In this document: positions 1-64,000 of the stretch, piece by piece
How the letters are laid out: the number at the start of each line of letters is the position of its first letter
Numbering within the stretch: position 1 is the stretch's first letter
Assembly: GCA_963738405.1 (NCBI GenBank)
Contig: CAVTWJ010000004.1
Coordinates: forward strand, 13,499 to 77,498
DNA length: 64,000 nucleotides
Source: a candidate division FCPU426 bacterium
GTDB lineage: Bacteria; Oederibacteriota; Muellerivitia; Muellerivitales; Muellerivitaceae
Direction: 5' to 3'
Notes under the pieces: generated by a model
The model's database searches: none
What the model was told of the DNA's origin: nothing
What the model saw: the letters and a program-made list of their open reading frames with translations, nothing else
Position numbers and translations under genes: made by a program

Positions 1-88
1 CTGATTGCAAGAATTAGTAAGATCCCATCGAATAATCTGGAATTGTTTGTTCGCATATCGCACAGAATGAGAAGGTCAAAATTTATTT

Positions 89-637
89 ATGCCGATAAAA
101 TTCAGAATCCATTCAAAAATTGATCTCGCGAAATGCAGAAAAATATTTAAAGAACACGAAAAAATGGACGTCCCTGTTGTTATTACATTGAAACAGAAGG
201 TGTTCGGCCCCCTTCCCGCAACCTATGGTCTTCGATGGACAGGTGAAAAAGATTTCGTATTAAGTCGATGGGCTTTTACCAACCGCCGTTATAGCCCCTC
301 GAGTTATGAACAAAAAATTGAATTGTTGGGGAAAATCGAAGGAACCTCAGATGAGCCCCAGTTTGTCATTCAGACTAAAAATGGGGAATGGAAGAAGATG
401 GGATGTTTTGTTATTTTTGTTTTCGTAGGTGTTTCGGCCTTCGTTGGCTTTATGGGTTTATTTGCCATTAATAAAACAGGTCTTAGGTCATGGATGTTTG
501 CCGAAATATTGCCCCTCCTTTTAAGTTTGGTATTCATCCTTAGCTTTTTTATGAATATGTTCCTTTGTTTGAGGTTTTTTAAGCGTTTGGTGAATCCCAA
601 AGACCAGCAACTTTCTGGTGTCATTTCGTCTAAATAA
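89..637 (+). CDS. Hypothetical polytopic membrane protein; the gene is markedly AT-rich relative to the window
   Basis: 182-aa ORF; the C-terminal half has 2-3 hydrophobic TM-like segments (FVIFVFVGVSAFVGFMGLFAI, ILPLLLSLVFILSFF); GC visibly low (~38%) against the ~58% background. Confidence 0.4.
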   Translation: MPIKFRIHSKIDLAKCRKIFKEHEKMDVPVVITLKQKVFGPLPATYGLRWTGEKDFVLSRWAFTNRRYSPSSYEQKIELLGKIEGTSDEPQFVIQTKNGEWKKMGCFVIFVFVGVSAFVGFMGLFAINKTGLRSWMFAEILPLLLSLVFILSFFMNMFLCLRFFKRLVNPKDQQLSGVISSK

Positions 638-698
638 ATTTTCTGGATGGTAGGATGGATTCGTAAATAGGTAATGGGTAAATAAACCGTTGGAGGAA

Positions 699-1043
699 AT
701 GATGGCACCGAAAAATGGAAAGAAGAAAGTTTTAAGCCGGGCCGCCAAAACCCTGGAACACATCAAAAAACACCACCCCCATCGGTACCGGGCCATTAAA
801 AATCCCACGCCCCGGGCCAGGCTGGGCGCCAACGTGACGGACTTACGGCTTAAGAAGGGCTTAAGCCACGAACAGCTTGCCGCCCGGTCGAAAATCGGGG
901 CCCACGTCCTTCGAAAAATCGAGGAAGCCCACCCCTCCTCCAACCCCTCGATGCAGGTTTTGGAACGCATGTCCAAGGCTTTGGGGGTGGATATCCAAGA
1001 CCTTTTTCGTTTTATCACCTTGTCCGAAACCGTAATCCGCTAA
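699..1043 (+). CDS. XRE-family helix-turn-helix transcriptional regulator
   Basis: Cro/C1-type HTH signature (LRLKKGLSHEQLAARSKIGAHVLRKIEEAHPSSNPSMQVLERMSKALGV); GGAGGA SD before ATG 699/702. Confidence 0.7.
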   Translation: MMAPKNGKKKVLSRAAKTLEHIKKHHPHRYRAIKNPTPRARLGANVTDLRLKKGLSHEQLAARSKIGAHVLRKIEEAHPSSNPSMQVLERMSKALGVDIQDLFRFITLSETVIR

Positions 1044-1137
1044 TCCGCAAGAGCCGGGGGCCGATTCCTTTTTTACCGGTGCTTCGGCGCCCCCTGAATA
1101 GATTCCCCTCGTTGAGAGCTTGGCTTAAAATTGAGTC

Positions 1138-1887
1138 ATGAGCCCTAAACGTTCCTTGGACTACTGGATTAGCGAATGGGACCGGATGCAGGAATACTAC
1201 ATTCCTGACCGCAGGGCGAGGTTCCAGACCCTCCTGTCCATCGTCCGATCCAGAAACCCAAAACCCAGGGCCATCCTTGATCTGGGGTGCGGCACCGGAA
1301 CCATCATGTTCGAATGCTTGTCGGCTTTTCCCTCCGCGAGGGTGGTCGGCGTGGACTATGACCCGACCCTTCTTTCCTTGGCCCGGGAAAGACTGGGCGG
1401 TTATTCGGCCCGAATGCAATTAATCCAGGTGGATGCGCGCCAAAAAGGCTGGATCGGGGGACTGGCGGGTGATTTTGACGCGGTGCTATCGGCCACGGCC
1501 CTCCATTGGCTCAGCGCGGGGGAACTTTCCCAACTTTATCAGCAGGTTTTTTCCCTGCTCCAGTCCGGCGGCATCTTCTTGAACGCGGACCATGCCGCCA
1601 GCCCCGACGCGGGGGTTCAGAAATACTGGAAGGATCAAATGCAAACCCTTAAGTCCCGCCCTGAGGAGGGGAAGGAACCCTGGGCCTCCTTTTGGAAAGA
1701 ATATTTGGGGGAACTAGGCGGGGAAGCCCAAAAGCGTTGGGAGAAACTCCAGGCCTCGCGCCAGGGAGTGGAAGGCGGCATGCCGTTGGATTGGCATTTC
1801 GACCGGTTAAAGGAAGCGGGTTTCCGGGAGGTCGAATGTTTTTACCGTTTCTACGCTGACGCCATTTATGGGGGTATCAAGGCATAA
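1138..1887 (+). CDS. Class I SAM-dependent methyltransferase
   Basis: Motif I ILDLGCGTGT, motif II VVGVDYDP, motif post-I; 249 aa. Confidence 0.8.
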   Translation: MSPKRSLDYWISEWDRMQEYYIPDRRARFQTLLSIVRSRNPKPRAILDLGCGTGTIMFECLSAFPSARVVGVDYDPTLLSLARERLGGYSARMQLIQVDARQKGWIGGLAGDFDAVLSATALHWLSAGELSQLYQQVFSLLQSGGIFLNADHAASPDAGVQKYWKDQMQTLKSRPEEGKEPWASFWKEYLGELGGEAQKRWEKLQASRQGVEGGMPLDWHFDRLKEAGFREVECFYRFYADAIYGGIKA

Positions 1888-1910
1888 ATCAGGCGGCGCG
1901 GCGTTGTAAA

Positions 1911-1935
1911 CCTGTCCACGACGGGGGCCCGGGCC
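1911..1935. repeat. Truncated (left-arm) copy of the dispersed palindromic element CTGTCCACGACGGGG...
   Basis: cctgtccacgacgggggcccgggcc matches the left arm plus loop of the 30-bp palindrome found at 35079, 39679, 40150 and 40784. Confidence 0.4.
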
Positions 1936-2372
1936 TATTTGACTTTCATGCTTTCCAACAGGTCGTCATAGCCCTTTTTCAGGTTTTTCATCCCCTGGTC
2001 AATCTCCGCCTTCAGCCGGTCCAAATCCTTTTCGGTGCTTTTTTTAACGGCCTTTAGTTGGGCATCCAAAACCTTTTCCTGGTGGTGCAAGCCGTGGATC
2101 TTAAGCCGAATGTCTTTATGGACGTCCTTTCCCAGATGGGCCGTGTTCTTGGAGAGCTTTTTTTCTTGAAGGCTGATTTGGGCCTTCAGGCCGTCCAAGT
2201 CCCTGCGGATTCTTTTTTCGTAATCCGCTTTCTTTTCCGCGACCAATTTCCCGGAGTCATTCATGGTTTTTTGGGCGTCCTGGGTTACGGTTTGGACCGC
2301 TTCTTCCGCTAAGACCGGGCCGCACCCCATCAATGCAAAACAACAAATAGCCAGAACCGTGAAAGTTTTCAT
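1935..2372 (-). CDS. Coiled-coil lipoprotein (hypothetical)
   Basis: Signal peptide with lipobox LMGC; K/E/L-rich heptad-like sequence; GGAGGG SD before ATG. Confidence 0.6.
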   Translation of the reverse strand: MKTFTVLAICCFALMGCGPVLAEEAVQTVTQDAQKTMNDSGKLVAEKKADYEKRIRRDLDGLKAQISLQEKKLSKNTAHLGKDVHKDIRLKIHGLHHQEKVLDAQLKAVKKSTEKDLDRLKAEIDQGMKNLKKGYDDLLESMKVK

Positions 2373-2413
2373 GAAACCCTCCTTAACTGGCGAAGGTTGA
2401 GGCTCTCCACAAT

Positions 2414-3040
2414 CTAGGATGCTTCCTTGGCCTTAACTTTAGCCTTCCCCATCATTGCCTTTTCCCTGACCGTGACCAAAAACGAGATCGACTTGAAACG
2501 GGGCTTCTCATTCAGCTTGGTGTCGGCGATGCTGAATTCCAACACTCTTATTTCCACGTCAAAGCCGGGGTAATGGATGATCCTCAGGGCGCTTCGGTCC
2601 GTGGGAATCCCGGGGCCGGGCCTGAGGGGCCGGGGGGAGAAATTATCGTCGGTCCTAAAGTCGGCGGCGGAAACTTCCCGAAGGGTGGGGACATCCTTGG
2701 TTTCCACAGGCGTCAGCAGGTCTTGGTCCGCCTCGTCTTTGGAAAAGGAAAACATATAGCCCTCAATGCCCTTTTCCCCCGACTCGGTGGTGACTTGTAA
2801 AAACAAATCGTCCCAAACCTTGCTGTAAAACCGGGTCTCATCCCCCGCGGGGAGGGCGGGCAGGCCGTCGGCCTTATCCTCGGTGAGCACCAAATAGGTG
2901 GAAGCCACCCGGAGGGGGTCGTGGGGCCCGTTGTGGTCGAACTTTTCAATGATCCGGTTGTCGTCGTCGGCCCGGCAAACGCCCGTCAGCCCGGCGGACA
3001 GGATCAAAACCATCACCCAACCCACGGTTATCTTTTTCAT
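2414..3040 (-). CDS. Secreted hypothetical protein
   Basis: Start refined to MKKITVGWVMVLILSAGLTGVCRA (signal peptide) with GGAGGG SD; no recognisable domain. Confidence 0.55.
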   Translation of the reverse strand: MKKITVGWVMVLILSAGLTGVCRADDDNRIIEKFDHNGPHDPLRVASTYLVLTEDKADGLPALPAGDETRFYSKVWDDLFLQVTTESGEKGIEGYMFSFSKDEADQDLLTPVETKDVPTLREVSAADFRTDDNFSPRPLRPGPGIPTDRSALRIIHYPGFDVEIRVLEFSIADTKLNEKPRFKSISFLVTVREKAMMGKAKVKAKEAS

Positions 3041-3116
3041 ACGCCCCTCCTTTTTCTTTTCCCGCCCCAACTTTTCCCAACAAAACCGAAACATCCTTTT
3101 TTCGGGAGGGCCCGAA

Positions 3117-3383
3117 CTACCTTCCGCGTGCCCTCGAAAATACGATAGCCCTCAGGACGATCAGGAAAAGAACCGCCCCGATGATGGACATGGCCAAGGC
3201 GCTGAAAAACCCGTTAATCCGGATATCCAGCTCATCGGCCAGGAAACCGCCGATAAAAGCGCCCAAGATTCCGACCGCCATATCCCGAACAATCCCCATA
3301 CCCCGGCCCTGGACCAGGACGCTGGACAGCCAGCCGGTAATGAGCCCGACGATCAGGTACCAAAGAAGGTCATGTCCGCTCAT
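3117..3383 (-). CDS. GlsB/YeaQ/YmgE-family (transglycosylase-associated) small stress-response membrane protein
   Basis: ~88 aa, glycine-zipper TM segments (LIVGLITGWLSSVLV, GILGAFIGGFLA, MSIIGAVLFLIVL) typical of the family; AGGAGGA SD before MSGHDLL. Confidence 0.75.
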   Translation of the reverse strand: MSGHDLLWYLIVGLITGWLSSVLVQGRGMGIVRDMAVGILGAFIGGFLADELDIRINGFFSALAMSIIGAVLFLIVLRAIVFSRARGR

Positions 3384-3397
3384 AGCATCCTCCTCAT

Positions 3398-3904
3398 TTA
3401 AAGGTAAAGGTGAGCGCCAAATTCCGGATAAACACGCAAAGAGGTGCCACCGCTGTAAAACCAAAGGGTGGGAACCACTTGAAGGTACAGGTCTAAGGGA
3501 AGACTTTTTTTCTCGAAAATATAGGAGAGCCCGATCGGGAGCCTGCCCGCCAGGGCCGCGGGGGTGTTCAGGTCGAGATTGCCGCCCACGCCGATGTAAA
3601 AGGGCATCTCGCCGTCGGATCGTCGCACGTGGATGAGGTCAAAATCGTGCCATAAATAATCCAATTGCAGCAGGGCCGCGTCGCCGGGCAGTTTCACCGC
3701 GCCCTGAAAAGCGTTTTTGCGGTCGATCCAGTATTTGCCCGTGATGCCCCAGGAACCGGGATCGCCGAGTTCCAAACCCAAACCAAAGTTTCCCCCGTCG
3801 CGCGTGGGAGAATAGCCCTCTCCCCCCCACAGCAAAGCGGGCGCTAAAACCAAACCAACCATCATCAAGCCAATCTTCAGACGCCTATCGGTAAGGAACA
3901 GCAT
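3398..3904 (-). CDS. Outer-membrane beta-barrel protein (OmpW/OmpA-like, hypothetical)
   Basis: Signal peptide, alternating hydrophobic/aromatic beta-strand pattern, Gly/Tyr-rich, ends ...AHLYL; AGGAGG SD. Confidence 0.5.
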   Translation of the reverse strand: MLFLTDRRLKIGLMMVGLVLAPALLWGGEGYSPTRDGGNFGLGLELGDPGSWGITGKYWIDRKNAFQGAVKLPGDAALLQLDYLWHDFDLIHVRRSDGEMPFYIGVGGNLDLNTPAALAGRLPIGLSYIFEKKSLPLDLYLQVVPTLWFYSGGTSLRVYPEFGAHLYL

Positions 3905-4262
3905 AGAAGCCTCCTTTTGGCCAAATCGGTTGTGAAGTTTTCTCCTTTGTTCCGGCGCTGGTTTACCGCCACATTCATTCTTTCGCTTAAAAAGTTCGAG
4001 TTAAAGCGAGGGTGTAAAAAATAATGTTCGGACGTTTACCTTTTTTTGGAACCGCTCAAATGATGCCCATGGACTTGGAAAATGATGAATTAACTAAAAA
4101 ATTTTTCAGAGCCCTTGAATTAGAAGTGGCACTTGGTTCAGCCCTTTTGCCAGGAAAAAGGCTGGTTTTGGCCGGGATTAGGGCGAAAGGGCTGCCGCCC
4201 CTGTTTGGTCCTATAATTGTTCCAGCGCTTTGTGATTTTATTTTCGGGAGAGAGGTAAAGCG

Positions 4263-5078
4263 ATGAAACTTACCCCTAGCCGTTTGGTTCTGTTAAAAGC
4301 CGCTTGGGCCTTGACGATTGTTTTTTTATTCAGCGGATGCGCGGAACAACCCGTTCCCCCGGTCTTCTGCCTATACGGCTACCAGCGCCTAGCGGTCATC
4401 CCCTTTGACAACAATACGCAGGACCCGGCCTTGGCCGCCGCCCTGCAGGACGAGATGACAAGTGAGATCGTGAATCTCAACGCCGTGCCCGTGATCGAGG
4501 CGGGACAGGTGGCAGCCTACCTGAAGTCCATCCCCGCGAAAGCATCCGACGTGCCGACGGATTCGGGCTTGCGCGAAAAGATCGCCCAGCATTTTAAATG
4601 CGACATTTTTTTAACGGGTTCGGTGGAGGGATACAACGAGTTCCTCAAGGATGAGGAGCCCCAAAGGTCGGACTCCGGGTGGGGCTTTTACACGGACCGC
4701 AAGGTGATCGTCACCAACAACGCCAAACTGATGGACCCGTCCAGCGGCAGCCTGCTTTGGTTTCGCAATAAGAACTGGGGCTCAAGTTGGCACAACACCT
4801 GGAACCCCCTTCCGATTCCTGAAACCGTGACCCTTCCGGGCCCTTTGGGCCAATTTGTCGATTTGGTTCATTTGGTTCAATACCGGTTGGACAACAAGGT
4901 GGACGTGGAACCCCCTTCGTTGGATGAAAACCCCAGCGGCGCCTTGATCTACCCCCGGAGCAGGGCTTTTGCCGGGCTTCGCCAGAAGGCCATCGTGGCC
5001 GCCGTGGGTTCTTTGGTTTGCGACTTTCAGGGCCATTACAACTGGACGCCGGGGTTAAGGGCCATCCACGCACAATAG
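4263..5078 (+). CDS. Lipoprotein with CsgG/LpoB-like N-terminal fold (hypothetical)
   Basis: Lipobox LFSGC; motif LAVIPFDNNTQDPALAAALQDEMTSEIVNL resembles the CsgG/LpoB family core. Confidence 0.55.
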   Translation: MKLTPSRLVLLKAAWALTIVFLFSGCAEQPVPPVFCLYGYQRLAVIPFDNNTQDPALAAALQDEMTSEIVNLNAVPVIEAGQVAAYLKSIPAKASDVPTDSGLREKIAQHFKCDIFLTGSVEGYNEFLKDEEPQRSDSGWGFYTDRKVIVTNNAKLMDPSSGSLLWFRNKNWGSSWHNTWNPLPIPETVTLPGPLGQFVDLVHLVQYRLDNKVDVEPPSLDENPSGALIYPRSRAFAGLRQKAIVAAVGSLVCDFQGHYNWTPGLRAIHAQ

Positions 5079-5105
5079 GAGAAAATGAATAGATGAGGTT
5101 GGGGG

Positions 5106-5131
5106 TTGCCCATGACGGGGACCCGTATTGG
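5106..5131. repeat. Degenerate copy of the dispersed palindromic element core (GACGGGGACCCGT)
   Basis: tgcccatgacggggacccgtattgg shares the central 13-nt core with the 30-bp palindromes. Confidence 0.3.
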
Positions 5132-5138
5132 AAAATAA

Positions 5139-5165
5139 ATATGTACGGTAATGTTCCGTACATAT
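5139..5165. promoter_or_regulatory. Perfect 10-bp inverted repeat ATATGTACGG-N7-CCGTACATAT immediately upstream of the antitoxin gene: candidate TA autoregulatory operator
   Basis: Palindrome 28 nt upstream of the tacA-like ATG, overlapping an AT-rich -10-like region. Confidence 0.45.
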
Positions 5166-5192
5166 GTTATTCTTAACGTGGAGGTAACGGCC

Positions 5193-5474
5193 ATGGCGAA
5201 AGCCCTTAAAACAAAAGAAGAACGCATCGAACTGAGGGTAAGGCCTCAGGATAAGCGGCTATTGGAAAAAGCCGCCCAAGCGCAAGGATTGAGCCTGAGT
5301 TCCTATCTCGTGACGCGTTCCCTCCATGCGGCCCAGGAAGATGCGATCCCGGTTAAAACCTACCTTCCGCCTAAACGGGACGTGGACTTATTTCTAAGGC
5401 TTCTGGAAAACCCTCCCGTGCCTAACGAAAAGCTTAAGGCGGCGGCACGGCGTTACCAAAAAGAAATATCCTGA
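5193..5474 (+). CDS. DUF1778/TacA-family ribbon-helix-helix antitoxin
   Basis: C-terminal LENPPVPNEKLKAAARRY closely matches the TacA consensus (LDNPPAPNEKLLAAA); RHH-like N-terminus; GGAGG SD. Confidence 0.85.
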   Translation: MAKALKTKEERIELRVRPQDKRLLEKAAQAQGLSLSSYLVTRSLHAAQEDAIPVKTYLPPKRDVDLFLRLLENPPVPNEKLKAAARRYQKEIS

Positions 5475-5483
5475 TCGTCCGTT

Positions 5484-5999
5484 ATGACAGGCCAAAAATG
5501 GAAGTTTGTCCCTATCACGGAAAAACCTAACCTCGAAGCTTTTGACTGCGGCATTTCTGAACTCAATGATTACCTGAAAAAATACGCGGGCCAGAACCAC
5601 CGCAAGGGGTTGGGAAGCACTTATGTCCTCATTCCGGCCGAAGGAGAACCGGTCGCGGCCGGTTATTACACCCTGAGCATGGCCCAGGTGGAATTACGCT
5701 CCCTGCCCGAATCCCACCGTAAAAACCTCCCGAAGTACCCTGTTCCCGCTGTCCGATTGGGCCGCCTTGCCGTTGACCGCCAATGGCAAGGAACTGGATT
5801 GGGGGAGATATTATTGATGGATGCCATCCGCCGGTCTGTTGCCGCCGTCCAATCGGTGGCCGCGAAATATATGATCGTCGATGCGAAAAACGAAAAGGCC
5901 GAGGAGTTTTATTTACGTTATGGGTTTCAACCCTTTGAAGGCGGTTCGTACTCATTGGTAGTGGCCATCGATACGTTAAAAGGACTTTTCGAGAAATGA
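5484..5999 (+). CDS. GNAT-family acetyltransferase toxin (TacT/KacT-like, acetylates aminoacyl-tRNA)
   Basis: 171 aa, acetyl-CoA motif RLAVDRQWQGTGLGEILL; lies 10 nt downstream of the DUF1778 antitoxin, the canonical arrangement. Confidence 0.85.
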   Translation: MTGQKWKFVPITEKPNLEAFDCGISELNDYLKKYAGQNHRKGLGSTYVLIPAEGEPVAAGYYTLSMAQVELRSLPESHRKNLPKYPVPAVRLGRLAVDRQWQGTGLGEILLMDAIRRSVAAVQSVAAKYMIVDAKNEKAEEFYLRYGFQPFEGGSYSLVVAIDTLKGLFEK

Positions 6000-6089
6000 A
6001 GTGAGCGGCTAGGGTTGTTCGCGACGGGGAGCACCAAGCCCCCAGCTTGGCGCAGTGGGAATAGACAATAAAAACAAGGAGGTTCCAGG

Positions 6090-6266
6090 ATGGAAAAATT
6101 CGTAGGTTACTTCATCGGGGTCGCCATCGCCATGGCGATCGCCCTCGGCATCGGGTGGCTCAAAGGCGGGGCAGATCTCACTAAGACCATGGGTATCTTT
6201 TTCGCGGGATGGATTGTCGGGGCGATCTCCATGTACATCAAAGCGATGATCGTCTATAAACCCTGA
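6090..6266 (+). CDS. Small (58 aa) two-TM membrane protein absent from the ORF track
   Basis: ATG preceded by AAGGAGG at a 7-8 nt spacer; translation MEKFVGYFIGVAIAMAIALGIGWLKGG...GWIVGAISMYIKAMIVYKP has two hydrophobic helices. Confidence 0.45.
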   Translation: MEKFVGYFIGVAIAMAIALGIGWLKGGADLTKTMGIFFAGWIVGAISMYIKAMIVYKP

Positions 6267-6284
6267 CCCGGCTTCTTGGCCCTT

Positions 6285-6845
6285 TTACTCGGCCTGAAAC
6301 TCTTTTGCTGTAATAACGGTTCCTTGGGTGGCGAAAACCTTTTCGGTTAAAACCCTGTGTACTTCCTCATCCGGGTCAAAACAAGCGTCCTTCACGACAA
6401 CGCACTGAAAATCCAAATCGCTGGCGGCCCGGATGGTGGATAAAACGATGCCGCTAGTGGAAATTCCCATGAGCACCAAATTCTCGATGCCCTGGGCCCG
6501 CAGGATCATCTGCAGGGAATTACCGGCAAAGGCGCTGACACGGTGCTTGTAGATAACCCTTTCGCCAGTCTTGTATATAGAAGGATGGATATTCGCTGAA
6601 TCCGTTCCCTTGACGAAAATTCCTCTTTCTTTAACCATCGCGAAACGCTTGTTCAAGGGGCTGATTTCGGGATAGCCCGGTTCAAACCCTATCCCTACGT
6701 GAAGGATGAAAAACCCGCCTTTTCGGGCTGTTTCCATCACTAAAGCCGCGTTGGGCAAGATATCCGTTGCCGGTGGAATAAAACCAAAGATCCCTTCTTG
6801 AATGTCCAAAGAAAGAACAGCTGTTTTATGGGGATCGAGTTTCAT
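6285..6845 (-). CDS. Isochorismatase-family cysteine hydrolase
   Basis: Isochorismatase fold motifs (TAVLSLDIQ, HRVSAF, DACFD with catalytic Cys); start refined to MKLDPHK with GGAGGA SD. Confidence 0.8.
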   Translation of the reverse strand: MKLDPHKTAVLSLDIQEGIFGFIPPATDILPNAALVMETARKGGFFILHVGIGFEPGYPEISPLNKRFAMVKERGIFVKGTDSANIHPSIYKTGERVIYKHRVSAFAGNSLQMILRAQGIENLVLMGISTSGIVLSTIRAASDLDFQCVVVKDACFDPDEEVHRVLTEKVFATQGTVITAKEFQAE

Positions 6846-6998
6846 TTTTTTCCTCCGGATGCGGAATGTAATGGGGTGCATCATACACTTTCAAGTCGCA
6901 AAACCCTCCAAGTCGAGAATCAACGCGATGTAAAAAAATGTGTTTAACGCAATATTTTTTTAGTCATTTCCGATAAGTTTTTCTAAAATGAACGCACT

Positions 6999-7865
6999 TT
7001 GAAAAACATAAATTTACCCACTGCAAATCAAAGGCCGCACATGGGCACCATGCCTGAGATTCTCGACGACTCCAAATACGCCAAGGGTACGGGCCTTTTT
7101 TCCGTTTACGAGAATGTCTCCTTTCCGGAAGACGTGAAAAAGCGCTGCATGGCCCTGTTGGAATTCGGCACCGAAACCCTCCTCAAAAACGACTTTATCA
7201 TCCTCGATTTCGTCCCTTATCCCGGTTTGGGCCGGGTGGGGCAAGACGATGTGCTGAAGTATTCGTGGATTCTTTCCGAATCCCACCGGGTGCTGATGTA
7301 TGACCCTAAAACCAAGACCTTGATCGATGAGCTTTATACCTGCAGTCCCGAAAAGGACGGCCGCTTGATGTTTGAGGCAGCCAATCAGCGCATTGGAAAA
7401 CCGGTCAAAAGCATCCTTTTGAGCGAAATTGTGAGCAAGGAAATGGCCCAGCAGGATGAGCCGGACAAGCTGTTTCATTCGGTTCAAGACGCTTCCAAGA
7501 AATTCCGCATGGCCCCCAAAAAGAACTACTGCGTCTCCACCGTGTTTTTCGATATGTCCGATACGAAGCTGGATGAGGACAGCCTGGAAACCATGCTGAC
7601 CAAGGCCTTGAACAAAGATGATCAGAAGCCGGTCATTGAATCCGCCTGCCGTTATGATCCGCAAGGCTACACCTACATCCACCAGTCCCCCAAGCATTTC
7701 GCTGGACTACACAGCTATCCCGGCACGCTGAAATCCGCTCACTTAAGCCTGATCGGAACCGGGGAAGCGGTGGTTCCGGTTTTGGAAGATATGGAAGAAG
7801 TAGTTTACAAACGCCGAAAAACCGAACCCACCATGAGCATCAAGATCGTCGCCGAAGGTTTTTAA
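6999..7865 (+). CDS. Hypothetical cytoplasmic protein
   Basis: 288-aa ORF with ordinary codon usage and no recognisable domain; the overlapping antisense ORF 7014..7697 is judged spurious. Confidence 0.45.
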   Translation: MKNINLPTANQRPHMGTMPEILDDSKYAKGTGLFSVYENVSFPEDVKKRCMALLEFGTETLLKNDFIILDFVPYPGLGRVGQDDVLKYSWILSESHRVLMYDPKTKTLIDELYTCSPEKDGRLMFEAANQRIGKPVKSILLSEIVSKEMAQQDEPDKLFHSVQDASKKFRMAPKKNYCVSTVFFDMSDTKLDEDSLETMLTKALNKDDQKPVIESACRYDPQGYTYIHQSPKHFAGLHSYPGTLKSAHLSLIGTGEAVVPVLEDMEEVVYKRRKTEPTMSIKIVAEGF

Positions 7866-8036
7866 GAATATCTTTCAAGATTTTTTACCACCACGATGCG
7901 TCCCCTTCGGGGACAGGCTTGCATCGCACCAAGTCACTAAGAACAGCAATAAGCCTTAAAATGTTTGAAATCCTTTTTTAAAATTAGCTTTTCTTGGTGT
8001 CTTTGTGCCTTGGTGGTGAAGCAATTAGAGGTGATT

Positions 8037-8699
8037 ATGTCGCAATGGCTTGAACATTACGGGATGTCGGTGAGTTTTTTGGCTTTGATCCTGGCCTTTG
8101 GGTCGGCCCTTTACGGCGTTCTTCTTAAAAAGAAAAAATCCGCGAAAGAAAAAAAATCCCCTTCCAAAGCCGCGCCCTATTTTATTTTGGCCGGCGTGTT
8201 ATCAGTGATCGCGATACTTTTAGCCGTTGGGACTGGTTTGGCTTTTCAAAAAATTCAAACCCTGAAAGCCAACGGCCCTTTTCCTTTCGGAAGCGGATGG
8301 GTCTTTTACGGTTATTACGACCAGGTGAAAAAAACTTTTCTAGCGGGGCCCTTTGAAAAAATCGCCGCCCGTTCCGCGAGCCCCAGGACGGATGACAACC
8401 TCCCGGGGAAGGGGGACTTGTTGGAGGTGATCGAGAGCGCGAAAGTTTATATTCCATATTTCAAGCAAGCGGGATCGGTCCACGAAATGGACTGTCCTAT
8501 TGTCTATAAGTTCATGATTGAGAAAAGCGATGAAACGGGCGTGGTGCTCAAACCGGGCGCTCGATTAGTGGTGAGGGATGTGGTTTCGAAAAGTTTTACT
8601 CAAAACGGAATCAGCGTTTGGGCGCGGGTGGAAAGGTTTGAACCACCCGCGGGTGGAAGCGGCGCGCCCGCGCCTCCGGCTCCCTCGGGTAAAAAATAA
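8037..8699 (+). CDS. Hypothetical membrane protein
   Basis: Start set at MSQWLEHYG (AGAGGTGA SD); two N-terminal TM helices then a soluble domain and Pro/Ala/Gly-rich tail. Confidence 0.5.
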   Translation: MSQWLEHYGMSVSFLALILAFGSALYGVLLKKKKSAKEKKSPSKAAPYFILAGVLSVIAILLAVGTGLAFQKIQTLKANGPFPFGSGWVFYGYYDQVKKTFLAGPFEKIAARSASPRTDDNLPGKGDLLEVIESAKVYIPYFKQAGSVHEMDCPIVYKFMIEKSDETGVVLKPGARLVVRDVVSKSFTQNGISVWARVERFEPPAGGSGAPAPPAPSGKK

Positions 8700-8718
8700 A
8701 TTCTTCTCAAACAAAAAG

Positions 8719-9087
8719 TCAGGCGACGTGAATCCGGTTTAACTGCTGGGAAAGTAGATCCATATCCGTTTTTTTCACCGCTAGAAATTTTAATCCCGCA
8801 AGCAAATCGGTGGCCCAGACCACATCCACAAAGGCCGTGATGGTTTCATTGCGGTCAGGTAATAGAAGCTTCAAATTTAAAAGATTCCCGGCGCTCAAGC
8901 GGCCATCCTGCGCCACGCAGAGTCCGCCCAAACTGGTATCCAGGGTTTGCGATTGGTTTTCGCTTTTTGTTAATTCGCTGACGTTATGGGCCGAAATTTT
9001 TTCCTCGAGCACCCGATACCTTACCGGCATCTTCAGGGGAACTCTTTCAAAAGCTCTTTTCTCGGCAAACAGGTTCTGGTCGGACAT
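8719..9087 (-). CDS. PilZ-domain (c-di-GMP-binding) protein
   Basis: RxxxR motif (EKRAFERV) and D-x-S-x-GG motif (DTSLGGL); start refined to MSDQNLF. Confidence 0.65.
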   Translation of the reverse strand: MSDQNLFAEKRAFERVPLKMPVRYRVLEEKISAHNVSELTKSENQSQTLDTSLGGLCVAQDGRLSAGNLLNLKLLLPDRNETITAFVDVVWATDLLAGLKFLAVKKTDMDLLSQQLNRIHVA

Positions 9088-9336
9088 TGGGAGCCATCCT
9101 TTTGTCGCTTTCAGGCGACGCTGGGTTGTAACTAGAGCTCTATATGCGCTGTAAATAGGCCCCAAATCAATTAAAACCAGGCCATAAATTGGGCAAACGT
9201 CAGGCCTGAACCGAGGTACCCATTCCTTGTTTGGGAATGGGTACACCAATTCTCGCCCTTCGGTTTGAGACCTCAGGGCATGGGCCCTCCCACCCCTTAA
9301 CCTACGTAAAATCCCTTTGTTTTATTCAAAATATTC

Positions 9337-9365
9337 TTGACGACACCCTTAAAAGCCCCAATAAT
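9337..9365 (+). promoter_or_regulatory. Sigma70-like promoter (TTGACG-17 nt-AATAAT) for the mraZ/dcw operon
   Basis: Near-consensus -35 and -10 hexamers with a 17-nt spacer, ~80 nt upstream of mraZ. Confidence 0.4.
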
Positions 9366-9373
9366 GGCGCCAA

Positions 9374-9398
9374 GTGGGTATTAGTGGTAGGAAGTGGT
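9374..9398 (+). promoter_or_regulatory. Putative MraZ operator: three direct GTGG[GT] repeats at exact 10-bp spacing
   Basis: GTGGG(9374) GTGGT(9384) GTGGT(9394) just downstream of the -10; matches the known MraZ-box arrangement. Confidence 0.5.
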
Positions 9399-9444
9399 AG
9401 TTAATCAAAAAACCCATTAAATTAAGGCTTTTTGAGGGGTTTTA

Positions 9445-9903
9445 ATGTTTCGTGGAATCTTCCACAACTCAGTTGACGACAAGGGGCGCACGGTTCTTCC
9501 GGCCCGTTTTCGTGAACAGATTCGTGAACAGCACGAAACACCCCTCGTCCTTACCTTGGGTTTTGACCAATGCCTTTTCCTCTATCCCCTGGATGCCTGG
9601 AAAAAAATTGAAGAAAAGCTGGCCTCGCTCGACAGCCTGAATTCCGAAGTCAGGCAGTTTCAAAGAACCATCCTCCGGGCCACCGATGAAATCGATATCG
9701 ATCCCCAGGGACGCATCATGATTTCGCCCGTCCTGCGAAAAGAGGCGGGAATCGCCAAGGCGGTGGTGATCGTGGGCATGCTTCACCGCATCGAGATTTG
9801 GGACAAGGAAAAATACGAGGCTTATCACGCCCAATCCGCGCAGTCGTTGGAACTTTTGGGCCAGAAGCTATCCGACAAAGGCATTCAGTCCATCACCTTA
9901 TAG
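9445..9903 (+). CDS. mraZ: Transcriptional regulator MraZ
   Basis: 152 aa, duplicated SpoVT/AbrB-like halves, N-terminal MFRGIFHNSVDDKGR; first gene of the dcw cluster. Confidence 0.9.
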   Translation: MFRGIFHNSVDDKGRTVLPARFREQIREQHETPLVLTLGFDQCLFLYPLDAWKKIEEKLASLDSLNSEVRQFQRTILRATDEIDIDPQGRIMISPVLRKEAGIAKAVVIVGMLHRIEIWDKEKYEAYHAQSAQSLELLGQKLSDKGIQSITL

Positions 9904-9913
9904 GAGGGTGGAA

Positions 9914-10264
9914 ATGGTCGGTATTGAGATCAAGGAAAAATTTTCGCTGATCCATGTCACCGGGGATTTAAGCGAAGACGACTTGGGCGCCCTCCGGACG
10001 GCCATCGATACCTTGATGACCCGGGGCTACCGGCATGTGGTGCTCGATTTGAAGGAAGTGGCGTTCATGAACGCCCGGGGCTTGGGGGCCCTGGTGAACC
10101 ATTGGGGGCAGGTGCGCTTCAAGAGGGGGGATTTGAAGATTGTGGGGCTCAACAGCCGCCTGATGCATCTATTCAGGTCCATGGGGGTGGAACAGATATT
10201 CGAGGTCTACCCCAGCGTTGAGGAAATGATGGAAAAGACCGGCCGGATGCCGGCCATCGCTTAA
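9914..10264 (+). CDS. STAS-domain anti-sigma-factor antagonist (SpoIIAA-like)
   Basis: STAS pattern HVTGDLSEDDLGALR...HVVLDLKEVAFMNARGLGALV...LKIVGLNSRLMHLFRSMGV; GGAGGG SD. Confidence 0.75.
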   Translation: MVGIEIKEKFSLIHVTGDLSEDDLGALRTAIDTLMTRGYRHVVLDLKEVAFMNARGLGALVNHWGQVRFKRGDLKIVGLNSRLMHLFRSMGVEQIFEVYPSVEEMMEKTGRMPAIA

Positions 10265-10288
10265 GAAGAAAGACATAAGGGGGAAACA

Positions 10289-10627
10289 GTGGCCGTTGCC
10301 TTAGCGCCTGAAGAAACCGTGACCGTGCTTCGCCTTGCCGGAGACCTTTCGCTCCATGACATGGAGGGGCTCTCCAGCGTATTGACCGACATGTCGGTCA
10401 AGGGCAAGACGCGGGTCATTCTTAATTTCCGCCAGGTCAACCATGTGGCCCTGGGCGGCATCTCCAAACTGGCGGAAAGAAATTTCCGCCTCCGAAGCCT
10501 GGGCGGAGAAATCAAGCTGGTGGCGGTGGCTCCCTATGTCGCCAACCTTTTCAAGCTGGTTGGAGCCCTTGGCTATTTTGACGTTGTTTCCAACGAGGAC
10601 CTGGCCCTGGCCCGGTTCGACGCCTAA
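10289..10627 (+). CDS. Second STAS-domain anti-sigma-factor antagonist
   Basis: LRLAGDLSLHDMEGL...RVILNFRQVNHVALGGISKLA...IKLVAVAPYVANLFKLVG; GTG start with AAGGGGGA SD. Confidence 0.7.
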   Translation: MAVALAPEETVTVLRLAGDLSLHDMEGLSSVLTDMSVKGKTRVILNFRQVNHVALGGISKLAERNFRLRSLGGEIKLVAVAPYVANLFKLVGALGYFDVVSNEDLALARFDA

Positions 10628-10794
10628 CTTTTTTAGTTAACCGACGACCTAGTTGATCGACACCTACTCCAACGCCATTTCAAGGATGAACTGAAGGAAA
10701 AAATGAAACTCTACGGAGGAAGTTTAGAGTCAAAGGGAACCGGGTGTTCCCTTGGGCCCTGTGCTTCCGGAGCGCGACGCGCGCTTCGCGGCCG

Positions 10795-11739
10795 ATGAGC
10801 GTCCATCAGCCGGTTCTGCTTCAGGAAGCCGTGGAATATTTGTCTCCCCCGCCGGACGGCGTGGTGTTGGATTTGACGGTCGGGATGGGCGGCCACTCGA
10901 CGGAGCTTTTAAAAAGGCTTCCGAAGGGCCGGTTGATTGGTGTGGATCAGGATGTTGATGCCTTACAACACGCTGGCCTGGCACTCCGGGGCGACCCAAG
11001 GGTTTCCCTGTTCAAGGCTAACTTCGCCAACCTCCTGTGGGTGCTGAAAGACCTTGATGTAAAAGAGGTTGACAGCGTGTTGATGGATATCGGCATCTCG
11101 TCTTATCAATTGGATACACCCTCAAGGGGCTTTTCCTTCATGCATGAGGGGCCCTTGGATATGCGCATGGACCAGGCCGCCGGGTTCACCGCCTCCGAAA
11201 TCATCAACAATTCCTCCGAGCAGCAGCTTTCCAAAATCTTTTTCGAGTTCGGCGAAGAACCCAAGGCCCGCGCTTTGAGCCGCGCCATCGTGAAGGCCCG
11301 GGCGGAAGAACCCATCCGCACCACCTCCCAATTGGCGGAGCTGGCCAAGCGGGTCCTGGGCCGCCCCAGGGATCGGGCCGCCAAGCACCCCGCGACCAAA
11401 CTGTTTCAGGCCCTCCGCATCGCGGTCAACCGCGAGTTGGAAGTGCTTCAAAAGGGGCTGAAATCGGCCTTGTCCGTCCTCAAGCCCGGGGGGCGCATCG
11501 CGGTCATCACCTTCCATTCATTGGAAGACCGCATCGTCAAGCAGCTCTTCAAGGCTGAGGCCACGGATTGTATCTGCCCGCCCGAAATTCCCATGTGCGT
11601 TTGCGGCCACAAGGCTTCCTTGAAACTCATCACGCATAAACCCCTTACGGCTTCCGAGGAAGAATTAGCCCTGAATCCCCGTTCCCGCAGCGCCAAGCTG
11701 AGGGTGGCTGAAAAGCTGACTCCGGGAGGTCCGGTTTGA
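10795..11739 (+). CDS. rsmH: 16S rRNA (cytosine1402-N4)-methyltransferase RsmH (MraW)
   Basis: N-terminal HQPVLLQEAVEYL, SAM motif DLTVGMGGHS, C-terminal RSRSAKLRVAEK; start refined to MSVHQP. Confidence 0.9.
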   Translation: MSVHQPVLLQEAVEYLSPPPDGVVLDLTVGMGGHSTELLKRLPKGRLIGVDQDVDALQHAGLALRGDPRVSLFKANFANLLWVLKDLDVKEVDSVLMDIGISSYQLDTPSRGFSFMHEGPLDMRMDQAAGFTASEIINNSSEQQLSKIFFEFGEEPKARALSRAIVKARAEEPIRTTSQLAELAKRVLGRPRDRAAKHPATKLFQALRIAVNRELEVLQKGLKSALSVLKPGGRIAVITFHSLEDRIVKQLFKAEATDCICPPEIPMCVCGHKASLKLITHKPLTASEEELALNPRSRSAKLRVAEKLTPGGPV

Positions 11740-12173
11740 ACGAGACGGCCTCCAACTTTAAAGACCGGGTGATGGTTTCCGCGGGCGAAGCCCTGGACGC
11801 GGGCATGTTTTGGCGCGGTAACCTGGCGGGCGCCTTGAAACGCAGGGACTATAAGGGAACCTTCTGGGGAATCCTGGCCTTGAGCCTGTTTCTTTTCTTT
11901 TATGTTTGGCAGCACATGCAGGTGGTGAAGCTCTCCTACGAGGTTCAGGGTCTGCGCTCCCAGAAACAAACTTTGACCAACCAATACTATTACCTCAAGT
12001 ACAAGATGTACGACGTGGACAGCCTCTCCAAGGTGGAATCCATTGCCCGCGATCAGCTGGGCATGGTGACGCCCCGCACCGACCAGGTGGTCATCCTGTC
12101 CGATAACGACTCCCTGGTTCCGCGCTGGCTGACCTGGTGGACTCAAACGATGGATAAGGGAGGCCGCTTGTGA
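11736..12173 (+). CDS. ftsL: Cell division protein FtsL
   Basis: ~145 aa, single TM (GILALSLFLFFYVW) followed by a coiled-coil; positioned between rsmH and ftsI; the start may be a later in-frame ATG (11772). Confidence 0.7.
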   Translation: MNETASNFKDRVMVSAGEALDAGMFWRGNLAGALKRRDYKGTFWGILALSLFLFFYVWQHMQVVKLSYEVQGLRSQKQTLTNQYYYLKYKMYDVDSLSKVESIARDQLGMVTPRTDQVVILSDNDSLVPRWLTWWTQTMDKGGRL

Positions 12174-14380
12174 GCGTGCGTATGCCCTCCTCCCCCCTCC
12201 ACCAACGGCTCTGGATTTTGGAATCGGTCATCTTTTTCGCGCTTTTAGGCGTCGAGGCCCGGTTGGTTTACCTTCAGGTCTTCAAACATTCCGAATACAG
12301 CCAATTGGCTTTCCACCAGCAATACACCTCCAAGGAAACCCAGCCCTCACGGGGCCTCATTGAGGACCGCAACGGGGTTCTTCTGGCCATGAATATCGAT
12401 CTCTATAACGTTTGCGGCCATCCGGACCAGATTCAAGACAAGGCGCACGCCGCGGCGGTGCTTTCGGGGGTCTTGGGGCTCCCCTACGGCACGATCCTCT
12501 CCAAACTCTCGCAGGATAAATCCTTCGTTTGGCTTGCCCGCCAGGTTCCCTTCGAAAGAAGCCAGGCGGTGGAAAGCTTGAAACTCCAGGGGGTGGAGGC
12601 CTTCGGGGAACAGCGCCGGTTTTATCCCGACCGCGACATGGCGGCGCAGGTTTTGGGCTTTACCGGAATGGACAACCAGGGATTGAACGGACTAGAACGC
12701 TTCTACGAAAAAAATCTCTCCGGCCAAAAGGGCCTGGTCATGGCCGAGCGGGACGCGAGGGGAAGGCTGGTTCCCACCGACAACAAGCAGGTCAAGCAAA
12801 GCGTGGAGGGCACCAGCCTTGTCACCACCCTGGATACGACCCTCCAGCATGTGGCCCAGGTGGAGCTCCAAAAGGCCTTCGACAAGTACCGGTGCAAAGC
12901 GGCTTCCGTGGCCGTGATGAATCCCAAGACCGGCGAAATTCTCGCCATGGCCAACCTGCCGACCTTTGATCCCAACCATTTTTCCCAAGTTTCTTCCGAC
13001 GTTTGGCGCGACCGCATGGTGAACGACGAATTCGAGCCAGGGTCCACTTTCAAGCTGGTGACGGCCCTGGGGGCTTTGGAGGAAGGGGTCGTCAACGAGG
13101 ATGATAAATTTTTCTGCGAGAACGGCGAGTACCACACCGATTACGGCCGGGTGGTCACGGACCACGAAAAACACGGCTGGCTGACTTTTAGGGAAGTCTT
13201 CGGTTATTCCTCCAACATCGGCATGGTGAAGGTGGGGGCCAAGCTGGGCAAAGACAACCTTTACCGCTACTGCCAGCGCCTGGGGTTCGGGGTCCCCACC
13301 GGCATCGACCTGCCGGGCGAGGCCGCGGGCAAGCTCCGCCCGGAAGCGCAATGGAGCGGCATCTCCATGACGACCATCCCCTACGGCTATGAGGTTTCCG
13401 CCACGCCGATGCAGATCCTGCGGGCCTACGCGGCGATCGCCAACGGCGGGGTGATGATGAAACCCTACCTGGTCAAGGAGCTGGTCAGCAAAACGGGAAC
13501 GGTGGTGAAAAGCTTCACTCCCCAAAAGGAAAAGCGCATCTGTTCCGAAAAGACCGCCCAGCGCCTGACGGCCATGATGAGGTGGGTCGTCGAGAAGGGA
13601 ACGGGTACGGCGGTGGACCTGCCCGCCTACCCAATAGCCGGCAAAACGGGAACGGCCTACAAGTTCATGAACGGCCACTATTCCAAGTACAACTATGTTT
13701 CTTCCTTCGTGGGGTTTGTTCCCGCCGACAACCCCAAGTTCGTTATTTATTGTTCCTTGGATGATCCCCGGGGCATCTATTGGGGCGGCTACACGGCCGG
13801 GCCCGTATTTAAAGAAGTCGCCAAGCGGGCCCTGTCCTACGCTTTAGTCCCTCCCGTCAACTCGGATTTGGAACAAACGGCCTCTTTGAAAAAACAACTG
13901 CCTTCCTTCGTGGGGCTCACCCCTTCCCAAGGCCGTTTGCTGGGCCAGGACCGCCAGGTGAAAATGAAGTTCACCGGCAAGGGCGCGAAGATCACATCCC
14001 AGATTCCCCCGGCGGGAACCTACATGGTGGACTCTCAAGCCGCCGGGTTGTGCGTCACCCTGACGCTGGGAAACACAGTTTCCGCATTCGCGGCTGGAAC
14101 GGTTCTGAATGGGTCAGTCCCGAACGGGACCGTTCCGAATGGAACAGCCCCGAATGGGGCAGTCCCGAACGGGACCATGCCTGACTTGCGGGGAAAGACC
14201 AAGCGGCAGGCCCTGGCTCTTTTAGCTCCCTTCGGGCTCAAGGTGAATTTCTCAGGCGAGGGAATTGTTCGAACCCAATTTCCGCCGGTCGGACGGTCCT
14301 TGAAAACCTTTAATGCCTGCGATTTGAGTTGCGACATTCCTTCCGTCCGGGTTGACGCGGTCCAGGGGGGGAAATCATGA
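12170..14380 (+). CDS. ftsI: Peptidoglycan D,D-transpeptidase FtsI (PBP3) with a C-terminal PASTA domain
   Basis: PBP dimerisation plus transpeptidase motifs (STFK, SSN, KTGT); C-terminal MPDLRGKTKRQALALLAPFGLKVNFSGEG fits the PASTA consensus; GTG start. Confidence 0.9.
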   Translation: MSVRMPSSPLHQRLWILESVIFFALLGVEARLVYLQVFKHSEYSQLAFHQQYTSKETQPSRGLIEDRNGVLLAMNIDLYNVCGHPDQIQDKAHAAAVLSGVLGLPYGTILSKLSQDKSFVWLARQVPFERSQAVESLKLQGVEAFGEQRRFYPDRDMAAQVLGFTGMDNQGLNGLERFYEKNLSGQKGLVMAERDARGRLVPTDNKQVKQSVEGTSLVTTLDTTLQHVAQVELQKAFDKYRCKAASVAVMNPKTGEILAMANLPTFDPNHFSQVSSDVWRDRMVNDEFEPGSTFKLVTALGALEEGVVNEDDKFFCENGEYHTDYGRVVTDHEKHGWLTFREVFGYSSNIGMVKVGAKLGKDNLYRYCQRLGFGVPTGIDLPGEAAGKLRPEAQWSGISMTTIPYGYEVSATPMQILRAYAAIANGGVMMKPYLVKELVSKTGTVVKSFTPQKEKRICSEKTAQRLTAMMRWVVEKGTGTAVDLPAYPIAGKTGTAYKFMNGHYSKYNYVSSFVGFVPADNPKFVIYCSLDDPRGIYWGGYTAGPVFKEVAKRALSYALVPPVNSDLEQTASLKKQLPSFVGLTPSQGRLLGQDRQVKMKFTGKGAKITSQIPPAGTYMVDSQAAGLCVTLTLGNTVSAFAAGTVLNGSVPNGTVPNGTAPNGAVPNGTMPDLRGKTKRQALALLAPFGLKVNFSGEGIVRTQFPPVGRSLKTFNACDLSCDIPSVRVDAVQGGKS
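14106..14180 (+). repeat. Five tandem 15-nt repeats encoding (V/A)PNGT pentapeptides (linker before the PASTA domain)
   Basis: NGSVPNGTVPNGTAPNGAVPNGTMP encoded by near-identical ccgaa(c/t)gg(g/a)ac units. Confidence 0.6.
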
Positions 14381-15870
14381 AAATCTCCCTTCTGAAGAAA
14401 GCTCTCAAGGCTTCCCGGTTTCTGGGCGAGGGAAACCCGCAAGTGACGGGATTAAGCGAAAACTCGAAGACCGCCCGGAAGGGCGACCTCTTCTTCTGTC
14501 TGCCGGGAGCCAAGGTGGACGGCAGGGATTACGCGAAAGAAGCCTTGGCCAAGGGCGCTTCCTGGATTGTGGTTGAAAAGAAAGCAATCTCCGGGATCAA
14601 GGCCCCGCAAATCGTGGTGGCGGACGGCAGGGAAGCTTTAGCCCTGACCGCCAAGGTCTTTTATCAAAATCCCTCCAAAAAGGTAAAGGTCATCGGCGTT
14701 ACCGGAACCAAGGGAAAAACCACCACCACCTTCCTGATCCGCCACTTGCTCGAATGGGCGGGCGAGAAAACAGGCCTGATTGGAACCATTTCCTATCAAG
14801 TGGGGAAGAAAAGCTACGCGGCTCCCAACACCACGCCTTCCGCGCTGATCGTCAACCGCCTCTTGAGCGAGATGGAAAAAGCGAAATGCTCCTACGCGGT
14901 CATGGAAGTTTCCTCCCATGCCCTGGCCCAAAAGAGGGTGATGGGCGTTGAATTCAAGGGGGCGGTCTTTACCAATTTGGGCCGGGACCACCTGGATTTC
15001 CACAAGACCTTTTCCAACTATTACAAAGCCAAGAAGATTCTTTTTGACCGGTTTCCTACGGTACGGGTCAGAACCGTAAACGCCGACGATTCCTATGGCC
15101 GCAATCTCTTGAAAAGCCTGGGAAAAAAGGGTGTGGGTTACGGCATCAAAACCAAGTGCCGTTACCAAGCCCTTCAGGTTCAGCTCCACCCCGGGAAATC
15201 ATCTTTCGTTCTTCAAGGCCGTTCGTTTGAGGTTCCCTTGACGGGCCTTTTCAATGTTTACAACTCCCTGGCCGCCTTGTCCGTTCTCAAGGAAATGGGT
15301 TTTTCGTGGGATGTTCTTCAGGAAGGCTTAAGCAAAGCCCCCGCGGTTCCGGGCCGGTTTGAGGAAGTGAAAGCGGGCCAGCCTTTTACGGTTTTGGTCG
15401 ATTACGCCCATACCTCGGATGCCTTGGAACAGGCTCTTTTAGCCTCCAAGGAAATTCTCCAGCAAACTACCGGCAAAAGATTGATCTGCGTATTCGGATG
15501 CGGCGGGGACCGGGACAAAACCAAAAGGCCCTTGATGGGAAAGATTTCCGCCGAACTGGCCGACTTGACGGTGGTGACTTCCGACAACCCCCGTACTGAA
15601 AACCCCAAGGCCATCCTCAAGGACATCCTGGCGGGTATTCCTGAGAGGTTCACGAAAGCCAAGGGCGGGAACGTTCTGGTGAAGGAGGACCGGGGCGCCG
15701 CCATCCAACTGGCCCTTTCCAAAGCCCAGGCGGGCGATTTGGTTTTGATCGCGGGCAAGGGCCATGAGACTTACCAGATTTTCGGTACCCAAAAACATCA
15801 TTTTGACGACCGGGAAGAAGCCCGGAAAGTTTTAAGGCAAATGGCCAAGAGCGGCAGCGGGGTTTCTTGA
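14377..15870 (+). CDS. murE: UDP-MurNAc-L-Ala-D-Glu:meso-diaminopimelate ligase MurE
   Basis: Mur ligase P-loop GVTGTKGKTTTT; the DNPR motif (TSDNPRTENP) indicates meso-DAP specificity. Confidence 0.9.
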   Translation: MKISLLKKALKASRFLGEGNPQVTGLSENSKTARKGDLFFCLPGAKVDGRDYAKEALAKGASWIVVEKKAISGIKAPQIVVADGREALALTAKVFYQNPSKKVKVIGVTGTKGKTTTTFLIRHLLEWAGEKTGLIGTISYQVGKKSYAAPNTTPSALIVNRLLSEMEKAKCSYAVMEVSSHALAQKRVMGVEFKGAVFTNLGRDHLDFHKTFSNYYKAKKILFDRFPTVRVRTVNADDSYGRNLLKSLGKKGVGYGIKTKCRYQALQVQLHPGKSSFVLQGRSFEVPLTGLFNVYNSLAALSVLKEMGFSWDVLQEGLSKAPAVPGRFEEVKAGQPFTVLVDYAHTSDALEQALLASKEILQQTTGKRLICVFGCGGDRDKTKRPLMGKISAELADLTVVTSDNPRTENPKAILKDILAGIPERFTKAKGGNVLVKEDRGAAIQLALSKAQAGDLVLIAGKGHETYQIFGTQKHHFDDREEARKVLRQMAKSGSGVS

Positions 15871-17234
15871 TGATGCCCTGGACGCTGGAGGAAACAGCGG
15901 CTCTGGTGAACGGAAAGCTGGTGAAGGGAGGTAAAGCGAAGGTGGCGGGGGTTTCCCACGACACCCGAACCCTTCAAAGAGGCGATCTTTACGTGGCGAT
16001 CCGGGGAAAGAAGCTGGATGGCCACCGGTTCTTGAAAGAAGCTTCCGCTAAGGGAGCGGTTGCGGCGGTGGTGGATGAAGCGGGACGGAGGACCGGAGCC
16101 GAACGGCTCCCCTTGGTAGTGGTGAAGGATACCACGAAGGCCCTGGGGGACTTAGGAAGAAGCCAAAGGCTCCAGTGGAACGGACCCTTGGTGGCGGTGA
16201 CGGGAAGCATGGGCAAGACCACGGTGAAGGACATGGCGGCCCATCTTTTGGAGGCGAAGGGGAAGGTTTTAAAGACCGAGGGCAACTTGAACAACCAATG
16301 GGGGCTTCCCCTGACGTTGTTGAAGCTCTCCCCGGAACACGCGGCTGCGGTGGTGGAACTGGGTATCAACCACCCGGGGGAAATGGCTGGATTATCGGAA
16401 ATCGCCCGGCCGGACGTGGCCCTGGTTACCGCCATCGGGGACGCCCATTTGGGGAATTTTGAAAACCTCCGGGAACTGGCGCGGGAGAAGCAAAGGGTCC
16501 AATCGGCTTTAAGGCCGGGCGGGCGGGTCGTGTTGAATGGGGCGGAAACCCTGCTCAATCGAAAGGGAAAAAACGTGACGACTTTCGGATTTAAAACCGG
16601 GCAGGTCCGGGCGCTGGAGTTAAAGCCCCAGGGACTCTTCACCCGTTTCATACTTCAAGCGGGCGGGGGAAGGGCTTCGGTCCTTCTTTCCATGCCGGGC
16701 GCCCATAACGTCTTGAATGCCCTGGCCGCTGTTTCGGCCGGGTTATCGCTGGGAATTCCTTTCCAAACCTTAGCCCAAAGGCTTGGAACCTTCCGCCCCA
16801 AGGCCAAGATGCGGATGGAAATCCAAAATCTAAAAGGGGTTTTGGTGGTGAACGACGCTTACAACGCCTCGCCCGCTTCCATGGAAGCGGCCCTGGCTAC
16901 CTTCAGCGGTCTGAAGGGTCCTCAACGCAAGATTTTGGTTTTGGGTGACATGTTGGAACTAGGTTCCTTCGGCCCCCTGGCCCACCGGCAGGCGCTTCGG
17001 ATAGCCCTGTTGATGAATCCGGACCGGGTGCTTTTGGTGGGGGAGGCTTTTCACCAAGCCGCCCGCTACTTGAAGGCCGATCAAAGGGAAGAGGTTCTGA
17101 TTTTGAAGGATTCGTTCGAAGCGGGAATGGCCTTGGCGGGTTTGGCTGAGGCAGGGGACGCGGTTTTATTGAAGGGTTCCAGGGGAATGAAAATCGAAAC
17201 AGCGCTTTTGGCGCTTCAAGCAAGAAAAGGATAA
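15867..17234 (+). CDS. murF: UDP-MurNAc-tripeptide:D-Ala-D-Ala ligase MurF
   Basis: P-loop AVTGSMGKTT, Mur ligase middle and C-terminal domains; conserved position. Confidence 0.9.
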   Translation: MMMPWTLEETAALVNGKLVKGGKAKVAGVSHDTRTLQRGDLYVAIRGKKLDGHRFLKEASAKGAVAAVVDEAGRRTGAERLPLVVVKDTTKALGDLGRSQRLQWNGPLVAVTGSMGKTTVKDMAAHLLEAKGKVLKTEGNLNNQWGLPLTLLKLSPEHAAAVVELGINHPGEMAGLSEIARPDVALVTAIGDAHLGNFENLRELAREKQRVQSALRPGGRVVLNGAETLLNRKGKNVTTFGFKTGQVRALELKPQGLFTRFILQAGGGRASVLLSMPGAHNVLNALAAVSAGLSLGIPFQTLAQRLGTFRPKAKMRMEIQNLKGVLVVNDAYNASPASMEAALATFSGLKGPQRKILVLGDMLELGSFGPLAHRQALRIALLMNPDRVLLVGEAFHQAARYLKADQREEVLILKDSFEAGMALAGLAEAGDAVLLKGSRGMKIETALLALQARKG

Positions 17235-17240
17235 CCAAGG

Positions 17241-18329
17241 ATGCTCTACCACCTGCTTTACCCGCTGGCGAACAAGTTCATCGGTTTTAACGTCTTTCGT
17301 TACGTAACCTTTCGAAGCGTCTACGCGGCGGTCACCACCTTCGGTCTTTGCCTTCTCTTCGGCGGCGGGGTGATCCGATGGATGCGCGCATCCCAATTGG
17401 GGGAGAAAATCCGTTCCGACGGACCCGCCAGCCACTCGGCTAAGGCCGGCACCCCGACCATGGGGGGGGTTCTCATCGTATTCGCCCTGGTCCTCAGTTC
17501 GCTCCTTTGGGTTCGCTGGGACTCGAAATTCTTTTGGATCGCCCTTCTTTCCATTCTTTGGTACGGAGCCATCGGCTTCGCGGACGATTACTGGAAGCTG
17601 TTGGGCAAGGGAAAAAGCAGGGGCCTCTCCAGCTTTTACAAACTGTTGTTTCAGTTCATTGGCGCCATCCTGATCGTGGGCCTTTATATGTCGGTGCTTC
17701 CCGACGATTTCGCCTACAAAAGCTACATCACCCTGCCCTTCTTCAAGCACCCGGTGAACCTGGACGTGCTCTATCCCTACTTCGGGGTGCTGGTGATTGT
17801 CTCCGCTTCCAACGCGGTGAACCTGACGGACGGGTTGGACGGACTGGCGGTCGGCTGTACCACCTTCGCCGCCATGGCCTTCGTGGTGGTCACCTATGTG
17901 GCGGGCAACGTGAAATTCAGCGAATACCTGAAAATTATCACGGTTCCCGGCGCCAGCGAACTGACGGTGGTTTGCGCGGGGCTGGTGGGGGCGGGGTTGG
18001 GATTTCTCTGGTTCAACGCCCATCCGGCCCAGGTCTTTATGGGCGACACGGGTTCCCTGGCCCTGGGAGGGTTACTGGGAACTATCGCGGTGATGGTGAA
18101 ACAGGAGATTCTTCTCATCATCGTGGGCGGCATCTTCGTGGTGGAGGCCCTCTCGGTCATCATCCAAGTGACCTCCTACAAGTTCAGCGGCAAGCGGGTC
18201 TTCAAGATGGCGCCCCTTCATCATCACTTCGAATTGTCGGGGGTGCCCGAATCCAAGCTCATCGTGCGTTTCTGGATCGTGGCCATCATTCTCACGCTTT
18301 TGACACTCTCCACCCTGAAGTTGAGGTAA
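17241..18329 (+). CDS. mraY: Phospho-N-acetylmuramoyl-pentapeptide transferase MraY
   Basis: 10-TM polyprenyl-phosphate transferase with the DD..D and FMGDTGSLALGG motifs. Confidence 0.95.
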   Translation: MLYHLLYPLANKFIGFNVFRYVTFRSVYAAVTTFGLCLLFGGGVIRWMRASQLGEKIRSDGPASHSAKAGTPTMGGVLIVFALVLSSLLWVRWDSKFFWIALLSILWYGAIGFADDYWKLLGKGKSRGLSSFYKLLFQFIGAILIVGLYMSVLPDDFAYKSYITLPFFKHPVNLDVLYPYFGVLVIVSASNAVNLTDGLDGLAVGCTTFAAMAFVVVTYVAGNVKFSEYLKIITVPGASELTVVCAGLVGAGLGFLWFNAHPAQVFMGDTGSLALGGLLGTIAVMVKQEILLIIVGGIFVVEALSVIIQVTSYKFSGKRVFKMAPLHHHFELSGVPESKLIVRFWIVAIILTLLTLSTLKLR

Positions 18330-18338
18330 CAGGAACCC

Positions 18339-19721
18339 ATGATCAACGTGAACGGAAAACAAGTGGCGGTTCTGGGGCTGGGCCGGTCGGGATTCGCCGC
18401 CGCCAAGCTCCTCTCCCTCCATGGCGCCCAGGTGGTCATCCTGGACGACAAGAGCCCCGAAAAGCTCTCGGCTTGGATCGAGAAGGCGAAGGGCCTCGCC
18501 CGTACCCGCTTGGCCCTGGGGGGAGGGAACATGGGTGAACTTACCGCCTGCGACCTCGTGGTGACCTCCCCCGGCGTGCCCATCAACCATCCGATACTCG
18601 AAAGAGCCGTTGAGAAGGGCCTGCCAGTCGTGGGTGAAATGGAGTTGGCTTTCGGCTATTGCGCGGCCCCGGTGGCGGCTGTGACGGGAACCAACGGGAA
18701 AACCACCACCACCACCCTCCTCACCCAAATGATCCTTCAAGGGGGCCGCAAGGCCGTGGCCTGCGGGAATATCGGGAAAGCCTTCTCGGAGGCGGTGTTT
18801 GAGCTGGGCGCGGAGGATCTGGCGGTTTTGGAAGTCTCCAGCTTCCAATTGGAAACCATCCAGGAATTTCACCCGAAAATCGCCGCCATCCTCAATGTCA
18901 CTCCGGACCACCTGGACCGGCACGGCTCCATGCAGGCCTATGTCCAGGCCAAGGGGCGGATCTTCGAGAAGCAAACCGGGGGGGATGCCGTCCTCTTGAA
19001 CGCCTCCGACAAATACACGCCGATCTTTTCTTCCATGGTCCAAAGTTCCCTTTACCAGTTTGGTTTTCCCAAGGAGGGCCGGGACGACGGCAAGCCGGGC
19101 TGCTACGCCGCCGGCTCCCACATCGAACTCTTGGGACGGAAACTTTTCAAGATTTCCGACCTGCGGATTCCCGGCCCCCACAACGTGGAAAACGCCTGCG
19201 CGGCGGCCCTGGCGGCCTCCTTGGCGGGTACGAGCGATGAGGCCCTCACCCAAACCCTTTTCTCTTTTGAGGGCGTGGAGCACCGGCTGGAAGCCGCTGG
19301 TGAAATAGGCGGGGTGCGTTTTGTGAATGACTCCAAGGGCACCAACGTGGATTCGGTGGTGAAGGCCCTGGAAAGTTTTCCCAAGCCCATTGTTTTGATC
19401 CTGGGCGGACGGGACAAGGCCGGGGATTTCACCCGATTGATCCCCCTGATCACGGAAAAGGTGACCCGAGTGGTGGCCTTCGGCGAGTGCAAGACCAAGG
19501 TGGCGGCCCAGTTATCCACGGCGACCACCGTCGTGGAAGCCGGTTCCTTGGAGGAGACGGTTAAGGGGGCCTTGGCGGCCAGTGAAAAGGGAGGAACGGT
19601 TCTTTTTTCTCCCGGGTGCGCCAGTTTCGACATGTTTGAGAACTACGAGGATCGGGGCCGTCAGTTCAAGACCCTGGTTAAAAAGTTGAGCGAGTCGCGC
19701 CTCGGCGCGGCCCGAACGTAA
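18339..19721 (+). CDS. murD: UDP-MurNAc-L-Ala:D-Glu ligase MurD
   Basis: N-terminal Rossmann VAVLGLGRSG, P-loop AVTGTNGKTTTT. Confidence 0.9.
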   Translation: MINVNGKQVAVLGLGRSGFAAAKLLSLHGAQVVILDDKSPEKLSAWIEKAKGLARTRLALGGGNMGELTACDLVVTSPGVPINHPILERAVEKGLPVVGEMELAFGYCAAPVAAVTGTNGKTTTTTLLTQMILQGGRKAVACGNIGKAFSEAVFELGAEDLAVLEVSSFQLETIQEFHPKIAAILNVTPDHLDRHGSMQAYVQAKGRIFEKQTGGDAVLLNASDKYTPIFSSMVQSSLYQFGFPKEGRDDGKPGCYAAGSHIELLGRKLFKISDLRIPGPHNVENACAAALAASLAGTSDEALTQTLFSFEGVEHRLEAAGEIGGVRFVNDSKGTNVDSVVKALESFPKPIVLILGGRDKAGDFTRLIPLITEKVTRVVAFGECKTKVAAQLSTATTVVEAGSLEETVKGALAASEKGGTVLFSPGCASFDMFENYEDRGRQFKTLVKKLSESRLGAART

Positions 19722-19734
19722 CAAAGGAGAAAGT

Positions 19735-19941
19735 ATGTTCATCATCCGCTTGGACGAAAAAGAATCGAAACGCATCCATGCCGCCGTCCAATCGGGAAGG
19801 GAGGTTTCATTTTTGCGCTCGGATTCTGACAGCACCACCTACCACACCTTTTCCACACCTACTACGCCTTGGTCGGAATCCGAACGGAAGGATGAAATTC
19901 CCTATGTGGAGGCCTTTAAGGCCTTGAAGGAGAAAAGGTGA
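19735..19941 (+). CDS. Hypothetical 68-aa protein encoded between murD and ftsW
   Basis: Strong SD AAAGGAGAAAG 6 nt before the ATG; its stop overlaps the ftsW GTG start (translational coupling); no recognisable domain. Confidence 0.4.
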   Translation: MFIIRLDEKESKRIHAAVQSGREVSFLRSDSDSTTYHTFSTPTTPWSESERKDEIPYVEAFKALKEKR

Positions 19942-21089
19942 GACGCTCCAACCCCATCCAGTCTTCCCCGGACTTCCTTTTGTTTTTACTGACGGTGGTC
20001 CTGGTCACCGCGGGGCTCATCATGGTTTACAGCTCCTCGGCCATCCTGGCCCATGACCGCTATGGAAGCTCCTATTACTTCTTTCTGCGCCAGCTGCTTT
20101 GGGTGGGGGTGGGCGGTTTGGGACTATGGTTCTCCTCCCGGATGGATCTCGAGTCCTTAAGGGCCCTGGCCATCCCAGCCCTCTTTGTCGCCCTTATGTT
20201 GATGCTGTTGGTTTGCGTGCCGGGATTGGGCCGTACGGTGGGCGGGGCGCAAAGGTGGTTCCGGTTAGGGCCCTTTTCTTTCCAGCCATCCGAAGTCTTC
20301 AAGATCGCCCTGGTTTTTTACCTGGCTGATTCCCTGGACCGCCGAAGCGGTCAATTGGCCCAAATATCAGGCCTTTTGCCTTATTTCGCGATTCTCGGGA
20401 TCGGCATGGTGCTCTTGGAAAAACAGCACGATTTCGGTACGGCGGTGCTTTTGGCCCTGGTCACCCTGCAACTGATGCTTTTGGCCGGGATGCAATGGAA
20501 GTTTTTCATGATTCCCACGGCCATCCTGATTCCCACCTTTACCTTTCTCGTGGAATCGGCCAGCTACCGCATGAAACGTATCACGGCTTTCCTGAATCCC
20601 TGGGAGGATCCCCAGGGGGCGGGCTTTCAGCTCATTCAAAGCCTCATCGCGGTGGGCAACGGCGGGCCCTTCGGAGTGGGTCTTTCCAACAGCACCCAGA
20701 AGCTTTTTTACCTGCCGGCGCCCCACACCGATTTTATTTTCGCGGTCATCGCCGAGGAACTGGGACTTTGGGGCGCTGGGACCCTGGTGTTTCTTTTCGC
20801 GGTTTTTATTTTGAGGGGCTTCAAGGTGGCGGCCATAGCGGGGCAGAGGGAAAACGGACTCTTCAAAGCCCTTCTGGCCTCCGGCATCACGGGCTTGATC
20901 GGTTTCCAGGCGATCGTGAACCTGGGGGTGGTGACGGGACTTCTCCCCACCAAGGGCATTCCCCTTCCCCTCATCTCTTACGGCGGGTCTTCCATGGTTT
21001 TCACGCTTTTTTCCATCGGGATCCTCTTCAATATTTCCCGAGAGACGAAAATCGCGTCGCCTTTCGGGACCAAGGTCGTGACGGCGTGA
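19938..21089 (+). CDS. ftsW: SEDS-family peptidoglycan glycosyltransferase FtsW
   Basis: 10-TM SEDS protein, conserved FQPSE and LPTKG motifs; GTG start. Confidence 0.9.
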   Translation: MRRSNPIQSSPDFLLFLLTVVLVTAGLIMVYSSSAILAHDRYGSSYYFFLRQLLWVGVGGLGLWFSSRMDLESLRALAIPALFVALMLMLLVCVPGLGRTVGGAQRWFRLGPFSFQPSEVFKIALVFYLADSLDRRSGQLAQISGLLPYFAILGIGMVLLEKQHDFGTAVLLALVTLQLMLLAGMQWKFFMIPTAILIPTFTFLVESASYRMKRITAFLNPWEDPQGAGFQLIQSLIAVGNGGPFGVGLSNSTQKLFYLPAPHTDFIFAVIAEELGLWGAGTLVFLFAVFILRGFKVAAIAGQRENGLFKALLASGITGLIGFQAIVNLGVVTGLLPTKGIPLPLISYGGSSMVFTLFSIGILFNISRETKIASPFGTKVVTA

Positions 21090-21126
21090 GGCGCTTGGAC
21101 GAAAGAAAAAGGGAATCGCTTTGAAA

Positions 21127-22221
21127 ATGATCCTGACGGGAGGCGGGACGGGAGGACACGTGTTCCCCGGCATCGCGGTGGCGAAAGAACTGATGAAGCA
21201 TCCGGAGGTTGAATTGCTTTACGTGGGAAAAATAAATGGGCCCGAGGCCAAGTGGGTTCCGGAGGCGGGGATTCCCTTTCGGGGTATCCCCGCCTCCGGA
21301 ATGCCCCGCTCCCTCTCCCCCAAGCTCCCGACCTTTTTCTGGGACTTGGTCCGGGGGTTAGGACGTTCATGGAAGCTGGTCAGGGAAGTCCGCCCGGACG
21401 TTGTTTTTTCCACGGGCGGGTATGTGTCGGTGCCGGTGTGCCTGGCGGCGGCCCTGCAAGGGGTGCCGGTAGGGCTTTTCGAACCCAACGTGCAACCGGG
21501 CCTGGCGGCCCGACTGTTGGGCTTCTTCGCTCAAAGGGTTTTCGTTGGTTTTTCGGAAACCCTTACTCACTTTTCGAAAAGGAGGTCGGAATGGACAGGA
21601 ATTCCGGTCAGGGAAGAAATTTTGTCGGCGGAAAAGAAAAAATCGAGGGAGGCCTTCGGATTGAACCCCGAAACACCCACCCTCTTGATGCTGGGAGGGT
21701 CCCAGGGAGCTCTGGCCCTCAACCGGCTGATGGTGCAGCTGCTTCGGTTCCTGGGGCAGGGGGACCAGGCGGTGCAGGCCATCTTCATGACGGGATGGGC
21801 CGATTACAAACCGACGGTGGACCAGCTGGAAAAATGTCCCTTGAAAATGGTTTTGAGGCCCTTTATCGCCAATATTCACGAAGCCTACGCGGCCAGCGAC
21901 CTGGTGGTGAGCCGGTCGGGCGCCATGACCTGCGGGGAACTCACAAGCCGGAGCCTACCCGCCCTATTTATTCCATATCCCCACGCTTCCGCTCATCAGG
22001 AGAAGAACGCGCGGGCGCTGGAGAAAGCGGGAGCGGCCCTGGTGTTCAAGGAAGAGGCGTTGGACGAGGAAACCCTCTGTCAGACCGTGATCTCCCTGCT
22101 TTCGGATAACGGGAAGCTTCAGGCGATGGGTCAGGCCTCGGGAAAATTAGCCCGGCCCAAGGCCGCCTGGCAGATTACGGAAGGCCTTTTAGGCCTGGCC
22201 CAACAAAGGAAAACCGCATGA
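21127..22221 (+). CDS. murG: UDP-GlcNAc:lipid I GlcNAc transferase MurG
   Basis: N-terminal GGTGGHVFPGIAVA, C-terminal GT-B domain; start refined to ATG 21127 (MILTGGG). Confidence 0.9.
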   Translation: MILTGGGTGGHVFPGIAVAKELMKHPEVELLYVGKINGPEAKWVPEAGIPFRGIPASGMPRSLSPKLPTFFWDLVRGLGRSWKLVREVRPDVVFSTGGYVSVPVCLAAALQGVPVGLFEPNVQPGLAARLLGFFAQRVFVGFSETLTHFSKRRSEWTGIPVREEILSAEKKKSREAFGLNPETPTLLMLGGSQGALALNRLMVQLLRFLGQGDQAVQAIFMTGWADYKPTVDQLEKCPLKMVLRPFIANIHEAYAASDLVVSRSGAMTCGELTSRSLPALFIPYPHASAHQEKNARALEKAGAALVFKEEALDEETLCQTVISLLSDNGKLQAMGQASGKLARPKAAWQITEGLLGLAQQRKTA

Positions 22222-23621
22222 AAACAGCCGCATTCCAAACCAATCAGGCCCTGGGGCACGTTCAACGGGTGCATTTCATCGGCATCGGCGGGGCGGGCAT
22301 GAGCGGCATCGCGGCGGTTCTCCTGAGCCTCAAGTACCGGGTGTCGGGATCGGACCTGAAATCCAGCGAGGTGACCGACCGCCTGAAAAAGATGGGGGCC
22401 AAGATTTCTTTCGGCCACAAGGCGGGGAACGTTTCCGATTCCGACGTGGCGGTCTACTCGGCCGCCGTGCCGATGGATAACCCGGAAATCACCGAAGCTA
22501 TCCGGCGGGGTATTCCGGTCATTCCCCGAACCGAGATGCTGGGCGAACTGATGCGCTTGAAATACGGCATCGCGGTTTCCGGCACCCACGGCAAGACCAC
22601 CACCACCTCCATGGTCGGCTTGGTGCTGACCGAAGGGGGCTTGGACCCCACCCTGGTCATCGGGGGCCAGGTGGATGCGTTCAAGTCCAACGCCAAGCTG
22701 GGCAAGAGCCCCTACCTGGTGGCGGAAGCCTGCGAGGCTTTCGGAGAATTTTTCCTCCTCTCGCCCATGATTTCCATCATCACCAATATCGATGACGACC
22801 ACCTGGACTATTACGGTTCCATCGAAAAGGTGAGGGACGCCTTCGTGGCCTTCGGGAATAAGGTGCCTTTTTACGGCTGCGTGATCCTCGGGGTGGACGA
22901 CAAGCAGGTGAAGTCCATCCTGCCCCAGCTCAAGCGCCGGGCGGTCACCTATGGTTTGGGGCCGGACGCCTCGTTAAGGGCTCAAAAGGTGAAGCTTGAA
23001 AAAATCAGCTCCACCTTCGAGGTGGCTTTGGACGGGCGCCGGTTGGGTGCCCTGAAATTGAACGTGCCGGGAAGGTTTAACATCCAGAACGCCTTGGCGG
23101 CGGTGGCGGTGGGATTGGAACTGAAAGTCTCCTTCAAGGCCATCGCGGCGGGCCTGGTCCGGTTCCATGGGGCCCAGCGCCGGTTCGAGGTCAAGGGAAG
23201 CTACAAGGGGGCCGTGGTGGTGGATGACTACGCCCACCATCCCACGGCGGTTTTTGAAACCCTGAAGGCGGCAAAGCATTTCGCCGGCAAGAAAAAACTC
23301 TTGGTGGTGTTTCAGCCCCACCTTTTTTCCCGCACCCAGCTTTTGAGGGACAAGTTCGGGAAGGCCTTCTTTGACGCCGATGAGGTCATCATCACCGCCA
23401 TCTACCCCTCCCGGGAGAAGCCTATCCCCGGGGTCACGGGGAAGACACTGGTCGAGGCCTTGAGGGAAAACGGACACCGGAAGGCCGAATCCATCGAGGA
23501 TAAAAATGTCCTCTTGGAGCAGTTGAAGAACCGGCTGGACGCCAACACCGTGCTTTTAACCATGGGCGCGGGCGATATCTGGAAGGTCGGCAGCGACCTG
23601 GTCCAGAAGCACAGGGGTTGA
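22218..23621 (+). CDS. murC: UDP-N-acetylmuramate:L-alanine ligase MurC
   Basis: HFIGIGGAGMSGIA Rossmann, P-loop AVSGTHGKTTTT. Confidence 0.9.
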   Translation: MKTAAFQTNQALGHVQRVHFIGIGGAGMSGIAAVLLSLKYRVSGSDLKSSEVTDRLKKMGAKISFGHKAGNVSDSDVAVYSAAVPMDNPEITEAIRRGIPVIPRTEMLGELMRLKYGIAVSGTHGKTTTTSMVGLVLTEGGLDPTLVIGGQVDAFKSNAKLGKSPYLVAEACEAFGEFFLLSPMISIITNIDDDHLDYYGSIEKVRDAFVAFGNKVPFYGCVILGVDDKQVKSILPQLKRRAVTYGLGPDASLRAQKVKLEKISSTFEVALDGRRLGALKLNVPGRFNIQNALAAVAVGLELKVSFKAIAAGLVRFHGAQRRFEVKGSYKGAVVVDDYAHHPTAVFETLKAAKHFAGKKKLLVVFQPHLFSRTQLLRDKFGKAFFDADEVIITAIYPSREKPIPGVTGKTLVEALRENGHRKAESIEDKNVLLEQLKNRLDANTVLLTMGAGDIWKVGSDLVQKHRG

Positions 23622-23624
23622 GGG

Positions 23625-24620
23625 GTGACCGAACGTGAAGCCATGACCGCGGTAGCTCGGAAGGAGTTAAAGGGCGTGAATTTTATCGAACTGAAACGGC
23701 TCATTGAGGGGCGGGTCACCCTGGACGCGCCCTTAGGCCCCCTGACGACCTACCACATTGGGGGAAGGGCTTCGGCCCTGGTGGAGCCTCAGGGATCGGA
23801 AGATCTGCAGGAACTCCTGCGCTGTATCTCCCATGGGGGCGTTTCCTACCTGGTCCTGGGGGGCGGCTCCAACGTGCTTTTCGCCGACGAGGGCTACCAG
23901 GGAGTGGTGATAAGGCTGGGAAGGGGTTTCCAGGGCGTTGAAATCGAGGGAACCCGAGTCAGGGCCAAGGCCGGCACCAAGCTGGTGAGTGTTCTGGCCA
24001 AGGCCCGGGAGGCCAATTTGGGGGGCATTGAATTTTTCGCCGGCATCCCCGGAACCATCGGCGGGGCGGTGGCGGGAAACGCGGGCGCCAAGAGGGCCTG
24101 GATCGGCCCCTTCGTGGAAGAGGTCACGATCGTCAATGTCCGGGGTGAATTGAGGAAACTTTCCGCCGAGGAATTGGTTTTCGGGTACCGCAGTTCCTCT
24201 CTCAAGATGAGCGGAAACGTGCTGGTGGAGGTGGTTCTGAAGCTTAAGAAAGAGCCTAAGGAAATGGTTGAGAAAAAAGTGCGGGAATATTTCAAGGCCC
24301 GGCGGGGCCGCCAGCCCCGCACGGAAAAAAACGCGGGAAGTGTGTTCAAGAACCCCCCGAATGATTTCGCGGGGAAGTTGATTGAGTCGGTGGGGTTGAA
24401 GGGTTTCAAACTGGGCGGGGCGCAGGTGAGTCTGATCCACGCTAATTTCATCGTCAACGACGGAACGGCCACCGCCCATGACGTGGTGGGGGTGATGCGG
24501 GAAATCCAGAAAAGGGTGCGGGAAGCCGCCGGCATCCAGCTGGAACCCGAAATACTCCCGATGGGCAATTGGAACTGGGAAGAGATTAAGGACGTCTGGT
24601 GGAGCTTGAAGGGCCGATAG
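23625..24620 (+). CDS. murB: UDP-N-acetylenolpyruvoylglucosamine reductase MurB
   Basis: FAD-binding PCMH domain (GGGSNVLF), C-terminal MurB domain; GTG start (or ATG 23643). Confidence 0.85.
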   Translation: MTEREAMTAVARKELKGVNFIELKRLIEGRVTLDAPLGPLTTYHIGGRASALVEPQGSEDLQELLRCISHGGVSYLVLGGGSNVLFADEGYQGVVIRLGRGFQGVEIEGTRVRAKAGTKLVSVLAKAREANLGGIEFFAGIPGTIGGAVAGNAGAKRAWIGPFVEEVTIVNVRGELRKLSAEELVFGYRSSSLKMSGNVLVEVVLKLKKEPKEMVEKKVREYFKARRGRQPRTEKNAGSVFKNPPNDFAGKLIESVGLKGFKLGGAQVSLIHANFIVNDGTATAHDVVGVMREIQKRVREAAGIQLEPEILPMGNWNWEEIKDVWWSLKGR

Positions 24621-24769
24621 GCCGGATTCCCGGCCTCGTCGGAAAACCCTTCAAGTTGATAAGGAAGTTGAAGGGATATTCGGCTGAATGAGGATTTTAG
24701 GGAAGTTGAGAAGCACAACGCCAACTCCCGCTTTAAGTGCGGGGAACTTGTTGGAACGGAGAAAAAGAG

Positions 24770-25723
24770 ATGAAAGTTGGAGTTCTATACGGGGGCTGGA
24801 GCCCTGAAAAAAAGGTATCCCTGATGTCGGGGAAAAACGTGTTGGAAGGCCTTCGTGAGGCCGGAATTCAGGCTGTGGGCCTGGAATTAAGCTCGAAAGA
24901 TAAAAATCCAACCGTCCTTCGCCGGAGAATCCTGGCCTCAAGAGCGGACCTGCTTTTTATCGCCTTGCACGGCGGGTTTGGAGAGGACGGAACCCTGCAG
25001 GCCCTCCTGGACCAATGGAAGGTGCCTTACACGGGGTCGGGAGCCCTGGCCTGCGGATTGGCCATGCATAAGGGCTGTTCCAAACTGGTGTTTGAGGCGC
25101 AGGAGATTCCCACCGCGCCCTGGACGGCCTTTCATAAATCTTCCGAGCCTTCGAAGCGGCTAAAAGAAATTCGGATGCCTTTTCCTTTGGTGGTGAAGCC
25201 AGCCGACGTGGGCTCGGCCCTGGGGGTCACGATTGTAAGAAATAAAACCGCCCTCTCCCAAGCCCTCCAGACGGCCTTCAAGTACAGCTCCTGGGTACTG
25301 GTGGAAAAGTTCATCGCCGGGGTGGAAGTGACCGTGACGATTTTGGGCAAGAAGGCCCTGCCGGTGGTTGAGATACTGCCGGTGAACGAGTTTTACGACT
25401 ATGACGCCAAGTACACACCGGGCCATTCCACCCATGTGGTGCCGGCCCGGATTACCCCGGCTCAAACCCGGAAGGTCCAGGCCTACGCCCTGAAGGCGGG
25501 AGAAGCCATGGGCTGCCAGGATTACTACCGGGTCGATTTCATCATCCCCAAGAAGGGGGAGCCCCAGCTATTGGAAGTGAACACCGTTCCTGGAATGACC
25601 GCCACCAGTTTGGTGCCGGACGCGGCGAAAGCCGCCGGAATCACCTTTCCTAAGCTGTTGCGCAGGCTTTCCGAGATGGCGTTGAAAAAAAGGCCCCAAG
25701 GGGCCATGGCGAAGGTGGGGTAA
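24770..25723 (+). CDS. ddl: D-alanine--D-alanine ligase
   Basis: MKVGVLYGG N-terminus and ATP-grasp fold with the EVNTVPGMT motif; GGAGAAAAAGAG SD. Confidence 0.9.
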   Translation: MKVGVLYGGWSPEKKVSLMSGKNVLEGLREAGIQAVGLELSSKDKNPTVLRRRILASRADLLFIALHGGFGEDGTLQALLDQWKVPYTGSGALACGLAMHKGCSKLVFEAQEIPTAPWTAFHKSSEPSKRLKEIRMPFPLVVKPADVGSALGVTIVRNKTALSQALQTAFKYSSWVLVEKFIAGVEVTVTILGKKALPVVEILPVNEFYDYDAKYTPGHSTHVVPARITPAQTRKVQAYALKAGEAMGCQDYYRVDFIIPKKGEPQLLEVNTVPGMTATSLVPDAAKAAGITFPKLLRRLSEMALKKRPQGAMAKVG

Positions 25724-26769
25724 TGCATTATCGCGGGACCCAGGTATCAGGCGGAAGAAACGTAAAGGATTCATCAAGGGCCCAAAGGTCCCCGGCGAAT
25801 CGCTCTGCGCTCCCTCGGTCCCGAACCTACGGTTTGAGGCTGCCGAAGAGGGAGGAAACGTCCAAGAGTTTCTTGACCTTCTTTAAGAAGGAAGAGGATT
25901 CCAGGCCTTCGGGCAGGGCCTCCTCTTCGGGAAACCGGGAGTCGGCCGCGGCTTACGCTTTTTACCGGCCCGGCGCCGATCCGGAAACGGGGAAGAGGGA
26001 GCTTTTAAAACAAAAAGCTTGGACCTTCCCCGTGCCGGGGGTGAAGGGAGTCCTGAAGGGAGCGGCGCTCTTGGCGATGATCGGCCTAGCGGCCTGGGGT
26101 AAAAACCAGGTGTTGGGGCTTTTGCAGGACGCCTCGGGTTTCAAACTGGCCAAGGTGACGGTGGAGGGCAACCGCTTTCTGCGCGAGGAAGACCTGCTGA
26201 AGGCGGCGGCTCTGCCGCAGGGCGCGAACATGTTCAAGCTGGACCTGGCGGGAGCGGCCGGGCGAGTGGAAAAGCTGGACTGGGTGGAGAAGGCCTTCCT
26301 GGAAAGGCGCCTTCCCCAAACGGTCCTGATCTCGGTGAGGGAGCGAAAGATCGTGGCCCTGTTGGACAGCGGGACGCTTTACGGCGTCACGGGCGATGGA
26401 CGGGTGCTCTCGGCCAACGAGGAACTGGCCAAGATGGATTTGCCCCTCCTTTCGGGGGCGGCGGTGGCGCCCGAGGCGGTGGGGACGACTTTGATGGCCT
26501 CGGCCTTGGAGCCGGGATTAAGTTTTTTAGACTTTGCGGTGAGGGAAAAGGCTGGCAGGGCCCAGGACATATCGGAAATCAACCTTTCCGATTCCCAGGC
26601 CTTGAAAGTGACCTTTATTGACGGGGTCACGGCGACTTTTAATCCGCCGGTCACGGCGGGCGAATTACGGAGGCTGGACCTGGTACGCGGGGATTTGGCG
26701 CGCAAGGGACTCAGGGCGGGAACGATGGATTTCCGCTTCAAAGATACGGTGCTGGTCAAGGTGATGTGA
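25723..26769 (+). CDS. ftsQ: Cell division protein FtsQ/DivIB with an unusually long basic N-terminal extension
   Basis: TM (AALLAMIGLAAW) then POTRA (FKLAKVTVEGNRFLREEDLLKAA) and the FtsQ beta domain; ~110-aa R/S-rich cytoplasmic extension if the ATG overlapping the ddl stop is used. Confidence 0.75.
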   Translation: MHYRGTQVSGGRNVKDSSRAQRSPANRSALPRSRTYGLRLPKREETSKSFLTFFKKEEDSRPSGRASSSGNRESAAAYAFYRPGADPETGKRELLKQKAWTFPVPGVKGVLKGAALLAMIGLAAWGKNQVLGLLQDASGFKLAKVTVEGNRFLREEDLLKAAALPQGANMFKLDLAGAAGRVEKLDWVEKAFLERRLPQTVLISVRERKIVALLDSGTLYGVTGDGRVLSANEELAKMDLPLLSGAAVAPEAVGTTLMASALEPGLSFLDFAVREKAGRAQDISEINLSDSQALKVTFIDGVTATFNPPVTAGELRRLDLVRGDLARKGLRAGTMDFRFKDTVLVKVM

Positions 26770-26876
26770 GAAGCCGGTTAGCCTTTTGCCGCCGCCCTTT
26801 AAGGGCTCGGCTTGAGGTCCGCGGCTGTGGGCCGAACGGCTAAAAGCTAACGGCTGAACTCAAGGAGGCGAGGAAG

Positions 26877-28130
26877 ATGGCGAAGGAAATCAAGCAGGAC
26901 ATCGTGGTGGGGCTGGATCTGGGGACAACCAAGGTCTGCACCATTATCGGCGAGCAGGATGAGGAGGGGCAGGTCCACATCATCGGCGTGGGCACGACCC
27001 CTTCCACGGGATTGAAGAAGGGGTCGGTGGTGAATATCGAGCAGACCATCGCCTCCATCAAGAAATCCGTGGCGGACGCCGAGCGCATGGCGGGGGTGGA
27101 AGTGGGAGCGGCCTTCGCGGGCGTAGCCGGGGGCCACATCAAGGGCCTCAACAGCCGGGGCGTCATCGCCGTGGCCCGCAAGGATAAGGAAATCAGCGAG
27201 GACGACCGGGAGCGTGTCATTGAGGCGGCCCAGGCCATCGCCATCCCCATGGACCGGGAAATCATCCACGTGATCCCGCAGGAATACATGGTGGACGACC
27301 AGGACGGCATCAAGAATCCCGTCGGCATGTCAGGGGTGAGGCTGGAAGCGGAGGTCCACGTGGTAACGGGAGCGGTCACCAGCGTACAAAACATCGTCCG
27401 GAGCGTGGAGCGGGCGGGTCTGCAGGTGGCGGACATTATTCTTCAGCCCCTGGCTTCGGCGGAAGCCATCCTCTCGGCGGATGAGAAGGAATTGGGGGTG
27501 GTGCTGGTCGATATCGGGGGAGGAACCACCGACATCGCGGTCTTCATCAACGGGGCCCTGTGGCACACGGGCATCATCACCCTGGGCGGCCAGCTGGTCA
27601 CCAGCGACGTGGCGGTGGGTTTAAGGACACCCAATACGGAAGCCGAAGCTATCAAGCTCCAGTACGGTTGCGCTTATACCGCTATGGTGAAGGAAGAAGA
27701 GGAGATCACGGTTCCTGGGGTAGGAGGACGGGCGGACCGGCGCATGCCCCGCCGGGTGCTTTCCGAGATCATCGAGGCCCGCATGGAGGAAATTTTCGAG
27801 TTGGTGGCCGCGGAGCTGAAAAAGCACGGGTTCGAGGACCGCATCCCGGCGGGAGCGGTGATTACCGGGGGTTCGGCTTTGATGGAAGGAACCGCTGAGT
27901 TGGCGGAGAAGATTCTTCAGCTTCCGGTGCGCATCGGGTCCCCCAAGAGGGTCGGGGGGCTGACGGATGTGGTTTCCAATCCCAGCTATTCCACGGCGGT
28001 GGGGCTGGTGTTGATGGGGTTCCAAACGTTCCACAAGAGCGGAACCAAGAAGGGGCAGGGTTTTTCGGGCGAGAACGGGATGAAGAGCATCCTGGACCGG
28101 ATGAAAAAGTGGTTTGGGGATTCTCTTTGA
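26877..28130 (+). CDS. ftsA: Cell division protein FtsA
   Basis: Actin-fold motifs VVGLDLGTTKV, DIGGGTTD; C-terminal amphipathic helix. Confidence 0.95.
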   Translation: MAKEIKQDIVVGLDLGTTKVCTIIGEQDEEGQVHIIGVGTTPSTGLKKGSVVNIEQTIASIKKSVADAERMAGVEVGAAFAGVAGGHIKGLNSRGVIAVARKDKEISEDDRERVIEAAQAIAIPMDREIIHVIPQEYMVDDQDGIKNPVGMSGVRLEAEVHVVTGAVTSVQNIVRSVERAGLQVADIILQPLASAEAILSADEKELGVVLVDIGGGTTDIAVFINGALWHTGIITLGGQLVTSDVAVGLRTPNTEAEAIKLQYGCAYTAMVKEEEEITVPGVGGRADRRMPRRVLSEIIEARMEEIFELVAAELKKHGFEDRIPAGAVITGGSALMEGTAELAEKILQLPVRIGSPKRVGGLTDVVSNPSYSTAVGLVLMGFQTFHKSGTKKGQGFSGENGMKSILDRMKKWFGDSL

Positions 28131-28247
28131 TGCCTTTTCAGTATGAGAAGTGAGATGTGCAGGGTTGTGTAAAAGAAGCAAGCAGTTCAATGTTGGAGAA
28201 GAGTCCAGGGTGGACTGCCATTCGCAGCAAAATTGAGGGGGATTAAG

Positions 28248-29414
28248 ATGATAGAGTTCGCGGAAGATGATGTGACGCAGTATCTGGCTCACTTGAAGGT
28301 TATCGGAGTGGGCGGCGGCGGATGCAACGCCGTCAATAAAATGATGGAAGCGGGTGTGGAGGGCGTGGAATGCATCGCCGCCAATACCGACTACAAGTCT
28401 CTTCGCCGAAGCAAGGCGGGGAAAATTATCCAGCTGGGCAAGACCCTGACCAAGGGTTTGGGTTCGGGCGGAAACCCCACGATCGGCAAGGAAGCGGCCA
28501 TGGAATCCACCGACGAGATCCAGAAAACCCTGGAAGGGGCGGATATGGTGGTGGTCGCCGCCGGGATGGGCGGGGGCACGGGCACCGGCGCAGCGCCGGT
28601 GGTGGCTGAAATCGCCAAGAAATTGGGGATTCTGACCGTCGCCGTCGTCAGCCGTCCGTTCGAGCACGAGGGTCCGGTCCGCAAGGCCCAGGCCGAGGAC
28701 GGGCTTCGGGCCATGCTGCCCCATGTGGACGCCATCGTGGTGATCCCCAATGAGCGCATCAACCTGGTTTGCGAGCAGGATGTGGACCTGATGAGCGCCT
28801 TCGCCAAGGTGGACGAGGTGCTGGTGCAGGCCATCCAGGGCATCTCGGTGATTATCCATTCCGAGGGCGTGATCAACCGCGACTTCGCCGACGTGAAGCG
28901 CATCCTCACCGCCAAGGGAAAGGTGCTGATGGGTATGGGCGCCGCCACCGGCGAGGATAGGGCCTTGAAGGCGGTCCAAAAGGCCGTTCACAGTCCCCTT
29001 CTAGAGGACGTGGATATCGCGGGCGCCAGCGCGGTGCTGGTATTGGTTACCGCGGGGGCCAATTTCAGCCTGAACGAATTCAACCAGATCAACGGGTTTC
29101 TACAAAAGGCCGCAAGGCCGGGCGCGGAAATCATTCCAGGGATCGTGCGCGACGAGAACCTGAAGGACGGCCTCAGGGTCACCATCATCGCCACCGGTTT
29201 TGAGGCCGCCAAGGAAGACGCGGCCCTGGAGACGGTTTTGAACCTGGGCGAATTTTTGACCCCGGAATTCAAGACCGCCAAGGGAGCCACCGCTGCCTCC
29301 CACGCGGCGGAGGACCAGGAACCCGAAACGGAATTCAAGACGGCCGACGGCAAGTACGAGATTCCGGCCTACTTGAGGCGCCGTTTGGCGGGAAAGCCGT
29401 TCCATAACAATTAA
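28248..29414 (+). CDS. ftsZ: Cell division GTPase FtsZ
   Basis: Tubulin signature GGGTGTG, VIGVGGGGCNAV; GAGGGGG SD 6 nt before ATG 28248; conserved C-terminal DIPAYLRR peptide. Confidence 0.95.
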   Translation: MIEFAEDDVTQYLAHLKVIGVGGGGCNAVNKMMEAGVEGVECIAANTDYKSLRRSKAGKIIQLGKTLTKGLGSGGNPTIGKEAAMESTDEIQKTLEGADMVVVAAGMGGGTGTGAAPVVAEIAKKLGILTVAVVSRPFEHEGPVRKAQAEDGLRAMLPHVDAIVVIPNERINLVCEQDVDLMSAFAKVDEVLVQAIQGISVIIHSEGVINRDFADVKRILTAKGKVLMGMGAATGEDRALKAVQKAVHSPLLEDVDIAGASAVLVLVTAGANFSLNEFNQINGFLQKAARPGAEIIPGIVRDENLKDGLRVTIIATGFEAAKEDAALETVLNLGEFLTPEFKTAKGATAASHAAEDQEPETEFKTADGKYEIPAYLRRRLAGKPFHNN

Positions 29415-29440
29415 CCAATAGCAGGGGAAAGAAAGGGAAT

Positions 29441-30724
29441 ATGCGACGCAAGTGGAGCCGGAGAACAGTTATGAAGTTGGGTGTTTTGAGTTTGGTTTTC
29501 AGTTTATGGTGCGCTGGAAGTTTCGGCGCTTCGGCCATAACCCCGACCCCGATTTCGGTTCTGGCCCCAACCGTCCCAGCTTCGCCCGCTGGGGTAACGG
29601 CCGCGCCCAAAGCGGTGGGAACCGTAACGGCCGCCGCTGAGGATGAGGGCTTTACGGTGCTTTGCTACCACCGTTTTGTGGGTAAACCCGATTCACATTC
29701 GGGGCCTGTTTCCGCGAACCAGGCTCCGGTGACGGAGAAATCCGCAAAGGCCGCCCTTTTTTCACTTTATAACCTGCCGTTGGAGGAATTTCGCTGGGAA
29801 ATGAAGTATCTCAAGGATCACGGGATAACGCCTATTTCGATCGAGCAGTTGAAGGCCTACTGGTTTGACGGGAAACCCCTCCCCGCCAAGGCGGTGCTTT
29901 TGACGTTCGATGACGGTTTCCGAAGTATTTACGAAATAGCCTATCCCGTGGTCAAGAGGTACCGCTATCCGGCGGTCCTCTTTGCCTATACGGATTTCAT
30001 CAAGTGGCAAAAGGGCTCCCTTCGCTACGATGACATCCTAACGATGCAGAAGGACAACTGGACAATTGAAAGCCACACCAAAAGCCATTTGCATATGGGA
30101 AAGGACGAAGAGAATTATTCGGCGAAGGATTTTGACAGTCTTTTGCAAGAAGAGTTGGGCACGCCCGTGTCCTTTATCAAGGATCATTTTGATTACACAA
30201 CCAATGTTTTGGCTTACCCCTACGGCGATTACAACGACGATATTGCGGCCAAGACCCAGGCCATGGGATACAAACTGGCTTTTGGGGTCTGTCCCGGACC
30301 CAATGACCGGACCGTGCCGCCCCTGAAACTGCACCGGAACCTGATGCTTTACCCCGTCAAACACGAATCCTTCAAGGAAATATTCGAATATAAGGTCCTT
30401 CATCTATCGGATATGTTCCCGGAGGACGGCCAATGGATTAGCGACCACAAGCCCGCGATCAAGGTAAAGATTTTGGACAACGTGGTTCCCGCCTCCGTAA
30501 GCCTGGGGTTTGACAGCCATCCCGCCGACTTTAAATACGACCCCGCCACGAAGCTCTTGACCCACCTATCGGGGGAAAAACTTTCCTCCGGGGGCCATAT
30601 CCTGACGGTCAAGGCCGAGGACGCTCAGGGACAAAAGTTAACCTATAGCTGGTTTTTCCGGATCAAGCATTACCCTAAGCCCAATCCGGCCAAGGAAGAA
30701 ACCCATGAAGCTGACGTCTATTAA
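29441..30724 (+). CDS. Secreted polysaccharide deacetylase (NodB-homology; peptidoglycan/exopolysaccharide deacetylase-like)
   Basis: Signal peptide; NodB motifs TFDDG and HTKSH, CYHRF; 427 aa with extra C-terminal domain. Confidence 0.75.
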   Translation: MRRKWSRRTVMKLGVLSLVFSLWCAGSFGASAITPTPISVLAPTVPASPAGVTAAPKAVGTVTAAAEDEGFTVLCYHRFVGKPDSHSGPVSANQAPVTEKSAKAALFSLYNLPLEEFRWEMKYLKDHGITPISIEQLKAYWFDGKPLPAKAVLLTFDDGFRSIYEIAYPVVKRYRYPAVLFAYTDFIKWQKGSLRYDDILTMQKDNWTIESHTKSHLHMGKDEENYSAKDFDSLLQEELGTPVSFIKDHFDYTTNVLAYPYGDYNDDIAAKTQAMGYKLAFGVCPGPNDRTVPPLKLHRNLMLYPVKHESFKEIFEYKVLHLSDMFPEDGQWISDHKPAIKVKILDNVVPASVSLGFDSHPADFKYDPATKLLTHLSGEKLSSGGHILTVKAEDAQGQKLTYSWFFRIKHYPKPNPAKEETHEADVY

Positions 30725-32075
30725 AAACCGCGTTTTCTTTTCTATCGCGCTTGGCGCCTTGTTCCTTCTGGTTTTGCTTGCGCAAGCCAAGGCGGATCAC
30801 CCTCCTGCCAAAAGCGCGCTACTGCGGTATGCGGATAAGGCCGGACAGGCAACGGTTGCCCTCCTGCAGGGTCCGGACGGTAAGGTCTATCTGCCCTTGT
30901 TGGAGACGTCTAAATTCTACGGCATCGAGATTCAAAGGGATGACCTGGACGGAAAGATCACCCTCAAGAAGGGGGATGTGCAGGTCAGGCTGATGCTTTC
31001 CCAGCCCTTCTTTTTATTATTGGAAAATCAGGATTCCTATCCCATGGACCCGGCGGAAATGGTGGGCGGGGAGGTGGGACTACCGCCTGGATCGGCGGAG
31101 GATGTCTTGAACGCCTTGTTGGACGTGGATGTCCGCTGGGATTGGGCGCAGCAAACACTGGTGGCGGGGGAGGTCACCACCCAGGACCTGCGCCAGGAAA
31201 TCATGAAAGCCAAGGAGTCAGGTCCCAATCCCACGCCCGCCCTTACCCCCAATGAGGCGCCTGCCCCGCTTATTATCAATCCAGTGGCGGCCGCCACACA
31301 AACAGGCGACGAAGCGGAAACCGAAACCTCCGAAGCTCCGCCCCCGCCCCCCTCGGTTGTGGATGAGGACAGGGTTTCGGACAATAAAAAGTACCGCGTC
31401 CGGCGCATCATCATCGACCCGGGCCATGGTGGAAAGGATTACGGCGCAAGCGGTTATGACAACCGCTACTTCGAGAAACAGGCCACCCTGGATATCGCGA
31501 AAAAGGTCATGCAGATCCTCCAAAAAGACCGCAAATTGGAGGTTTATATGACCCGCAAGGCGGATTATTACATCACTTTGAAATACCGCACCGATTTCGC
31601 CAATACCCGAAACGCGGACCTTTTTGTCTCCATCCACTGCAATTCCAACCCCAAATCCAAGGCTTCGGGAACCGAAACCTATGTCTATGGGGCCCGGGCC
31701 TCCAACCAAATGGCCGCCTACCAGGCTTCCCGAGAAAACGGGAGGGGGGATTATGTCGATTTCACACTCAATGACCTTCTTCATAACGCCTTTAGTTCCA
31801 GAAGCCATAAACTGGCGGAGGATGTGGAACGAAACATCCGCAAGAACCTGGGCCAGCAGATCAGAAGAATTTTGACCGCGCCCTTTTACGTCCTTTGCCG
31901 GGTGAACATGCCCTCGATCCTGATTGAGACCGCCTTTATCAGCAATCCGAAGGAAGAAAAGAAACTCAAGGATGAGGAATGGAAAAACAAAATTGCCCGG
32001 TCCATCGCTGACGGAATATTGTCCTACCGGGACCAAGTGGAGGAAAGTGTTGATACCCGACAAGCCGAGCGCTGA
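30705..32075 (+). CDS. N-acetylmuramoyl-L-alanine amidase (AmiC-like, N-terminal AMIN-like domain plus Amidase_3)
   Basis: Signal peptide; Amidase_3 motifs IIIDPGHGGKDYGA, ADLFVSIHCNS, ETAFISNPKEE; Pro/Ala linker. Confidence 0.85.
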   Translation: MKLTSIKNRVFFSIALGALFLLVLLAQAKADHPPAKSALLRYADKAGQATVALLQGPDGKVYLPLLETSKFYGIEIQRDDLDGKITLKKGDVQVRLMLSQPFFLLLENQDSYPMDPAEMVGGEVGLPPGSAEDVLNALLDVDVRWDWAQQTLVAGEVTTQDLRQEIMKAKESGPNPTPALTPNEAPAPLIINPVAAATQTGDEAETETSEAPPPPPSVVDEDRVSDNKKYRVRRIIIDPGHGGKDYGASGYDNRYFEKQATLDIAKKVMQILQKDRKLEVYMTRKADYYITLKYRTDFANTRNADLFVSIHCNSNPKSKASGTETYVYGARASNQMAAYQASRENGRGDYVDFTLNDLLHNAFSSRSHKLAEDVERNIRKNLGQQIRRILTAPFYVLCRVNMPSILIETAFISNPKEEKKLKDEEWKNKIARSIADGILSYRDQVEESVDTRQAER

Positions 32076-32883
32076 AACCCTTCTTATCTCGCGGGGCGGG
32101 GTAAGCTTTATCACCTTTCCCGGATTAGGGGATTCAGCCCAATTAACCCAGGCCGTTTCCACACGAGTGGGCGGGGTGAGCCGTGGGAAGATGAAAAGCC
32201 TCAATTTGAGCTACAAGGTGGGGGATGATACGCTCCGGGTTGAGGAAAACCGGACCCTCCTCCTGAAGGCCCTGGGCATTCAAGGGGTTCCCGCAATGGT
32301 AAACCAGGTGCATGGAGACGGAATCCGGCGGGTGGTGAAGGGAGACCGACTGCCCATGGACGGGGTGCTGGGGGAAGGCGATGCCCTGGTGAGCGATGTT
32401 CCCAGGGTTCCTTTGATGATCCTGGTGGCCGACTGTCTGCCGATACTTTTCCATGATCCCGTTCACCGAGCCATCGGATTAGCCCACGCCGGATGGCGGG
32501 GAACGGTGAACCATATCGGGGCGAAGACCCTTTTGAGAATGCAGGAAGAATTCGGCACCCAACCCGCGGATGTCAAAGCGGCCCTGGGCCCCGCCATCGG
32601 AAGCTGCTGCTACGAGGTCGGACGGGACGTCGCGGATCGCTTTCAAGAGGTCTTTCCTTGGGCCGGGGAGGTTTTGGCCGGCACGGAAGCGGACAGATAT
32701 AAGCTCAACCTGGAAGAAGCCAACGCCCGCCAGCTTTTGGAAGTCGGGGTTGTTCCCGAGAATCTATTCCGATCGGGTTTGTGCACAATCAAAAGAAATG
32801 ATTTGTTTTTTTCGTATCGGGCGGAAGCCACACCTGAGCGCCCCACGGGACGGGTTGGGGCCTTGATCATGCTGGCGGGTTAA
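32047..32883 (+). CDS. pgeF: Peptidoglycan editing factor PgeF (YfiH/YlmD family)
   Basis: N-terminal ISRGGVS...SLNLSYKVGDD..VEENR, HG, C-x-x-C-C (GSCCYEVG) and H..G motifs of the YfiH family; start placed at GTG/TTG 32047-32050, overlapping the amidase stop. Confidence 0.8.
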   Translation: MLIPDKPSAETLLISRGGVSFITFPGLGDSAQLTQAVSTRVGGVSRGKMKSLNLSYKVGDDTLRVEENRTLLLKALGIQGVPAMVNQVHGDGIRRVVKGDRLPMDGVLGEGDALVSDVPRVPLMILVADCLPILFHDPVHRAIGLAHAGWRGTVNHIGAKTLLRMQEEFGTQPADVKAALGPAIGSCCYEVGRDVADRFQEVFPWAGEVLAGTEADRYKLNLEEANARQLLEVGVVPENLFRSGLCTIKRNDLFFSYRAEATPERPTGRVGALIMLAG

Positions 32884-32894
32884 AGGAGACGACC

Positions 32895-33092
32895 ATGGGC
32901 TGGTGGAAAGATTTCTGGACGGGTCTCAAAAAGGGGAAGAAAGCCCGGGTTGATAAGCGGAAAGAACAAAGCCGCAGAAAAGGCGACCGCCGCTGGATGG
33001 GCCCGGAAGGTGAAAAACCCAGGGCCAAAAAGGAGCCCCGGCGCAAGAAGGAACGGCGCAAGAAGGCCCGGCGAAAACCCCCAAAGGCCTAA
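32895..33092 (+). CDS. Extremely basic 65-aa protein (K/R-rich, hypothetical)
   Basis: Strong SD AAAGGAGACGACC-ATG; ~45% Lys/Arg; no TM. Confidence 0.4.
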   Translation: MGWWKDFWTGLKKGKKARVDKRKEQSRRKGDRRWMGPEGEKPRAKKEPRRKKERRKKARRKPPKA

Positions 33093-33140
33093 TAACCCCC
33101 CTCCCCGGCCAGACATAGCCTGTGATTGGGGTGGTTAACT

Positions 33141-33340
33141 ATTTCTGTTAAACCGACCCTCAAAACTGTTAAACAAGTTCCGAAAACTGTTAAACAACAC
33201 CAAAAAACTATTAAACTGCGCCAAAATTTCTGTTAAACAACCTCTAAAAACTGTTAAACTAGGCCTGATTTCTGTTAAACAGGCCTTTTTATTGGGTAAA
33301 CACCGTTCTTTTATCTGTTAAAATTTAATTTCTATTAAAC
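33141..33340. repeat. Iteron-like array: ~10 copies of CTGTTAAAC (within 21-nt units AAAACTGTTAAACAA...) at 21-22 bp phasing in an AT-rich intergenic region
   Basis: Copies at 33145, 33166, 33187, 33208(v), 33230, 33251, 33272, 33292(v), 33315, 33332; regular two-helical-turn spacing. Confidence 0.7.
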
Positions 33341-33362
33341 AAACCCCCTTCCTGTTCATCGC

Positions 33363-35003
33363 ATGGAGGATATATTGGAAAAAAGCAACCTTAAGTCCCT
33401 GGCATGGCTGGATAAACTGTCCGCCTTCGCCGCTGAACGGGAAAAGAACCCCGACATCCCGCATGCCGAGCTGGCCAAGGCTCTGGGCCACGATAAGGCC
33501 ATGGTGTCTTTTCTGAGGTCCCTCAACAGTTGTTTTGATCCCGCCGCCGTGGAAAGGGTCCGGCAGGCCGCCCAAGGGCCCCACCCCTTTACCCTTTCCT
33601 TTAATAGCGCCTTGGAACTGGCCAAGCTGAACGGCAAGGTCCCCGACCTGCCGGGGGCGTTTCAGGACGCCCTGGAAGTGGTCCTTGCCCGCCATCTGGC
33701 CAAAAGGCATATCAAGAACCTGGTGGATTGGATTGCCAGCGGCAAACCGGCCAAGGATTTTGACCCTAAAAAGATCAAGGGAAATAAGCAGGATTCCGAC
33801 GAACCCGAAACCGACGAGGATGAGGGTGATGAGGAAGAACCCAAAGAGCAAACGGAAGATAAAAAGCAAAAGAAAGGGAAGGGTATCAGAAAGGCCCTTA
33901 AACAGCTTCAAAAAGCAGGCGCTAAAGGCCTGTTTGTCGGCCTCAAATCCATGGCCGGTATGATCCACAGATACGTTCATGAAGCCGCCAAGACTACGGC
34001 GGGCTATTTTTGCCCCCTCCACTCACGTTCCAGCCGAAATCATGATTCCTCTACCAGGCCAAACCTCTTTAGGTTCCTGGGCCATTGGGGGCTCTACTGG
34101 TTTTGCGTCTTTTTTGCCTATAGCGGTATCGTCGGCCTCCTCAGTTACATCGGGCACTTTATCCCCTTCGTGGGCCCCTGGATCGACAGCGCCTGGGCGT
34201 TCCTGGTCCACCTGCTGATCCGCCTGCCCTTTTGGCTCTTGCGCCAGATATTTGCCAAGCCCTGGCTGGTTTTCATCCTTGGCGTGGCTTTGGTTTGGTG
34301 GATTCACAAGGAATTCAAGGCCGGGTTATTGGCCACCCTTGTCGTCGCCGCCCTGTTGGCGGCGGGATGGATTTTTAGGGGAGTATGGGGGCCCTATCTG
34401 TCATCGATTGTTTCAATTTCATCACCGAAGACCGTGGAAGTACCCGTCTCCACAAAGACCTCACAACCAGCCGTCCCAGCGGTTTCGGCGATCATTTCAA
34501 AGATCGAGCCGAAGCTTACTGCAAAAAAGCCTAAAAAGCCCCTGTCTCCCGTAGCCTTGGCAAAGGGAGATAACTCGGGGGTCTTAGTTATTCCACCCGA
34601 GTCCCAGCCCAGGGTTCAGCAAGAATCGTTGTTCGTAAATGGCTTCATTGGTGATCTTTTCGGGCCCAGCTACCACGACCTTCAGGGTTGGATGGGGAAT
34701 CTGCAAAGCGAAATCACGCCAGGCTATTGGGACCAGTTTGTTTACGAAAATTACCCGCCCGCCAAGATGCAGGAAATCCAAGACAAGAAATATTTGGTTT
34801 TCTTCAAACTCTCAGATCCCGTGAAATGCGTGAGGGCGGACGTGTTATTGGACGAGTTTCAGGTGGAAGGGGTGGTGACCACCAAAAGCGACCTGCATTA
34901 TCAGGGGGAGGTGGTTTCCACCGTGCCCGTGACCGTAATTGTGGATGTGCGCCAGGGCCTGAAGGGCCTGGAAGTTTGCAAGGTTGATAGAGTCCGACCA
35001 TGA
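33363..35003 (+). CDS. Hypothetical 546-aa protein: N-terminal HTH-like domain, acidic/basic linker, 4-TM core, C-terminal soluble domain
   Basis: N-terminal NPDIPHAELAKALGHDKAMVSFLRSL resembles an HTH; DEPETDEDEGDEEEPKE and KKQKKGKG tracts; hydrophobic segments 230-340. Confidence 0.5.
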   Translation: MEDILEKSNLKSLAWLDKLSAFAAEREKNPDIPHAELAKALGHDKAMVSFLRSLNSCFDPAAVERVRQAAQGPHPFTLSFNSALELAKLNGKVPDLPGAFQDALEVVLARHLAKRHIKNLVDWIASGKPAKDFDPKKIKGNKQDSDEPETDEDEGDEEEPKEQTEDKKQKKGKGIRKALKQLQKAGAKGLFVGLKSMAGMIHRYVHEAAKTTAGYFCPLHSRSSRNHDSSTRPNLFRFLGHWGLYWFCVFFAYSGIVGLLSYIGHFIPFVGPWIDSAWAFLVHLLIRLPFWLLRQIFAKPWLVFILGVALVWWIHKEFKAGLLATLVVAALLAAGWIFRGVWGPYLSSIVSISSPKTVEVPVSTKTSQPAVPAVSAIISKIEPKLTAKKPKKPLSPVALAKGDNSGVLVIPPESQPRVQQESLFVNGFIGDLFGPSYHDLQGWMGNLQSEITPGYWDQFVYENYPPAKMQEIQDKKYLVFFKLSDPVKCVRADVLLDEFQVEGVVTTKSDLHYQGEVVSTVPVTVIVDVRQGLKGLEVCKVDRVRP

Positions 35004-35078
35004 AAGGCCGGAGTTAATTATTGGGCGGGGATATAATCCTAAAGTGAATCATATCTCCTGTGATTTTAGCTTAAGGTG

Positions 35079-35108
35079 TTGTCCACGATGGGGAGCCATC
35101 GTGGACAA
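35079..35108. repeat. Perfect palindromic element TTGTCCACGATGG-GGAG-CCATCGTGGACAA (13-bp arms)
   Basis: Member of the dispersed hairpin family; located upstream of the AraC gene; followed by an AAAGAAAAA tail. Confidence 0.7.
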
Positions 35109-35216
35109 AGAAAAACGCTTGTAATACTGTTTTGATACGGTTGGCCTTGTCCTGTTTTTATGACAGAAATTGAGTCGGTGGCCAACTCTTTAGATTAATT
35201 ATTATGAGGCTGATGG

Positions 35217-36089
35217 ATGACCGAAGCACCTTTGGCGGAAAAAATTGAATTCGTCCGGTCCGAGGACCTTGCGGGCATTGAAATATTGCGGGCCGACAAT
35301 ACCAAGCATTGTTTCCGGTGGTTTCACCAGACCTACTCCGTCAATACGCCTTTGAATTACCAAGCCCCCGATTACCACCAATTCAAGTATCGCGGGAAAA
35401 GCTTCACGGGGTTTCCGGGAGAGACCATGATGCTCGAACCCGGGGAAATCCACAGCGCCACTTACTTATCGAACCCGGTTACTTTTCGGGTCATCATGAT
35501 TCCACCCGTAATCCTCGAACAATGCGCCTTGGAATTGGACGTCCGGGGTTCCAGGCCCCATTTAAAAACAGCGCTCTCGGACGATTCGGTTCTCTTTAAG
35601 GCCTTCCGGAATCTTCACGCCAGCATCGAAACGGATTGCACGGCCTTGGAACGTCAGTCCCGTTTTGTCTATTGCGTCAGGCATCTATTGAGGGCGGCGG
35701 CGGAAATAATTCCGAAACCCCCTCCCGCCGAAAGAAGTTTAAAGAAGGTTAAGAAGGCGGTGGAATTCTTGAAAACCCATTGGGCCGAAAATATTACACT
35801 CGACCAACTCGTCAAGGTCGTGGGTCTTAACCGATTTTATCTCTCCCGGGTTTTCACCCGGGAAATGGGAATTCCTCCGCATGCCTTCCAGATTCAATTG
35901 CGGATTGCCCGGGTCCGGGAATTCTTGAAAATGGGCGTTCCTATTTCCGAAATCGCCCTCGCTGCGGGTTTTACCGACCAATCCCATATGGACCGCCATT
36001 TCAAGAAAATTACGGGGACAACGCCCGCCCGTTATGCCGGACTAAGATTGAAGACAAAGACCAGGGCAATAACGTCCTATAGTTTGTAA
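35217..36089 (+). CDS. AraC/XylS-family transcriptional regulator
   Basis: C-terminal dual HTH: LDQLVKVVGLNRFYLSRVFTREMG ... IALAAGFTDQSHMDRHFKKITGTTPARY. Confidence 0.85.
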   Translation: MTEAPLAEKIEFVRSEDLAGIEILRADNTKHCFRWFHQTYSVNTPLNYQAPDYHQFKYRGKSFTGFPGETMMLEPGEIHSATYLSNPVTFRVIMIPPVILEQCALELDVRGSRPHLKTALSDDSVLFKAFRNLHASIETDCTALERQSRFVYCVRHLLRAAAEIIPKPPPAERSLKKVKKAVEFLKTHWAENITLDQLVKVVGLNRFYLSRVFTREMGIPPHAFQIQLRIARVREFLKMGVPISEIALAAGFTDQSHMDRHFKKITGTTPARYAGLRLKTKTRAITSYSL

Positions 36090-36151
36090 ATCCTTCTCCC
36101 TAGACTTCCAATGTCTCCAGTTAAAACGGAATTTTTGAGTGAGGGGTTATC

Positions 36152-38887
36152 ATGAAGAATCAGTCCTTGTTGATTACGATCGGGCTTTTGTTTTTTGCAG
36201 CTTGCTTCTATATTTCCTGCGGAAGCGGCAGTCCCACGGCGCCGGCCCCCACCCCCGTTCCCGTGCCCACCGATACCCCTTGCGGTTATCCGGGCAATAC
36301 CTGCACAGTGACCTCCACCTTTACCTCGACCGATACGCCTACCTCGACCCATACGGCCACGACCACTTATTCGCCCACCCAAACCAATACCCCGACCCAA
36401 ACCTTCACCTGGACGGTCACGAAAACCCCGACGGACACCTTTACGTCAACTTCCACCTTTACGATAACGGATACACCGACAATAACGGATACACCCACCC
36501 ACACCCACACCTACACCTTCACCTTCAGCCCCACGGAAACCAGGACTTCGACGGAAACCTTCACACCGTCCGATACCCCTACGATTACGGATACCCCCAC
36601 CGTATCCAACACGCCCACCGTGACCAATACCCTGACCAGTACTACCACGCCCACTGTCACGAACACGGTGACCTGCACGAACACCCCGACCAACACTTCC
36701 CAATATTCCTCTACCTATACACCCACGATCACTCGCACGGCCACGATCACCTTAAGTCCCACCAATACCTCCACGTCCACGCCAGTGGGTATTTTCGTCA
36801 GCGGTTCGGTGACCTACACGGGGGCGGGAACCGTCTCGTCGGCCAACCCCATCGTGATTATCGCCTCCAATCCCCTGGCAACGAACGGGATGCCCGAAAC
36901 GGTTATCACCACAAACGGAGGCTCTTATTCTTTCGCGGTGACCGGTGGGAATAATTCCATCGTCTGCTGGTACTCGAACAAAGCGCCGCTCAATTGCCTG
37001 ACGAATGGCGGGGCCCCAGAGCAGGGGAATTACATGGGCTGGTACAACGGGGGCGCCCAGCCAGTCACGATCAATATCACTTCCAGTACTTCCAACATCA
37101 ACGTCACGATTGGTTCGGGCAGCGCCCTCCAGGGGGTTGCCGGGCCGGTGAGTTACCTGGGATTGAACAGCGTCGATAACAACCACCCGGTGATCGTGGA
37201 ACTCTTCAAGGACAGCGGCTACAGCACCCTGGACCAGTCGATGGGCCCGGGCGAGGAAGAGTTCAGCTGTGCCCATTCGACTTACAACTTCGCCTCCAGC
37301 AACAACGGGTCGACCGAATACCTGCTGGCTTTCCAGGACAACGCGGGTACGGGCCGCGTGAACGCCGCCAGTCAGGTTCCCGGCGGGGACCCGATGGTTT
37401 TGGCCGGATCCGTGGTGATTGGTACCTCAACGACCAAGAATATCGCTTTTCCCACTTCCACGCCGACCATGACGGTCACCTCCACCCCGATCCCCGCCCC
37501 CTACGTCTTCAAGGGAACGATCCATTACACCGGCGCAAAAAGCACTGCGGGCCAATACCTATTGATGATGGCCACCACCTGCATCAGCTGCGGCGGCAAC
37601 GATATGGTCACTTGGTCCACCCCGGGAACCTCGAGCGCGGTTTCCTATACCCTCAACCTGCCCTCCACCGGCAGTTACGTGGTCATGGGCATGTTGTCCA
37701 ATGATCCGGTCATGAACGGGCCGCCGCCGGTGGGCGCGCCTTACGGATTCTACGGAACAGGCACTGTTTGTTTGGGAGGAACACCCACGACCCTGGCCGT
37801 GAACGGGCCTACCACGCAGACTGCCAACATGTCTTTTGGGGACAGCTGCGAACTGAATGGTGTTTCGGGGACCATCAGCTACACCGGCGCGGGCTCAGTG
37901 GGCAGTAATGGTAACTCGCTGTATGTGACGGCTTATACGGATTCAAGCTACTCGACTCAGATTTCGGGACCCGGAAACAACTCCGTGACGGTGAATGGGG
38001 GCACTTATAACGTGATCAACACCGGCGGCGCCCCCACTACCGTCTATCTCCAGGCTTATTACGGGTCCGACAATAACAACGCCCCGGCAACCTGTGACGC
38101 GGTGACCAATTTAGGCCCGGTGGCCTTCAACACCACCACGACCACCAAAAATATCACGCTTTCCGACGCCTTCCTCTACAACTGCACGAACACCCTCTCG
38201 GGCACCGTCAATTGGACAGGGGCCGGCACGGTCAACACGTCCGATCCCATCGTCGTGCATGCCGTCCTTTGCCCCAGCGGGGATTGCAACAACCAAACGA
38301 ACTACTCTTGCGCAGTGACCCAAAACGGCGGGAACTATTTCGTGGGTTTTCCCGCAGCGGGATCCGTTTACGTTTCTGAGGAATACGTGGCCACGGGAAG
38401 GATTTGGAACAATTGGGATTACAACATCGGAAGCTACGCCGAAAATGCCGATGGAACTTGTTCCATCGAGACCGGCAATAATGGAAACCCCGTCATCGTC
38501 AGCGGAGCCGCCGTTTCAAACCTGAGTTTCGGTTCCAGTTGTGGACAACTCCAGGGTTATACCGGAACCGTGACCTATAACGGTTCCAAGGGCGCCCCGA
38601 CTTGCAATGGAAACCCCGGACGCCAAATTTGGGTCTCGGCCACGTATGGAAACAGTAAAAACGAGTTTTCCTATTGGGATACTAGCGTATGCAATAACGG
38701 TGACACCTATAAGATCATCTATGGAACAACGAGCGCGAGTCTATATTTGAGGGTCTGGTTTGATGACCAGGGTACGGGTGACCACCAGCCGCAGACCGGC
38801 GAGTCTGGGACCGTAGTGGGTCCCTACGTTACGAGCACCAACCCAACCTCTATCAACATTTCCTTTGATGATTCCCAAACCTGGTAA
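36152..38887 (+). CDS. Large repetitive surface lipoprotein: lipobox, ~180-aa Thr/Pro-rich tract, then ~5 repeated ~130-aa domains (G-x-[VI]-x-[YW]-T-G-A-G)
   Basis: Signal peptide plus lipobox YISC; TPT/TDT low-complexity region; recurring GSVTYTGAG, GTISYTGAG, GTVNWTGAG, GTVTYNGSKG units; terminator follows. Confidence 0.7.
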   Translation: MKNQSLLITIGLLFFAACFYISCGSGSPTAPAPTPVPVPTDTPCGYPGNTCTVTSTFTSTDTPTSTHTATTTYSPTQTNTPTQTFTWTVTKTPTDTFTSTSTFTITDTPTITDTPTHTHTYTFTFSPTETRTSTETFTPSDTPTITDTPTVSNTPTVTNTLTSTTTPTVTNTVTCTNTPTNTSQYSSTYTPTITRTATITLSPTNTSTSTPVGIFVSGSVTYTGAGTVSSANPIVIIASNPLATNGMPETVITTNGGSYSFAVTGGNNSIVCWYSNKAPLNCLTNGGAPEQGNYMGWYNGGAQPVTINITSSTSNINVTIGSGSALQGVAGPVSYLGLNSVDNNHPVIVELFKDSGYSTLDQSMGPGEEEFSCAHSTYNFASSNNGSTEYLLAFQDNAGTGRVNAASQVPGGDPMVLAGSVVIGTSTTKNIAFPTSTPTMTVTSTPIPAPYVFKGTIHYTGAKSTAGQYLLMMATTCISCGGNDMVTWSTPGTSSAVSYTLNLPSTGSYVVMGMLSNDPVMNGPPPVGAPYGFYGTGTVCLGGTPTTLAVNGPTTQTANMSFGDSCELNGVSGTISYTGAGSVGSNGNSLYVTAYTDSSYSTQISGPGNNSVTVNGGTYNVINTGGAPTTVYLQAYYGSDNNNAPATCDAVTNLGPVAFNTTTTTKNITLSDAFLYNCTNTLSGTVNWTGAGTVNTSDPIVVHAVLCPSGDCNNQTNYSCAVTQNGGNYFVGFPAAGSVYVSEEYVATGRIWNNWDYNIGSYAENADGTCSIETGNNGNPVIVSGAAVSNLSFGSSCGQLQGYTGTVTYNGSKGAPTCNGNPGRQIWVSATYGNSKNEFSYWDTSVCNNGDTYKIIYGTTSASLYLRVWFDDQGTGDHQPQTGESGTVVGPYVTSTNPTSINISFDDSQTW
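36270..36790 (+). repeat. Low-complexity ACC/ACG-rich coding repeat (Thr/Pro linker of the lipoprotein)
   Basis: Imperfect tandem acg-ccc-acc / acc-gat-acc units encoding TPT, TDT, TNT. Confidence 0.5.
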
Positions 38888-38902
38888 AAGCTTTTGGCAA
38901 AA

Positions 38903-38937
38903 AGGCCCGTCCCTTCATTGGGACGGGCCTTTTTTTA
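38903..38937 (+). terminator. Rho-independent terminator
   Basis: AGGCCCGTCCC-ttcatt-GGGACGGGCCT stem-loop followed by TTTTTTT. Confidence 0.7.
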
Positions 38938-39192
38938 TTTGGAGTGGGCGTCAAGGAACCAGTCGCCGGAAAATATCATGGTTGTATATAGGTGATATAC
39001 TGGCCGCATTGAAAAACCCGGCAGTTGAAACGGGATATTAACGGCAGGGCGTTATTGAACGGGATGGTTATCGATGGAACCTGAAGTCCAATAATAAAAA
39101 AACCGGGTCTGGTCCCACGCTCTCCAGCGTGGAACAGGGCTCAATTCACCGCAGAATTGAGCAGGGATTAACCATTATTAGTACGAGTTAGG

Positions 39193-39220
39193 TGTTCACG
39201 ATGGGGACCCGTCGTGGACA
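39193..39220. repeat. Palindromic element copy (TTCACGATGG-GGAC-CCGTCGTGGACA, 2 mismatches)
   Basis: 41 nt upstream of the first AT-rich small ORF. Confidence 0.6.
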
Positions 39221-39260
39221 GGTAACATGGATTGGGAAACATTGAAAGAGGATGTGAAGT

Positions 39261-39665
39261 TTGGCAAAAAATGAAAAAATCCAAATATTATTATTCCCTT
39301 TTCTGTTCCTTGGGTTAATGATTATTTTTCCATATATAAGTTTTGGATTTAATAAATGGCTTGGGAGAAATTTAGGGAATTTTTTATTTTTTCTACCGCA
39401 ATATGTATTTCCATATGACGGGTATTTCAGAAGTGGCCCGTTTGATGAAACTGCCCACTTAAGTCTTCATCCGCTTGGTTTGCCAGGATGGATTGCATCG
39501 TTGATTCATTGGACGATTGTCATTTTTATTTATTATTGGCTTACTCGAAAATTATCCTTTGGAAAATCACTTCTAATGTTTTGCTTTTTGGCTATTTCAT
39601 CATTAGTAATTGTCTATTTTTCATTGGGGGTTTTTGGATGGAATTTCAGCATTGATGGACCATAA
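39261..39665 (+). CDS. Small hypothetical membrane protein (AT-rich island gene 1)
   Basis: 134 aa, ~33% GC, 3-4 TM segments; AAAGAGGA SD region. Confidence 0.5.
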   Translation: MAKNEKIQILLFPFLFLGLMIIFPYISFGFNKWLGRNLGNFLFFLPQYVFPYDGYFRSGPFDETAHLSLHPLGLPGWIASLIHWTIVIFIYYWLTRKLSFGKSLLMFCFLAISSLVIVYFSLGVFGWNFSIDGP

Positions 39666-39678
39666 AAAAGGAATTCTC

Positions 39679-39708
39679 TTGTCCACGACGGGGACCCGTC
39701 GTGGACAA
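39679..39708. repeat. Perfect palindromic element TTGTCCACGACGG-GGAC-CCGTCGTGGACAA
   Basis: 13-bp arms, 4-nt loop, followed by AGAAAAAAGG; 43 nt upstream of the next ORF. Confidence 0.7.
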
Positions 39709-39750
39709 AGAAAAAAGGCGTAAAGTGTTATCGGCAATAGGAGATCGAAA

Positions 39751-40086
39751 ATGGATCGCAAAATAATCGCCGAAGTTATATTCGCATTTTTAGGAGTATG
39801 GATGATCGCCCTCCCTTCATTCTTTTTAAAGTTCCTCGCAAAGGGGGCACAGTTTAATTATGAAAATTTAAAATCAAATTTAGATAGGATTAAAAGGGAA
39901 GGGCCGGCAAATCTGAACGAAAAATTAGCGACGAAATTTGGTCCCAACATCTTTCAAAAAATCTCGATGAATAAGGATGTTTATAAACCCCCGACGGAAA
40001 CACAAAAGTGGTTAATGAGATCATTGGGGATATTATTCGTTTGCATATCTCTTGGCGTTTTATTCAATCTGATTGGGGTTAGATGA
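39751..40086 (+). CDS. Small hypothetical membrane protein (AT-rich island gene 2)
   Basis: 111 aa, N- and C-terminal TM helices, AT-rich; GGAGATCG SD-like sequence. Confidence 0.5.
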   Translation: MDRKIIAEVIFAFLGVWMIALPSFFLKFLAKGAQFNYENLKSNLDRIKREGPANLNEKLATKFGPNIFQKISMNKDVYKPPTETQKWLMRSLGILFVCISLGVLFNLIGVR

Positions 40087-40149
40087 AACATTGTTAATTT
40101 TTCTCTCCAGTTTCTTAACCGATTTGAGGACCGTTTGGTTGAAGCTTGT

Positions 40150-40178
40150 TTGTCCACGACGGGGACCCATCGTGGACA
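40150..40178. repeat. Palindromic element copy TTGTCCACGACGG-GGAC-CCATCGTGGACAG
   Basis: One mismatch; followed by AAAAATAAAG; 58 nt upstream of the next ORF. Confidence 0.65.
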
Positions 40179-40235
40179 GAAAAATAAAGTGTAAGTATTT
40201 CATTTGGACGGTATTACGGGAAAAAGGATTAGAAT

Positions 40236-40769
40236 TTGGAAACTAAAACGGAAATAAATCCAAACGAATTTAGAACACTTTACCGTCCCCGTTTTGCTGA
40301 TTGGCTCATTGCTTGTCTTTTTTTCTTAACTTTTGGTTTGGGACTTCCATCTATGTTGGTTGAAAAAAGTTTGGATGTTTGGGGAAAGAACATTTTATCT
40401 TTGGATTCGATTGAAAGGTTTTTTGGGTGCGTTGTAGTAATCGGAATGGAAATAATTTTATTGAAAGAATGTTTAAAATCTTGGCTTTCTGAAGTTAGTG
40501 TTAATTCTATGAGACTAAAATTAAAAATTCTTTCTTTTGAAAAAATAATTGAATGGAAAACTCTTCATTCTATTTCTCTTTCGCCCAATAGCTGGGGAAC
40601 AGTTGATTTGTATTTGTTTTTTCCAAATAAAAAGAAAATTAGGTTTTGGTCGGCCTTTGGTCCTGCAAGTAGATTTATCTACCAAGGTATAAAAGAATTC
40701 AGACCTGATCTGATTGATGAACTGAAAAAGCAGGGGAAAATGCATGAGTATAAAGGTGTATTTATTTAA
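40236..40769 (+). CDS. Hypothetical membrane protein (AT-rich island gene 3)
   Basis: 177 aa, TTG start with AAAAAGGA SD; two N-terminal TM helices; AT-rich. Confidence 0.5.
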   Translation: METKTEINPNEFRTLYRPRFADWLIACLFFLTFGLGLPSMLVEKSLDVWGKNILSLDSIERFFGCVVVIGMEIILLKECLKSWLSEVSVNSMRLKLKILSFEKIIEWKTLHSISLSPNSWGTVDLYLFFPNKKKIRFWSAFGPASRFIYQGIKEFRPDLIDELKKQGKMHEYKGVFI

Positions 40770-40783
40770 ACCAGATACTTAAC

Positions 40784-40812
40784 CTGTCCACGACGGGGAC
40801 CCGTCGTGGACA
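40784..40812. repeat. Perfect palindromic element CTGTCCACGACGG-GGAC-CCGTCGTGGACAG, followed by a second small IR (ACAGTCAGT..ACTGACTGT)
   Basis: Same family; lies directly 3' of island gene 3. Confidence 0.7.
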
Positions 40813-40920
40813 GTCAGTACCACTGACTGTCTTATTCGAAAATGTTTCCCCGGAACTTTCTAGCTTTCTCAAAAAATTTTAGGGGAATGATAAACCTGTA
40901 CTTACCTGGTAAAGTTACCC

Positions 40921-40950
40921 CCTGTCCGCAAAAGGAACCCGTTGTGAACA
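40921..40950. repeat. Degenerate copy of the palindromic element (CTGTCCGCAAAAGG-AAC-CCGTTGTGAACAA) with an AAAGAAAA tail
   Basis: 32 nt upstream of ORF 40982. Confidence 0.35.
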
Positions 40951-40981
40951 AAGAAAATGCCGATAAGGAGCCTTCCAAACC

Positions 40982-41305
40982 ATGACTTCGCGCCCGCCCC
41001 TTTTGATTGTGCTCTGCTTCCTAGGACTCGTTGGTTGTTTTCTGAACATGATGATGGTTTTATCCCCGCCTGTGCGCGAGATCGCGCCCTGGTTTCCAGG
41101 CTACCTATCGGCAGCGACGGCCCTAGCGGCCGCCTGCCTGGGGGGACTGTGGTTTCTCAAACGTTGGGCCCTATGGGGATATACCTTTTATTTTCTGGCC
41201 CAGCAATCCGTCTTTCTTTTGCTTCATCGCTGGGATGCCCATGCCTTGATCCTTCCCTTGGCCGTGACGGCTACGGCCTGGGCCTATTCAAAGAATATGA
41301 AGTGA
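40982..41305 (+). CDS. Small hypothetical 3-TM membrane protein
   Basis: 107 aa; hydrophobic helices (LLIVLCFLGLVGCF, AATALAAACLGGLWFL, LILPLAVTATAWAY); AAGGAG SD; preferred over the overlapping frame 40957..41313. Confidence 0.45.
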   Translation: MTSRPPLLIVLCFLGLVGCFLNMMMVLSPPVREIAPWFPGYLSAATALAAACLGGLWFLKRWALWGYTFYFLAQQSVFLLLHRWDAHALILPLAVTATAWAYSKNMK

Positions 41306-41315
41306 GCGTTTAAAC

Positions 41316-42320
41316 TTGGCTGCCTTCCTCCCTTTTCGGGGAACCCTCCATCCGCGCGGCTCCTTTGATTTGAATCTCACCCTTCTTTGCGGACAATGTT
41401 TCCGCTGGAAAAAATCAGCCGAGCCCGGGGTTTTGGAGGGGGTGGCCGGTGGGGCCTATTGGCGGCTTCGCCAGGAGGACTTGGTTATTCACTGGGAGTG
41501 CTCATCCCACGAAGTGAAAAAGGTACCGCCATCCGATTGGATTGCCGACTACCTGAATCTGGGCCAGGATCTGTCCGATTTTGAGAAAAATTTTCAGGAT
41601 CACCCCATCCTTTCCTTGCCCCTGCGACAGTTGGGAGGTTTGCGCTTGGTGAGACAGGAACCCTGGGAATGCGCCGTTTCTTATCTTTTTGCTCAAAGCC
41701 TTTCCGTCAAGGTGATTCAAAAGGCGCTGGATCGGTTTTGCGCGAAATTTGGAACAGAAATCTCCGAGGCGCCGGGCGCTTTTGCTTTTCCCGAACCGCG
41801 GGAAGTGAGCCTGTTAAACCCCGGGGAGCTCCGGCCCTACGCCAACAACAACCGGGCCCGGGCGGAACGGATCGTGAAATTGGCCCGGACCTTGGAATCC
41901 AGGGTTCTGACCCTGGAGCACCTGAAAACCATACCCTGCGATGAGGCGAGGGAAGCCTTGACGGGATTGGAAGGCATTGGGCCCAAAATCGCCGATTGCA
42001 TCCTTCTCTTTTCGCTGGACCATGGTTCGGCCTTTCCGGTGGATCGCTGGGTCTTGAGGGCCCTGAAACAACATTTTCCAGGGGTACGGTTTCTTCAGGC
42101 GGTCGGCTTGAATCCAACCCCCGCCCAATATCCCCGATTAGTCCAAAAGGCCCGAGCGGTCTTCGGCCCATGGTGCGGTTTGGCGAGCGAATATCTTTTT
42201 TTATATTTCAGGCTTTTGGAAGATCCGGCTCTGCGATTGGAACTGGGAAAAGAATTGGTGAGTCCCTTTTCAACCGTTATAGGGTTCAAGACTAAAAGGA
42301 AGGCTTTCAAAAAAGCCTGA
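41316..42320 (+). CDS. ogg: 8-oxoguanine DNA glycosylase/AP lyase (OGG1-type, HhH-GPD superfamily)
   Basis: N-terminal OGG domain (LNLTLLCGQCFRW); HhH-GPD motif GLEGIGPKIADCILLFSLDHGSAFPVDRWV with catalytic Lys and Asp; TTG start. Confidence 0.75.
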   Translation: MAAFLPFRGTLHPRGSFDLNLTLLCGQCFRWKKSAEPGVLEGVAGGAYWRLRQEDLVIHWECSSHEVKKVPPSDWIADYLNLGQDLSDFEKNFQDHPILSLPLRQLGGLRLVRQEPWECAVSYLFAQSLSVKVIQKALDRFCAKFGTEISEAPGAFAFPEPREVSLLNPGELRPYANNNRARAERIVKLARTLESRVLTLEHLKTIPCDEAREALTGLEGIGPKIADCILLFSLDHGSAFPVDRWVLRALKQHFPGVRFLQAVGLNPTPAQYPRLVQKARAVFGPWCGLASEYLFLYFRLLEDPALRLELGKELVSPFSTVIGFKTKRKAFKKA

Positions 42321-42363
42321 AAACCTATAAAATTTTTAACCAATTCATTTTAAGGACCCTCCA

Positions 42364-43776
42364 TTGCGTGCCCATCTTCTCATTGTTGACGATGAAGAAA
42401 GCGTTCGTGAATCTTTCCGTCTTGCTCTCCAGGAAAAATACGAGATGACTTTTGCCGAGAATGTTAAATCGGCATTAAAGGCGCTTAAACTTCGGGATTA
42501 TGACCTTTGCCTGCTTGATATTCTCCTGCCGGACGGGTCGGGAGTGGATCTTTTAAGGCAGGTGAAACGGAGGGACGAGACCCTAGACGCCATCATGGTG
42601 ACGGCGGTTCAGGGTGTGGATGTCGCATTGGACGCGATGAAACTTGGCGCTTACGATTACGTGACTAAACCCTATAAACTTGAAGAGTTGTATGCCGTCA
42701 TCCATCGCGCGCTTATGAAGCGTAAAATGGAACGGGAAAACCGTTACCTGAAAGAAGAAAGACAAAAACACCATCCCCTGGCCCTGTTGGGCTCCAGTCC
42801 GGAATTTCGTGAAGTCCTTAAAAAAATCGAGGGAATCGCCGCGGTGGAGGGTCCGGTTTTAATTACAGGGGAATCGGGATGCGGGCAGGAAGACATCGCC
42901 CGGGAAATTCATCGATTAAGCCCAAGATCCAACGGTCCCTTTGTCTGTTTGGATTGTTCCGACGTTCAGAGGGGACATTGGGACAGTGAACTTTTCGGCA
43001 TGGAGGGGGATGATTCGTATAAAAGAACTCCTCAATACGGCAAATTGGATTTTGCCCAAGGGGGGACTCTTTTTTTAAACCAAGTCGATTCCATCCCCGC
43101 CCTAATACAGGACAAGCTGGCCGACGCGCTAACGGAAAAGCAATTTACCCGGCTGGAAAGCAAAGTCGTTCAATCGTTGGATGTCCGGGTGATCGCTTCC
43201 TTCGAAATCGAATCGTCGGCCCACACCGCCGCACCGCCATTGCGAAAAGACCTTTTCCAAATATTGAAGATTTTCCCCTTGGCCATTCCGCCTTTAAGGG
43301 AAAGGGAAGGGGACCTGCCTGAACTCCTAAATCAATTCCTTAAAAACGCCAATCAAAGGGCCAATGTTCCGGTTAAAACGATTCATAAGGATGTCATCCA
43401 GCTTTTGGTGAAATATCCTTGGCCCGGAAATCTTCGGGAAATGGAAGCGGTTGTGGAAATGATGGTTCTCTTCGCGGGGAAAGAAAGCCTGGGAATGGAG
43501 GATGTTCCCCTTGATTTACTTGTAAAACAAATCGACCTGGCTCCGTCGAGGGAGGACGCTAAAATTTCCCTCAAAAGGGTCCGTCACCAGTTTGAAAGGC
43601 AATATATCCGGAATGTTTTGGAGCGCACCCGGGGAAACCAAACCCGGACCGCGGCAACTCTTGGACTTCATCGCAATACGCTCATCTGGAAATTGAAAGA
43701 ATTGGATCTTGAAGGTGAATATAAGCAGATTGTGAAGAAGAGGCGTGATCGGGGGATTGGTTTTAAGGACCTTTAA
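42364..43776 (+). CDS. NtrC-family response regulator (REC + AAA+ sigma54-interaction-like + Fis HTH) with a degenerate AAA+ core
   Basis: REC domain with acceptor Asp (CLLDILLPDGSG); Walker A GESGCGQE (Lys to Gln), Walker B LFLNQVD (DE to NQ), GAFTGA absent (ELFGMEGDDSYKRTP); C-terminal HTH TRTAATLGLHRNTLIWKLK. Confidence 0.8.
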   Translation: MRAHLLIVDDEESVRESFRLALQEKYEMTFAENVKSALKALKLRDYDLCLLDILLPDGSGVDLLRQVKRRDETLDAIMVTAVQGVDVALDAMKLGAYDYVTKPYKLEELYAVIHRALMKRKMERENRYLKEERQKHHPLALLGSSPEFREVLKKIEGIAAVEGPVLITGESGCGQEDIAREIHRLSPRSNGPFVCLDCSDVQRGHWDSELFGMEGDDSYKRTPQYGKLDFAQGGTLFLNQVDSIPALIQDKLADALTEKQFTRLESKVVQSLDVRVIASFEIESSAHTAAPPLRKDLFQILKIFPLAIPPLREREGDLPELLNQFLKNANQRANVPVKTIHKDVIQLLVKYPWPGNLREMEAVVEMMVLFAGKESLGMEDVPLDLLVKQIDLAPSREDAKISLKRVRHQFERQYIRNVLERTRGNQTRTAATLGLHRNTLIWKLKELDLEGEYKQIVKKRRDRGIGFKDL

Positions 43777-43779
43777 TTT

Positions 43780-44952
43780 ATGAGCGAATCTAAGATTCCG
43801 TCATCTTTCCCAGGAATGATCCCCCTGCGTTCCCTTTTGAAAACAGGGACTGACGACTCCCTTGATCTTGCCACCCTAAGCCGATACCTGGAAGAACGCT
43901 TTCATTACCCCCCGCTGACTTTTTTGCGAAAAACCCATGAGGGATTGCTGGGTTCGTGGAATGGCTCACCCGTGCGGATCGCCCCCTCCACCTCCCGCTA
44001 CCGGCAAATGGCGAGTTCTTTAAAAACCTCTAGGGGGGTGCGCTCAAACACAAAGCCCTGGGCTCTGTTATTTCCAGTTTTTGTCGGCCAGGAATGGGTG
44101 GGATGCCTGGCGGTCGGTCAAGACGCCGGGGGGAAAGAACTGTCGCGTCATTTCCTGGAATCCTGGATTCCCCTCCTCGTTTGGACACTGGGAATGGTTT
44201 TGGAAAACCGCCAGCTTGGGAAAATGCTTGAAAGGGCCGATCGTCAATCTTCTCTTGGGTTTCTTTCCGCCGGAGTATTTCATGAAATAAGAAATCCACT
44301 GACCGCCTTGAGCACCTTAATTCAATTACTGCCCCTGAAAAAAAATGACCCGGCCTTCATGGATTCTTTCCAAGCTCTCATGCTGAAAGAATTGGAACGC
44401 CTTGAGGTCTTGACCGATCAAAGTTTAAAGTTCGCCCGAACAGGCGGGAAGACCGTCGAGGACGTGGACTTACAGGAAACCCTTGAACGCATTCACCAGC
44501 TCATCCGGCCCAGTCTTGGCCGTAAAAAAATCCGTTTTTTATTTAGAGTTGAACAGGGCTTGAGCCTCAAGGTTGAACAGGCGCAATTTGAAAGCTTGGC
44601 GGTGAATCTGCTTAAAAACGCAATCAACGCCGTCGGAGGGAAAGGATTGGTTCAGGTGAGCGCGAAAAGGCTCCGGCCCGGCAAGGGCATTGTAAAATCC
44701 TGGGTTTGTCTTTCGGTCAAGGATGACGGCAAGGGTATCCCGTCAGGGGAAATTGAGAGGATTTTTGACCCCTATTTCACGACCCGAAATGGCGGAACGG
44801 GGTTGGGACTTGCCATTTGCCAGAGGATCATGGAAAACCACGGTGGACATCTTAAAGTAAAGAGTAAACGAAGGCAGGGCACTGTTTTTACAGCCTATTT
44901 TCCATCTCATTACAGGGTAAAAAATAAGGGGTTTTCCGATTTCCAACCCTAA
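43780..44952 (+). CDS. Cytoplasmic sensor histidine kinase (GAF-like N-terminal domain, HisKA, HATPase_c)
   Basis: H-box FHEIRNPLTAL; N, G1 and G2 boxes (NLLKNAINA, VKDDGKGI, GGTGLGLAICQRIM); no TM segments. Confidence 0.85.
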   Translation: MSESKIPSSFPGMIPLRSLLKTGTDDSLDLATLSRYLEERFHYPPLTFLRKTHEGLLGSWNGSPVRIAPSTSRYRQMASSLKTSRGVRSNTKPWALLFPVFVGQEWVGCLAVGQDAGGKELSRHFLESWIPLLVWTLGMVLENRQLGKMLERADRQSSLGFLSAGVFHEIRNPLTALSTLIQLLPLKKNDPAFMDSFQALMLKELERLEVLTDQSLKFARTGGKTVEDVDLQETLERIHQLIRPSLGRKKIRFLFRVEQGLSLKVEQAQFESLAVNLLKNAINAVGGKGLVQVSAKRLRPGKGIVKSWVCLSVKDDGKGIPSGEIERIFDPYFTTRNGGTGLGLAICQRIMENHGGHLKVKSKRRQGTVFTAYFPSHYRVKNKGFSDFQP

Positions 44953-45010
44953 GCCATTCTTTAATTTTTATAATTTTGGTATCCTTGGGTGACAAATTTG
45001 GAGGGGGCAG

Positions 45011-45634
45011 ATGGTCGATCAAAAAAAACGGATATTGATTCTTCAAATGAATCCCGTTTTTCTGAAAAAGCTCGTGAAATCATGTTCCTCACTCGGCGAT
45101 GTATTTACAGCGCAATCTCCCGAGGAGGCGTTAGAAGCGGTTTCACTTAACACCTTCGATCTGCTTCTTTTACAGTGGGAACTTATTTCTGCCGACAAAC
45201 CCCTGAATTTTGAAACCATCCGCCAATTTCAGCCCAAAAGCGCGAAAATAGCTCTTTTGCACATTTCGGATTTGTCCTCCGTGATATCGGCCATGAAAAC
45301 GGGCTTTACGGACATCATCTGGTTCGGGATTGAACGGATTCTTCTTAAACAAAAACTGGAAGATTCTTTAACCTTTAGTCCTATGACGGGTGTCAATCAC
45401 ACGCATATGACTCCTCTAGTGAAAGCCCTGACTCAAAGGAACCTGGATCAAAAAGCCACTCTTTTTCAGGCTCGGAAAGAATTTTCGAAACTGTTTTTGC
45501 AAATGATGATGAAACACAGCCGATTACGCCGACCCGAATTAGCAGCCCTTTTGGAGGTAAGTCCCCGAACCCTTCAGCGCCATTTGACCCTTTCGGGCAT
45601 TTTCAAATCCTCACTAACCCCCAAAAACCCTTGA
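45011..45634 (+). CDS. Pseudo-receiver domain protein with a C-terminal Fis-type HTH
   Basis: CheY-like fold (RILILQMN...FDLLLLQWEL) but the phospho-acceptor Asp position is Gln; C-terminal ELAALLEVSPRTLQRHL. Confidence 0.5.
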   Translation: MVDQKKRILILQMNPVFLKKLVKSCSSLGDVFTAQSPEEALEAVSLNTFDLLLLQWELISADKPLNFETIRQFQPKSAKIALLHISDLSSVISAMKTGFTDIIWFGIERILLKQKLEDSLTFSPMTGVNHTHMTPLVKALTQRNLDQKATLFQARKEFSKLFLQMMMKHSRLRRPELAALLEVSPRTLQRHLTLSGIFKSSLTPKNP

Positions 45635-45713
45635 AAAAGGTAGAAAATCCTTGCCTAAGGCCCGAATTCCCTGATATAAATGATATGGGAATTGCTATTC
45701 CAGGAGGTGGACG

Positions 45714-45989
45714 TTGACCAAGAGCGAATTGTTGGGATCATTAGCGAATGATACGGGCTTGAAGAAGAAAGACGTAGATAATGTGATGCAGGCCCTCAGA
45801 AATACCATCTACAAAACCTTGAAAACCGAGCATAAAATCAAATTGGATGGTTTGGGCGTGTTTCAGTTGAAAGACCGCAAAGCCCGGGTTGCCCGCAACC
45901 CCCGCACCGGCGAAATGGTGAATGTGCCCGCGAAAAAGGTAGTTAAATTCCGGGTTTTGAAAGATCTCAAAGAAGCCGTTTTGTCCTGA
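45714..45989 (+). CDS. HU/IHF-family nucleoid-associated DNA-binding protein
   Basis: 91 aa; MTKSELL..., GLGVFQLKDRKARVARNPRTGEMVNVPAKKVVKFR beta-arm; TTG start with GGAGGTGG SD. Confidence 0.85.
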   Translation: MTKSELLGSLANDTGLKKKDVDNVMQALRNTIYKTLKTEHKIKLDGLGVFQLKDRKARVARNPRTGEMVNVPAKKVVKFRVLKDLKEAVLS

Positions 45990-46005
45990 TTTGAAGCATT
46001 CTTTA

Positions 46006-46036
46006 AAGCACCCCGCTTTGCGGGGTGCTTTTTTTT
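46006..46036 (+). terminator. Rho-independent terminator after the HU gene
   Basis: GCACCCCGC-tttg-CGGGGTGC followed by T9. Confidence 0.75.
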
Positions 46037-46147
46037 TGCTCCTATATCTGAATGTTTTTTTGAATAAACCGTTATTTTTAAAGTATCTCTTTTAAAACCA
46101 TTTTCTGGAATACCAGTGGGAAATGGAATAATCTTCCCCTACAACCC

Positions 46148-48598
46148 ATGAAACCAAATTTCTTGCCCTCCAAGGGCAGCTTCCAAGACTCCCGCTCACT
46201 GGGGGTTCTTTTAATGGGTTTCTGGATTCTTTTTTTATTGATCCGTTTTTATTCCTCCCTGGAAAATCCATTTCATGCCCTATTTGCTTGGTTTTCCCTT
46301 CAAGGGATTCCTGACCGGCCATTGAACGAGAAAATAACCATTTGGATAGGCTTCGCCAAGTCGTTGTTTGTCGGTCTTTGGACCCTTTTATTGGCCTGGA
46401 GAGGAGGCCGGAAGATAAGGTTTTTTTTCCACAGATTTGAAAAATCTTATCCAATGGAAGCTTTTTTGGATTTAGCCTTGGGCTTCCTCATGCTCAATTG
46501 CTTCTGGATGGGCTTGGGTTTGACAGGCCTATGGTTTCCCGGATTATGGGCCCTCCTAACCCTGCCCGCTGGTTTATGGGTCATTTGGGATCTTCACCCC
46601 CTTTGGAAAAACCTTCCGCCCATACGGCTGTCCCAGTTGAAAGGTAAAGCGGGTATCGGAATCCTATTTTTATTGTCCCTGGTCTATACGGGAATCTTGT
46701 TCGCCCATGATCTGCTTCCTGAAACCTTCTATGACGCCCTCAATTATTTTTTGGGAATGCCGCAGGCCTGGCTGAACCGCCATGGGATATGCGACCTGCC
46801 GACCCAAATGCTATCGGGCTATTTTCACGGGGGTTCGCTTTTTTTCATGAACGCCCTGATCGCCGGCGACACGGGGGCCGCCAAGACGCTCAACGCTTTG
46901 GTGTTGGTGCTTTGCGTGGGGTTGGTTTGGAAATGGATGGAGGAATGGGGCGAGAAGGAAGGCGCGCTCTTTGCCGCCTTTTGGACCCTGACTTTCCCAC
47001 TGTTCTTCATCAACTCCTGGGCCGTGCGGGTGGACGGCCTGGTAACCTTCTTAACCCTTCTTGTTTTTTATTCCCTCTCGCGTCTTTGGCCATCCGGTGA
47101 AATGGCGGCTAAGGGAGCCCGGGAGGCCTATTGGGTCTTCATGGCTTGCGCCTTGGGCGGGGCGGCGATCGCGGTGAAGCCCACGGCCCTGGTAGGGCTG
47201 GCTGCGGTTTCGCTATTGCTTCTTTGGGATAAGGGGCCTATTTGGTTTTTCCGGCCCAAGCATTGGGTCTTCGCCGGGGTTTGCTTTCTTGTTTTCGCCG
47301 GGCCTTGGCTTCTTAAAAATTGGGTCTATGCGGGCAACCCCCTCTTTCCTTACGCTTCATCCCTTTTCGGCGGGCGTTCCCTAACTCCCGATCATTACGC
47401 CCGACTGCTTGGTGAAAACCACCAGTTTCTTCCCATGGATCACGGCCTTTTCTCTTATCTCACCCTGCCATGGCGGTTGACTATGCCCCAGGAGGGGGAG
47501 ACTCAATTTTTGGGGCCCCTGATCCTGGCTTTTCTGCCATTGTTATTTCTATTGAAACATTTGGACGGCCGCTGGAAACGATTGGCCTGGTTGACGGCCT
47601 TGTATTTGATATTAGGGCTCTGTTCCACCCACATGCTCCGTTTTTTAATGCCGGGGTTTCTCATGCTCTTCGTGCTGGTGGGGAAGGCCGTGGCCCATTC
47701 GGGAGAGATGGTTAAAAAAACAGCTTGGGCGGCACTGGGGCTATCCGCAGTTTTGAACCTGGGCTCCTACGCGGTTTTAAGTTCTCGTTATTTTGACGGC
47801 GCTGGGGTTTGGTCGGGCCGGGAAACGCCGGAAGCCTACCTCGACCGGAAAATGATCAATTCTTATGAGCCGCTGGCCCGCTGGTGTGACTTTCTTCCTT
47901 CCGAATCCAAGGTGCTGGTGGTGGGGGATGCGAGGGGCCAATATTATCCCCGTCCTTTTCTCGCCAATTCGGCCTTTGATATGCCCTTTTTCGAGGAAGC
48001 CGCCAAGGAAGAGAAGAGCCCCCAGGGAATCCTAAAGCGCCTGAAAGAAGCCGGGATCGACGCCGTGGTCCTCAACCTACCGGAAGGCATGAGATTGAGC
48101 CAGCAATACGGCCTCTATCATCTCACTCCGGACCAATGGAAAAAGTTGGACCTCTTTTTTAAAGAAGGTCTAAAACCAGTCTTTATCAGGCCTACCCTGC
48201 AAGCCTATTTGGTGGGTGATTCACTTGGCGCCCCTGATTTAAAGGCTCCTTTTGATCCCTTCACCTTTTTTGACGCCGCGACTTTTGAATTTACCGAAGC
48301 CCTCCAAGCGGGTGACCTGAAAAAGGCAGAGGGATTGAGGCTTGAGGTATTTAACCTTTTCCCCCGGGATGCCTATTGGCGGGAGCAATTGGCCCGATTG
48401 GACGAAGCGGAAGGAGTTCCCCAGCAAGCGTTGAAAGATTACAAGCAAGCGGACCAACTGGGGTTTTTGTCCCCGAATGGCTATGAAAGCTGGAAAACCC
48501 TTAGCCGAAAGTGGGGAAGGGGCAGGGACTTAGCCTTGATCACGAAAAGGGAGAAGGCTTGGGCTTCCCAGAAACAAACCGCGGGGGCTCAACCTTGA
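46148..48598 (+). CDS. Large polytopic membrane protein, GT-C-fold glycosyltransferase-like (ArnT/PMT/YfhO-like), paralog A
   Basis: 816 aa, >12 TM helices in the N-terminal ~500 aa, then a soluble C-terminal domain; conserved block ETFYDALNYFLG..GG.LFFMNALIAG shared with the downstream paralog. Confidence 0.55.
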   Translation: MKPNFLPSKGSFQDSRSLGVLLMGFWILFLLIRFYSSLENPFHALFAWFSLQGIPDRPLNEKITIWIGFAKSLFVGLWTLLLAWRGGRKIRFFFHRFEKSYPMEAFLDLALGFLMLNCFWMGLGLTGLWFPGLWALLTLPAGLWVIWDLHPLWKNLPPIRLSQLKGKAGIGILFLLSLVYTGILFAHDLLPETFYDALNYFLGMPQAWLNRHGICDLPTQMLSGYFHGGSLFFMNALIAGDTGAAKTLNALVLVLCVGLVWKWMEEWGEKEGALFAAFWTLTFPLFFINSWAVRVDGLVTFLTLLVFYSLSRLWPSGEMAAKGAREAYWVFMACALGGAAIAVKPTALVGLAAVSLLLLWDKGPIWFFRPKHWVFAGVCFLVFAGPWLLKNWVYAGNPLFPYASSLFGGRSLTPDHYARLLGENHQFLPMDHGLFSYLTLPWRLTMPQEGETQFLGPLILAFLPLLFLLKHLDGRWKRLAWLTALYLILGLCSTHMLRFLMPGFLMLFVLVGKAVAHSGEMVKKTAWAALGLSAVLNLGSYAVLSSRYFDGAGVWSGRETPEAYLDRKMINSYEPLARWCDFLPSESKVLVVGDARGQYYPRPFLANSAFDMPFFEEAAKEEKSPQGILKRLKEAGIDAVVLNLPEGMRLSQQYGLYHLTPDQWKKLDLFFKEGLKPVFIRPTLQAYLVGDSLGAPDLKAPFDPFTFFDAATFEFTEALQAGDLKKAEGLRLEVFNLFPRDAYWREQLARLDEAEGVPQQALKDYKQADQLGFLSPNGYESWKTLSRKWGRGRDLALITKREKAWASQKQTAGAQP

Positions 48599-48618
48599 AT
48601 CCGCGTCCTTCTTCCGCC

Positions 48619-50943
48619 ATGGCACCTTCTTCCATCCGCCTATTGCTCGCGGGTGCCTGGGCGCTGGGCCTGATTATTTTTTATTTTAAAACGGCCTCCA
48701 TCACCTTTTCGGCCGTTCCAGGTTTCTTTGATCTTTCCCGATTTCTGGACGTGGATTTCTCCGCCCGATGGGCGGTTTGGAAAGGGTCTTTAGGGATATT
48801 GGTTGCCTCGGCTGGAATCCTATGGCTGGTCATGGGATGGGGAAGACGGGTGGCTGGGTTATTAGGTCTCAAACCCGCTTCAAATTTCCTGCGCTGGGCC
48901 CTTTCTTTTGGCTTGGGGGGGTGCGTCCTGAACTTGTTTTGGATGGGAAGTGGTTTGGTACGGCTGTGGTTTCCGTGGGAGAAATGGCTGAATCTATTTA
49001 TGATGGCCATAAATCTGATATGGATCAATACAGGGTTAGGCGCGTTTTGGTATCCGCACTTAGAATGGATTGTGGTTCTGCTATTGGTGGTTGTTTTAAT
49101 GAAGCCGGCCTTTGGTTTTTTACGATCTGCAAGAAATTTGCGTTTCCCAGTTATAAAGCCTCCTAGTTTGGGTCTTGGATTGTTGGTCTTAATGGGGTTG
49201 TGGTTCAACTTATTATCCTTCACTCAGGCTCTAACACCTGAAAGCTTTTACGATTCGATGGTTTACCACTTGGCTGTCCCTGCCTTTTGGCTTCAACATC
49301 ACGGTATGATAGATTTCCCGACGAATTTTTTTTCCAATTATCCCTTTGGCGGGGAGTGTTTTTTCTTGAACGGGTTTGCACTTCAGGGTACCGAGACGGC
49401 CAAGATGCTCCAGGCCCTAACAGTTCTGGCCTGTGCCTTCGCGGCGGGCGGTTGGGCCGAGGAAGTGGCGGGCCCTTCGGCCGGTATCAAGGCCCGCTGG
49501 CTCGCCTTTGGCTTGACGGCCACCCTTCCCCTTCTGACCTTGAACGCCTGGGCCACCCAGGTGGAAGGGTTATTGACGCTCTTCATCATTCTTTTTCTTT
49601 ATTGTCTGACTCGCTTAAATGAGGGCGGTAAAAGATGGGTTTTGGCGGCAGGGCTTTTGGCGGGCGGGGCCTTAAGCGTCAAATACACGGCTCTCTTTGC
49701 CCTGGTGCCTGCCTTGGGGCTCTTGGGTTTTCAAAAAAGCTTTCGGCGTTTCTTTTCTTTTTCCAACATCCTGATCTTCGGGACCAGCGCATGCTTACTC
49801 TTTTTGCCCTGGGTTCTTAAAAACGTTGCCTATACGGGAAACCCGGTTTTTCCTTACTTGCCTAATTGGTTTTCGGGCCGTCATTTAAGCACCGAAGGAT
49901 TCGCTCGTTTAATGGAAGAACAACATGCGGTAGCCGCCCATACCTTTTGGCAATGGTTGGCCCTACCCTGGACCCTCACCTTTTCTAACCCCGACAGTTA
50001 CAACTTTTGCGGGCCCTTGGCTTTGGGGTTGGTTCCTATTCCCTTTTTGATCGGGTCTAAGCATCCGGCATTAAGGTTCCTTTCCCGCTTGTGCCTGCTT
50101 CTATTGGTGGTCGGGTTGGCTTCTACTCATATCCTTAAATTTTCCTTGCCGGTTTTTCCCCTCTTTTATGTGCTGGTAGCTTGCCTGGCGGGAATCCAAA
50201 CCGATTCCAGATGGCTAACTGGCACAGCCTGGGCTGGGGTTTTGGCGAGCCTTCTTTGTTTGGGGCCTTTGCTGGCAATCGCCCAGTACTACTACCCCTC
50301 CATGGGCGTCTTAACAGGGGCTCAAACGAGGGACGAGGCCTTAGTTTCGCAGGGCAAGATCACACCCTATTTGCCAATGGCCCGGTGGCTTTTGCCACCC
50401 CACGTGACAGCCTCATCGACTCTCTTGATCATTGGGGATGCGCGGGGCCTTTATTACGGCCAGCCTTTTCAAACCAACACGGTTTTCGATGAACAGTTTC
50501 TCTCCAGGGCCTGCCGGGAAGGGAAGGATGCGGAAGGTTTGAAACTCGCCTTAAAAGAAGCGGGGGTGGATTACCTGGCGGTGAATGGGCCGGAGGGGAT
50601 TCGGGTTTCGGATCAGTACCATCATTACGATTTAACCTCCGCCCAATGGCAGCTATTGGATGACTTTATACAAACGGGAACGGATATGGTTTATTCCCAT
50701 AACCTTCAGGCGGTTTATAAGATCAGGAGTGATTGGAAGGCAAAGCCCTCGTCCGAAACACCCGATCTGTTGCTGTTGTTTTCGAAGCCCGCTGTCGACT
50801 TCATGCGCCAATCGCAACAGCAGAAGTGGGATGAAGCCCTGGTCGATCTTCAGGAAACCGCGAAACTTTATTCATTCTCATCTTTTTGGCAGGATCAGTT
50901 GAAGGAATTAGAGAATAAGATTGGGAGTTTGAAAAATGGTTGA
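48619..50943 (+). CDS. Paralogous GT-C-like polytopic membrane protein, paralog B
   Basis: Same TM topology and conserved blocks (ESFYDSMVYHLA..GGECFFLNGFALQG, LTLNAWATQVEGLLTLFIILFLY) as paralog A; start refined to MAPSSIRLLLAG. Confidence 0.55.
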   Translation: MAPSSIRLLLAGAWALGLIIFYFKTASITFSAVPGFFDLSRFLDVDFSARWAVWKGSLGILVASAGILWLVMGWGRRVAGLLGLKPASNFLRWALSFGLGGCVLNLFWMGSGLVRLWFPWEKWLNLFMMAINLIWINTGLGAFWYPHLEWIVVLLLVVVLMKPAFGFLRSARNLRFPVIKPPSLGLGLLVLMGLWFNLLSFTQALTPESFYDSMVYHLAVPAFWLQHHGMIDFPTNFFSNYPFGGECFFLNGFALQGTETAKMLQALTVLACAFAAGGWAEEVAGPSAGIKARWLAFGLTATLPLLTLNAWATQVEGLLTLFIILFLYCLTRLNEGGKRWVLAAGLLAGGALSVKYTALFALVPALGLLGFQKSFRRFFSFSNILIFGTSACLLFLPWVLKNVAYTGNPVFPYLPNWFSGRHLSTEGFARLMEEQHAVAAHTFWQWLALPWTLTFSNPDSYNFCGPLALGLVPIPFLIGSKHPALRFLSRLCLLLLVVGLASTHILKFSLPVFPLFYVLVACLAGIQTDSRWLTGTAWAGVLASLLCLGPLLAIAQYYYPSMGVLTGAQTRDEALVSQGKITPYLPMARWLLPPHVTASSTLLIIGDARGLYYGQPFQTNTVFDEQFLSRACREGKDAEGLKLALKEAGVDYLAVNGPEGIRVSDQYHHYDLTSAQWQLLDDFIQTGTDMVYSHNLQAVYKIRSDWKAKPSSETPDLLLLFSKPAVDFMRQSQQQKWDEALVDLQETAKLYSFSSFWQDQLKELENKIGSLKNG

Positions 50944-52825
50944 TCGAATGGGAAGGGCATCAATTGGGCTTCTTCTTTTTTGGGTGCCCCTGACCTTCTA
51001 TTCCCGCAGTGCGGACGGCTTCGTACTGTCCAAAGAATGGGTTGCTCTGGGTGCCGGGATTTTGCTGGTGGGGTTGGCCCTTTCCCGTATCCCAAGCCTT
51101 TTGCGAAATCCATTGGTTGTTATTTCGGGTCTCTTTCTGCTGTGGATGCTGGGAGATGGATTACTCACTGTGTCTGATTCCACATCTGTGTGGGTCGGTT
51201 CCGCCTATCTTTGGGTCATTTTCCTTACCTTTATTGCGGTGGTTTTGATCGCTGGGCGGGGATTTACCTACGAAAAAATGCTTCATCTAGCCCTAGCGGC
51301 AGGGGTTTTCACGGCGGCCTATGGCTTGGCACAGGCATTGGGGGCCGATACCCATAATTGGGACACTCATTTCGAACGCCGGGCCTTTGCCACGCTGGGT
51401 AACCCCGATTATCTGGCCGGTTACTTGGTTGCTCTCCTTCCCATGTCGTTGATTCTTACCCTTCGATCCTCCGGTCAAAGATGGTGGTTCGGTTTTAGGG
51501 CCATCACCCTTCTATTATTCGCCGGGCTTCTCGTAACACGGGTTCGAGGTTCCTTATTGGCTCTAGGGCTTTCCCTGTTAGTTCTGGTCTTGGGGCTTTG
51601 GATGCCCTGGGGCAAAACACTTGCCGCTAAAAATAAGAAAACCCTCGGGATTGCCTTCGCACTGTTGTTAGCGGGTGGGGCGGCTTATTGGTTCCGTTAC
51701 GGGGGCTTGAATGCTTTCGACATGGGGCAGGTTTCGGTTCAACAGCGCCTTCAGACCTACCAGGTGGGGATGGAAATGCTGAAGGACCACCCCCTCACCG
51801 GGATCGGCCTGGGCCAACTGGGACGGGATTATCCTCTCTACCAATGGAGGCCCTATACCCAAGCCGAATGGCCTGCCCATCCCCTGACCCTGACGGAACA
51901 TCTCCATAATGAGTTTTTGCAGTTCGCTGTGGAAGGCGGATGGATCGGATTGGGGTTGTATCTGCTGGTTCTGTTGGCCTTTGCCCGACAGACCTTCCAG
52001 CTTTTTGGAAATCCAACCACCTCCTCCGCCTCTAAAGAATTAATGTTGGGAATCGTGGCTTCGCTGGTTGCTCTGTTGGGGCAGGCTTTGACCAATTTTC
52101 CCTTTCAAGTGATCCCAACGGGAGTACTTTTGGGATTGTTCTTTGCGGCGCCAGTGGCATTAGCGCCAAGGGCAATAGAACCCCAAAGGTTTCGCGTGGG
52201 TCGAGTCTCAATGGCGGTATTAGGCTTGGTTCTATTGGCATTGGGGGCCTGGGGGGCCAAGAACATGGCGGCCTCCATCGCTTTAAGGGACACCGTGGGT
52301 GAAACCAACCTGGGGAACGCGGCCAAGGCCGGTGCCTATGCCGATCGGTTAGCGGGTTTGGCCCCAGGCGACCCTAAGGCTTGGGACGCGGTGGCCAAGG
52401 CTAGGGAATTGAACAAGCAATGGGACGGGGCAATGGAATCCTACGCCCGGGAAACAGCGCTCAACCCTAACGTGGTGGAAGCCTATTACGCCATGGCTCA
52501 AGACCGGATCATGCAGGGGCGTTTGGATGAAGCCCTGGCCCTTTGCCAAAAATGTTTAGCGGTGGCGCCTAATTATTCGTCGGTCGTGTGGCTGGAAGGC
52601 GTTTGCTATTTCAAGTTGAACCGATATGCCGAGGCCACACAGGAATTTGAGCAGTTCATTCCCTATGCACCCATGGAAGAATCACTCTATGTAAATTTGG
52701 GGGTTTGTTACGTAAAGTCGGCCCGTAAGGCCGACGCAGTGGCGGCTTGGAAAAAGGCTTATTCCCTCAACCCGCAGGACGCCCAAGTGGTCCTTTATCT
52801 AAAATCGGTGGGTGTGAAGATTTAA
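50936..52825 (+). CDS. O-antigen ligase (Wzy_C) family membrane protein with C-terminal TPR repeats (WaaL/PglL-like)
   Basis: Multi-TM with the Wzy_C signature (HLHNEFLQFAVEGGWIGLGLYL, periplasmic loop GIGLGQ); C-terminal TPR units (AYYAMAQDRIMQGRLDEALALCQKCLAVAPN...). Confidence 0.7.
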   Translation: MVDRMGRASIGLLLFWVPLTFYSRSADGFVLSKEWVALGAGILLVGLALSRIPSLLRNPLVVISGLFLLWMLGDGLLTVSDSTSVWVGSAYLWVIFLTFIAVVLIAGRGFTYEKMLHLALAAGVFTAAYGLAQALGADTHNWDTHFERRAFATLGNPDYLAGYLVALLPMSLILTLRSSGQRWWFGFRAITLLLFAGLLVTRVRGSLLALGLSLLVLVLGLWMPWGKTLAAKNKKTLGIAFALLLAGGAAYWFRYGGLNAFDMGQVSVQQRLQTYQVGMEMLKDHPLTGIGLGQLGRDYPLYQWRPYTQAEWPAHPLTLTEHLHNEFLQFAVEGGWIGLGLYLLVLLAFARQTFQLFGNPTTSSASKELMLGIVASLVALLGQALTNFPFQVIPTGVLLGLFFAAPVALAPRAIEPQRFRVGRVSMAVLGLVLLALGAWGAKNMAASIALRDTVGETNLGNAAKAGAYADRLAGLAPGDPKAWDAVAKARELNKQWDGAMESYARETALNPNVVEAYYAMAQDRIMQGRLDEALALCQKCLAVAPNYSSVVWLEGVCYFKLNRYAEATQEFEQFIPYAPMEESLYVNLGVCYVKSARKADAVAAWKKAYSLNPQDAQVVLYLKSVGVKI

Positions 52826-52834
52826 AAAAACCGA

Positions 52835-54100
52835 TCAACTTCCCGCGATCAGTTTTTCCCACAAAGCCTCATTGATCATGATCTTGCTGATGAAGTCTTT
52901 TTCGTCAATTTCGGCGGAACGCGCGACCGGGTTGAGAGGAAAGGTTAAAGTGAAAACATTTCCCTTGCCGTTCTCGTTTCGCGCCGTGATGCGCCCGCCG
53001 TGGTGATAAACGATGAAAAAGCACGTCATCAGATAGATACCGAATTCGCTGGGCTTGCCGCTGCGCACGAAAAAGGGATCGAAGATGGATTGGAGCGCGT
53101 CCTGGGAAAGGCCCGGGCCGTTGTCCTCCAGCTCAATCTGGATTTCCCCTGGTCCTTCCTTGGGGCCGATGGCCTCTGCGGTCCATTTCACCTGTCCTCC
53201 CGAAAATAGGGAAGCGGCTTCCTCCATCAATAAAAGCTCGAAAAGGCGGTGAAACTGCTTTTGGTCCACGTGAAGTTCGGGCAGGGAAGCGGGAATCTTG
53301 TTTTGGACGGCGATACCTTTCTGATCCAGTTCGGGCTTCACCTTGGCGATGGCCTGCTCAACCACCTGGTGAAGGCTCACCTTGTCGGGGAATTCGGGGG
53401 AGGGTCTTTCCGAGGACTCCCATAGGTCGCTTAAAAGGTTGACCACCTTGTCCATTTGCCCCTGAACCTTCTGGTAATAATCCTTCCAAAAGTCGGGGTT
53501 GCGCAATTGCTCGACGTTGATGTTTTCTTCCTGCAGTTTCCTGGGGGCCAGGTCCAAGAAGGTCTTCACTGCCACCATCGAGTTGCGGATGTGGTGACTC
53601 AAACCGGTCGCGAGAATACCTAAGCTTAAAATCCGGTCGGTCAGCATGACGTTGTAAAGGGTGGACATCTTTTCCCGCAACAGCTGGTCCCTTTCGCTTT
53701 GAACCATGAAAAATTCCAAGCCGCGCTTGAGGGTGATTTCCAACTGGGGGATATCCCAGGGTTTGGTGATGTATTTATAGATGGCGCCCGTATTAACGGA
53801 ATCGATGGCGGTTTCCAGGTCCGAATAGGCGGTAACCAGTATCCGCAAGATATGGGGCTTCAAATGGCGGGCTTTTTCCAGAAGCTGGATGCCCTTTTCT
53901 CCGGGCATCCTTTGGTCGGTCATGAGGACGGCGATTTGAGCCAGGTTTTCCCTTAGGATCTGGTAGCCCTCAAAGGCGTTGGGCGCGGTCAAAACCGAGA
54001 ATTTCTCCCCAAAAGCCTCCCGAAAATATTTCAAGGATTTCTCTTCGTCGTCCACGTAGAGAATGTAGAATTTTTTATAGTCGTAATAGTTGGTTGTCAT
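52835..54100 (-). CDS. Receiver (REC) domain fused to a C-terminal histidine-kinase-like transmitter (PhcR-like architecture)
   Basis: REC: ILYVDDEEKSL, acceptor LMTDQRMPGEKG, KPW; HisKA-like GLSHHIRNSMVAVK; HATPase_c N/G boxes (ELEDNGPGLS, FDPFF, SEFGIYL). Confidence 0.8.
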   Translation of the reverse strand: MTTNYYDYKKFYILYVDDEEKSLKYFREAFGEKFSVLTAPNAFEGYQILRENLAQIAVLMTDQRMPGEKGIQLLEKARHLKPHILRILVTAYSDLETAIDSVNTGAIYKYITKPWDIPQLEITLKRGLEFFMVQSERDQLLREKMSTLYNVMLTDRILSLGILATGLSHHIRNSMVAVKTFLDLAPRKLQEENINVEQLRNPDFWKDYYQKVQGQMDKVVNLLSDLWESSERPSPEFPDKVSLHQVVEQAIAKVKPELDQKGIAVQNKIPASLPELHVDQKQFHRLFELLLMEEAASLFSGGQVKWTAEAIGPKEGPGEIQIELEDNGPGLSQDALQSIFDPFFVRSGKPSEFGIYLMTCFFIVYHHGGRITARNENGKGNVFTLTFPLNPVARSAEIDEKDFISKIMINEALWEKLIAGS

Positions 54101-54112
54101 AGTCCGTCCTTT

Positions 54113-56755
54113 TTAAGCTTTCGCCGGTAATTCAAGGGTGAACTCGGTAAATTTCCCCTTTTCACTCCTCGCCGAGATCCTTCCCCCTTGCTCCCGCAAA
54201 ATGCGGTAGCAAATACTCAAACCCAATCCCATGCCCTGTCCCACGTCTTTGGTCGTAAAAAAGGGATCAAAGATTTTATCCAGGTTTTCGGGGTTGATTC
54301 CTGAACCGTTGTCCCGGACCTGGATGAACACCTTCCCGTTTTCAAAACGGCTCTTAATCCATATCAGGGGCTCTTCGCCATCGAAATTCTTTTCCTTCAG
54401 GGCGTCGGAGGAATTTTGAATCAAATTCACGAAAACATGGATCATCTTGTTCCGGTCGGCCAGGACCTGCTGGTCTTCCGGCACTTCGATTTCGACCTTG
54501 ACCCTATCCTTTAATTCGTGGCCCAGAAAGCGTAAGGCGTTGGAAAGAATTTCTTTTAAGCCGATCAGGTCCACGCTTCCCCCTGCCTTGGGGTGGGTGA
54601 AGCTGCGAAGATCGGACACGATGCGCTGAACCCGGTTCACTCCGTCCTCGATATCGGTGACGGTTTCAACGAACTTTTCCCTTTCTTGATCGGGCAGGCG
54701 GTCTTTTTTCGCTTTCAACAGATAGAGGGCTTGCACGGCGTAATTGAGAGGGTTGTTGATCTCATGAATAATACCGGCGCTGAGACGCCCAAGGGAAGCC
54801 ATCTTTTCGTTTTGGACCAATTGCCCTTCCGTTTCCTTCAGCTGTTCGAGAGTCGTTTCTAGTGCACTTTTTTGTCGGATCAACTCCCGCTGAAATTGAT
54901 GGGATTCGATCAAATTTTTGACTCGTACATGCAGTTCGGTGTTGGAAAAAGGTTTTGTCAAAAAGTCGCTCGCGCCGGCGTCCAAGGCCGAGAATTTGGT
55001 GTCCTCGTCGGCCCGGGCGGTCAAGAGCACGACAGGAATGGCTTGGGTGGAAACTTGTTTTTTCAATTCCCGGCATGCCTGGACGCCGTCTTTCTCGGGC
55101 ATCATCATGTCCAGCAGGATAAGATCGGGCAGGAACTGCTTTGCCTTTTCCACCGCCTGGTTTCCATCCACGGCCTCGATGATCTCGTAATGTTTTTCCA
55201 AGCGCGATTTGATGAACCTCAGCATGTCCGGCTCATCGTCCGCCACCAGCACCTTTTTCTTTTGGCTATTTCCGTAGTTGTCCGTGCGGAGGGACTCCGA
55301 AAGGGGCGTCAGGGTGCTGAAAAGCTCGGCTCGCCTGTAAAGATTGGTAAGCCATTCCTCGTCCTGGGCAGATTCGGCCAACATTCCACCGGGTTCCCCG
55401 GCTTTTTCGGAGACCGGAGAGGTCTTGGCCGCCTCGAAGGGAATCCGGATCGTCATGGTCGTGCCCGCTCCCAGACGGCTTTGAGCCGTGACAGAGCCCC
55501 CTTGGGCTTCTGTTAATTCCTTCACCAGGGCAAGGCCGATGCCCGTTCCCTGGTACTTCCTTTGGGCCGAGGAATCGGCTTGCCAGAAACGGTCGAAGAT
55601 AAAGGGAAGATTTTCCTCGGAAATCCCCATGCCCGTATCCTTGATCACTAATACCAGTTGGGAATCTTCTTTATTCGCGGTCAATTCCACCCGCCCCCCG
55701 CTGGGGGTGAACTTCAAGGCGTTAAAAAGGAGATTGAGGATGATTTTTTCCATTTTGTTCTGATCCAGCATGACGGCGCCAATGGATTCGTGGACGCGGG
55801 TGGAGAGGTTGATCCGCTTGTCCTTCGCCGTGCCCTGAATGGACTGGATCAAACCCTTCACGAAGAGTTCCAAATTCACTGGTTCTTTTTTGACCTCCAT
55901 GCGGCCCGATTCCAGCTTGGCCAGGTCCAGAAGGTCATTGATCAGTTTCAATAAACGCATTGCGTTGTTTTCCATGGTGGACAGGATGTCCCTGGATTCC
56001 TCATCCAACAGATGCTTTTTTTGATTTCTCAGGGCCTGGAGGGGCGAAACGAGAAGCGTTAAGGGCGTTCGGAGTTCATGGCTGATATTGGCGAAGAAAC
56101 GGCTTTTCATTTGATCCATCTCGATCAGTTTTTGATTGGTTTCCGCAAGTTTTTTTCGGTTCTGGTCCAGCTCATAACGGGTCGTGAACTCCCGGATGCG
56201 CAGGCGGTTAGTGAAATAACTTCCAACGACCGCGAAAGTGGAAGTCAGAATGAGGAAATAGGTATTGTTGAAAAAAAGGCCACCGAAGGAAACCGGCCCG
56301 TGGGCAAAGCAGGCGGTTAAGTACATCAGAAAGGTCAGCCCGGAAAAAATGAGCGTTTCCTGGTAGGTCCAGGGAGAGACCAGGCAAAAGGCCACCAAAA
56401 CCACGTTGAGCCCGGCGTAATAGGGGGAGTGGGCTCCTTCCGAAGCGTAAATCATCCAGGCGATGGCGCCCTGGGGCACCATGAGCATGGCGATGAAGAA
56501 AACCCGGTCCAATCGCGCGGCCCAGGGGCGGTAATAAAGGATTAAAAATATGCCCACCAATAAGGAAGAATACAATCGGAGCTCTAAAAAATAAGGAACC
56601 AACGAGGGATAAACATTCATGTCCAACGATATGCCCGCCGGCATCCCAACCATCGCGAAGATACATACGATTTTAAATAAACGGGACCTTTCCGCCCGGT
56701 TGTAATCCTCATAGGCTTTTTGAACTTCAGGCTGTTCCAGCAGTTTTTCTTTCAT
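54113..56755 (-). CDS. Multidomain hybrid sensor histidine kinase (7-8 TM sensor, HisKA+HATPase, REC, second HisKA+HATPase)
   Basis: N-terminal polytopic domain; H-box 1 [10 protein letters not shown]; HATPase 1 [17 protein letters not shown]; [25 protein letters not shown]; H-box 2 [10 protein letters not shown]; HATPase 2 [17 protein letters not shown]. Confidence 0.85.
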
Positions 56756-58167
56756 TTGGGTTTCCTCACCTCAAGAAAAATATTGATGCCTGTGTCTTCC
56801 AATGTGATTTCGCAAGCACCCTCGGGGGCACCTTCGGGTTTAAGGATGCCCATTTGTTCCCGATTTCGATAGATCAAATGCCATTCCATGAAACTTTCCA
56901 TCGTGTTAATCAGAGGATTGGTGGGCGTTACGTTCGTCGCCAGCAGCAGCCCACCCGGAGCCAGAAGGGCATAGAAATAATCCATCAGTTTTTTGCAAAT
57001 CCGGTCCTCCAGGTAATCGAAAAGGCCTGCGACATAGATGAAATCATAGACCCCTTCCTTTGGGCCTTCGTAGGGTTTGAAAGTTTCTTTAAGGATATGG
57101 TTGACGGATTTCTTGACCATTTTGATGGGCGTCCCACGGCGGTGTCGGCTCTTGATGTCATCCAAAATCTTTCCAGTGAATTCCAGGGTCTCGTCGTTGA
57201 AGTCATACAGGGTAAAGTCCGCCTTTTCGCAATAATCGTCGTGGGCCAGGAAGTTTTGGACTTCTTTGGCTGGGCCGCAGGCCATGTCCAGAACCCGAAG
57301 GGTGCGGTTTTCCCGGATCGCCCGCATGGTTTCCTCGTTCAACCTTTGGATGAGGTGCTTGATGCGGTTGCGGTGGGCTTCGCAGGGCGGCGAATTCACA
57401 AACCAGAGGTTCACGATCTTGGCGAAAAGGGTGCTTCCCTCCAGGGGGTCCCTCAGCATCATATTGACCATTTCATAATCGCCGGCGTACCCCAGCGGTT
57501 TTTGAAAACTGCGGTAAACAAAGGGCGAGCAAAGAATGATGGGGTGCATTTGCCGGCGGCTGTAGGAACGGTGGATGGATTGAAGCTCGGGGGGTATCCC
57601 CGCGATGGTCTCCTCAAATCGCTCGAAGAGCGATGAAACAGTCGGGGCGATGGGGTCCTTCAATTGAAGGATGACGTCCCGTTCAGTCTGGTTCCGGTTC
57701 CCCGAGGGTTCGGACCGGATGCTCAATTCCACCTGTTCCAGCCAGCGGCGCATATCCATCAAGAAAGTCTGCATATCGGCGATCACCACCTTGAGGTTGT
57801 CCTCGATGTGGTGGATCTTGTCCCATTCTTTCAGAAATTCGGAAAATTCGCTCTGAAGCTTGTCTTTCTGGTGGATGGAGGAAAAGATATCAACGTCCAG
57901 CCAATTGTCCTCCAGGGTGCATTCGCAAACCAGGAGGATGCCGGTGTTCAACAGGTTGCTCACGACCGCGCGGCCGGAATAAACCATCCGTTCATTCATC
58001 ACCATCTTAAAATCGGTCAGGACCTCAGAGAGCTGGAGAATGCTGTAAGGGTTGTAAACCTCGAAGACGACCGAATAACGGGTCAGCCGCAGGAGGGTGG
58101 CCCGCACCTCGGCTCCCTGGCTGTTGCGGCAGTGGATAAAAGTGTCTCTACCCGTCGAGATGGACAT
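56752..58167 (-). CDS. Two-domain SAM-dependent methyltransferase (PhcB-like: N-terminal domain of unknown function plus C-terminal class I MTase)
   Basis: MTase motif I LRVLDMACGPAKEV, acidic-loop FTLYDFNDE, motif II/III YDFIYVAGLFDYLED; start refined to MSISTGRD to avoid the 110-nt overlap with the PPTase. Confidence 0.75.
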   Translation of the reverse strand: MSISTGRDTFIHCRNSQGAEVRATLLRLTRYSVVFEVYNPYSILQLSEVLTDFKMVMNERMVYSGRAVVSNLLNTGILLVCECTLEDNWLDVDIFSSIHQKDKLQSEFSEFLKEWDKIHHIEDNLKVVIADMQTFLMDMRRWLEQVELSIRSEPSGNRNQTERDVILQLKDPIAPTVSSLFERFEETIAGIPPELQSIHRSYSRRQMHPIILCSPFVYRSFQKPLGYAGDYEMVNMMLRDPLEGSTLFAKIVNLWFVNSPPCEAHRNRIKHLIQRLNEETMRAIRENRTLRVLDMACGPAKEVQNFLAHDDYCEKADFTLYDFNDETLEFTGKILDDIKSRHRRGTPIKMVKKSVNHILKETFKPYEGPKEGVYDFIYVAGLFDYLEDRICKKLMDYFYALLAPGGLLLATNVTPTNPLINTMESFMEWHLIYRNREQMGILKPEGAPEGACEITLEDTGINIFLEVRKPK

Positions 58168-58184
58168 GTCGCTTTTTTTCCGAT

Positions 58185-59021
58185 CTAAGATGGGGTCTTT
58201 GAATATCGAAACTCCAGAGTTTCCCGCAGTTTCTTTTCGTCCCAGTGGAATTTTTGATAAATCGGGCTGGGACCTTTCCGTGAAGAAGCCAGCCAATTTT
58301 CATTCCCGGGCCCGGTGATTTCACCGAGGATCGTCGCGTGACTCAAACAATAGCGGTCCTCCAACACGAATTGGGAAAATAGTTCGACAGAACCCCGGCG
58401 GATTCGTCCTTCCGGAGGAAAGGAAACCGTGAAAGAACCGTCATCCCCGCCCCATCCCAGGCCCATCGCCTTCAGAAATGCTTCTTTTAGGGTAAAGATT
58501 CTCAGAAATACCAAAGGGCGTAAGGCTCGCGGCTGCTTCTCCAGATATTCTTTTTCCTCCGTGGAAAAATAACGGTCCGCGATCAGCCGCCAATCTCTAT
58601 TTTTCGACTCCATAAGCGCTAGTTCCACATCGATTCCAACAGGAAAAGCTGAAACCGTCAGGGCCACTAGGCCTTCCGTATGGGAAAGATTGAAATGTAA
58701 GTCCCGGCTTCTCAAAGCGGGTTTACCGGAGGGACTTAGGATGAATTCTAAATCTATCATTTCCCGGCCAGTGTAAAAAGAAAGCAAGTGACGGGTCAGG
58801 ATGCGGGAAAAAAGAAATTCCTTCTTGGCGTAATGCAAACTCAGGAAATGAAAATCGCGATTTTCGTCAGGGCTCAGAAAATGAATCAGGAATTCGTCCG
58901 GATGTTGAGTGGGTTTGGAATCAAATTCAAGAAGGTGAATGTGGATCGCATTGAGAGATAGAGCTTCGGGGCTCTCTGTCTTGCGGTCCATCGCAAGGTT
59001 TGGGTTGGGGAGGGTCATCAT
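58185..59021 (-). CDS. 4'-phosphopantetheinyl transferase (Sfp/EntD family)
   Basis: PPTase motifs FNLSHTEG, GIDVE, FTLKEAFLKAMG. Confidence 0.8.
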   Translation of the reverse strand: MMTLPNPNLAMDRKTESPEALSLNAIHIHLLEFDSKPTQHPDEFLIHFLSPDENRDFHFLSLHYAKKEFLFSRILTRHLLSFYTGREMIDLEFILSPSGKPALRSRDLHFNLSHTEGLVALTVSAFPVGIDVELALMESKNRDWRLIADRYFSTEEKEYLEKQPRALRPLVFLRIFTLKEAFLKAMGLGWGGDDGSFTVSFPPEGRIRRGSVELFSQFVLEDRYCLSHATILGEITGPGNENWLASSRKGPSPIYQKFHWDEKKLRETLEFRYSKTPS

Positions 59022-59737
59022 CCGGCGCCGCCGTCCATCACCATGACACTTCCATTGAGGTATTCCGGGGCTTCCTCCGCTAGAAAATAGACAACGCGGG
59101 CGACCTCCTTCGGTTCACAGAAACGTTTCAAGGGAACGACTTGAAGAAGGGCTTCCTTCGCCTGCGGGGAAAGCTTATCGATCATGGGGGTGGTCACCCC
59201 TGCCGGCGCCACCACATTGGCGATGACCCCGTAGGGTCCGCATTCCTTGGCCAAGGCCTTAGTAAAACCGATGATGCCGGCCTTGGAGGCTGAATAGTTG
59301 GTCTGACCCGGCAATCCATGGATTCCGGAAACGGAAGAAAGATTAATGATCCGGCCGTTCTTTTTTTTCATCATGTCGGTGGCGAAGCGGCGGGTCAGGT
59401 GAAAAACGCCTGTCAGGTTGGTGTTCAAAACATCCGTCCAATCCTCATCTTTCATAGCGAAAAGGGGTTTGTCCCGGGTGATTCCGGCGTTGTTCACGAG
59501 TACGTCCACATTCTTTTCTTCGTCTAAAACCGCTTTGCAGAAACGATCGCAAGCTTCCCGGTCCGCCACATCTAGATGATGGGCCCGGGTCTTTCCGTCA
59601 AAGCGTCCCTCGATCTCACGGGCTGAAGCCTCATTGGAATGGAACGTGAAATGAACCTTCCATCCTGCGGCCGCGAAGGTTTCCACCAGACTTTTCCCGA
59701 TACCGGAGGAACCGCCCGAAATAACCACCTTTTTCAT
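59018..59737 (-). CDS. fabG: SDR-family 3-oxoacyl-ACP reductase (FabG-like ketoreductase)
   Basis: GGSSGIGKS Rossmann motif, NNAG, catalytic S...YSASK. Confidence 0.85.
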   Translation of the reverse strand: MKKVVISGGSSGIGKSLVETFAAAGWKVHFTFHSNEASAREIEGRFDGKTRAHHLDVADREACDRFCKAVLDEEKNVDVLVNNAGITRDKPLFAMKDEDWTDVLNTNLTGVFHLTRRFATDMMKKKNGRIINLSSVSGIHGLPGQTNYSASKAGIIGFTKALAKECGPYGVIANVVAPAGVTTPMIDKLSPQAKEALLQVVPLKRFCEPKEVARVVYFLAEEAPEYLNGSVMVMDGGAG

Positions 59738-60183
59738 GAAAGCCTCAATTTTCCAATAAGAAATTTTCCGGAAGCCACTTCATTTCCATCGACATAACCC
59801 TTTCCCTCGAAGATCCGGTTCGGCGGGACCGTTTTGGTCAGCTTCATATGAATTTCCAGCTGATCCCCCGGAAAAAGGGGCTTGAGGAACCGAAATTCCA
59901 ATACCGCCCCAATCGCGTCAAAGACCCCATCCACCGCCGACCCTTCCGTCAAACGGATCAGGAGGGTGGCGGCCTGGGCGAAGCATTCGATGGTTAATAC
60001 CCCCGGAAATACCGGATAGTCCGGAAAATGGCCCTGGAAATGGATGTCGTTGACGGTGATGTTTTTAAGCGTGTGAAGTTCCTTTCCCTTTTCCCAGGAT
60101 AAAACCCTATCCACCATGAACAATGGAAAGCGCTGTTTTAAAAAGGACAGGTCTGGAATTTCCTCCATGGGCTCAAGCGGCAT
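59734..60183 (-). CDS. FabZ/FabA-like 3-hydroxyacyl-ACP dehydratase (hotdog fold)
   Basis: HFQGHFPDYPVFPGVLTIECFAQA (catalytic His and Glu); start could be M at 60183 or M at 60168 (MEEIPD, aligning with FabZ N-termini). Confidence 0.8.
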   Translation of the reverse strand: MPLEPMEEIPDLSFLKQRFPLFMVDRVLSWEKGKELHTLKNITVNDIHFQGHFPDYPVFPGVLTIECFAQAATLLIRLTEGSAVDGVFDAIGAVLEFRFLKPLFPGDQLEIHMKLTKTVPPNRIFEGKGYVDGNEVASGKFLIGKLRLS

Positions 60184-60421
60184 GAACCATCCCTTCAATT
60201 ACTTCCGACGCCGTATTTACTGTCCCCATTTTGATCAGCTGGTCGGGATCGATCATAACGTTGAACTCGGTTTCCAGCTTGGCCAGGAATTCCAGAGCCC
60301 TCATGGAATCATACTTGGCCATTTCCTTGAAGGGCTTCTCATCCGCAACGTCAGCCGGAGGCACGTCGAACATCCCGGCGATAATTTCCCGAATCTTCGA
60401 TTTGATTTCAGCGGCTTCCAT
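60173..60421 (-). CDS. Acyl carrier protein
   Basis: 82 aa, phosphopantetheine-attachment motif YDSMRALEF (DSM-type serine). Confidence 0.85.
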   Translation of the reverse strand: MEAAEIKSKIREIIAGMFDVPPADVADEKPFKEMAKYDSMRALEFLAKLETEFNVMIDPDQLIKMGTVNTASEVIEGMVHAA

Positions 60422-61330
60422 TTATTGGCTCCTTTTTTTTCGAGCGATTTTAACCAGCGATATCCTTTTTTCTTCCGCCGCGACGGCCCCGAGAACCCCC
60501 AAATGATTGGGGGAGGATAAGAAATGTTCCAGGGAAATCCTTCCGTTGAGGCCCAATTCCAGGATAGAGGAATTGGGAACAAAACGGAAAACTCCTTCCG
60601 GCAGCAGTTTTTCCACCGGAGTTGCCATCGGGAGTCCGATCCATTCGGCCTCGTCCAGAAGGCTTTTCAAAATATTCCCCGAGCCTGCCGGCAAGGTTCC
60701 GTCCGGCTTCCATTGCGCCGAGGCGTAATCCTCAACTTGTAGAAAGCCCTCGTCATCCTCCGAACCCGACGCCCGCATCAAAAAGGCTCCTTCCTGGATG
60801 GTAAGGCTCGGGTTTCCTTTGAGGCCCGCCTTTTTAAGAAATTCCGGAATCTTTTCGGCCGCGCCCACCAGGCAGCTTTGAAAAAGGCCGCCATTCATAC
60901 CTTCCCATGCGAAGCCTAAAGCGTCGATAAAAGAGGTTCCGCCGTTGGTCAAGGTAATGTTCGGCCCCTTGAGCTGCAGCCAAATGCCAATCCGGCTTCC
61001 CGCCGCGTTGGCAACGGTGTTTGGAAAATCCATGGGATTGACGGTATTCGGCCCCTTTATAAGGGCCTGACGGTCGAATTCCACTGAGCTTTCAAAGGCG
61101 CCGAAGGCCGTTCCCAGGATGACCGCGTCGGTCGGGTTTGGAACGGGAGGATTGTCGCCCCGTCGGAAAATCCGGCCTGCGGCGATTCCCGCCATCAGGG
61201 AAAGGGTGTCGATGTATTTGGGCGATTGATCCGGGAAAAGGGCCTGAAATTCTCCGGGTAAATCCTCCATTTTAAGCCCCTCCTGACCCAGTAGGACAGA
61301 GGCCTTCCGCTGGAGGACGAGAGGTTTCAT
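60422..61330 (-). CDS. Ketosynthase-like partner without an active-site Cys (chain-length-factor / KS-beta-like)
   Basis: 302 aa thiolase-fold-like with no ACxSG cysteine motif; translationally coupled (ATGA) to the upstream KS. Confidence 0.65.
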   Translation of the reverse strand: MKPLVLQRKASVLLGQEGLKMEDLPGEFQALFPDQSPKYIDTLSLMAGIAAGRIFRRGDNPPVPNPTDAVILGTAFGAFESSVEFDRQALIKGPNTVNPMDFPNTVANAAGSRIGIWLQLKGPNITLTNGGTSFIDALGFAWEGMNGGLFQSCLVGAAEKIPEFLKKAGLKGNPSLTIQEGAFLMRASGSEDDEGFLQVEDYASAQWKPDGTLPAGSGNILKSLLDEAEWIGLPMATPVEKLLPEGVFRFVPNSSILELGLNGRISLEHFLSSPNHLGVLGAVAAEEKRISLVKIARKKRSQ

Positions 61331-62589
61331 GAGGAAGCCTCCGGTTTTATCAAGACTAAGCAGGAGGTATTGCCGCCAAAGGCAAAGGAATTGGAAAGGG
61401 CCACCCGGCCCTGGAAGGCCCTGGCCTGGTTGGGAACGCAGTCCGCGATACAGTTTTCGTCGGGAGTATCCCAGTTGATGGTGGGGAGAAGAATTCCTTT
61501 TTCCAGGGAGAGGCAGGTCATGACAGCCTCAATAGCGCTGGCCGCGCCCATGGTGTGCCCGATCATGGACTTGATGGAATTCACCGGGACGGGCCGTTCG
61601 GTGCCGAGCGCTTTTTTGATAGCGGTGGATTCGGTCTTGTCGTTGGCGGGGGTTCCGGTGCCGTGGGCTGAAACACAATCCACATCGGCGGCCTTTAGGC
61701 CCGACTGGTCGAGCGCCCGCTCGATGCTGGCCAGGGCGCCTTCCCCTTCCGGGTGGGGGGAAGTCATGTGATAGGCGTCCATCCCCAGTCCGTAGCCGCC
61801 CACCTCGCAATAGATATGGGCGCCCCTGGCCCTGGCCCTCTGTTCCTCCTCGAGCAAAAGAACACCCACTCCCTCGCTGACTACCAGCCCTTTCCGGTTG
61901 GCGGAGAAGGGGCGGCATTTGTCGGGGGTAAGGGAAAGCAGGCGGTTGAAACCGGTAAAGGCAATCCTTGAGAAGGGGTCCACTCCTCCGCATAGGGCCG
62001 CGTCCAAACGGCCTTGCCGGATCTGCTCAAGTCCCCACCCAATGGCGTAATTCCCGGAGGCACAGGCGTTGGAAAATACAAGCGACCGTCCTCCCAGTTT
62101 CAAAAAATTCAAAACGGAAGAGGCAATACTGGAAGCCTGAACCCGGTGAAAGGAGGCTGGTTCCATTTCGGAGTTATCTGTTTGGATTTGGGTTTTGGAG
62201 AGGCGCTCCGTCAGCTGAATTTCACCCATCGTTGTCCCAAAGAAACAGCCGAATCGAATTGAATCCAAGTCGCCCGGCGCAAGACCGGCGTCCTGTAGGG
62301 TTTCTTGAGAGGCAAGGATGGAAAGGATCGAAGCCATTTCATACCGGCCTGGGTTTTCTCGTTCAAAATTTTCCAAACGTTGGCGGTCTTTGATCTCGCC
62401 GCCGATTTTGACCCGGTAAGGGGAAGGGTCCATTAACGTCAGGGGCGCTACTCCGGACTGGCCCTCTGCCATGGCCGTCCATACCGAAGCGACCCCGTCT
62501 CCCAATGGACAGATCACACCCAAACCGGTTACAACGGCTCTTTTGTGTTTCATCCCGGGCTCCTGTTTCTTTGCGACTGGCGAGTACAA
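61327..62589 (-). CDS. Beta-ketoacyl-ACP synthase (KAS II/FabF-like, KS-alpha)
   Basis: Catalytic triad context SNACASGNYAIG, HGTGTPANDKTE, IGHTMGAASAIEA; 420 aa; first gene of the minus-strand operon. Confidence 0.9.
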   Translation of the reverse strand: MYSPVAKKQEPGMKHKRAVVTGLGVICPLGDGVASVWTAMAEGQSGVAPLTLMDPSPYRVKIGGEIKDRQRLENFERENPGRYEMASILSILASQETLQDAGLAPGDLDSIRFGCFFGTTMGEIQLTERLSKTQIQTDNSEMEPASFHRVQASSIASSVLNFLKLGGRSLVFSNACASGNYAIGWGLEQIRQGRLDAALCGGVDPFSRIAFTGFNRLLSLTPDKCRPFSANRKGLVVSEGVGVLLLEEEQRARARGAHIYCEVGGYGLGMDAYHMTSPHPEGEGALASIERALDQSGLKAADVDCVSAHGTGTPANDKTESTAIKKALGTERPVPVNSIKSMIGHTMGAASAIEAVMTCLSLEKGILLPTINWDTPDENCIADCVPNQARAFQGRVALSNSFAFGGNTSCLVLIKPEASS

Positions 62590-63222
62590 TTTATTAACAG
62601 ATAGAAGGGATAAAATATGTGCAACTTCATACGATGGAAAACAATTTTATGATTCCTCACGAACCCTGGATGATTATATTCATTGCGCGACTTTCAGGAG
62701 AAACCATAACGTTAAACGAAACCTATCGGGAGACTTTTTGAAAACTGTTGCTTTTTTGTCCGATTTGGAAGGAAGGACTAAGGGGAGAAGGGTTAATTAA
62801 TAGGTATTTCTTGGTTCTCGAGTCGTAAAGTTTGTTAGGTGGGGTTTGACAGAATTTTTTTCACTAAGAGTCATTTTGTTAAGTGAGTGTGAATTTGAGA
62901 AGACGAAGAGGGAGGTAAGTAACGATTGCCCTTCCACCCATCGTTAGACTCGTTCACCCCAATTAGGATGCTTATGGTTACGTAGGTTCATCCGTTAGGT
63001 GTTTCAAAACTGAATCGTGAATCAATAACTTCTTCTTTGTTTGGGTTGTAAATGCATGTTTTCTTGAATTTCTCAGATTATCGGTTAAGGACCGTGATGA
63101 TCGTTGCCTTGAAAACCCCACACAGCTCGCCTAGCTTTTAAAAGGGCTCTTTTATCCATCGGTCCCCGGTGTTAAGGTATCGTTAAATCACTTGCTTTGC
63201 TCCGCTTTCATGAGGTCATCAA

Positions 63223-64000
63223 TGGGGATTCAGGCACTTTTAGACAAATCATCTTCACTCGCCCCCGGAACCCCCCTGCCCGAAAGCACCCTCAACCGCC
63301 CGCTCATCCAAAAAGCCTACGAATTCGCCAAAAAGGCCCATGAGGGACAGCAGCGCCTATCGGGCGATGAATACCTGACCCACCTAGTCGGCGTGGCCGA
63401 CATTTTGGCCGAACTGCATATGGATTCGGTCACCATCGCCGCCGGGCTTCTTCACGATATCCTCGAAGACACCACCATTACCTTTGACCAGCTCAAGGCC
63501 GAGTTCGGCGATGAGATCGCCAATCTGGTGGACGGGGTTACCAAGATCACCAAGCGCAAGTTCCAAGATTCCACCATGCGCCAGGCCGAATCCACCCGCA
63601 AGATGATGGTGGCCATGGCCAAGGACGTGCGGGTTATCCTCATCAAACTGGCCGACCGTACCCATAATATGCGCACCCTCGAATTCCTTCCTCCCGACCG
63701 ACGGATCAAGATGGCCCAAGAAACGTTAGAACTTTACGCCCCCCTGGCCCACCGATTGGGGATATCCAAAATCAAGAGCGAGCTCGAAGACCTCTGCATG
63801 CGCACCCTTCAGCCGGATGAATACCGGGAACTGGTTAAAAAAGTGGCCATGAAGAAGGCCGAGCGGGAACAGATGCTGGAAGGCATCAAGACCCTGCTGG
63901 AACAAAGAATGAAAGAAGCGGGCATTTCCGCCCAGGTTCAGGGAAGGTCCAAACATTTCACCAGCATTTACCAGAAGATGATCCAACAGCAAAAGACCTT
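63223..64000 (+). CDS. Bifunctional (p)ppGpp synthetase/hydrolase RelA/SpoT family, N-terminal HD domain (partial, runs off the window)
   Basis: Translation ...YEFAKKAHEGQQRLSGDEYLTHLVGVADILAELHMDSVTIAAGLLHDILEDT...LIKLADRTHNMRTL... is the HD hydrolase domain; GAGGT SD before ATG 63223 (alternative ATG 63211); missed by the ORF track because no stop lies in the window. Confidence 0.85.

Follow-up and report, generated by a model that had tools for sequence, protein, structure and literature searches.

A 28-bp palindrome that recurs between genes in candidate division FCPU426 bounds mobile gene cassettes, a conclusion that is well supported by the anatomy of these units and by their occurrence in different contexts. 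On balance, we favour the reading that the palindrome is a double-stranded site-specific recombination site joining the cassettes, as part of a serine-recombinase cassette system in FCPU426 that may be said to resemble an integron made of different parts.

Results

Copies of the palindrome in the window

The window, that is, the whole stretch of 64,000 nucleotides analysed here, contains five full copies of the consensus TGTCCACGACGGG-GA-CCCGTCGTGGACA, all on the + strand (35080-35107, 39193-39220, 39680-39707, 40151-40178 and 40785-40812), together with four or five decayed ones. An earlier note on this DNA had proposed a dispersed family with full and degenerate copies, which we confirmed; to the degenerate copies at 1913, 5107-5134 and 40922-40949 we added a half-site at 6016-6030 and a doubtful − strand copy at 7888-7915. 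As that note had stated, every copy in the window lies between ORFs. Matches with up to three mismatches did not occur in any of 100 dinucleotide-preserving shuffles of the window, and none is expected by chance. The shared orientation of the full copies, the cassette boundaries and the truncated serine recombinase described below had not been noticed in that note.

The element had been described as a perfect 30-bp palindrome of the form 13+4+13. It is indeed palindromic, and copy 35080 is perfect owing to a compensated T/A change (centre GGAG). The conserved core, however, spans 28 bp, forming 13+2+13 as duplex DNA or a 12-bp stem with a GGAC loop if single-stranded, and 30 bp is reached only via a weak Y/R pair flanking this core. 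Only the copies at 39680 and 40785 match the consensus exactly; two T-G mispairs occur in copy 39193 and one C-A mispair in copy 40151. The invariant central GA is the sole asymmetry of the 28-mer and sets its orientation, which is the same in all full window copies and equals that of the flanking genes. Positions 11-15 are the most conserved (>98%), while the arms are unequal: right-arm positions 19-22 are conserved to only 60-89%, compared to 81-97% at the mirror positions 7-10. The features of the window are as follows.

1913-1940, +, half-site, left arm and GGGG followed by unrelated sequence, 25 nt past the stop of methyltransferase gene 1138-1887
4142-5079, +, cassette-like block with ORF 4263-5078 (271 aa)
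5107-5134, +, degenerate site TGCCCATGACGGGGACCCGTATTGGAAA
5135-6015, +, toxin-antitoxin cassette: TacA-like antitoxin 5151-5474 and GNAT toxin 5484-5999
6016-6030, +, half-site TGTTCGCGACGGGGA closing the toxin-antitoxin cassette; a full site at the aligned position in L036
6060-6270, +, small cassette-like block with ORF 6090-6266 (58 aa); homologues in at least 7 other loci
7888-7915, −, strongly degenerate, doubtful copy TGTCCCCGAAGGGGACGCATCGTGGTGG, possibly a chance match
33100-40949, +, island of about 7.85 kb (boundaries approximate), missing at the same chromosomal position in three related genomes
35080-35107, +, junction site TGTCCACGATGGGGAGCCATCGTGGACA, the first of the island, 76 nt past the stop of ORF 33363-35003
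35108-39192, +, large inter-site segment with two genes, for an AraC-family regulator (35217-36089) and a secreted protein (36152-38887)
39193-39220, +, junction site with two C>T changes in the left arm
39221-39679, +, cassette 1, low-GC ORF 39261-39665 (134 aa), membrane-like
39680-39707, +, junction site matching the consensus exactly
39708-40150, +, cassette 2, ORF 39751-40086 (111 aa)
40151-40178, +, junction site with right-arm variant G19>A
40179-40784, +, cassette 3, ORF 40236-40769 (177 aa), with 33% identity to the ORF of an L013 cassette
40785-40812, +, terminal junction site, exact consensus; counterpart of the recombinase-proximal site in L088 and L016
40813-40921, −, serine recombinase gene remnant, about 110 bp of the 3' end (blastn to L088 4807-4948, L016 and L143)
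40922-40949, +, degenerate site with 7 mismatches, right end of the island, 32 nt upstream of a conserved 107-aa backbone ORF

The window array sits in a 7.85-kb insertion: in three syntenic, island-free relatives the locus reads yfiH - 65-aa ORF / 107-aa ORF - OGG, and no copy of the 28-mer was found within 21 kb of it. Within the island, the secreted protein (911 aa, Thr/Pro-rich) has its own canonical terminator at 38899-38944, and neither the 134-aa ORF of cassette 1 nor the 111-aa ORF of cassette 2 matched a known family. The remnant at 40813-40921, antisense to the array, derives from a gene for a 276-aa serine recombinase and contains a short GTCAGT..ACTGAC hairpin that follows the recombinase stop codon in L088 and L099. 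Elsewhere in the window, ORF 4263-5078 has homologues at five other loci (72-79% amino-acid identity) and more distant or partial ones at two further loci, and the DNA homology of its block stops at the ORF stop codon. The same toxin-antitoxin cassette as at 5135-6015 was found between sites in L036, L079 and L179.

Spread of the 28-mer

More than 570 occurrences of the 28-mer were found in the DNA retrieved from 21 genome assemblies and from >120 peat or soil metagenome contigs. They lie on 98 genome stretches of the 21 assemblies, nearly all of which are labelled candidate division FCPU426, and on >120 metagenome stretches, so that a purely local duplication, against which a genome-wide count had been proposed as a check, does not apply. 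A search of viral contigs yielded no copy. FCPU426 is an uncultured phylum of soil and peat. The blocks examined hold at least 30-47 copies per assembly, and in one nearly complete MAG the arrays occupy 7 or more separate regions, only one of which has a recombinase gene. Nearly every locus has all its sites in a single orientation; L047, L090 and a head-to-head pair in L100/L101 were the exceptions observed. The distribution, likewise put forward as a check, is strictly intergenic and oriented relative to genes.

The palindrome bounds mobile gene cassettes

Sites in arrays have a median spacing of 792 bp. About 81% of the interval between sites is taken up by one ORF, and in 157/163 intervals the longest ORF and the site point the same way; an independent metagenome set of 290 sites replicated this bias (224 co-oriented vs 42 opposite). 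The median distance from a stop codon to the following site is 18 nt, and from a site to the next start codon 50 nt.

The cassettes are shuffled. Among 53 homologous cassette pairs, the 500 bp past the upstream site were unrelated in 48/49 and those past the downstream site in 46/51. Cassettes with 100% identity stand in different contexts both within one MAG (L026/L095; L027/L035) and between MAGs (L024/L027), and high-identity alignments end ≤20 nt from a site centre in 51 of 111 cases, compared to 1.8% expected.

A transcription-factor operator, for example of the adjacent AraC-family protein, could control downstream genes through a palindromic, dimer-type site such as this one, of which one copy lies 110 nt upstream of an AraC-family gene. 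Yet the position of the site is tied to the upstream stop codon and not to the downstream start, the distance to which ranges from 1 to >600 nt. AraC-family genes are not recurrent near sites, and the cassettes carry genes of unrelated function (152 Pfam families in 150 proteins). We consider an operator of this kind extremely improbable; the earlier suggestion of a global regulator is not supported either, as the site follows stop codons and does not precede promoters.

Homology between cassettes breaks in the centre of the site

Where two loci share only the downstream cassette, their sites differ at positions 1-10 (10 differences) vs 19-22 (5); in loci with only the upstream cassette in common, the differences lie at positions 16-28 (47) vs 6-10 (4). 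No differences occur at positions 11-15 (Fisher p = 1e-5). The break in homology between cassettes is hence located between palindrome positions 10 and 16; the sites of L009 and L052 are identical up to position 15 and different from position 16 on.

The palindrome had also been expected to form a very stable RNA hairpin, and a mainly RNA-level element, acting as a 3' hairpin in termination, upstream mRNA stabilisation or processing, would leave the cassette-like patterns secondary. The site is co-oriented with genes about 18 nt past their stop codons, its consensus RNA folds at -26.6 kcal/mol (z = -6), and the usual location of group IIC introns is downstream of terminator-like stem-loops (PMC1702495). 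As a selected feature, however, the hairpin did not hold up. Mirrored arm positions show no base-pair covariation and no compensatory changes: at pair 10/19, T-A was observed 15 times vs 14 expected under independence, and a C-A mismatch occurs in 70/288 copies (24%), while the 'loop' is the invariant, most conserved part. This independent assortment could reflect recurrent CpG transitions instead of recombination. No T-tract follows the site, the downstream flank being A-rich, and a terminator scan did not flag the sites, unlike the terminator at 38899-38944 in the same array. An RNA-level role, which we regard as very unlikely, also leaves the sequence identity across species and the shuffling with central breakpoints unexplained.

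A truncated serine recombinase is linked to the site

The consistent partner of the site is a 276-aa protein with Resolvase and Recombinase domains that lacks a zinc ribbon: it ends at the Recombinase-domain boundary, whereas the nearest relative of full length (58% identity, ungapped) runs on into a zinc ribbon. Its 19 clusters share 68-100% identity, are all 275-283 aa long and carry the catalytic motifs YVRVSSxxQ and DRLxR. The gene is under purifying selection (dN/dS = 0.04-0.16, with dS saturated). Its best NCBIfam matches are the cassette chromosome recombinases CcrA and CcrB, all far below cut-offs. In 9/9 independent contexts a site lies 9-115 nt past the recombinase stop codon and arrays follow. 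Eight of these contexts have a single site convergent with the gene, and L100/L101 has the head-to-head pair; what lies on the opposite side of the gene varies. In L016, L052, L060 and the window, arrays end in remnants of the gene. No such arrays accompany two short homologues that are more distantly related. The gene is nearby in only a minority of arrays, and because most lack it, any mobilisation by its product must be assumed to occur in trans. It often stands beside conjugative-element genes (TraG coupling protein, ArdC, RadC) and might be part of an integrative element for which the site is no more than a target.

This last point is part of a broader alternative, in which the 28-mer is a REP-like element that owes its spread and upkeep to another agent, be it a RAYT-type HUH transposase or an unknown one. 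Cassette exchange would in that case be a by-product of short-homology or hairpin-stimulated recombination at the palindrome, and the recombinase would be the integrase of a separate integrative/conjugative element using the palindrome as attachment site, as introns and IS110 elements use it. The 28-mer is indeed short, palindromic, extragenic, multi-copy and lineage-wide, and nearby recombinase genes are absent from most arrays. The site edge serves as an insertion point for group II introns and IS110 elements, bearing out the proposal of a mobile-element target, and REPs and other inverted repeats are known targets of both (PMC11187229; PMC1702495). RAYT-like genes are present in these genomes, one scoring above the NCBIfam REP_Tyr_transpos cut-off. 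The four such genes, however, have another inverted repeat, GGGGCCAGGC, on their flanks and not the 28-mer, which argues against the RAYT partnership that the earlier note had raised; its idea of a dedicated binding protein stays plausible with the serine recombinase in that place. Like the 28-mer, REP elements lie at gene 3' ends and are lineage-specific, but REP-style inverted doublets (REPINs, BIMEs) were not seen, with one orientation per locus nearly everywhere. The near-invariant 28-mer, 'loop' included and without compensatory variation, is conserved in sequence and not structure, and its copies bound mobile cassettes. Breakpoints are limited to five central positions and not spread across the 28 bp, and the recombinase-site arrangement is constant while the other gene flank varies. 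We therefore hold a REP-like origin to be rather unlikely.

Discussion

A model for cassette exchange

Serine recombinases make a 2-nt staggered cut at a central dinucleotide. In the recombination-site reading that we favour, the site would be made up of two inverted half-sites of 13 bp that flank a 2-bp, non-palindromic centre, as for these enzymes, and since GA fixes its polarity, the arrays are direct repeats. A cassette would comprise a right arm, one or a few co-oriented genes and a left arm, with the invariant GA common to two adjoining units. The proposed enzyme is the lineage-specific recombinase of about 276 aa whose gene lies convergent with the array beside the terminal site, and we infer that it binds and cuts the 28-mer. 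It is a large-serine-recombinase relative that stops right after the Recombinase domain, without the zinc-ribbon and coiled-coil module, and a dimer of catalytic and Recombinase domains only would be expected to span some 13 bp on each half-site. The Recombinase and zinc-ribbon domains of large serine recombinases jointly cover a 25-bp half-site, the zinc ribbon lying on its outer part (PMC3783163), so that a 13-bp half-site fits an enzyme without this domain. A symmetric dimer does not explain the unequal conservation of positions 19-22 and 7-10.

Recombination of two direct sites would excise a cassette as a presumptive circle with one site, which could re-insert at any other site; over repeated rounds, arrays would grow and cassettes would be reshuffled, both inside a genome and from one genome to another. 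As the recombinase gene at its end has decayed, the window array (35080-40812) is probably mobilised only in trans or frozen.

Comparison with known systems

Integrons (IntI, attI, attC arrays, CALIN) share with the arrays described here the succession of mostly single ORFs in one orientation with a recombination site after each, shuffling between arrays and genomes, diverse cargo including toxin-antitoxin modules, targeting of the sites by group IIC introns and IS110/IS1111-type elements, and a recombinase gene at one end of some arrays, many others lacking it as CALINs do. Their recombinase, however, is of the tyrosine and not the serine family, and its gene is divergent at the array 5' end, whereas here it is convergent at the 3' end. 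An attC site is a 55-140-nt imperfect, structure-conserved element folded as a single strand, with R/L boxes, extrahelical bases and GTTRRRY, in contrast to a near-perfect 28-bp duplex palindrome of fixed sequence. We identified no distinct attI-like site, and the arrays are dispersed at many loci.

The 28-mer could alternatively be a tyrosine recombinase site with 11-bp arms and the 6-bp spacer GGGACC, its modules being moved by host Xer in the manner of Acinetobacter pdif. In dif, the XerC and XerD arms differ in conservation, and so do the two arms of the 28-mer; its 28-bp length and the 11-6-11 reading fit dif-type sites. The 28-mer is not known to resemble the dif consensus, which is widely conserved. 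The pdif/dif modules (XerC/XerD) are likewise discrete gene modules bounded by 28-bp sites, shuffled through many contexts and often carrying toxin-antitoxin or adaptive genes (PMC6449649, PMC13141974), and insertion sequences target their sites as well (PMC10132070). In L099 and L100, a few kb separate tyrosine integrase genes from the serine recombinase gene, but no tyrosine recombinase is consistently beside arrays or among the recurrent gene families. Moreover, dif modules alternate in orientation and occur mainly on plasmids, whereas the sites here are direct repeats in dispersed chromosomal arrays, linked to a serine recombinase, and their 13+2+13 symmetry leaves just two asymmetric base pairs. 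We judge an Xer-type site to be unlikely.

Crossover sites of serine recombinases (hix/gix, res site I) have inverted half-sites around a polarity-setting 2-bp crossover dinucleotide, the same layout as here. Compared to these systems and to Tn5397 TndX, Tn4451 TnpX and SCC CcrAB, the enzyme described here lacks the zinc ribbon, the coiled coil and the small HTH domain; all sites are alike, with no attP/attB distinction, and accessory sites were not seen. Its units are single genes of about 0.5-3 kb and not elements of 20-60 kb as in large-serine-recombinase systems. TndX targets always have a central GA (PMC4430133), which they have in common with the 28-mer. SCC elements, whose CcrA and CcrB are the best matches named above, pile up in tandem at one site, as the cassettes do here.

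The palindrome is a multi-copy intergenic site of FCPU426

The palindrome repeated in the window marks the joints of a cassette system that occurs in FCPU426 assemblies and in related peat and soil metagenome contigs. Its core is the 28-mer TGTCCACGACGGGGACCCGTCGTGGACA, of which five full copies, exact or closely similar, lie on the + strand of the window. Described earlier as a perfect palindrome of 30 bp, the element is indeed palindromic, but its core spans 28 bp and reaches 30 only through a weak Y/R pair. The exact consensus occurs in only two window copies; the remaining full copies carry 1-3 changes, some of which break the palindrome. Beside them are 4-5 decayed copies: those listed in the earlier note were all recovered, here starting at 1913, 5107 and 40922, and a half-site and a doubtful match were found in addition.

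Copies of the site in the window
1913: decayed copy (half-site)
5107: decayed copy
6016: half-site, additional
7888-7915, - strand: doubtful copy, additional
35080, + strand: full copy
39193, + strand: full copy
39680, + strand: full copy
40151, + strand: full copy
40785, + strand: full copy
40922: decayed copy

In dinucleotide-preserving shuffles of the window, no copies are expected at up to three mismatches. Every window copy falls between genes, as had been proposed. A CRISPR or tandem repeat was ruled out by the spacing of 400-3000 bp and the ORFs filling the intervals. Single arms resembling DNA uptake sequences were also ruled out, since isolated arms in the window occur at about chance level: outside the palindromic copies, the exact 11-mer arm is found once, as the 1913 half-site, and all other isolated matches contain a mismatch and are about as numerous as expected by chance.

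The suggested count of the motif beyond the window, in genome assemblies and metagenome contigs, returned many further copies and showed the site to be multi-copy, lineage-specific and intergenic. In the genome collection, 98 stretches from 21 assemblies match a degenerate 26-nt pattern of the site; nearly all of these assemblies are labeled candidate division FCPU426, the others being a few MAGs that come from these soil and peat studies too but are mislabeled. With the same pattern, more than 120 metagenome stretches were obtained among the matches listed, and no copies in viral contigs. Each of the two fetched data sets (genome and metagenome) holds about 290 copies at up to four mismatches, and well-assembled MAGs have at least 30-47 copies each, counted in the fetched blocks. 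The sites form arrays of up to eight copies per 8 kb and share one orientation in nearly every locus. The exceptions seen are the loci L047 and L090, which have isolated opposite-strand sites, and L100/L101, where a rare inverted arrangement occurs: two head-to-head sites 22 nt apart (L100 10955-11032), both with the unusual distal arm GGTGTARTGGACA, lie downstream of a recombinase gene.

Conservation of the site points to a duplex recognized by a protein

The site has a 13-2-13 layout and is arranged as direct repeats within arrays. Positions 11-15 are its most conserved part, with G14 invariant in 287 of 288 copies and A15 in 285 of 288; these two are the sole positions that break the two-fold symmetry. 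In both data sets, conservation is far lower at positions 19-22 of the right arm than at the mirror positions 7-10, which our model leaves unexplained. No covariation between mirrored arm positions was detected at the pairs 7/22, 8/21, 9/20 and 10/19. At pair 10/19, for example, we counted C-G 141, C-A 70, T-G 31 and T-A 15 times, with 14 T-A expected under independence.

The stable RNA hairpin suggested earlier would indeed fold well (-26.6 kcal/mol), but covariation and a T-tract are missing and mismatches are tolerated. The fixed sequence, the invariant center and the tolerated mismatches rather point to a duplex site recognized by a protein than to a selected hairpin. An intrinsic terminator was ruled out, as the flank downstream of the site is A-rich without a T-tract and the sites were not flagged by a terminator scan. 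The organism does use canonical terminators, as shown by one at 38899-38944 within the window array, in which a 15-bp stem is followed by a T-run after the gene for a 911-aa protein. Rfam at the gathering threshold gave no match on the sites; its matches in related loci were group II intron domains and one fluoride riboswitch only.

Crossover sites of serine recombinases consist of inverted half-sites around an asymmetric central 2-bp dinucleotide, which sets polarity. The 28-mer shares both the 13-2-13 layout and the asymmetric central dinucleotide with them. Its central GA is also that of TndX targets, in which GA is always present (PMC4430133).

The sites delimit co-oriented single-gene cassettes

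The longest ORF is co-oriented with the site (GA on the sense strand) in 157 of 163 inter-site intervals, about 81% of an interval being filled by one ORF at a median spacing of 792 bp. The median distance is 18 nt from stop codon to site start and 50 nt from the site to the next start codon. The metagenome data replicate this arrangement: a co-oriented ORF ends within 120 nt upstream at 224 of 290 sites, compared to 42 with the opposite arrangement. The G+C content of the intervals is 45%, versus 50% for the loci overall. Their cargo is highly diverse, with 152 Pfam families among 150 non-redundant cassette proteins, and includes GNAT and PIN toxins, TPR proteins, HAD and alpha/beta hydrolases, methyltransferases, secreted beta-propeller proteins, metal transporters and toxin-antitoxin pairs.

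Cassettes are very probably exchanged at the center of the site

Matching intervals were found in unrelated surroundings, with identity beginning and ending inside the palindromes. They occur between different contigs of the same MAG (L027 2018-2937 and L035 4914-3995), at two loci of one MAG (L026 and L095, over 1276 bp), between different MAGs (L024 and L027, over 1020 bp) and, identical or nearly so, between the loci L009 and L052. In 53 pairs of homologous cassettes, the adjoining 500 bp were unrelated in 48 of 49 cases outside the upstream site and in 46 of 51 outside the downstream site. Of the 111 informative ends of inter-locus alignments with at least 97% identity, 51 lie within 20 nt of a site center, compared to 1.8% expected; most of the others mark the distal end of an intron or insertion sequence that has its proximal end at a site. 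The window itself is a mosaic at 4.1-6.3 kb, where the homologues of the blocks 4142-5079, 5104-6032 and 6060-6270 lie in loci that differ from block to block, and decayed sites mark the block boundaries. The readings as an RNA hairpin or as an operator leave the shuffling and the conservation pattern unaccounted for.

To locate the exchange point, junctions with a cassette shared on one side only were taken, and their two sites were compared. When the downstream cassette was shared (15 junctions), 10 differences fell at positions 1-10 and 5 at positions 19-22; when the upstream cassette was shared (17 junctions), 47 differences fell at positions 16-28 and 4 at positions 6-10 (Fisher p = 1e-5). 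Positions 11-15 showed no differences at any one-sided junction. A cassette therefore consists of a right arm, the gene or genes and a left arm, with the exchange point in the GGGGA center. The comparative breakpoints, between positions 10 and 16, are compatible with exchange at the dinucleotide at a resolution coarser than one nucleotide. As evidence of a central crossover, the independent assortment of C10/T10 and G19/A19 carries less weight than this junction test, both being CpG transitions, which may arise repeatedly. Taken together, the cassettes are very probably mobile, with a central exchange point.

A short serine recombinase is found at array ends

Clustering of the ORFs over all loci revealed a serine recombinase recurring at array ends, and no recurrent tyrosine recombinase. 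The protein (about 276 aa) comprises Resolvase and Recombinase domains, lacks the zinc ribbon (PF13408) and stops at the final positions of the Recombinase profile; its catalytic motifs YVRVSS and DRLYR are intact. Its close database relatives, 19 clusters at 68-100% identity, are all 275-283 aa long and all without PF13408. The next relatives, at up to 59% identity, include full-length large serine recombinases of 430-480 aa with a zinc ribbon, together with shorter or partial entries. The alignment to a 476-aa relative is gap-free over 259 residues and stops at the Recombinase/zinc-ribbon boundary, beyond which the relative continues with its zinc ribbon. Among six recombinase genes dN/dS was 0.04-0.16 with saturated synonymous sites, from which we conclude that the short form is old and functional.

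In all nine independent contexts a site follows the recombinase stop codon at 9-115 nt and the array continues from there, the other flank of the gene varying between cases. The site is single and convergent in eight of them (the loci L009, L084, L088, L016, L099, L102/L103 and L060, and the window) and part of the head-to-head pair in the ninth, L100/L101. In the window, only a remnant of the gene is present.

Recombinase remnant in the window
40813-40921: about 110 bp of the 3' end of the recombinase gene, flanked by the terminal site and the degenerate copy at 40922

In large serine integrases, the Recombinase and zinc-ribbon domains jointly cover a 25-bp half-site, the zinc ribbon being the outer one (PMC3783163). 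A recombinase without zinc ribbon fits a half-site of 13 bp. Judged from sequence, we somewhat favor the view that the truncated serine recombinase catalyzes cassette exchange. The strongest remaining doubt is that it belongs only to an integrative element that targets the site and does not move cassettes: ArdC, RadC or TraG genes often adjoin the recombinase gene, and most arrays are without it. Next to the genes of more distant short homologues (L105 and L106), no array of this or an analogous palindrome was found. L105, from a different organism, has its own perfect 18-bp palindrome, GGAGTATTCGAATACTCC, in five copies (396-6366) that do not adjoin its short serine recombinase.

A block comprising an ArdC-like antirestriction protein and small ORFs is shared by the loci L088, L035 and L006, beside recombinase and arrays; two contigs of one MAG carry it at 99.7% identity. 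In this MAG, three contigs of about 29 kb have related arrays and may be variants of a plasmid or an integrative element.

Group II introns, IS110 elements and RAYT-like genes

At 13 or more sites, the first base of a group II intron (Rfam RF02003, RF00029) immediately follows position 28. Among these introns is a derivative of about 830 bp that lacks ORFs; one MAG has many copies of it, more than 99% identical and each directly after a palindrome. The insertion point of IS110-family elements lies one base downstream of the site. Insertion of group II introns and IS110 elements is also known at attC sites, REPs and terminator-like stem-loops (PMC1702495, PMC3001079, PMC11187229).

Copies of the intron derivative of about 830 bp (locus, positions)
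L027, 215-1045
L036, 5897-6725
L063, 4583-5411
L074, 6283-7112
L077, 2558-3386
L096

A phmmer search with E. coli RayT as query in 1.31 Mb of site-bearing DNA identified four RAYT-like genes, one of which passes NCBIfam NF047646 (REP_Tyr_transpos). The encoded proteins of about 315 aa have a Y1_Tnp domain fused to a DnaA C-terminal HTH. A RAYT gene flanked by the 28-mer, which the earlier note had proposed to look for, was not among them: their flanks are AACAAAGGGGCCAGGC and GCCTGGCCCCTTTGTT instead.

RAYT-like genes (locus, positions)
L002, 5555-6502: between its own inverted repeat AACAAAGGGGCCAGGC ... GCCTGGCCCCTTTGTT
L194
L107
L094

In the RAYT-like genes and their repeat, these genomes appear to have a second repeat/transposase system that is distinct from the palindrome. 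The reading of the palindrome as part of a REP/RAYT system is weakened: like REPs, the 28-mer is a short, extragenic, multi-copy and lineage-specific palindrome, but it shows neither their structure-preserving, compensatory hairpin variation nor their frequent inverted pairs (REPIN/BIME), and all four RAYT-like genes are flanked by the other repeat.

Relation to known cassette systems

With integrons, the system has in common that its cassettes, mostly with a single ORF, are co-oriented in arrays and move as site-bounded units. However, attC sites are imperfect, 55-140 nt long and composed of R''/L''/L'/R' boxes with extrahelical bases and GTTRRRY, whereas the site described here is near-perfect and 28-30 bp long. 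A classical attC was ruled out, as the length is wrong, the palindrome too perfect, and both extended flank conservation and GTTRRRY are missing. In integrons, the tyrosine integrase IntI is divergent from the array; here, the gene at the array end encodes a convergent serine recombinase. From large serine recombinases, which discriminate attP and attB by a C-terminal zinc ribbon and coiled coil, this enzyme differs in lacking the zinc ribbon.

A tyrosine-recombinase site as in pdif/Xer modules fits in length only. It also measures 28 bp, but consists of XerC and XerD arms around a 6-bp spacer and occurs in inverse orientation, whereas the sites here are direct repeats with 13+2+13 symmetry and without a consistently linked tyrosine recombinase. 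Phage_integrase genes were seen only in L099 and L100, a few kb from the serine recombinase. We conclude that the palindrome system is a site-bounded gene cassette system that, by their defining tests, is neither an integron, nor a pdif module, nor a REP/RAYT system.

It appears an evenly balanced proposition that FCPU426 has an independently evolved integron analogue, in which a serine recombinase reduced to catalytic and Recombinase domains would act on the 28-bp GA palindrome to cut out, take up and shuffle cassettes of single genes, forming arrays at many chromosomal loci and passing cassettes between species. The open-access literature on serine-recombinase cassette or integron-like systems and on FCPU426 mobile elements yielded nothing relevant. 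If the proposition is true, this would be, as far as the literature could show, the first serine-recombinase cassette-array system, with a naturally minimal enzyme for which a 28-bp site suffices without attP/attB asymmetry. The systems compared, integrons and the dif modules of Acinetobacter, both depend on tyrosine recombinases, whereas the proposed one, from an uncultured phylum that is abundant in soil and peat, would work with a serine recombinase and a simple duplex site of 28 bp. A third system would mean that cassette-array genome plasticity evolved more than once, and would explain how FCPU426 genomes acquire accessory genes. As a natural experiment, the recombinase would show what large serine integrases gain from their zinc-ribbon and coiled-coil module, and a 276-aa enzyme acting on a short, symmetric, GA-polar site would be attractive as a compact genome-engineering tool. 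In metagenomes, the 28-mer provides a simple marker for cassettes.

The window array is an insertion

Three related genomes, whose OGG orthologues are 68-74% identical, share the backbone around the window array in the order dcw cluster, amidase, yfiH, 249-aa ORF, 65-aa ORF, 107-aa ORF and OGG, and within 21 kb they are free of copies of the site. The window has about 7.85 kb (roughly 33100-40949) between its 65-aa and 107-aa ORFs; these boundaries are approximate, the intergenic sequences of the empty sites being too diverged for exact ones. The window array is thus an insertion absent from the three related genomes. The island begins with iteron-like repeats and a 546-aa ORF. Next come the 35080 site, the genes for AraC and the 911-aa protein, three small cassettes of low GC split by sites, and finally the recombinase remnant and the degenerate site. 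Each of the three proteins encoded in the small cassettes is a singleton at 90% identity without family match, and only the 177-aa protein (40236-40769) has a distant homologue in another cassette.

Further features of the island and its surroundings
33141-33302: 6-7 copies of a repeat of about 21 bp, core AAAACTGTTAAACA / ATTTCTGTTAAACA, directly upstream of ORF 33363-35003; these look like iterons or a partition/operator array
33363-35003: 546-aa ORF with charged linker and membrane segments, no family match; its N-terminal 150 aa have homologues in five site-bearing loci (L019, L147, L056, L217, L053)
36152-38887: 911-aa secreted protein without Pfam or NCBIfam match; long Thr/Pro-rich repeat region of PTxTxT units, DNA repeat family D1 at 36312-36666
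32884-32895: point where the window lacks the 249-aa ORF that lies between yfiH and the Lys/Arg-rich 65-aa ORF in the three related genomes (L229 8601-9350)

Two features lie elsewhere in the window. Within the dcw cluster, the 736-aa ORF 12170-14380 contains four tandem 15-bp units (TGGAACGGTTCTGAA-like) at 14095-14181, a predicted pentapeptide repeat near its C-terminus. A strong negative AT skew (-0.19 to -0.29) extends over 46000-52000, across three large + strand ORFs homologous to PMT_2/DUF8201 membrane glycosyltransferases of related loci.

Follow-up and report, generated by a model that had tools for sequence, protein, structure and literature searches.

Why should two small STAS-domain genes stand between mraZ and rsmH, a pair whose adjacency is among the most conserved in bacterial genomes? 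The question arose from a 64-kb stretch of DNA (the window) from a candidate division FCPU426 bacterium. The original prediction, made from the sequence of this stretch, had placed two co-oriented SpoIIAA-like STAS genes at the head of the division/cell-wall (dcw) cluster, and had read them as a phosphorylation-driven partner-switching module that could link stress or partner-switch signalling to dcw expression or divisome function. Here we examined what these two genes are, how they are embedded in the operon, how widely they are found at this position and what they may do there.

All the genes and sites concerned lie on the + strand. A sigma-70-like promoter for the mra operon (Pmra) is predicted at 9337-9365 from its match to the consensus (TTGACG, a 17-nt spacer and AATAAT, matching 10 of 12 consensus positions), and no other promoter-like site was found on either strand between 8600 and 12300. 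It is followed by a predicted MraZ operator at 9374-9397, GTGGgtattaGTGGtaggaaGTGG, composed of three GTGG boxes with 6-nt spacing. [quoted passage not shown] The same triple box was present 51-153 nt 5' of mraZ in 48 of the 63 loci of this lineage type. The mraZ gene itself (9445-9903) encodes a dcw-cluster transcriptional regulator of 152 aa, which matched PF02381 (E=8.5e-35) in Pfam and TIGR00242 in NCBIfam (140 bits; cutoff, 98), and whose sequence carries the K13/R15 DNA-contact motif.

Both STAS genes follow mraZ in the predicted place and orientation; only the length of the first, given as 118 aa, needed revision. That length corresponds to an alternative GTG start at 9908. The most likely start is instead ATG 9914, since a GGAGG ribosome-binding site at 9903-9907, overlapping the TAG stop codon of mraZ, lies 6 nt 5' of this ATG and since the homologues are 116-117 aa long. 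Thus, STAS1 extends from 9914 to 10264 and encodes 116 aa. STAS2 (10289-10627; 112 aa) starts with GTG 10289, which is preceded by an AAGGGGG ribosome-binding site. The next large gene is rsmH (mraW; 10795-11739), encoding the 16S rRNA m4C1402 methyltransferase (PF01795, E=8e-116, in Pfam; TIGR00006, 368 bits, in NCBIfam), for which an alignment with more than 20 orthologues indicated ATG 10795 as the most likely start, in preference to GTG 10744. Then come ftsL (11736-12173; PF04999, E=1.6e-5), which overlaps the stop codon of rsmH as well as the start codon of ftsI, and ftsI (PBP3; 12170-14380), an ORF whose orthologues carry the PBP_dimer and Transpeptidase domains. Downstream of ftsI, the ORFs up to approximately 29414 correspond to the remaining dcw cluster, an assignment made from their size and order only.

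In the window's clade, a spacer of 167 nt precedes rsmH, which shows that tight coupling to this gene is not a universal feature. This spacer contains a small ORF of 31 aa (10703-10798), whose TGA overlaps the rsmH ATG (ATGA). Outside the window, the ORF occurs only in L001 and L002, the window's closest relatives; its start and the ATGA overlap are kept in all three, but its peptide shows little conservation. It could serve as a translational-coupling leader for rsmH, or could have arisen by chance. An Rfam scan of the region from 9100 to 11000 returned no RNA family.

Are the STAS genes part of the mra operon? They lie 3' of Pmra and of the MraZ boxes, on the same strand, with short or overlapping junctions. 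In the window, mraZ and STAS1 are separated by 10 nt, and STAS1 and STAS2 by 24 nt. In divergent members of the family the coding sequences overlap, by 4 nt for STAS1/STAS2 and by 14 nt for STAS2/rsmH. No terminator-like site was found on the + strand between mraZ and rsmH. Together, the predicted promoter and MraZ boxes, the tight junctions and the terminator-free interval strongly imply, as far as sequence can tell, that STAS1 and STAS2 would be co-transcribed with mraZ and rsmH under MraZ control. This architecture matches that of the canonical mra operon (mraZ-rsmH-ftsL-ftsI, with MraZ autorepression), in which the same promoter and three boxes precede mraZ as the first gene, with rsmH-ftsL-ftsI located 3'. 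The canonical operon, however, is without the two extra genes that FCPU426 carries at the near-invariant junction of mraZ and rsmH.

Next to be considered is the nature of the two proteins. Both matched PF01740 in Pfam (cutoff, 22.6 bits), STAS1 with E=1.7e-13 and 50.7 bits and STAS2 with E=2.9e-10 and 40.3 bits. For the anti-sigma-factor antagonist superfamily TIGR00377 (cutoff, 53.45), STAS1 scored above the threshold (60.7 bits) and STAS2 below it (38.4 bits), while both were far below the cutoff of 114.75 for the SpoIIAA equivalog TIGR02886 (46.2 and 37.3 bits, respectively). AF2 models of STAS1 (pLDDT 88.8) and STAS2 (pLDDT 82.2) showed the strand and helix order of SpoIIAA, and the top Foldseek match was SpoIIAA in each case (1th8_B, TM 0.83, for STAS1; 1thn_B, TM 0.84, for STAS2). 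The nearest structures were SpoIIAA bound to SpoIIAB (1th8, 1thn and 1tid; TM 0.83-0.84) and RsbV bound to RsbW (6m36), and sequence profile searches of the PDB gave the same ranking, with E=1e-11 to 1e-12 for SpoIIAA/RsbV. The SpoIIAA-like identity was thus borne out by Pfam, AF2 and Foldseek alike: SpoIIAA and RsbV have the same fold and size as the two proteins, are their best matches in sequence and structure, and have in common with STAS1 the GLG that follows the phospho-site. In public annotations, the STAS1 and STAS2 families appear as 'anti-anti-sigma factor' or 'STAS domain-containing protein'.

Other identities and origins were considered and rejected. MlaB, of the MlaFEDB lipid transporter, is likewise a small standalone STAS protein that binds stably without a phosphorylation cycle, but its similarity to STAS1 and STAS2 is weak both in sequence (NF033618, mlaB_1: 20.3 bits; cutoff, 90) and in structure (7ch7_E: Foldseek E of approximately 1e-3, TM 0.59), and no Mla or ABC-transporter genes were found near the STAS pair. 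The STAS domains of SulP/SLC26 proteins have the fold in common, but are C-terminal domains of membrane transporters, whereas STAS1 and STAS2 are standalone, cytoplasmic proteins, encoded by ORFs of 112-116 aa that each have their own ribosome-binding site and no SulP membrane domain. The score for DauA was 14.7 bits (cutoff, 614), and SLC26 structures ranked well below SpoIIAA. A recent tandem duplication was also rejected: STAS1 and STAS2 are only 23% identical (hhalign), and their cross-profile scores (28-50 bits) are below those of many unrelated STAS proteins (60-85 bits), so that the duplication, if there was any, must be ancient. Finally, proteins of approximately 225 aa with two STAS domains scored highly as candidate STAS1-STAS2 fusions, but these scores add up two generic STAS domains; Ser occupies the phospho-site in most of those inspected, and they are not specific relatives.

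If the pair formed a classical partner-switching module, one would look for the phosphorylatable serine. In HMMER alignments, SpoIIAA FMDSSGLG corresponds to FMNA(R/K/N)GLG in STAS1 (FMNARGLG in the window) and to HV(S/A)L(N/G)xIS in STAS2 (HVALGGIS in the window), which puts Ala and Leu, respectively, at SpoIIAA Ser57/58. SpoIIAA and RsbV have a phospho-acceptor Ser, whereas here its replacement is family-wide: across 75 STAS1 sequences the Ser58 column holds Ala in 71, Val in 3 and Pro in 1, never Ser or Thr, and in STAS2 it holds Leu in all 71 sequences. It is worth noting that the Ala corresponds to the S-to-A state of SpoIIAA that still binds SpoIIAB (1tid, one of the top matches), which makes binding to an anti-sigma kinase structurally plausible.

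The genomic surroundings were searched for the partners of such a switch. As originally predicted, neither was found locally: none of the large ORFs in the 64-kb window encodes a standalone kinase of the RsbW/SpoIIAB type (HATPase_c_2), and the window ORFs scanned gave no SpoIIE/PP2C Pfam match. The HATPase_c matches in the window belong to two-component proteins located more than 30 kb from the STAS pair. The annotated flanks of relatives L020-L022 and L104-L105 likewise contained no kinase or phosphatase. Genes for SpoIIAA and RsbV reside in sigma-factor operons, in contrast to this pair, which sits between mraZ and rsmH without an adjacent GHKL kinase, sigma factor or PP2C. Since the phospho-acceptor Ser is absent, STAS1 and STAS2 have no canonical site to phosphorylate, and a kinase of the RsbW/SpoIIAB type working with a PP2C phosphatase could not switch them. 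With no phospho-serine, no linked kinase and no linked phosphatase, the sequences do not support a classical phosphorylation-driven partner-switching module, and this part of the original prediction falls. The outcome anticipated for that case, namely that serine-less proteins would resemble STAS fragments of SulP transporters, is borne out only in half: the Ser is missing, but the resemblance is to SpoIIAA/RsbV.

How widespread is the arrangement? Scanning GTDB species genomes with STAS1 as the seed yielded 19 loci, 11 labelled FCPU426 and 8 with generic or proteobacterial MAG labels, and the order mraZ-STAS1-STAS2-rsmH-ftsL-ftsI was present in 19 of 19. To avoid the bias of seeding with STAS, we also scanned metagenomes with two MraZ peptide patterns, taking in 80 of 237 loci. 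Each of the 33 informative loci with an MraZ that has 51% or more identity to the window's carries one or both STAS genes between mraZ and rsmH. In lineages with an MraZ that is 36-45% identical, rsmH directly follows mraZ with gaps of 3-126 nt, in line with the gene order originally assumed for most bacteria; the exception is the NC10-type loci described below. Since STAS genes occur in every FCPU426-type locus sampled, their presence at this junction is typical of the lineage, and universal within our sample, rather than the oddity of a single genome. The original prediction had held that such universality would make the arrangement lineage-typical and not novel, and for FCPU426 this is what the synteny shows.

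Each of the two families comprises approximately 60-70 clusters at 90% identity. In a HMMER profile search of 1.84 billion representatives, STAS1 formed one cluster at 50% identity plus a few divergent singletons, and with a broader profile the scores dropped from 136 to 59 bits, a gap that marks the family as discrete. Every member of this family with a retrieved context lies at the junction of mraZ and rsmH, including the most divergent ones (38-47% identity), which share this gene context and in which stop codons overlap the next start codons. Relative to the window, STAS1 averages 66% identity and STAS2 59%, compared with 71% for RsmH, 66.5% for FtsL and 65% for FtsI. The dN/dS values are 0.05-0.17 for STAS1 and 0.07-0.14 for STAS2, comparable to 0.006-0.09 for MraZ and 0.08-0.17 for RsmH. 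More than 60 loci, with identities of 38-90%, have intact reading frames, and the ribosome-binding sites are conserved. Thus, STAS1 and STAS2 evolve like housekeeping genes, under strong constraint.

Variation in gene content was analyzed on a neighbour-joining tree of MraZ plus RsmH. The deepest branches carry both STAS genes, which marks the presence of both as the ancestral state. A sizeable STAS2-only clade is nested within the two-STAS clade, and in it 123-405 nt of non-coding DNA follow mraZ and STAS2 adjoins or overlaps rsmH; hmmsearch --max and nhmmer found no remnant of STAS1 in the mraZ-STAS2 gap of this lineage. STAS1-only loci were seen on two independent contigs, also nested in the two-STAS clade. 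Among the sampled loci, none was without both STAS genes. The existence of single-STAS sublineages, with both genes never lost together, speaks against an obligate heterodimer and favours functions that are partly redundant.

The exceptional loci come from a second phylum. In 8 loci whose MraZ is approximately 40% identical to that of the window, one STAS gene of 119 aa lies between mraZ and rsmH, as exemplified by KRT69008.1 of candidate division NC10 bacterium CSP1-5; cluster names place these loci in candidate division NC10/Candidatus Methylomirabilales. The position, the tight spacing and the serine-less site are the same as in the FCPU426 pair, but NC10 has a single junction gene where FCPU426 ancestrally had two. 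The phospho-site column of the NC10 proteins holds Glu in 14 sequences and Ala in 11, with no Ser or Thr, and dN/dS indicates purifying selection. They are 28-29% identical to STAS1 and STAS2 and score 38-51 bits on their profiles, the level of generic STAS proteins, and sister contigs of the NC10 STAS loci are without a junction STAS. The junction genes of the two phyla may have either a common origin or have been recruited independently. Whichever origin applies, the recurrence in NC10 ties serine-less STAS proteins to this junction.

What, then, could these proteins do? Our model suggests that STAS1 and STAS2 have kept the SpoIIAA/RsbV fold and, having lost the phospho-acceptor Ser (to Ala and Leu, respectively), would act as stoichiometric, protein-binding adaptors independently of phosphorylation. 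Pmra, and hence MraZ autorepression, would determine their dose. The most conserved stretch of STAS1 spans helix alpha2, strand beta4 and helix alpha3, which we take to include the face that contacts the kinase in SpoIIAA-SpoIIAB structures. From gene linkage, we speculate that they bind another protein encoded in this operon, most likely MraZ or RsmH: mraZ and rsmH are the only universally linked genes, and STAS2 and the NC10 STAS usually adjoin rsmH. We also favour these targets because of an unexplained genetic interaction between MraZ and MraW in E. coli, where the lethality of mraZ overexpression is rescued by co-expression of mraW, whose role was called unclear (bioRxiv 10.1101/2022.02.09.479790). 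Binding to MraZ or RsmH would add a protein-level layer to the MraZ-RsmH unit that controls ftsL and ftsI expression, with the two paralogues being partly redundant. We put forward this explanation as a whole, in which STAS1 and STAS2 would be vertically inherited, integral members of the mra operon, as the best available one, and tentatively, judging it to fall slightly short of probable. A more far-reaching version, in which the junction STAS proteins would be dedicated partners of MraZ (as anti-repressors or co-repressors) or of RsmH, recruited or retained at the same junction in FCPU426 and NC10/Methylomirabilota as a phosphorylation-independent STAS branch wired into ftsL/ftsI control, is in our view doubtful.

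Two other explanations keep the proteins as binding partners but look for the target elsewhere. STAS1 and/or STAS2 could be constitutive, dose-dependent antagonists of an RsbW/SpoIIAB-like anti-sigma factor encoded at a distance, that is, partner switching without the switch. Sigma release would then track dcw transcription, and the state of growth and division would control a sigma regulon, the reverse of the direction first proposed. STAS1 would suit such a role, being above the TIGR00377 cutoff, keeping GLG and having its highest conservation over alpha2-beta4-alpha3; the closest relatives of the pair are SpoIIAA and RsbV in kinase complexes, and the S-to-A variant of SpoIIAA remains in such a complex. 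STAS2, however, falls below the same cutoff and is without the entire DSSGLG motif, having HVxLxxIS in its place. In addition, classical partner-switching modules are usually clustered with their partners, whereas neither the 64-kb window nor the annotated flanks contain such a kinase, a sigma factor or a PP2C. Nor does this explanation predict the strict linkage to mraZ and rsmH over deep divergence and its recurrence in NC10, and we consider it unlikely. Alternatively, STAS1 and STAS2 could pair as an obligate heterodimer with a structural or scaffolding role in the divisome or in cell-wall synthesis, binding FtsL, FtsI or other dcw products rather than MraZ or RsmH. The location within the dcw cluster, the predicted co-expression with ftsL and ftsI, the translational coupling in divergent members and evolutionary rates close to those of FtsL and FtsI are all compatible with this. 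But sublineages with only STAS2 or only STAS1 keep the remaining operon intact, which makes an obligate heterodimer unlikely, and the genes always occupy the regulatory head between mraZ and rsmH and are never found among the fts and mur genes. Literature searches returned no STAS protein as a divisome component, and none is known to act as one. We regard the scaffold as improbable.

The remaining explanations concern what the proteins sense, or whether they have a function at all. Some STAS domains bind nucleotides, and the STAS domain of YchM bound to ACP (3ny7) was among the structural matches, so the pair could sense a ligand (a nucleotide, acyl-ACP or a lipid) and relay metabolic information to the mra operon. 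SpoIIAA/RsbV nevertheless match far better than MlaB and STAS domains of the transporter type, and no ligand-binding motif was identified; we give this idea little chance, and since ligand sensing could be an input to the adaptor model, it is no true alternative to it. At the far end lies a functionless, hitch-hiking insertion or a pair of decaying pseudogenes. Single copies have indeed been lost in some sublineages, but never both in any sampled locus, and dN/dS values of 0.05-0.17, the intact frames and the conserved ribosome-binding sites effectively refute this reading, which is scarcely credible.

Literature searches combining STAS with mraZ or dcw gave no report of a link between them or of an insertion at the junction of mraZ and rsmH, and a study of dcw synteny makes no mention of insertions (PMC8871954). 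The organisms concerned are uncultured, and within FCPU426 such a gene order is nothing more than the norm. STAS1 and STAS2 nonetheless provide a clear natural case of antagonist-like STAS proteins without the phosphorylation switch. More broadly, it is unclear why rsmH always follows the dcw repressor gene mraZ, and in what way the two proteins act on one another (bioRxiv 10.1101/2022.02.09.479790). The junction STAS proteins offer a concrete, testable handle on this question and, if they do bind MraZ or RsmH, they would be the first modulators of the MraZ-RsmH unit to act at the protein level.

One of the two STAS genes has been lost from the mraZ-rsmH junction in several relatives of the window. 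STAS1 is missing from a nested, FCPU426-type clade (L034-L048, L054, L104 (7626-8000) and L105), where mraZ and STAS2 are separated instead by a non-coding gap of 123-405 nt, and no STAS1 remnant was detectable in this gap. The dN/dS of STAS2 within the clade is somewhat raised, at 0.14-0.26. The reverse loss was observed in two independent contigs, L053 (2904-3254) and L106 (19-372), which lack STAS2 and have rsmH as the next gene after STAS1.

A single STAS protein also occupies the junction in the NC10/Methylomirabilales. Eight contigs (L065-L067, L072, L073, L076, L079 and L081) carry one 119-aa STAS between mraZ and rsmH, for example at 3952-4311 of L065, with Glu or Ala at the column corresponding to the phosphorylatable Ser58 of SpoIIAA. 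In their sister contigs, L068 and L071, this gene is absent.

The C-terminus of STAS1 (10225-10264) extends past the STAS core as a conserved tail, EMMEKTGR(L/M)PA(I/V)A-COOH, in which M105, M106, K108 and G110 are invariant. Its non-polar end is reminiscent of a degron of the ssrA type or of a docking peptide and might, very tentatively, serve as one of these.

Next, we compared mraZ (9445-9903) of the window with its counterparts in the two closest relatives, L001 and L002, and in L037. The dS of mraZ to the closest relatives is 1.3-2.0, which is 2-3 times the 0.6-0.9 of the neighbouring genes, and the window MraZ is 85-87% similar to distant lineages but only 78-79% similar to the sister genomes. 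Taken together, the raised dS and the greater similarity to distant lineages hint that a recombination breakpoint lies close to the mraZ/STAS1 junction.

A divergently oriented gene immediately ahead of the mraZ promoter (8719-9249, minus strand) encodes a protein with a PilZ domain, from a family of c-di-GMP receptors; it is conserved only in L001 and L002. Downstream, ftsI (12170-14380) encodes five copies of the pentapeptide NG(S/T/A)VP (approximately 14120-14220), forming a linker that precedes the C-terminal region; FtsI orthologues give a weak PASTA match in that region. Further along the window, the plus strand at 46148-52825 encodes two large glycosyltransferases of the PMT_2 type, 816 and 810 aa long, and after them a protein in which an O-antigen ligase (Wzy_C) is fused to TPR repeats. 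A minus-strand cluster at 58185-62589 looks like a lipid biosynthesis locus of the aryl-polyene type; it comprises genes for two ketoacyl synthases, a FabA/ApeI-like dehydratase, an SDR reductase and a phosphopantetheinyl transferase.

Finally, the 167-230-nt spacer between STAS2 and rsmH is restricted to the window, L001 and L002, and no Rfam family matched this region. In these genomes (window 10628-10798, L001 6786-6890, L002 6836-6949) a conserved block, GAAGGAAAAAATGAAAC, begins an ORF of 31-37 aa, whose TGA overlaps the rsmH ATG (ATGA) in all three. Because the start block and the overlap are kept while the peptide itself is poorly conserved, the small ORF may act as a translational-coupling leader for rsmH.

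Follow-up and report, generated by a model that had tools for sequence, protein, structure and literature searches.

Leader systems such as SecM-secA, MifM-yidC2 and ermCL-ermC combine a defined arrest peptide, which makes the ribosome stall, with a hairpin that sequesters the Shine-Dalgarno sequence (SD) of the downstream gene. Few bacterial gene arrangements are as conserved as the dcw cluster, FtsW is the septal peptidoglycan polymerase and MraZ binds arrays of direct repeats. To our knowledge, little is understood, beyond a few model organisms, of how the expression of peptidoglycan-precursor genes is balanced against that of divisome genes when both are carried on a single long transcript.

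The stretch of DNA analysed here (the window, 64,000 nt) comes from a candidate division FCPU426 bacterium and contains a short ORF, ORF68, that ends on the start codon of ftsW. As with the leaders named above, this is a short ORF directly before an essential or membrane-biogenesis gene, its translation would run through or abut a stable hairpin, and by analogy the position of the ribosome on the leader would be expected to remodel that hairpin. We think it fairly probable that ORF68 is a translated leader or coupling ORF, specific to its lineage, that overlies an ancestral cis-acting RNA element in the dcw mRNA. An RNA element supported by covariation sits precisely where murD gives way to ftsW in an uncultured phylum, and one lineage has a small ORF superimposed on it.

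The murD-ftsW junction

The product of the upstream gene has three Mur ligase domains in Pfam and is MurD, and that of the downstream gene matches PF01098 (3e-107) and is FtsW. The murD stop is a TAA at 19719-19721 and the two genes are separated by 216 nt, a gap that is unusual because all other junctions of the dcw cluster in the window are overlapping or no longer than ~35 nt, and because murD and ftsW overlap or lie within ~50 nt of each other in ~49/57 more distant genomes. The first-pass annotation had noted that the two genes are usually adjacent. It had also described a 207-nt ORF in this gap with a near-consensus SD before it and a stop codon overlapping the ftsW start, and all three are exactly as stated, the frame opening with ATG (Table 1) and closing with a TGA at 19939-19941 that overlaps the GTG at 19938-19940. 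The predicted peptide is Ser/Thr-rich (15/68 residues) and has no hydrophobic segment, again as described, and no transmembrane segment was found in it.

Table 1. Features of the murD-ftsW junction, in window coordinates
Feature	Coordinates	Strand	Remarks and evidence
murD (460 aa)	18339..19721	+	Gene 5' of ORF68; ORF list; Pfam Mur_ligase_M, MurD-like_N, Mur_ligase_C
ORF68 Shine-Dalgarno, AAAGGAGAAAG	19723..19733	+	GGAG 5 nt 5' of ATG
ORF68 (68 codons), probable translated leader/coupling ORF	19735..19941	+	ATG start; homologues; synteny
N-terminal ~21 codons of ORF68, MFIIRLDEKESKRIHAAVQSG	19735..19797	+	Only part of ORF68 with a protein-level coding signature
Hairpin 5' arm	19803..19830	+	Clade-wide part 19807-19830; UCGGAUUC (19819-19826) invariant; MFE fold, alignments A2/A3, RNAalifold, pair counts
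Hairpin loop, G-poor, C/A-rich, single-stranded	19831..19871	+	41 nt; four CNACRCC(U) repeats; invariant C/A columns in A3
Hairpin 3' arm	19872..19899	+	Conserved part 19872-19895; GAAUCCGAA invariant
ftsW own Shine-Dalgarno, GAAGGAG	19926..19932	+	5 nt 5' of GTG; within the last ORF68 codons, outside the hairpin
ftsW (383 aa)	19938..21089	+	GTG start; overlap with ORF68 stop = GTGA; Pfam

It had been considered that the true start of ftsW might lie further upstream, in which case ORF68 would simply be the 5' end of ftsW read in another frame. Because a stop codon interrupts the ftsW frame at 19917-19919, a start further upstream is impossible and an artefact of a mis-set ftsW start is ruled out.

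Ten homologues of ORF68 were found, of 68-70 aa. The order murD-ORF-ftsW and the 4-nt overlap are identical in L002-L006 and L086-L090, and an SD-like purine block stands 5-9 nt 5' of the ATG in 8/8 relatives despite their differing flanks. Length is constant at 68 codons; in 10/11 members the stop and the ftsW start share nucleotides, as GTGA or ATGA, and in 10/11 too the last 40 nt are in frame up to that start. The description of ORF68 as an ORF of conserved position thus holds within its own lineage, where position, 68-codon length and stop/start overlap are all kept. L025 has an early stop, which may be a nanopore indel error, and a diverged relative of 100 aa (P0012, P0014/L020) retains an N-terminus resembling MFIIRLDxKESxRIH. 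The ORF is not strictly unannotated, as had been supposed, for its homologues are already called by the JGI and NCBI gene callers, although only as 'hypothetical protein'. The sequence of ORF68 includes the tryptic peptides IHAAVQSGR, EVSFLR, SDSDSTTYHTFSTPTTPWSESER and DEIPYVEAFK.

A covarying, strand-specific RNA hairpin

The conserved middle of the spacer is an RNA hairpin with a helix of 22-26 bp, which in the window spans 19803-19899 and has 26 paired positions and two single mismatches, the conserved core being 22 pairs. Its MFE is -31.8 kcal/mol, with a z of -4.3 on the + strand and -1.9 on the - strand. The inner helix, UCGGAUUC/GAAUCCGA, is invariant, and a purine-purine mismatch is conserved. 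The loop repeats lie at 19833-40, 19842-49, 19853-60 and 19862-69, a spacing of 9/11/9 nt; across the clade four repeats are found in 31/45 elements and three in the other 14/45, spaced by 9-11 nt. The stretch between the arms (loop plus upper stem) is 47-52 nt long and is made up of 39% C, 26% A, 23% U and 12% G.

Covariation was assessed in an alignment (A3) of 45 non-redundant copies of the hairpin, every one of which lies between murD and ftsW. RNAalifold returns a 21-bp consensus with compensatory changes in 8 pairs. For the 22-pair structure 96.7% of pair cells are paired compared to 91.2% in shuffles, and both sides have changed in 10 pairs, values that are reached by 0/500 shuffles in either case, with slid controls falling to 27-62% paired. 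As to the strand, U·G pairs, such as that of columns 35-90 in 42/45 sequences, are valid on the + strand only and so assign the RNA to that strand, and the covariance model built for the element (R1) gives 113 bits for the + strand compared to 38 bits for the - strand.

There is one match to R1 in the 64-kb window. Beyond the window all the genuine matches, 28/28 from metagenomes and 24/24 from genomes, are between murD and ftsW, none was found in 60 outgroup loci, and 5 further matches in other contexts are without the loop and the outer stem. The hairpin is limited to a single clade of candidate division FCPU426 and, being single-copy and syntenic, is not a dispersed repeat of the REP or MITE type. 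The distance from the hairpin to the ftsW start ranges from 6 to 204 nt across loci, and that from arm to arm is 55, 57, 58 or 59 nt, varying by non-multiples of 3, and in many relatives the two conserved blocks are in different frames. Around half of the 45 lineages lack an ORF over the hairpin. At the ORF68 loci frame B is open across it as well, giving ORFs of 49-84 aa. From this distribution the hairpin is judged to be older than ORF68, because the deep branches L022, L106, L093 and L105 have the hairpin and no ORF. ORF68 is patchy on an FtsW NJ tree, with one main clade and with L009 and L020 elsewhere, and given this it may be ancestral to the core group and have been lost repeatedly. 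A number of sister lineages (L007/L024, L010, L013, L014, L020, L092, L101 and L103) have unrelated ORFs that span the hairpin, beginning at the murD stop and ending at the ftsW start; selection for such bridging ORFs is suggested, but they are not clearly in excess of chance (~5/18 long-spacer loci).

The element is uncatalogued. A cmscan of 19400-20300 against Rfam 15 (E <= 10) turned up nothing beyond a 12-bit snoRNA match at noise level, the whole window gave 0 matches at gathering thresholds, ARAGORN reported no tRNA or tmRNA, and nothing relevant on a murD-ftsW intergenic RNA or small ORF was found in the literature. Between 19400 and 20100 there are 0 intrinsic terminator-like sites, the 3' flank of the hairpin being GAUGAAAUUCCC with no U-tract, and no sigma-70-like promoter. 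Several other roles for the loop and its flanks were considered and set aside. In the window 19845-53 is a perfect 9-nt match for 19932-40 (duplex -21.2 kcal/mol), as might be anticipated if the loop were an antisense partner of the ftsW initiation region, but over 43 loci the cognate mean was -11.3 and the non-cognate mean -10.35, and the pairing is not conserved. A pseudoknot of the SD-like 5' flank with the loop, and pairing of the 5' with the 3' flank, were no better than in shuffles, and a mini-ORF in frame C ((I/M)F(A/T)(L/F)GF-stop) that would begin from the SD-like flank has no conserved start codon.

Coding and non-coding constraint in ORF68

The first-pass annotation had allowed that it might be only the nucleotides, and not the reading frame, that are conserved among relatives. 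This is the case for codons ~21-56, whereas codons 2-21 are under frame-specific purifying selection, with a pN/pS of 0.24 in frame and of 1.37 in both shifted frames. Variable sites in the N-terminal codons are distributed 8/7/17 over the three codon positions, a third-position excess, and indels are absent from the N-terminal ~21 codons among 10 sequences. In the hairpin region pN/pS takes values of 0.73-0.87 whichever of the three frames is read, and pS is lowered to 0.19. The conserved SFLRSDSD...SESERKDE core of the peptide corresponds to the two arms of the hairpin, and is conserved as RNA and not as protein. The Ser/Thr-rich middle is likewise a by-product of the RNA sequence, since it results from the ACN-rich loop repeats and from the UCG and UCU codons of the arms, and the conserved C-terminal KEK(K/R) is encoded by the SD of ftsW (AAGGAG) and is a by-product of that. 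Selection on the N-terminus, together with the kept SD and the fixed position, length and overlap, makes a translated leader or coupling ORF plausible, and on this pattern of substitutions ORF68 is probably translated in this lineage. The selection also means that the sequence of the peptide matters to some degree; a pure 'ribosome conveyor' would leave it unexplained.

The peptide has no described relatives in the databases searched. It matches 0 Pfam families at E <= 1, NCBIfam gives matches in 0/11 members of the family, and a profile search of the PDB returned noise only (E >= 0.43). Against 1.84e9 representative proteins the profile picked up nothing but the clade of ORF68 itself, sequences translated from the RNA element and low-complexity matches, and the matches from outside the ORF68 family cover residues 20-59 alone, that is, they are gene calls that translate the RNA element. 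The AlphaFold2 model is largely disordered and of low confidence (mean pLDDT 57.6, pTM 0.26), with helices predicted at residues 8-20 and 55-67 and disorder at residues 21-47. The N-terminal FIIRL-x-helix-G pattern had brought to mind a ribbon-helix-helix (RHH) protein of the CopG/Arc type; there is no RHH match in Pfam or the PDB, and the model has neither the N-terminal strand nor helix B of that fold, residues 21-47 being disordered. No known ribosome-arrest motif was recognised by eye in ORF68.

Alternative explanations and relation to known systems

With the coding signal so confined, it would seem unlikely that ORF68 is a stand-alone functional small protein, for example an accessory factor of the divisome or of peptidoglycan synthesis, for which the overlap with the hairpin would be incidental dual coding. 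The purifying selection on the 21 N-terminal codons, the two predicted helices, the fixed length and position in ~11 lineages and the similar N-terminus of the 100-aa relative are all consistent with such a protein. Constraint at the protein level is nevertheless seen in just ~20/68 residues, the middle following the RNA and the tail the ftsW SD; the model is poor, there is no transmembrane segment, no relative is known from Pfam, NCBIfam, the PDB or beyond a narrow clade, and the ORF is absent from sister lineages that have the same dcw cluster and hairpin, to which the early stop of L025 may be added if it is not a sequencing error. The earlier proposal of a divisome accessory protein therefore finds nothing in its support. 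The opposite view, that ORF68 is untranslated, an accidental open frame kept free of stops by the G-poor loop and the constrained arms with the hairpin alone being functional, we consider quite unlikely. It fits with the conserved core being RNA, with the open frame B, which shows that open frames across the hairpin come cheaply, and with the lineages that have a hairpin and no ORF; it does not account for codons 2-21, which are outside the hairpin and carry both the third-position excess and the in-frame pN/pS, nor for a good SD kept at the right distance in otherwise unalignable upstream sequence, nor for a C-terminal 40 nt that stays in frame to the ftsW start in 10/11 members.

Two further explanations concern the nature of the conserved element itself. 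The repeats could be an internal operator, for MraZ for instance, and the inverted repeat a palindrome or cruciform in the DNA that controls a promoter for ftsW inside the cluster. There are four direct repeats spaced by 9/11/9 bp, repeat-array operators exist in this cluster, as the mraZ promoter in the window (9373-9398) has AGTGGK x3 at an exact spacing of 10 bp, and inner arms that are invariant would be anticipated of a palindrome recognised by a protein. Such a DNA-level element is very improbable, given that the loop motif CNACRCC (reverse complement GGYGTNG) and its period are unlike the AGTGGK boxes, that the 10 compensatory pairs and the strand-specific U·G pairs point to selection on RNA pairing, that the covariance model strongly favours the + strand and that no promoter was found nearby. 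As to how an RNA hairpin might work, one rather doubtful possibility is that the loop loads Rho or a KH/S1-type protein, placing a conditional polarity on ftsW and the genes downstream that translation of the spacer relieves, or that RNase III-type processing of the ~26-bp helix makes the stability of the mur half of the transcript independent of that of the fts half. The best 45-nt window of the loop has a C-minus-G of 18, with only 57/63,955 windows higher (top 0.1%, + strand); the loop is almost free of G and would not fold internally, its YC-containing repeats are regularly spaced at 9-11 nt, the helix, of at least 22 bp with internal mismatches, has the size of RNase III substrates (near-continuous dsRNA of ~20 bp or more), cleavage being putative, and the unrelated bridging ORFs of several sister lineages would fit with selection for ribosome cover. 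Against this the loop falls short of the length of a typical rut site, the region is unremarkable at the 78-nt scale of rut prediction, where 907 windows are higher, neither Rho nor RNase III requires an invariant stem or a conserved loop sequence, and bridging ORFs are not clearly more frequent than chance would give. We would also tentatively suggest that the hairpin belongs to a class of structured regulatory RNA not described before and specific to the murD-ftsW junction. Its invariant helix and four CNACRCC(U) repeats would recruit a specific factor acting in trans, be it Rho, a KH/S1-type protein or a partner RNA rich in G, by which the divisome half of dcw is gated. Lineages would have overprinted coding sequence on this older RNA independently, as ORF68 here and as the unrelated bridging ORFs elsewhere, with the ribosome traffic from murD tuning the gate.

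The explanation that we favour, a leader or coupling ORF over an older RNA element, has two layers. The ancestral layer is a strand-specific structured RNA carried once per genome on the polycistronic dcw mRNA. It would act in cis as an intercistronic element that may serve as a platform for a trans-factor or as a determinant of processing or stability, and that would set the expression of ftsW and the division genes downstream relative to the mur genes upstream. Over this, ribosomes would start at the strong SD on the ATG of ORF68, 13 nt past the murD stop, translate the selected N-terminus of ~20 residues, continue through the arms and the loop and end on the GTG of ftsW (GUGA), and in doing so would melt the helix and cover the loop. 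The main part played by ORF68 would then be that of a leader or coupling ORF, overriding or modulating the RNA element and passing ribosomes to ftsW. A coupling or leader ORF had also been offered by the first-pass annotation. ATGA or GTGA at the ftsW start is also found in lineages without ORF68, and the stop/start overlap alone is thus not evidence of coupling. Furthermore ftsW can do without coupling to initiate, given the strong SD of its own beyond the hairpin, and the wide range in the distance between hairpin and ftsW argues against a single fixed translational mechanism.

If this reading is correct the junction is a new candidate point for the post-transcriptional control of FtsW, and a clean natural case of dual constraint, RNA and protein, on the same nucleotides. 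It would also be a caution for the discovery of small proteins, in that strong conservation of a 'peptide' such as SFLRSDSD...SESERKDE can be driven wholly by RNA. The impact is limited for now, as the hairpin is restricted to a single clade within an uncultured phylum and any molecular role is putative.

Returning to the described systems, the locus differs from the SecM, MifM and Erm leaders in that the SD of ftsW lies outside the hairpin, the hairpin being inside ORF68 instead, and in that the hairpin occurs in many lineages without a leader ORF. Neither the SD nor the start of ftsW is sequestered by the hairpin in the window, and it is only in a few minimal spacers (L123 and L008, the latter 113 nt long and free of an ORF) that the 3' arm is the sole SD-like sequence. 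The GTGA or ATGA overlap in 10/11 members resembles translational coupling in operons and agrees with it but is no demonstration of it, as ftsW has a strong SD of its own and the ATGA also stands where no upstream ORF ends. As a long stable helix between the cistrons of an operon, with no terminator U-tract, the hairpin is similar to intercistronic stem-loops such as RNase III sites, REP/BIME elements and the stabilisers of the puf and mal operons; unlike REP/BIME it is single-copy, strictly syntenic and not dispersed, and simple stabilisers and RNase III sites need neither its invariant inner helix nor its conserved loop of 41-52 nt with four repeats. By analogy with rut sites and Rho-dependent attenuators, the loop could be seen as a C-rich, G-poor, unstructured segment within an operon with spaced C motifs that translation would mask, whereas it is only ~45 nt long, is enclosed by a long helix, is conserved in sequence and is unexceptional at 78 nt. 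Finally, the short direct repeats with a period of ~10 bp in a dcw cluster are reminiscent of MraZ operator arrays, from which they are set apart by another repeat sequence, a period of 9/11/9 as opposed to 10/10, and flanking arms that covary as RNA.

The murD-ftsW junction of the dcw cluster

The + strand of the window encodes the whole dcw cluster, in which neighbouring genes overlap or lie less than about 35 nt apart almost throughout, the gap between murD and ftsW being 216 nt. The first-pass annotation had placed a small ORF in this gap (ORF68), with its own SD and a stop overlapping the start of ftsW, and the ORF is present exactly as it was described. As the ftsW frame contains a stop codon at 19917-19919 no upstream ftsW start is possible, which rules out the ORF being the 5' region of ftsW read in another frame.

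Features of the dcw cluster and the murD-ftsW junction in the window
Feature	Position	Strand	Remarks
PilZ-domain protein gene	8719-9249	-	
mraZ promoter region, TTGACG	9337-9342		17-nt spacer to AATAAT
mraZ promoter region, AATAAT	9360-9365		
Direct repeat AGTGGG	9373-9378		
Direct repeat AGTGGT	9383-9388		
Direct repeat AGTGGT	9393-9398		
dcw cluster	from 9445 (mraZ)	+	mraZ, rsmH, ftsL, ftsI, murE, murF, mraY, murD, ftsW, murG, murC, murB, ddl, ftsQ, ftsA, ftsZ
STAS-domain gene	9908-10264		118 aa
STAS-domain gene	10289-10627		112 aa
murD	18339-19721	+	
ORF68 SD	19723-19733	+	AAAGGAGAAAG
ORF68	19735-19941	+	ATG 19735; 68 codons; TGA 19939-19941
Hairpin helix	19803-19830 with 19872-19899	+	complementary blocks
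Hairpin loop	19831-19871	+	
ftsW SD	19926-19932	+	GAAGGAG, within final ORF68 codons
ftsW	19938-21089	+	GTG start 19938-19940

At the head of the cluster, the direct repeats downstream of AATAAT are spaced at exactly 10 bp, and this triple AGTGGK array looks like the MraZ operator array of the organism. mraZ and rsmH are as a rule neighbours; here two tandem STAS-domain genes, anti-sigma-antagonist-like, lie between them, and the PilZ-domain gene is transcribed divergently upstream of the dcw promoter.

Relatives were found by a scan with FtsW, taking one genome per GTDB species. The closest are MAGs labelled candidate division FCPU426, with 62-86% FtsW identity, followed at 40-49% by more distant FCPU426, Omnitrophota, Desulfobacterota and others. 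murD and ftsW mostly overlap or almost abut in the distant set; in the close clade the gap is invariably 113-535 nt. Locus L088 has a 54-aa ORF between mraY and murD (4308-4472), a lineage-specific insertion, and some relatives' clusters have more of these, with murD-to-ORF68 spacers of 145-243 nt (those of loci L086 and L087 among them).

An RNA hairpin between murD and ftsW

The junction carries a strand-specific, covarying, single-copy RNA hairpin. When the murD-ftsW spacers of all close relatives were translated for comparison, the invariant SFLRSDSD and SESERKDE blocks of ORF68 recurred in every one as nucleotides, the frames often differing or the ORF being absent. The blocks are complementary, UUUCAUUYUURCGYUCGGAUUCUGA pairing with UCGGAAUCCGAACGRARGRAUGAAA, and in the window the hairpin has an MFE of -31.8 kcal/mol (z = -4.3, against -1.9 for the opposite strand). 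RNAalifold, run on an alignment of 45 non-redundant elements, predicted a hairpin of 21 bp in which 8 pairs are compensated. When a structure of 22 pairs is scored, 96.7% of cells are paired compared with 91.2% in shuffles, both-sided change occurs in 10 pairs, and neither value was reached in any of 500 shuffles. Sliding the partner by 1-3 columns reduced pairing to 27-62%. U·G pairs, such as columns 35-90 in 42 of the 45 sequences, are C·A on the opposite strand, and a covariance model of the hairpin scores 113 bits on the + strand against 38 on the -. The stem covariation is solid, and the conserved core of ORF68 is RNA, not peptide.

The inner helix (UCGGAUUC/GAAUCCGA) and a purine-purine mismatch are invariant, the arm-to-arm distance is 55, 57, 58 or 59 nt, and between the arms the 47-52 nt that make up loop and upper stem (39% C, 12% G) contain four CNACRCC(U) repeats spaced 9/11/9 nt. 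No matching family is found in Rfam 15, nor a tRNA-like gene, nor a promoter or terminator consensus at the locus. The covariance model finds a single copy in the 64-kb window and none in 60 outgroup loci, and scanning metagenome contigs for the DNA pattern turned up 33 matches, 28 with the full element, all between murD and ftsW; the other five are chance matches without loop and outer stem.

The conserved helix is preceded, at a distance of 2-8 nt, by an SD-like purine tract (GAAAGGAGG, window 19793-19806) that 41 of 45 related loci have in the same place, lineages without a hairpin-spanning ORF included. Neither the loop nor the 3' flank explains it as a pairing partner, and a frame-C mini-ORF behind it ((I/M)F(A/T)(L/F)GF-stop) was rejected as its start codon is unconserved.

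Coding signature and age of ORF68

A word-indexed protein search gave ten ORF68 homologues (68-70 aa, 60-93% identity), already in the sources as 'hypothetical protein' where named at all and none with a Pfam domain; the order murD-ORF-ftsW with a 4-nt stop/start overlap holds in every one with fetchable DNA. A codon-level test of the ten (pN/pS, in-frame against two shifted frames) revealed a real coding signature confined to the first ~20 codons. Codons 2-21 have pS 0.55, pN 0.13 and a ratio of 0.24 (1.37 in both shifted frames), with 8/7/17 variable sites by codon position and no indels, and an SD-like block 5-9 nt upstream of the ATG is maintained where other upstream sequence is unrelated; these three features are good indirect evidence for translation of ORF68, or at least of its beginning. 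In codons 21-56 pS is depressed to 0.19 with ratios of 0.73-0.87 in all three frames, and codons 57-68 give 0.75 against 1.0 and 0.89. The refuting condition set in the first-pass annotation, conservation of nucleotides without conservation of the frame, applies to the best-conserved portion of the ORF. The Ser/Thr/Asp-rich middle of the peptide results from the UCG/UCU/GAU codons in the arms together with the ACN-rich loop repeats, and the conserved C-terminal K-E-K(K/R) is simply AAG-GAG-AAA, the ftsW SD.

AlphaFold2 modelled ORF68 at a mean pLDDT of 57.6, placing helices at residues 8-20 and 55-67 and leaving 21-47 unstructured, and Pfam, NCBIfam and PDB contain no relative; a ribbon-helix-helix fold, suspected from the N-terminal pattern, is unsupported by either. 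The family profile, run with HMMER against all of 1.84 billion representative proteins, matched the ORF68 family, four low-complexity proteins and nine gene calls aligned to residues 20-59 only, these nine being the translated hairpin of other FCPU426 lineages. Two of the nine, P0012 (beginning MLFIHLEPSESRRIHDAM) and P0014 (locus L020, beginning MLFNPLEPSG...), appear related to the ORF68 N-terminus, in a diverged form expanded to 100 aa. In a nanopore-derived MAG the homologue (L025:3744-3935) has a 1-nt deletion that leads to a stop 13 nt short of the ftsW GTG, which is an indel error of sequencing or else a truncation that occurs naturally.

An ORF spanning the hairpin is absent in about half of the 45 lineages. 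Within the spacer the position of the hairpin varies, its distance being 8-314 nt from the murD stop and 6-204 nt from the ftsW start. On a neighbour-joining tree of FtsW, used for evolutionary order, ORF68 occupies one clade (window, L088, L002, L004/6, L086/7), with L009 and L020 falling elsewhere and the remainder of the core group hairpin-only. No such ORF is present in the branches that carry the hairpin and lie deepest (L022 and L106 on the tree, L093 and L105 by MurD/FtsW identity), so the hairpin is older and more widespread than ORF68; the hairpin is absent from L040 and other FCPU426. On this tree ORF68 may have been gained once, late, or gained earlier and repeatedly lost within the core group.

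Other ORFs, 48-106 aa long and with no relation to ORF68 in their tails, cross the hairpin in L007/L024, L010, L013/L114, L014, L020, L092, L101 and L103 and stop no more than about 11 nt from the ftsW start, the ATG being made by the MurD C-terminus (..AATGTTTAA) in six loci (L007, L024, L010, L013, L114, L014). They hint at selection for ribosome traffic over the spacer, at a frequency not clearly above chance.

Possible roles and known systems

We suggest that the hairpin acts in cis on the dcw mRNA, adjusting how strongly ftsW and the genes after it are expressed. Ribosomes of this lineage would enter at the ORF68 SD, melt the helix as they pass through it, cover the loop and terminate on the ftsW start, so that ORF68 would work chiefly as a leader or coupling ORF. 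Of the two roles raised in the first-pass annotation this one is plausible, given the signature in codons 2-21 and the SD-like block, and a divisome accessory protein is unlikely; pure coupling leaves selection on the N-terminal peptide unexplained, hence a possible separate role for the peptide. The uncatalogued hairpin is a more interesting object than the ORF, and its position at ftsW is biologically meaningful, in a clade that is narrow and uncultured.

Several candidate roles were weighed for the hairpin itself. A platform for a trans-acting factor is the leading guess, either a Rho-loading site or a site for an RNA-binding protein; ranked by C>G, the loop falls in the top 0.1% of 45-nt windows, whereas at 78 nt it does not stand out. 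The strongest C-rich, G-poor + strand stretches of the window (about 36200-37500, about 3010-3090 and 63243-63330) beat the loop at all window sizes tested. The helix is long enough to suit an RNase III-type site, which would however have no need for the conserved sequence. An antisense role for the loop is suggested by CACCUUUUC (19845-19853), which perfectly complements GAAAAGGUG (19932-19940) over the ftsW spacer and GTG (duplex -21.2 kcal/mol), and by a matching double change in L004 (CACUUUUUC/GAAAAAGUG), yet this pairing is unconserved across 43 loci. A flank-loop pseudoknot was rejected, shuffles doing as well. Against a DNA-level MraZ-type operator, the loop repeats are unlike the AGTGGK boxes at the mraZ promoter and the stem covariation indicates RNA.

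Both leader-ORF/hairpin controls (SecM-secA, MifM-yidC2, erm leaders) and ordinary stop/start coupling are functionally similar arrangements, but their defining feature is missing because the window hairpin leaves the ftsW SD unsequestered, and in many lineages the hairpin is found with no leader. Intercistronic stabiliser or processing hairpins are also alike, from which the murD-ftsW hairpin differs in being single-copy with a conserved loop and an invariant helix. Hairpin and ORF68 belong to no Rfam or Pfam family, and the element is filed here as an intercistronic regulatory RNA with an overprinted leader ORF.
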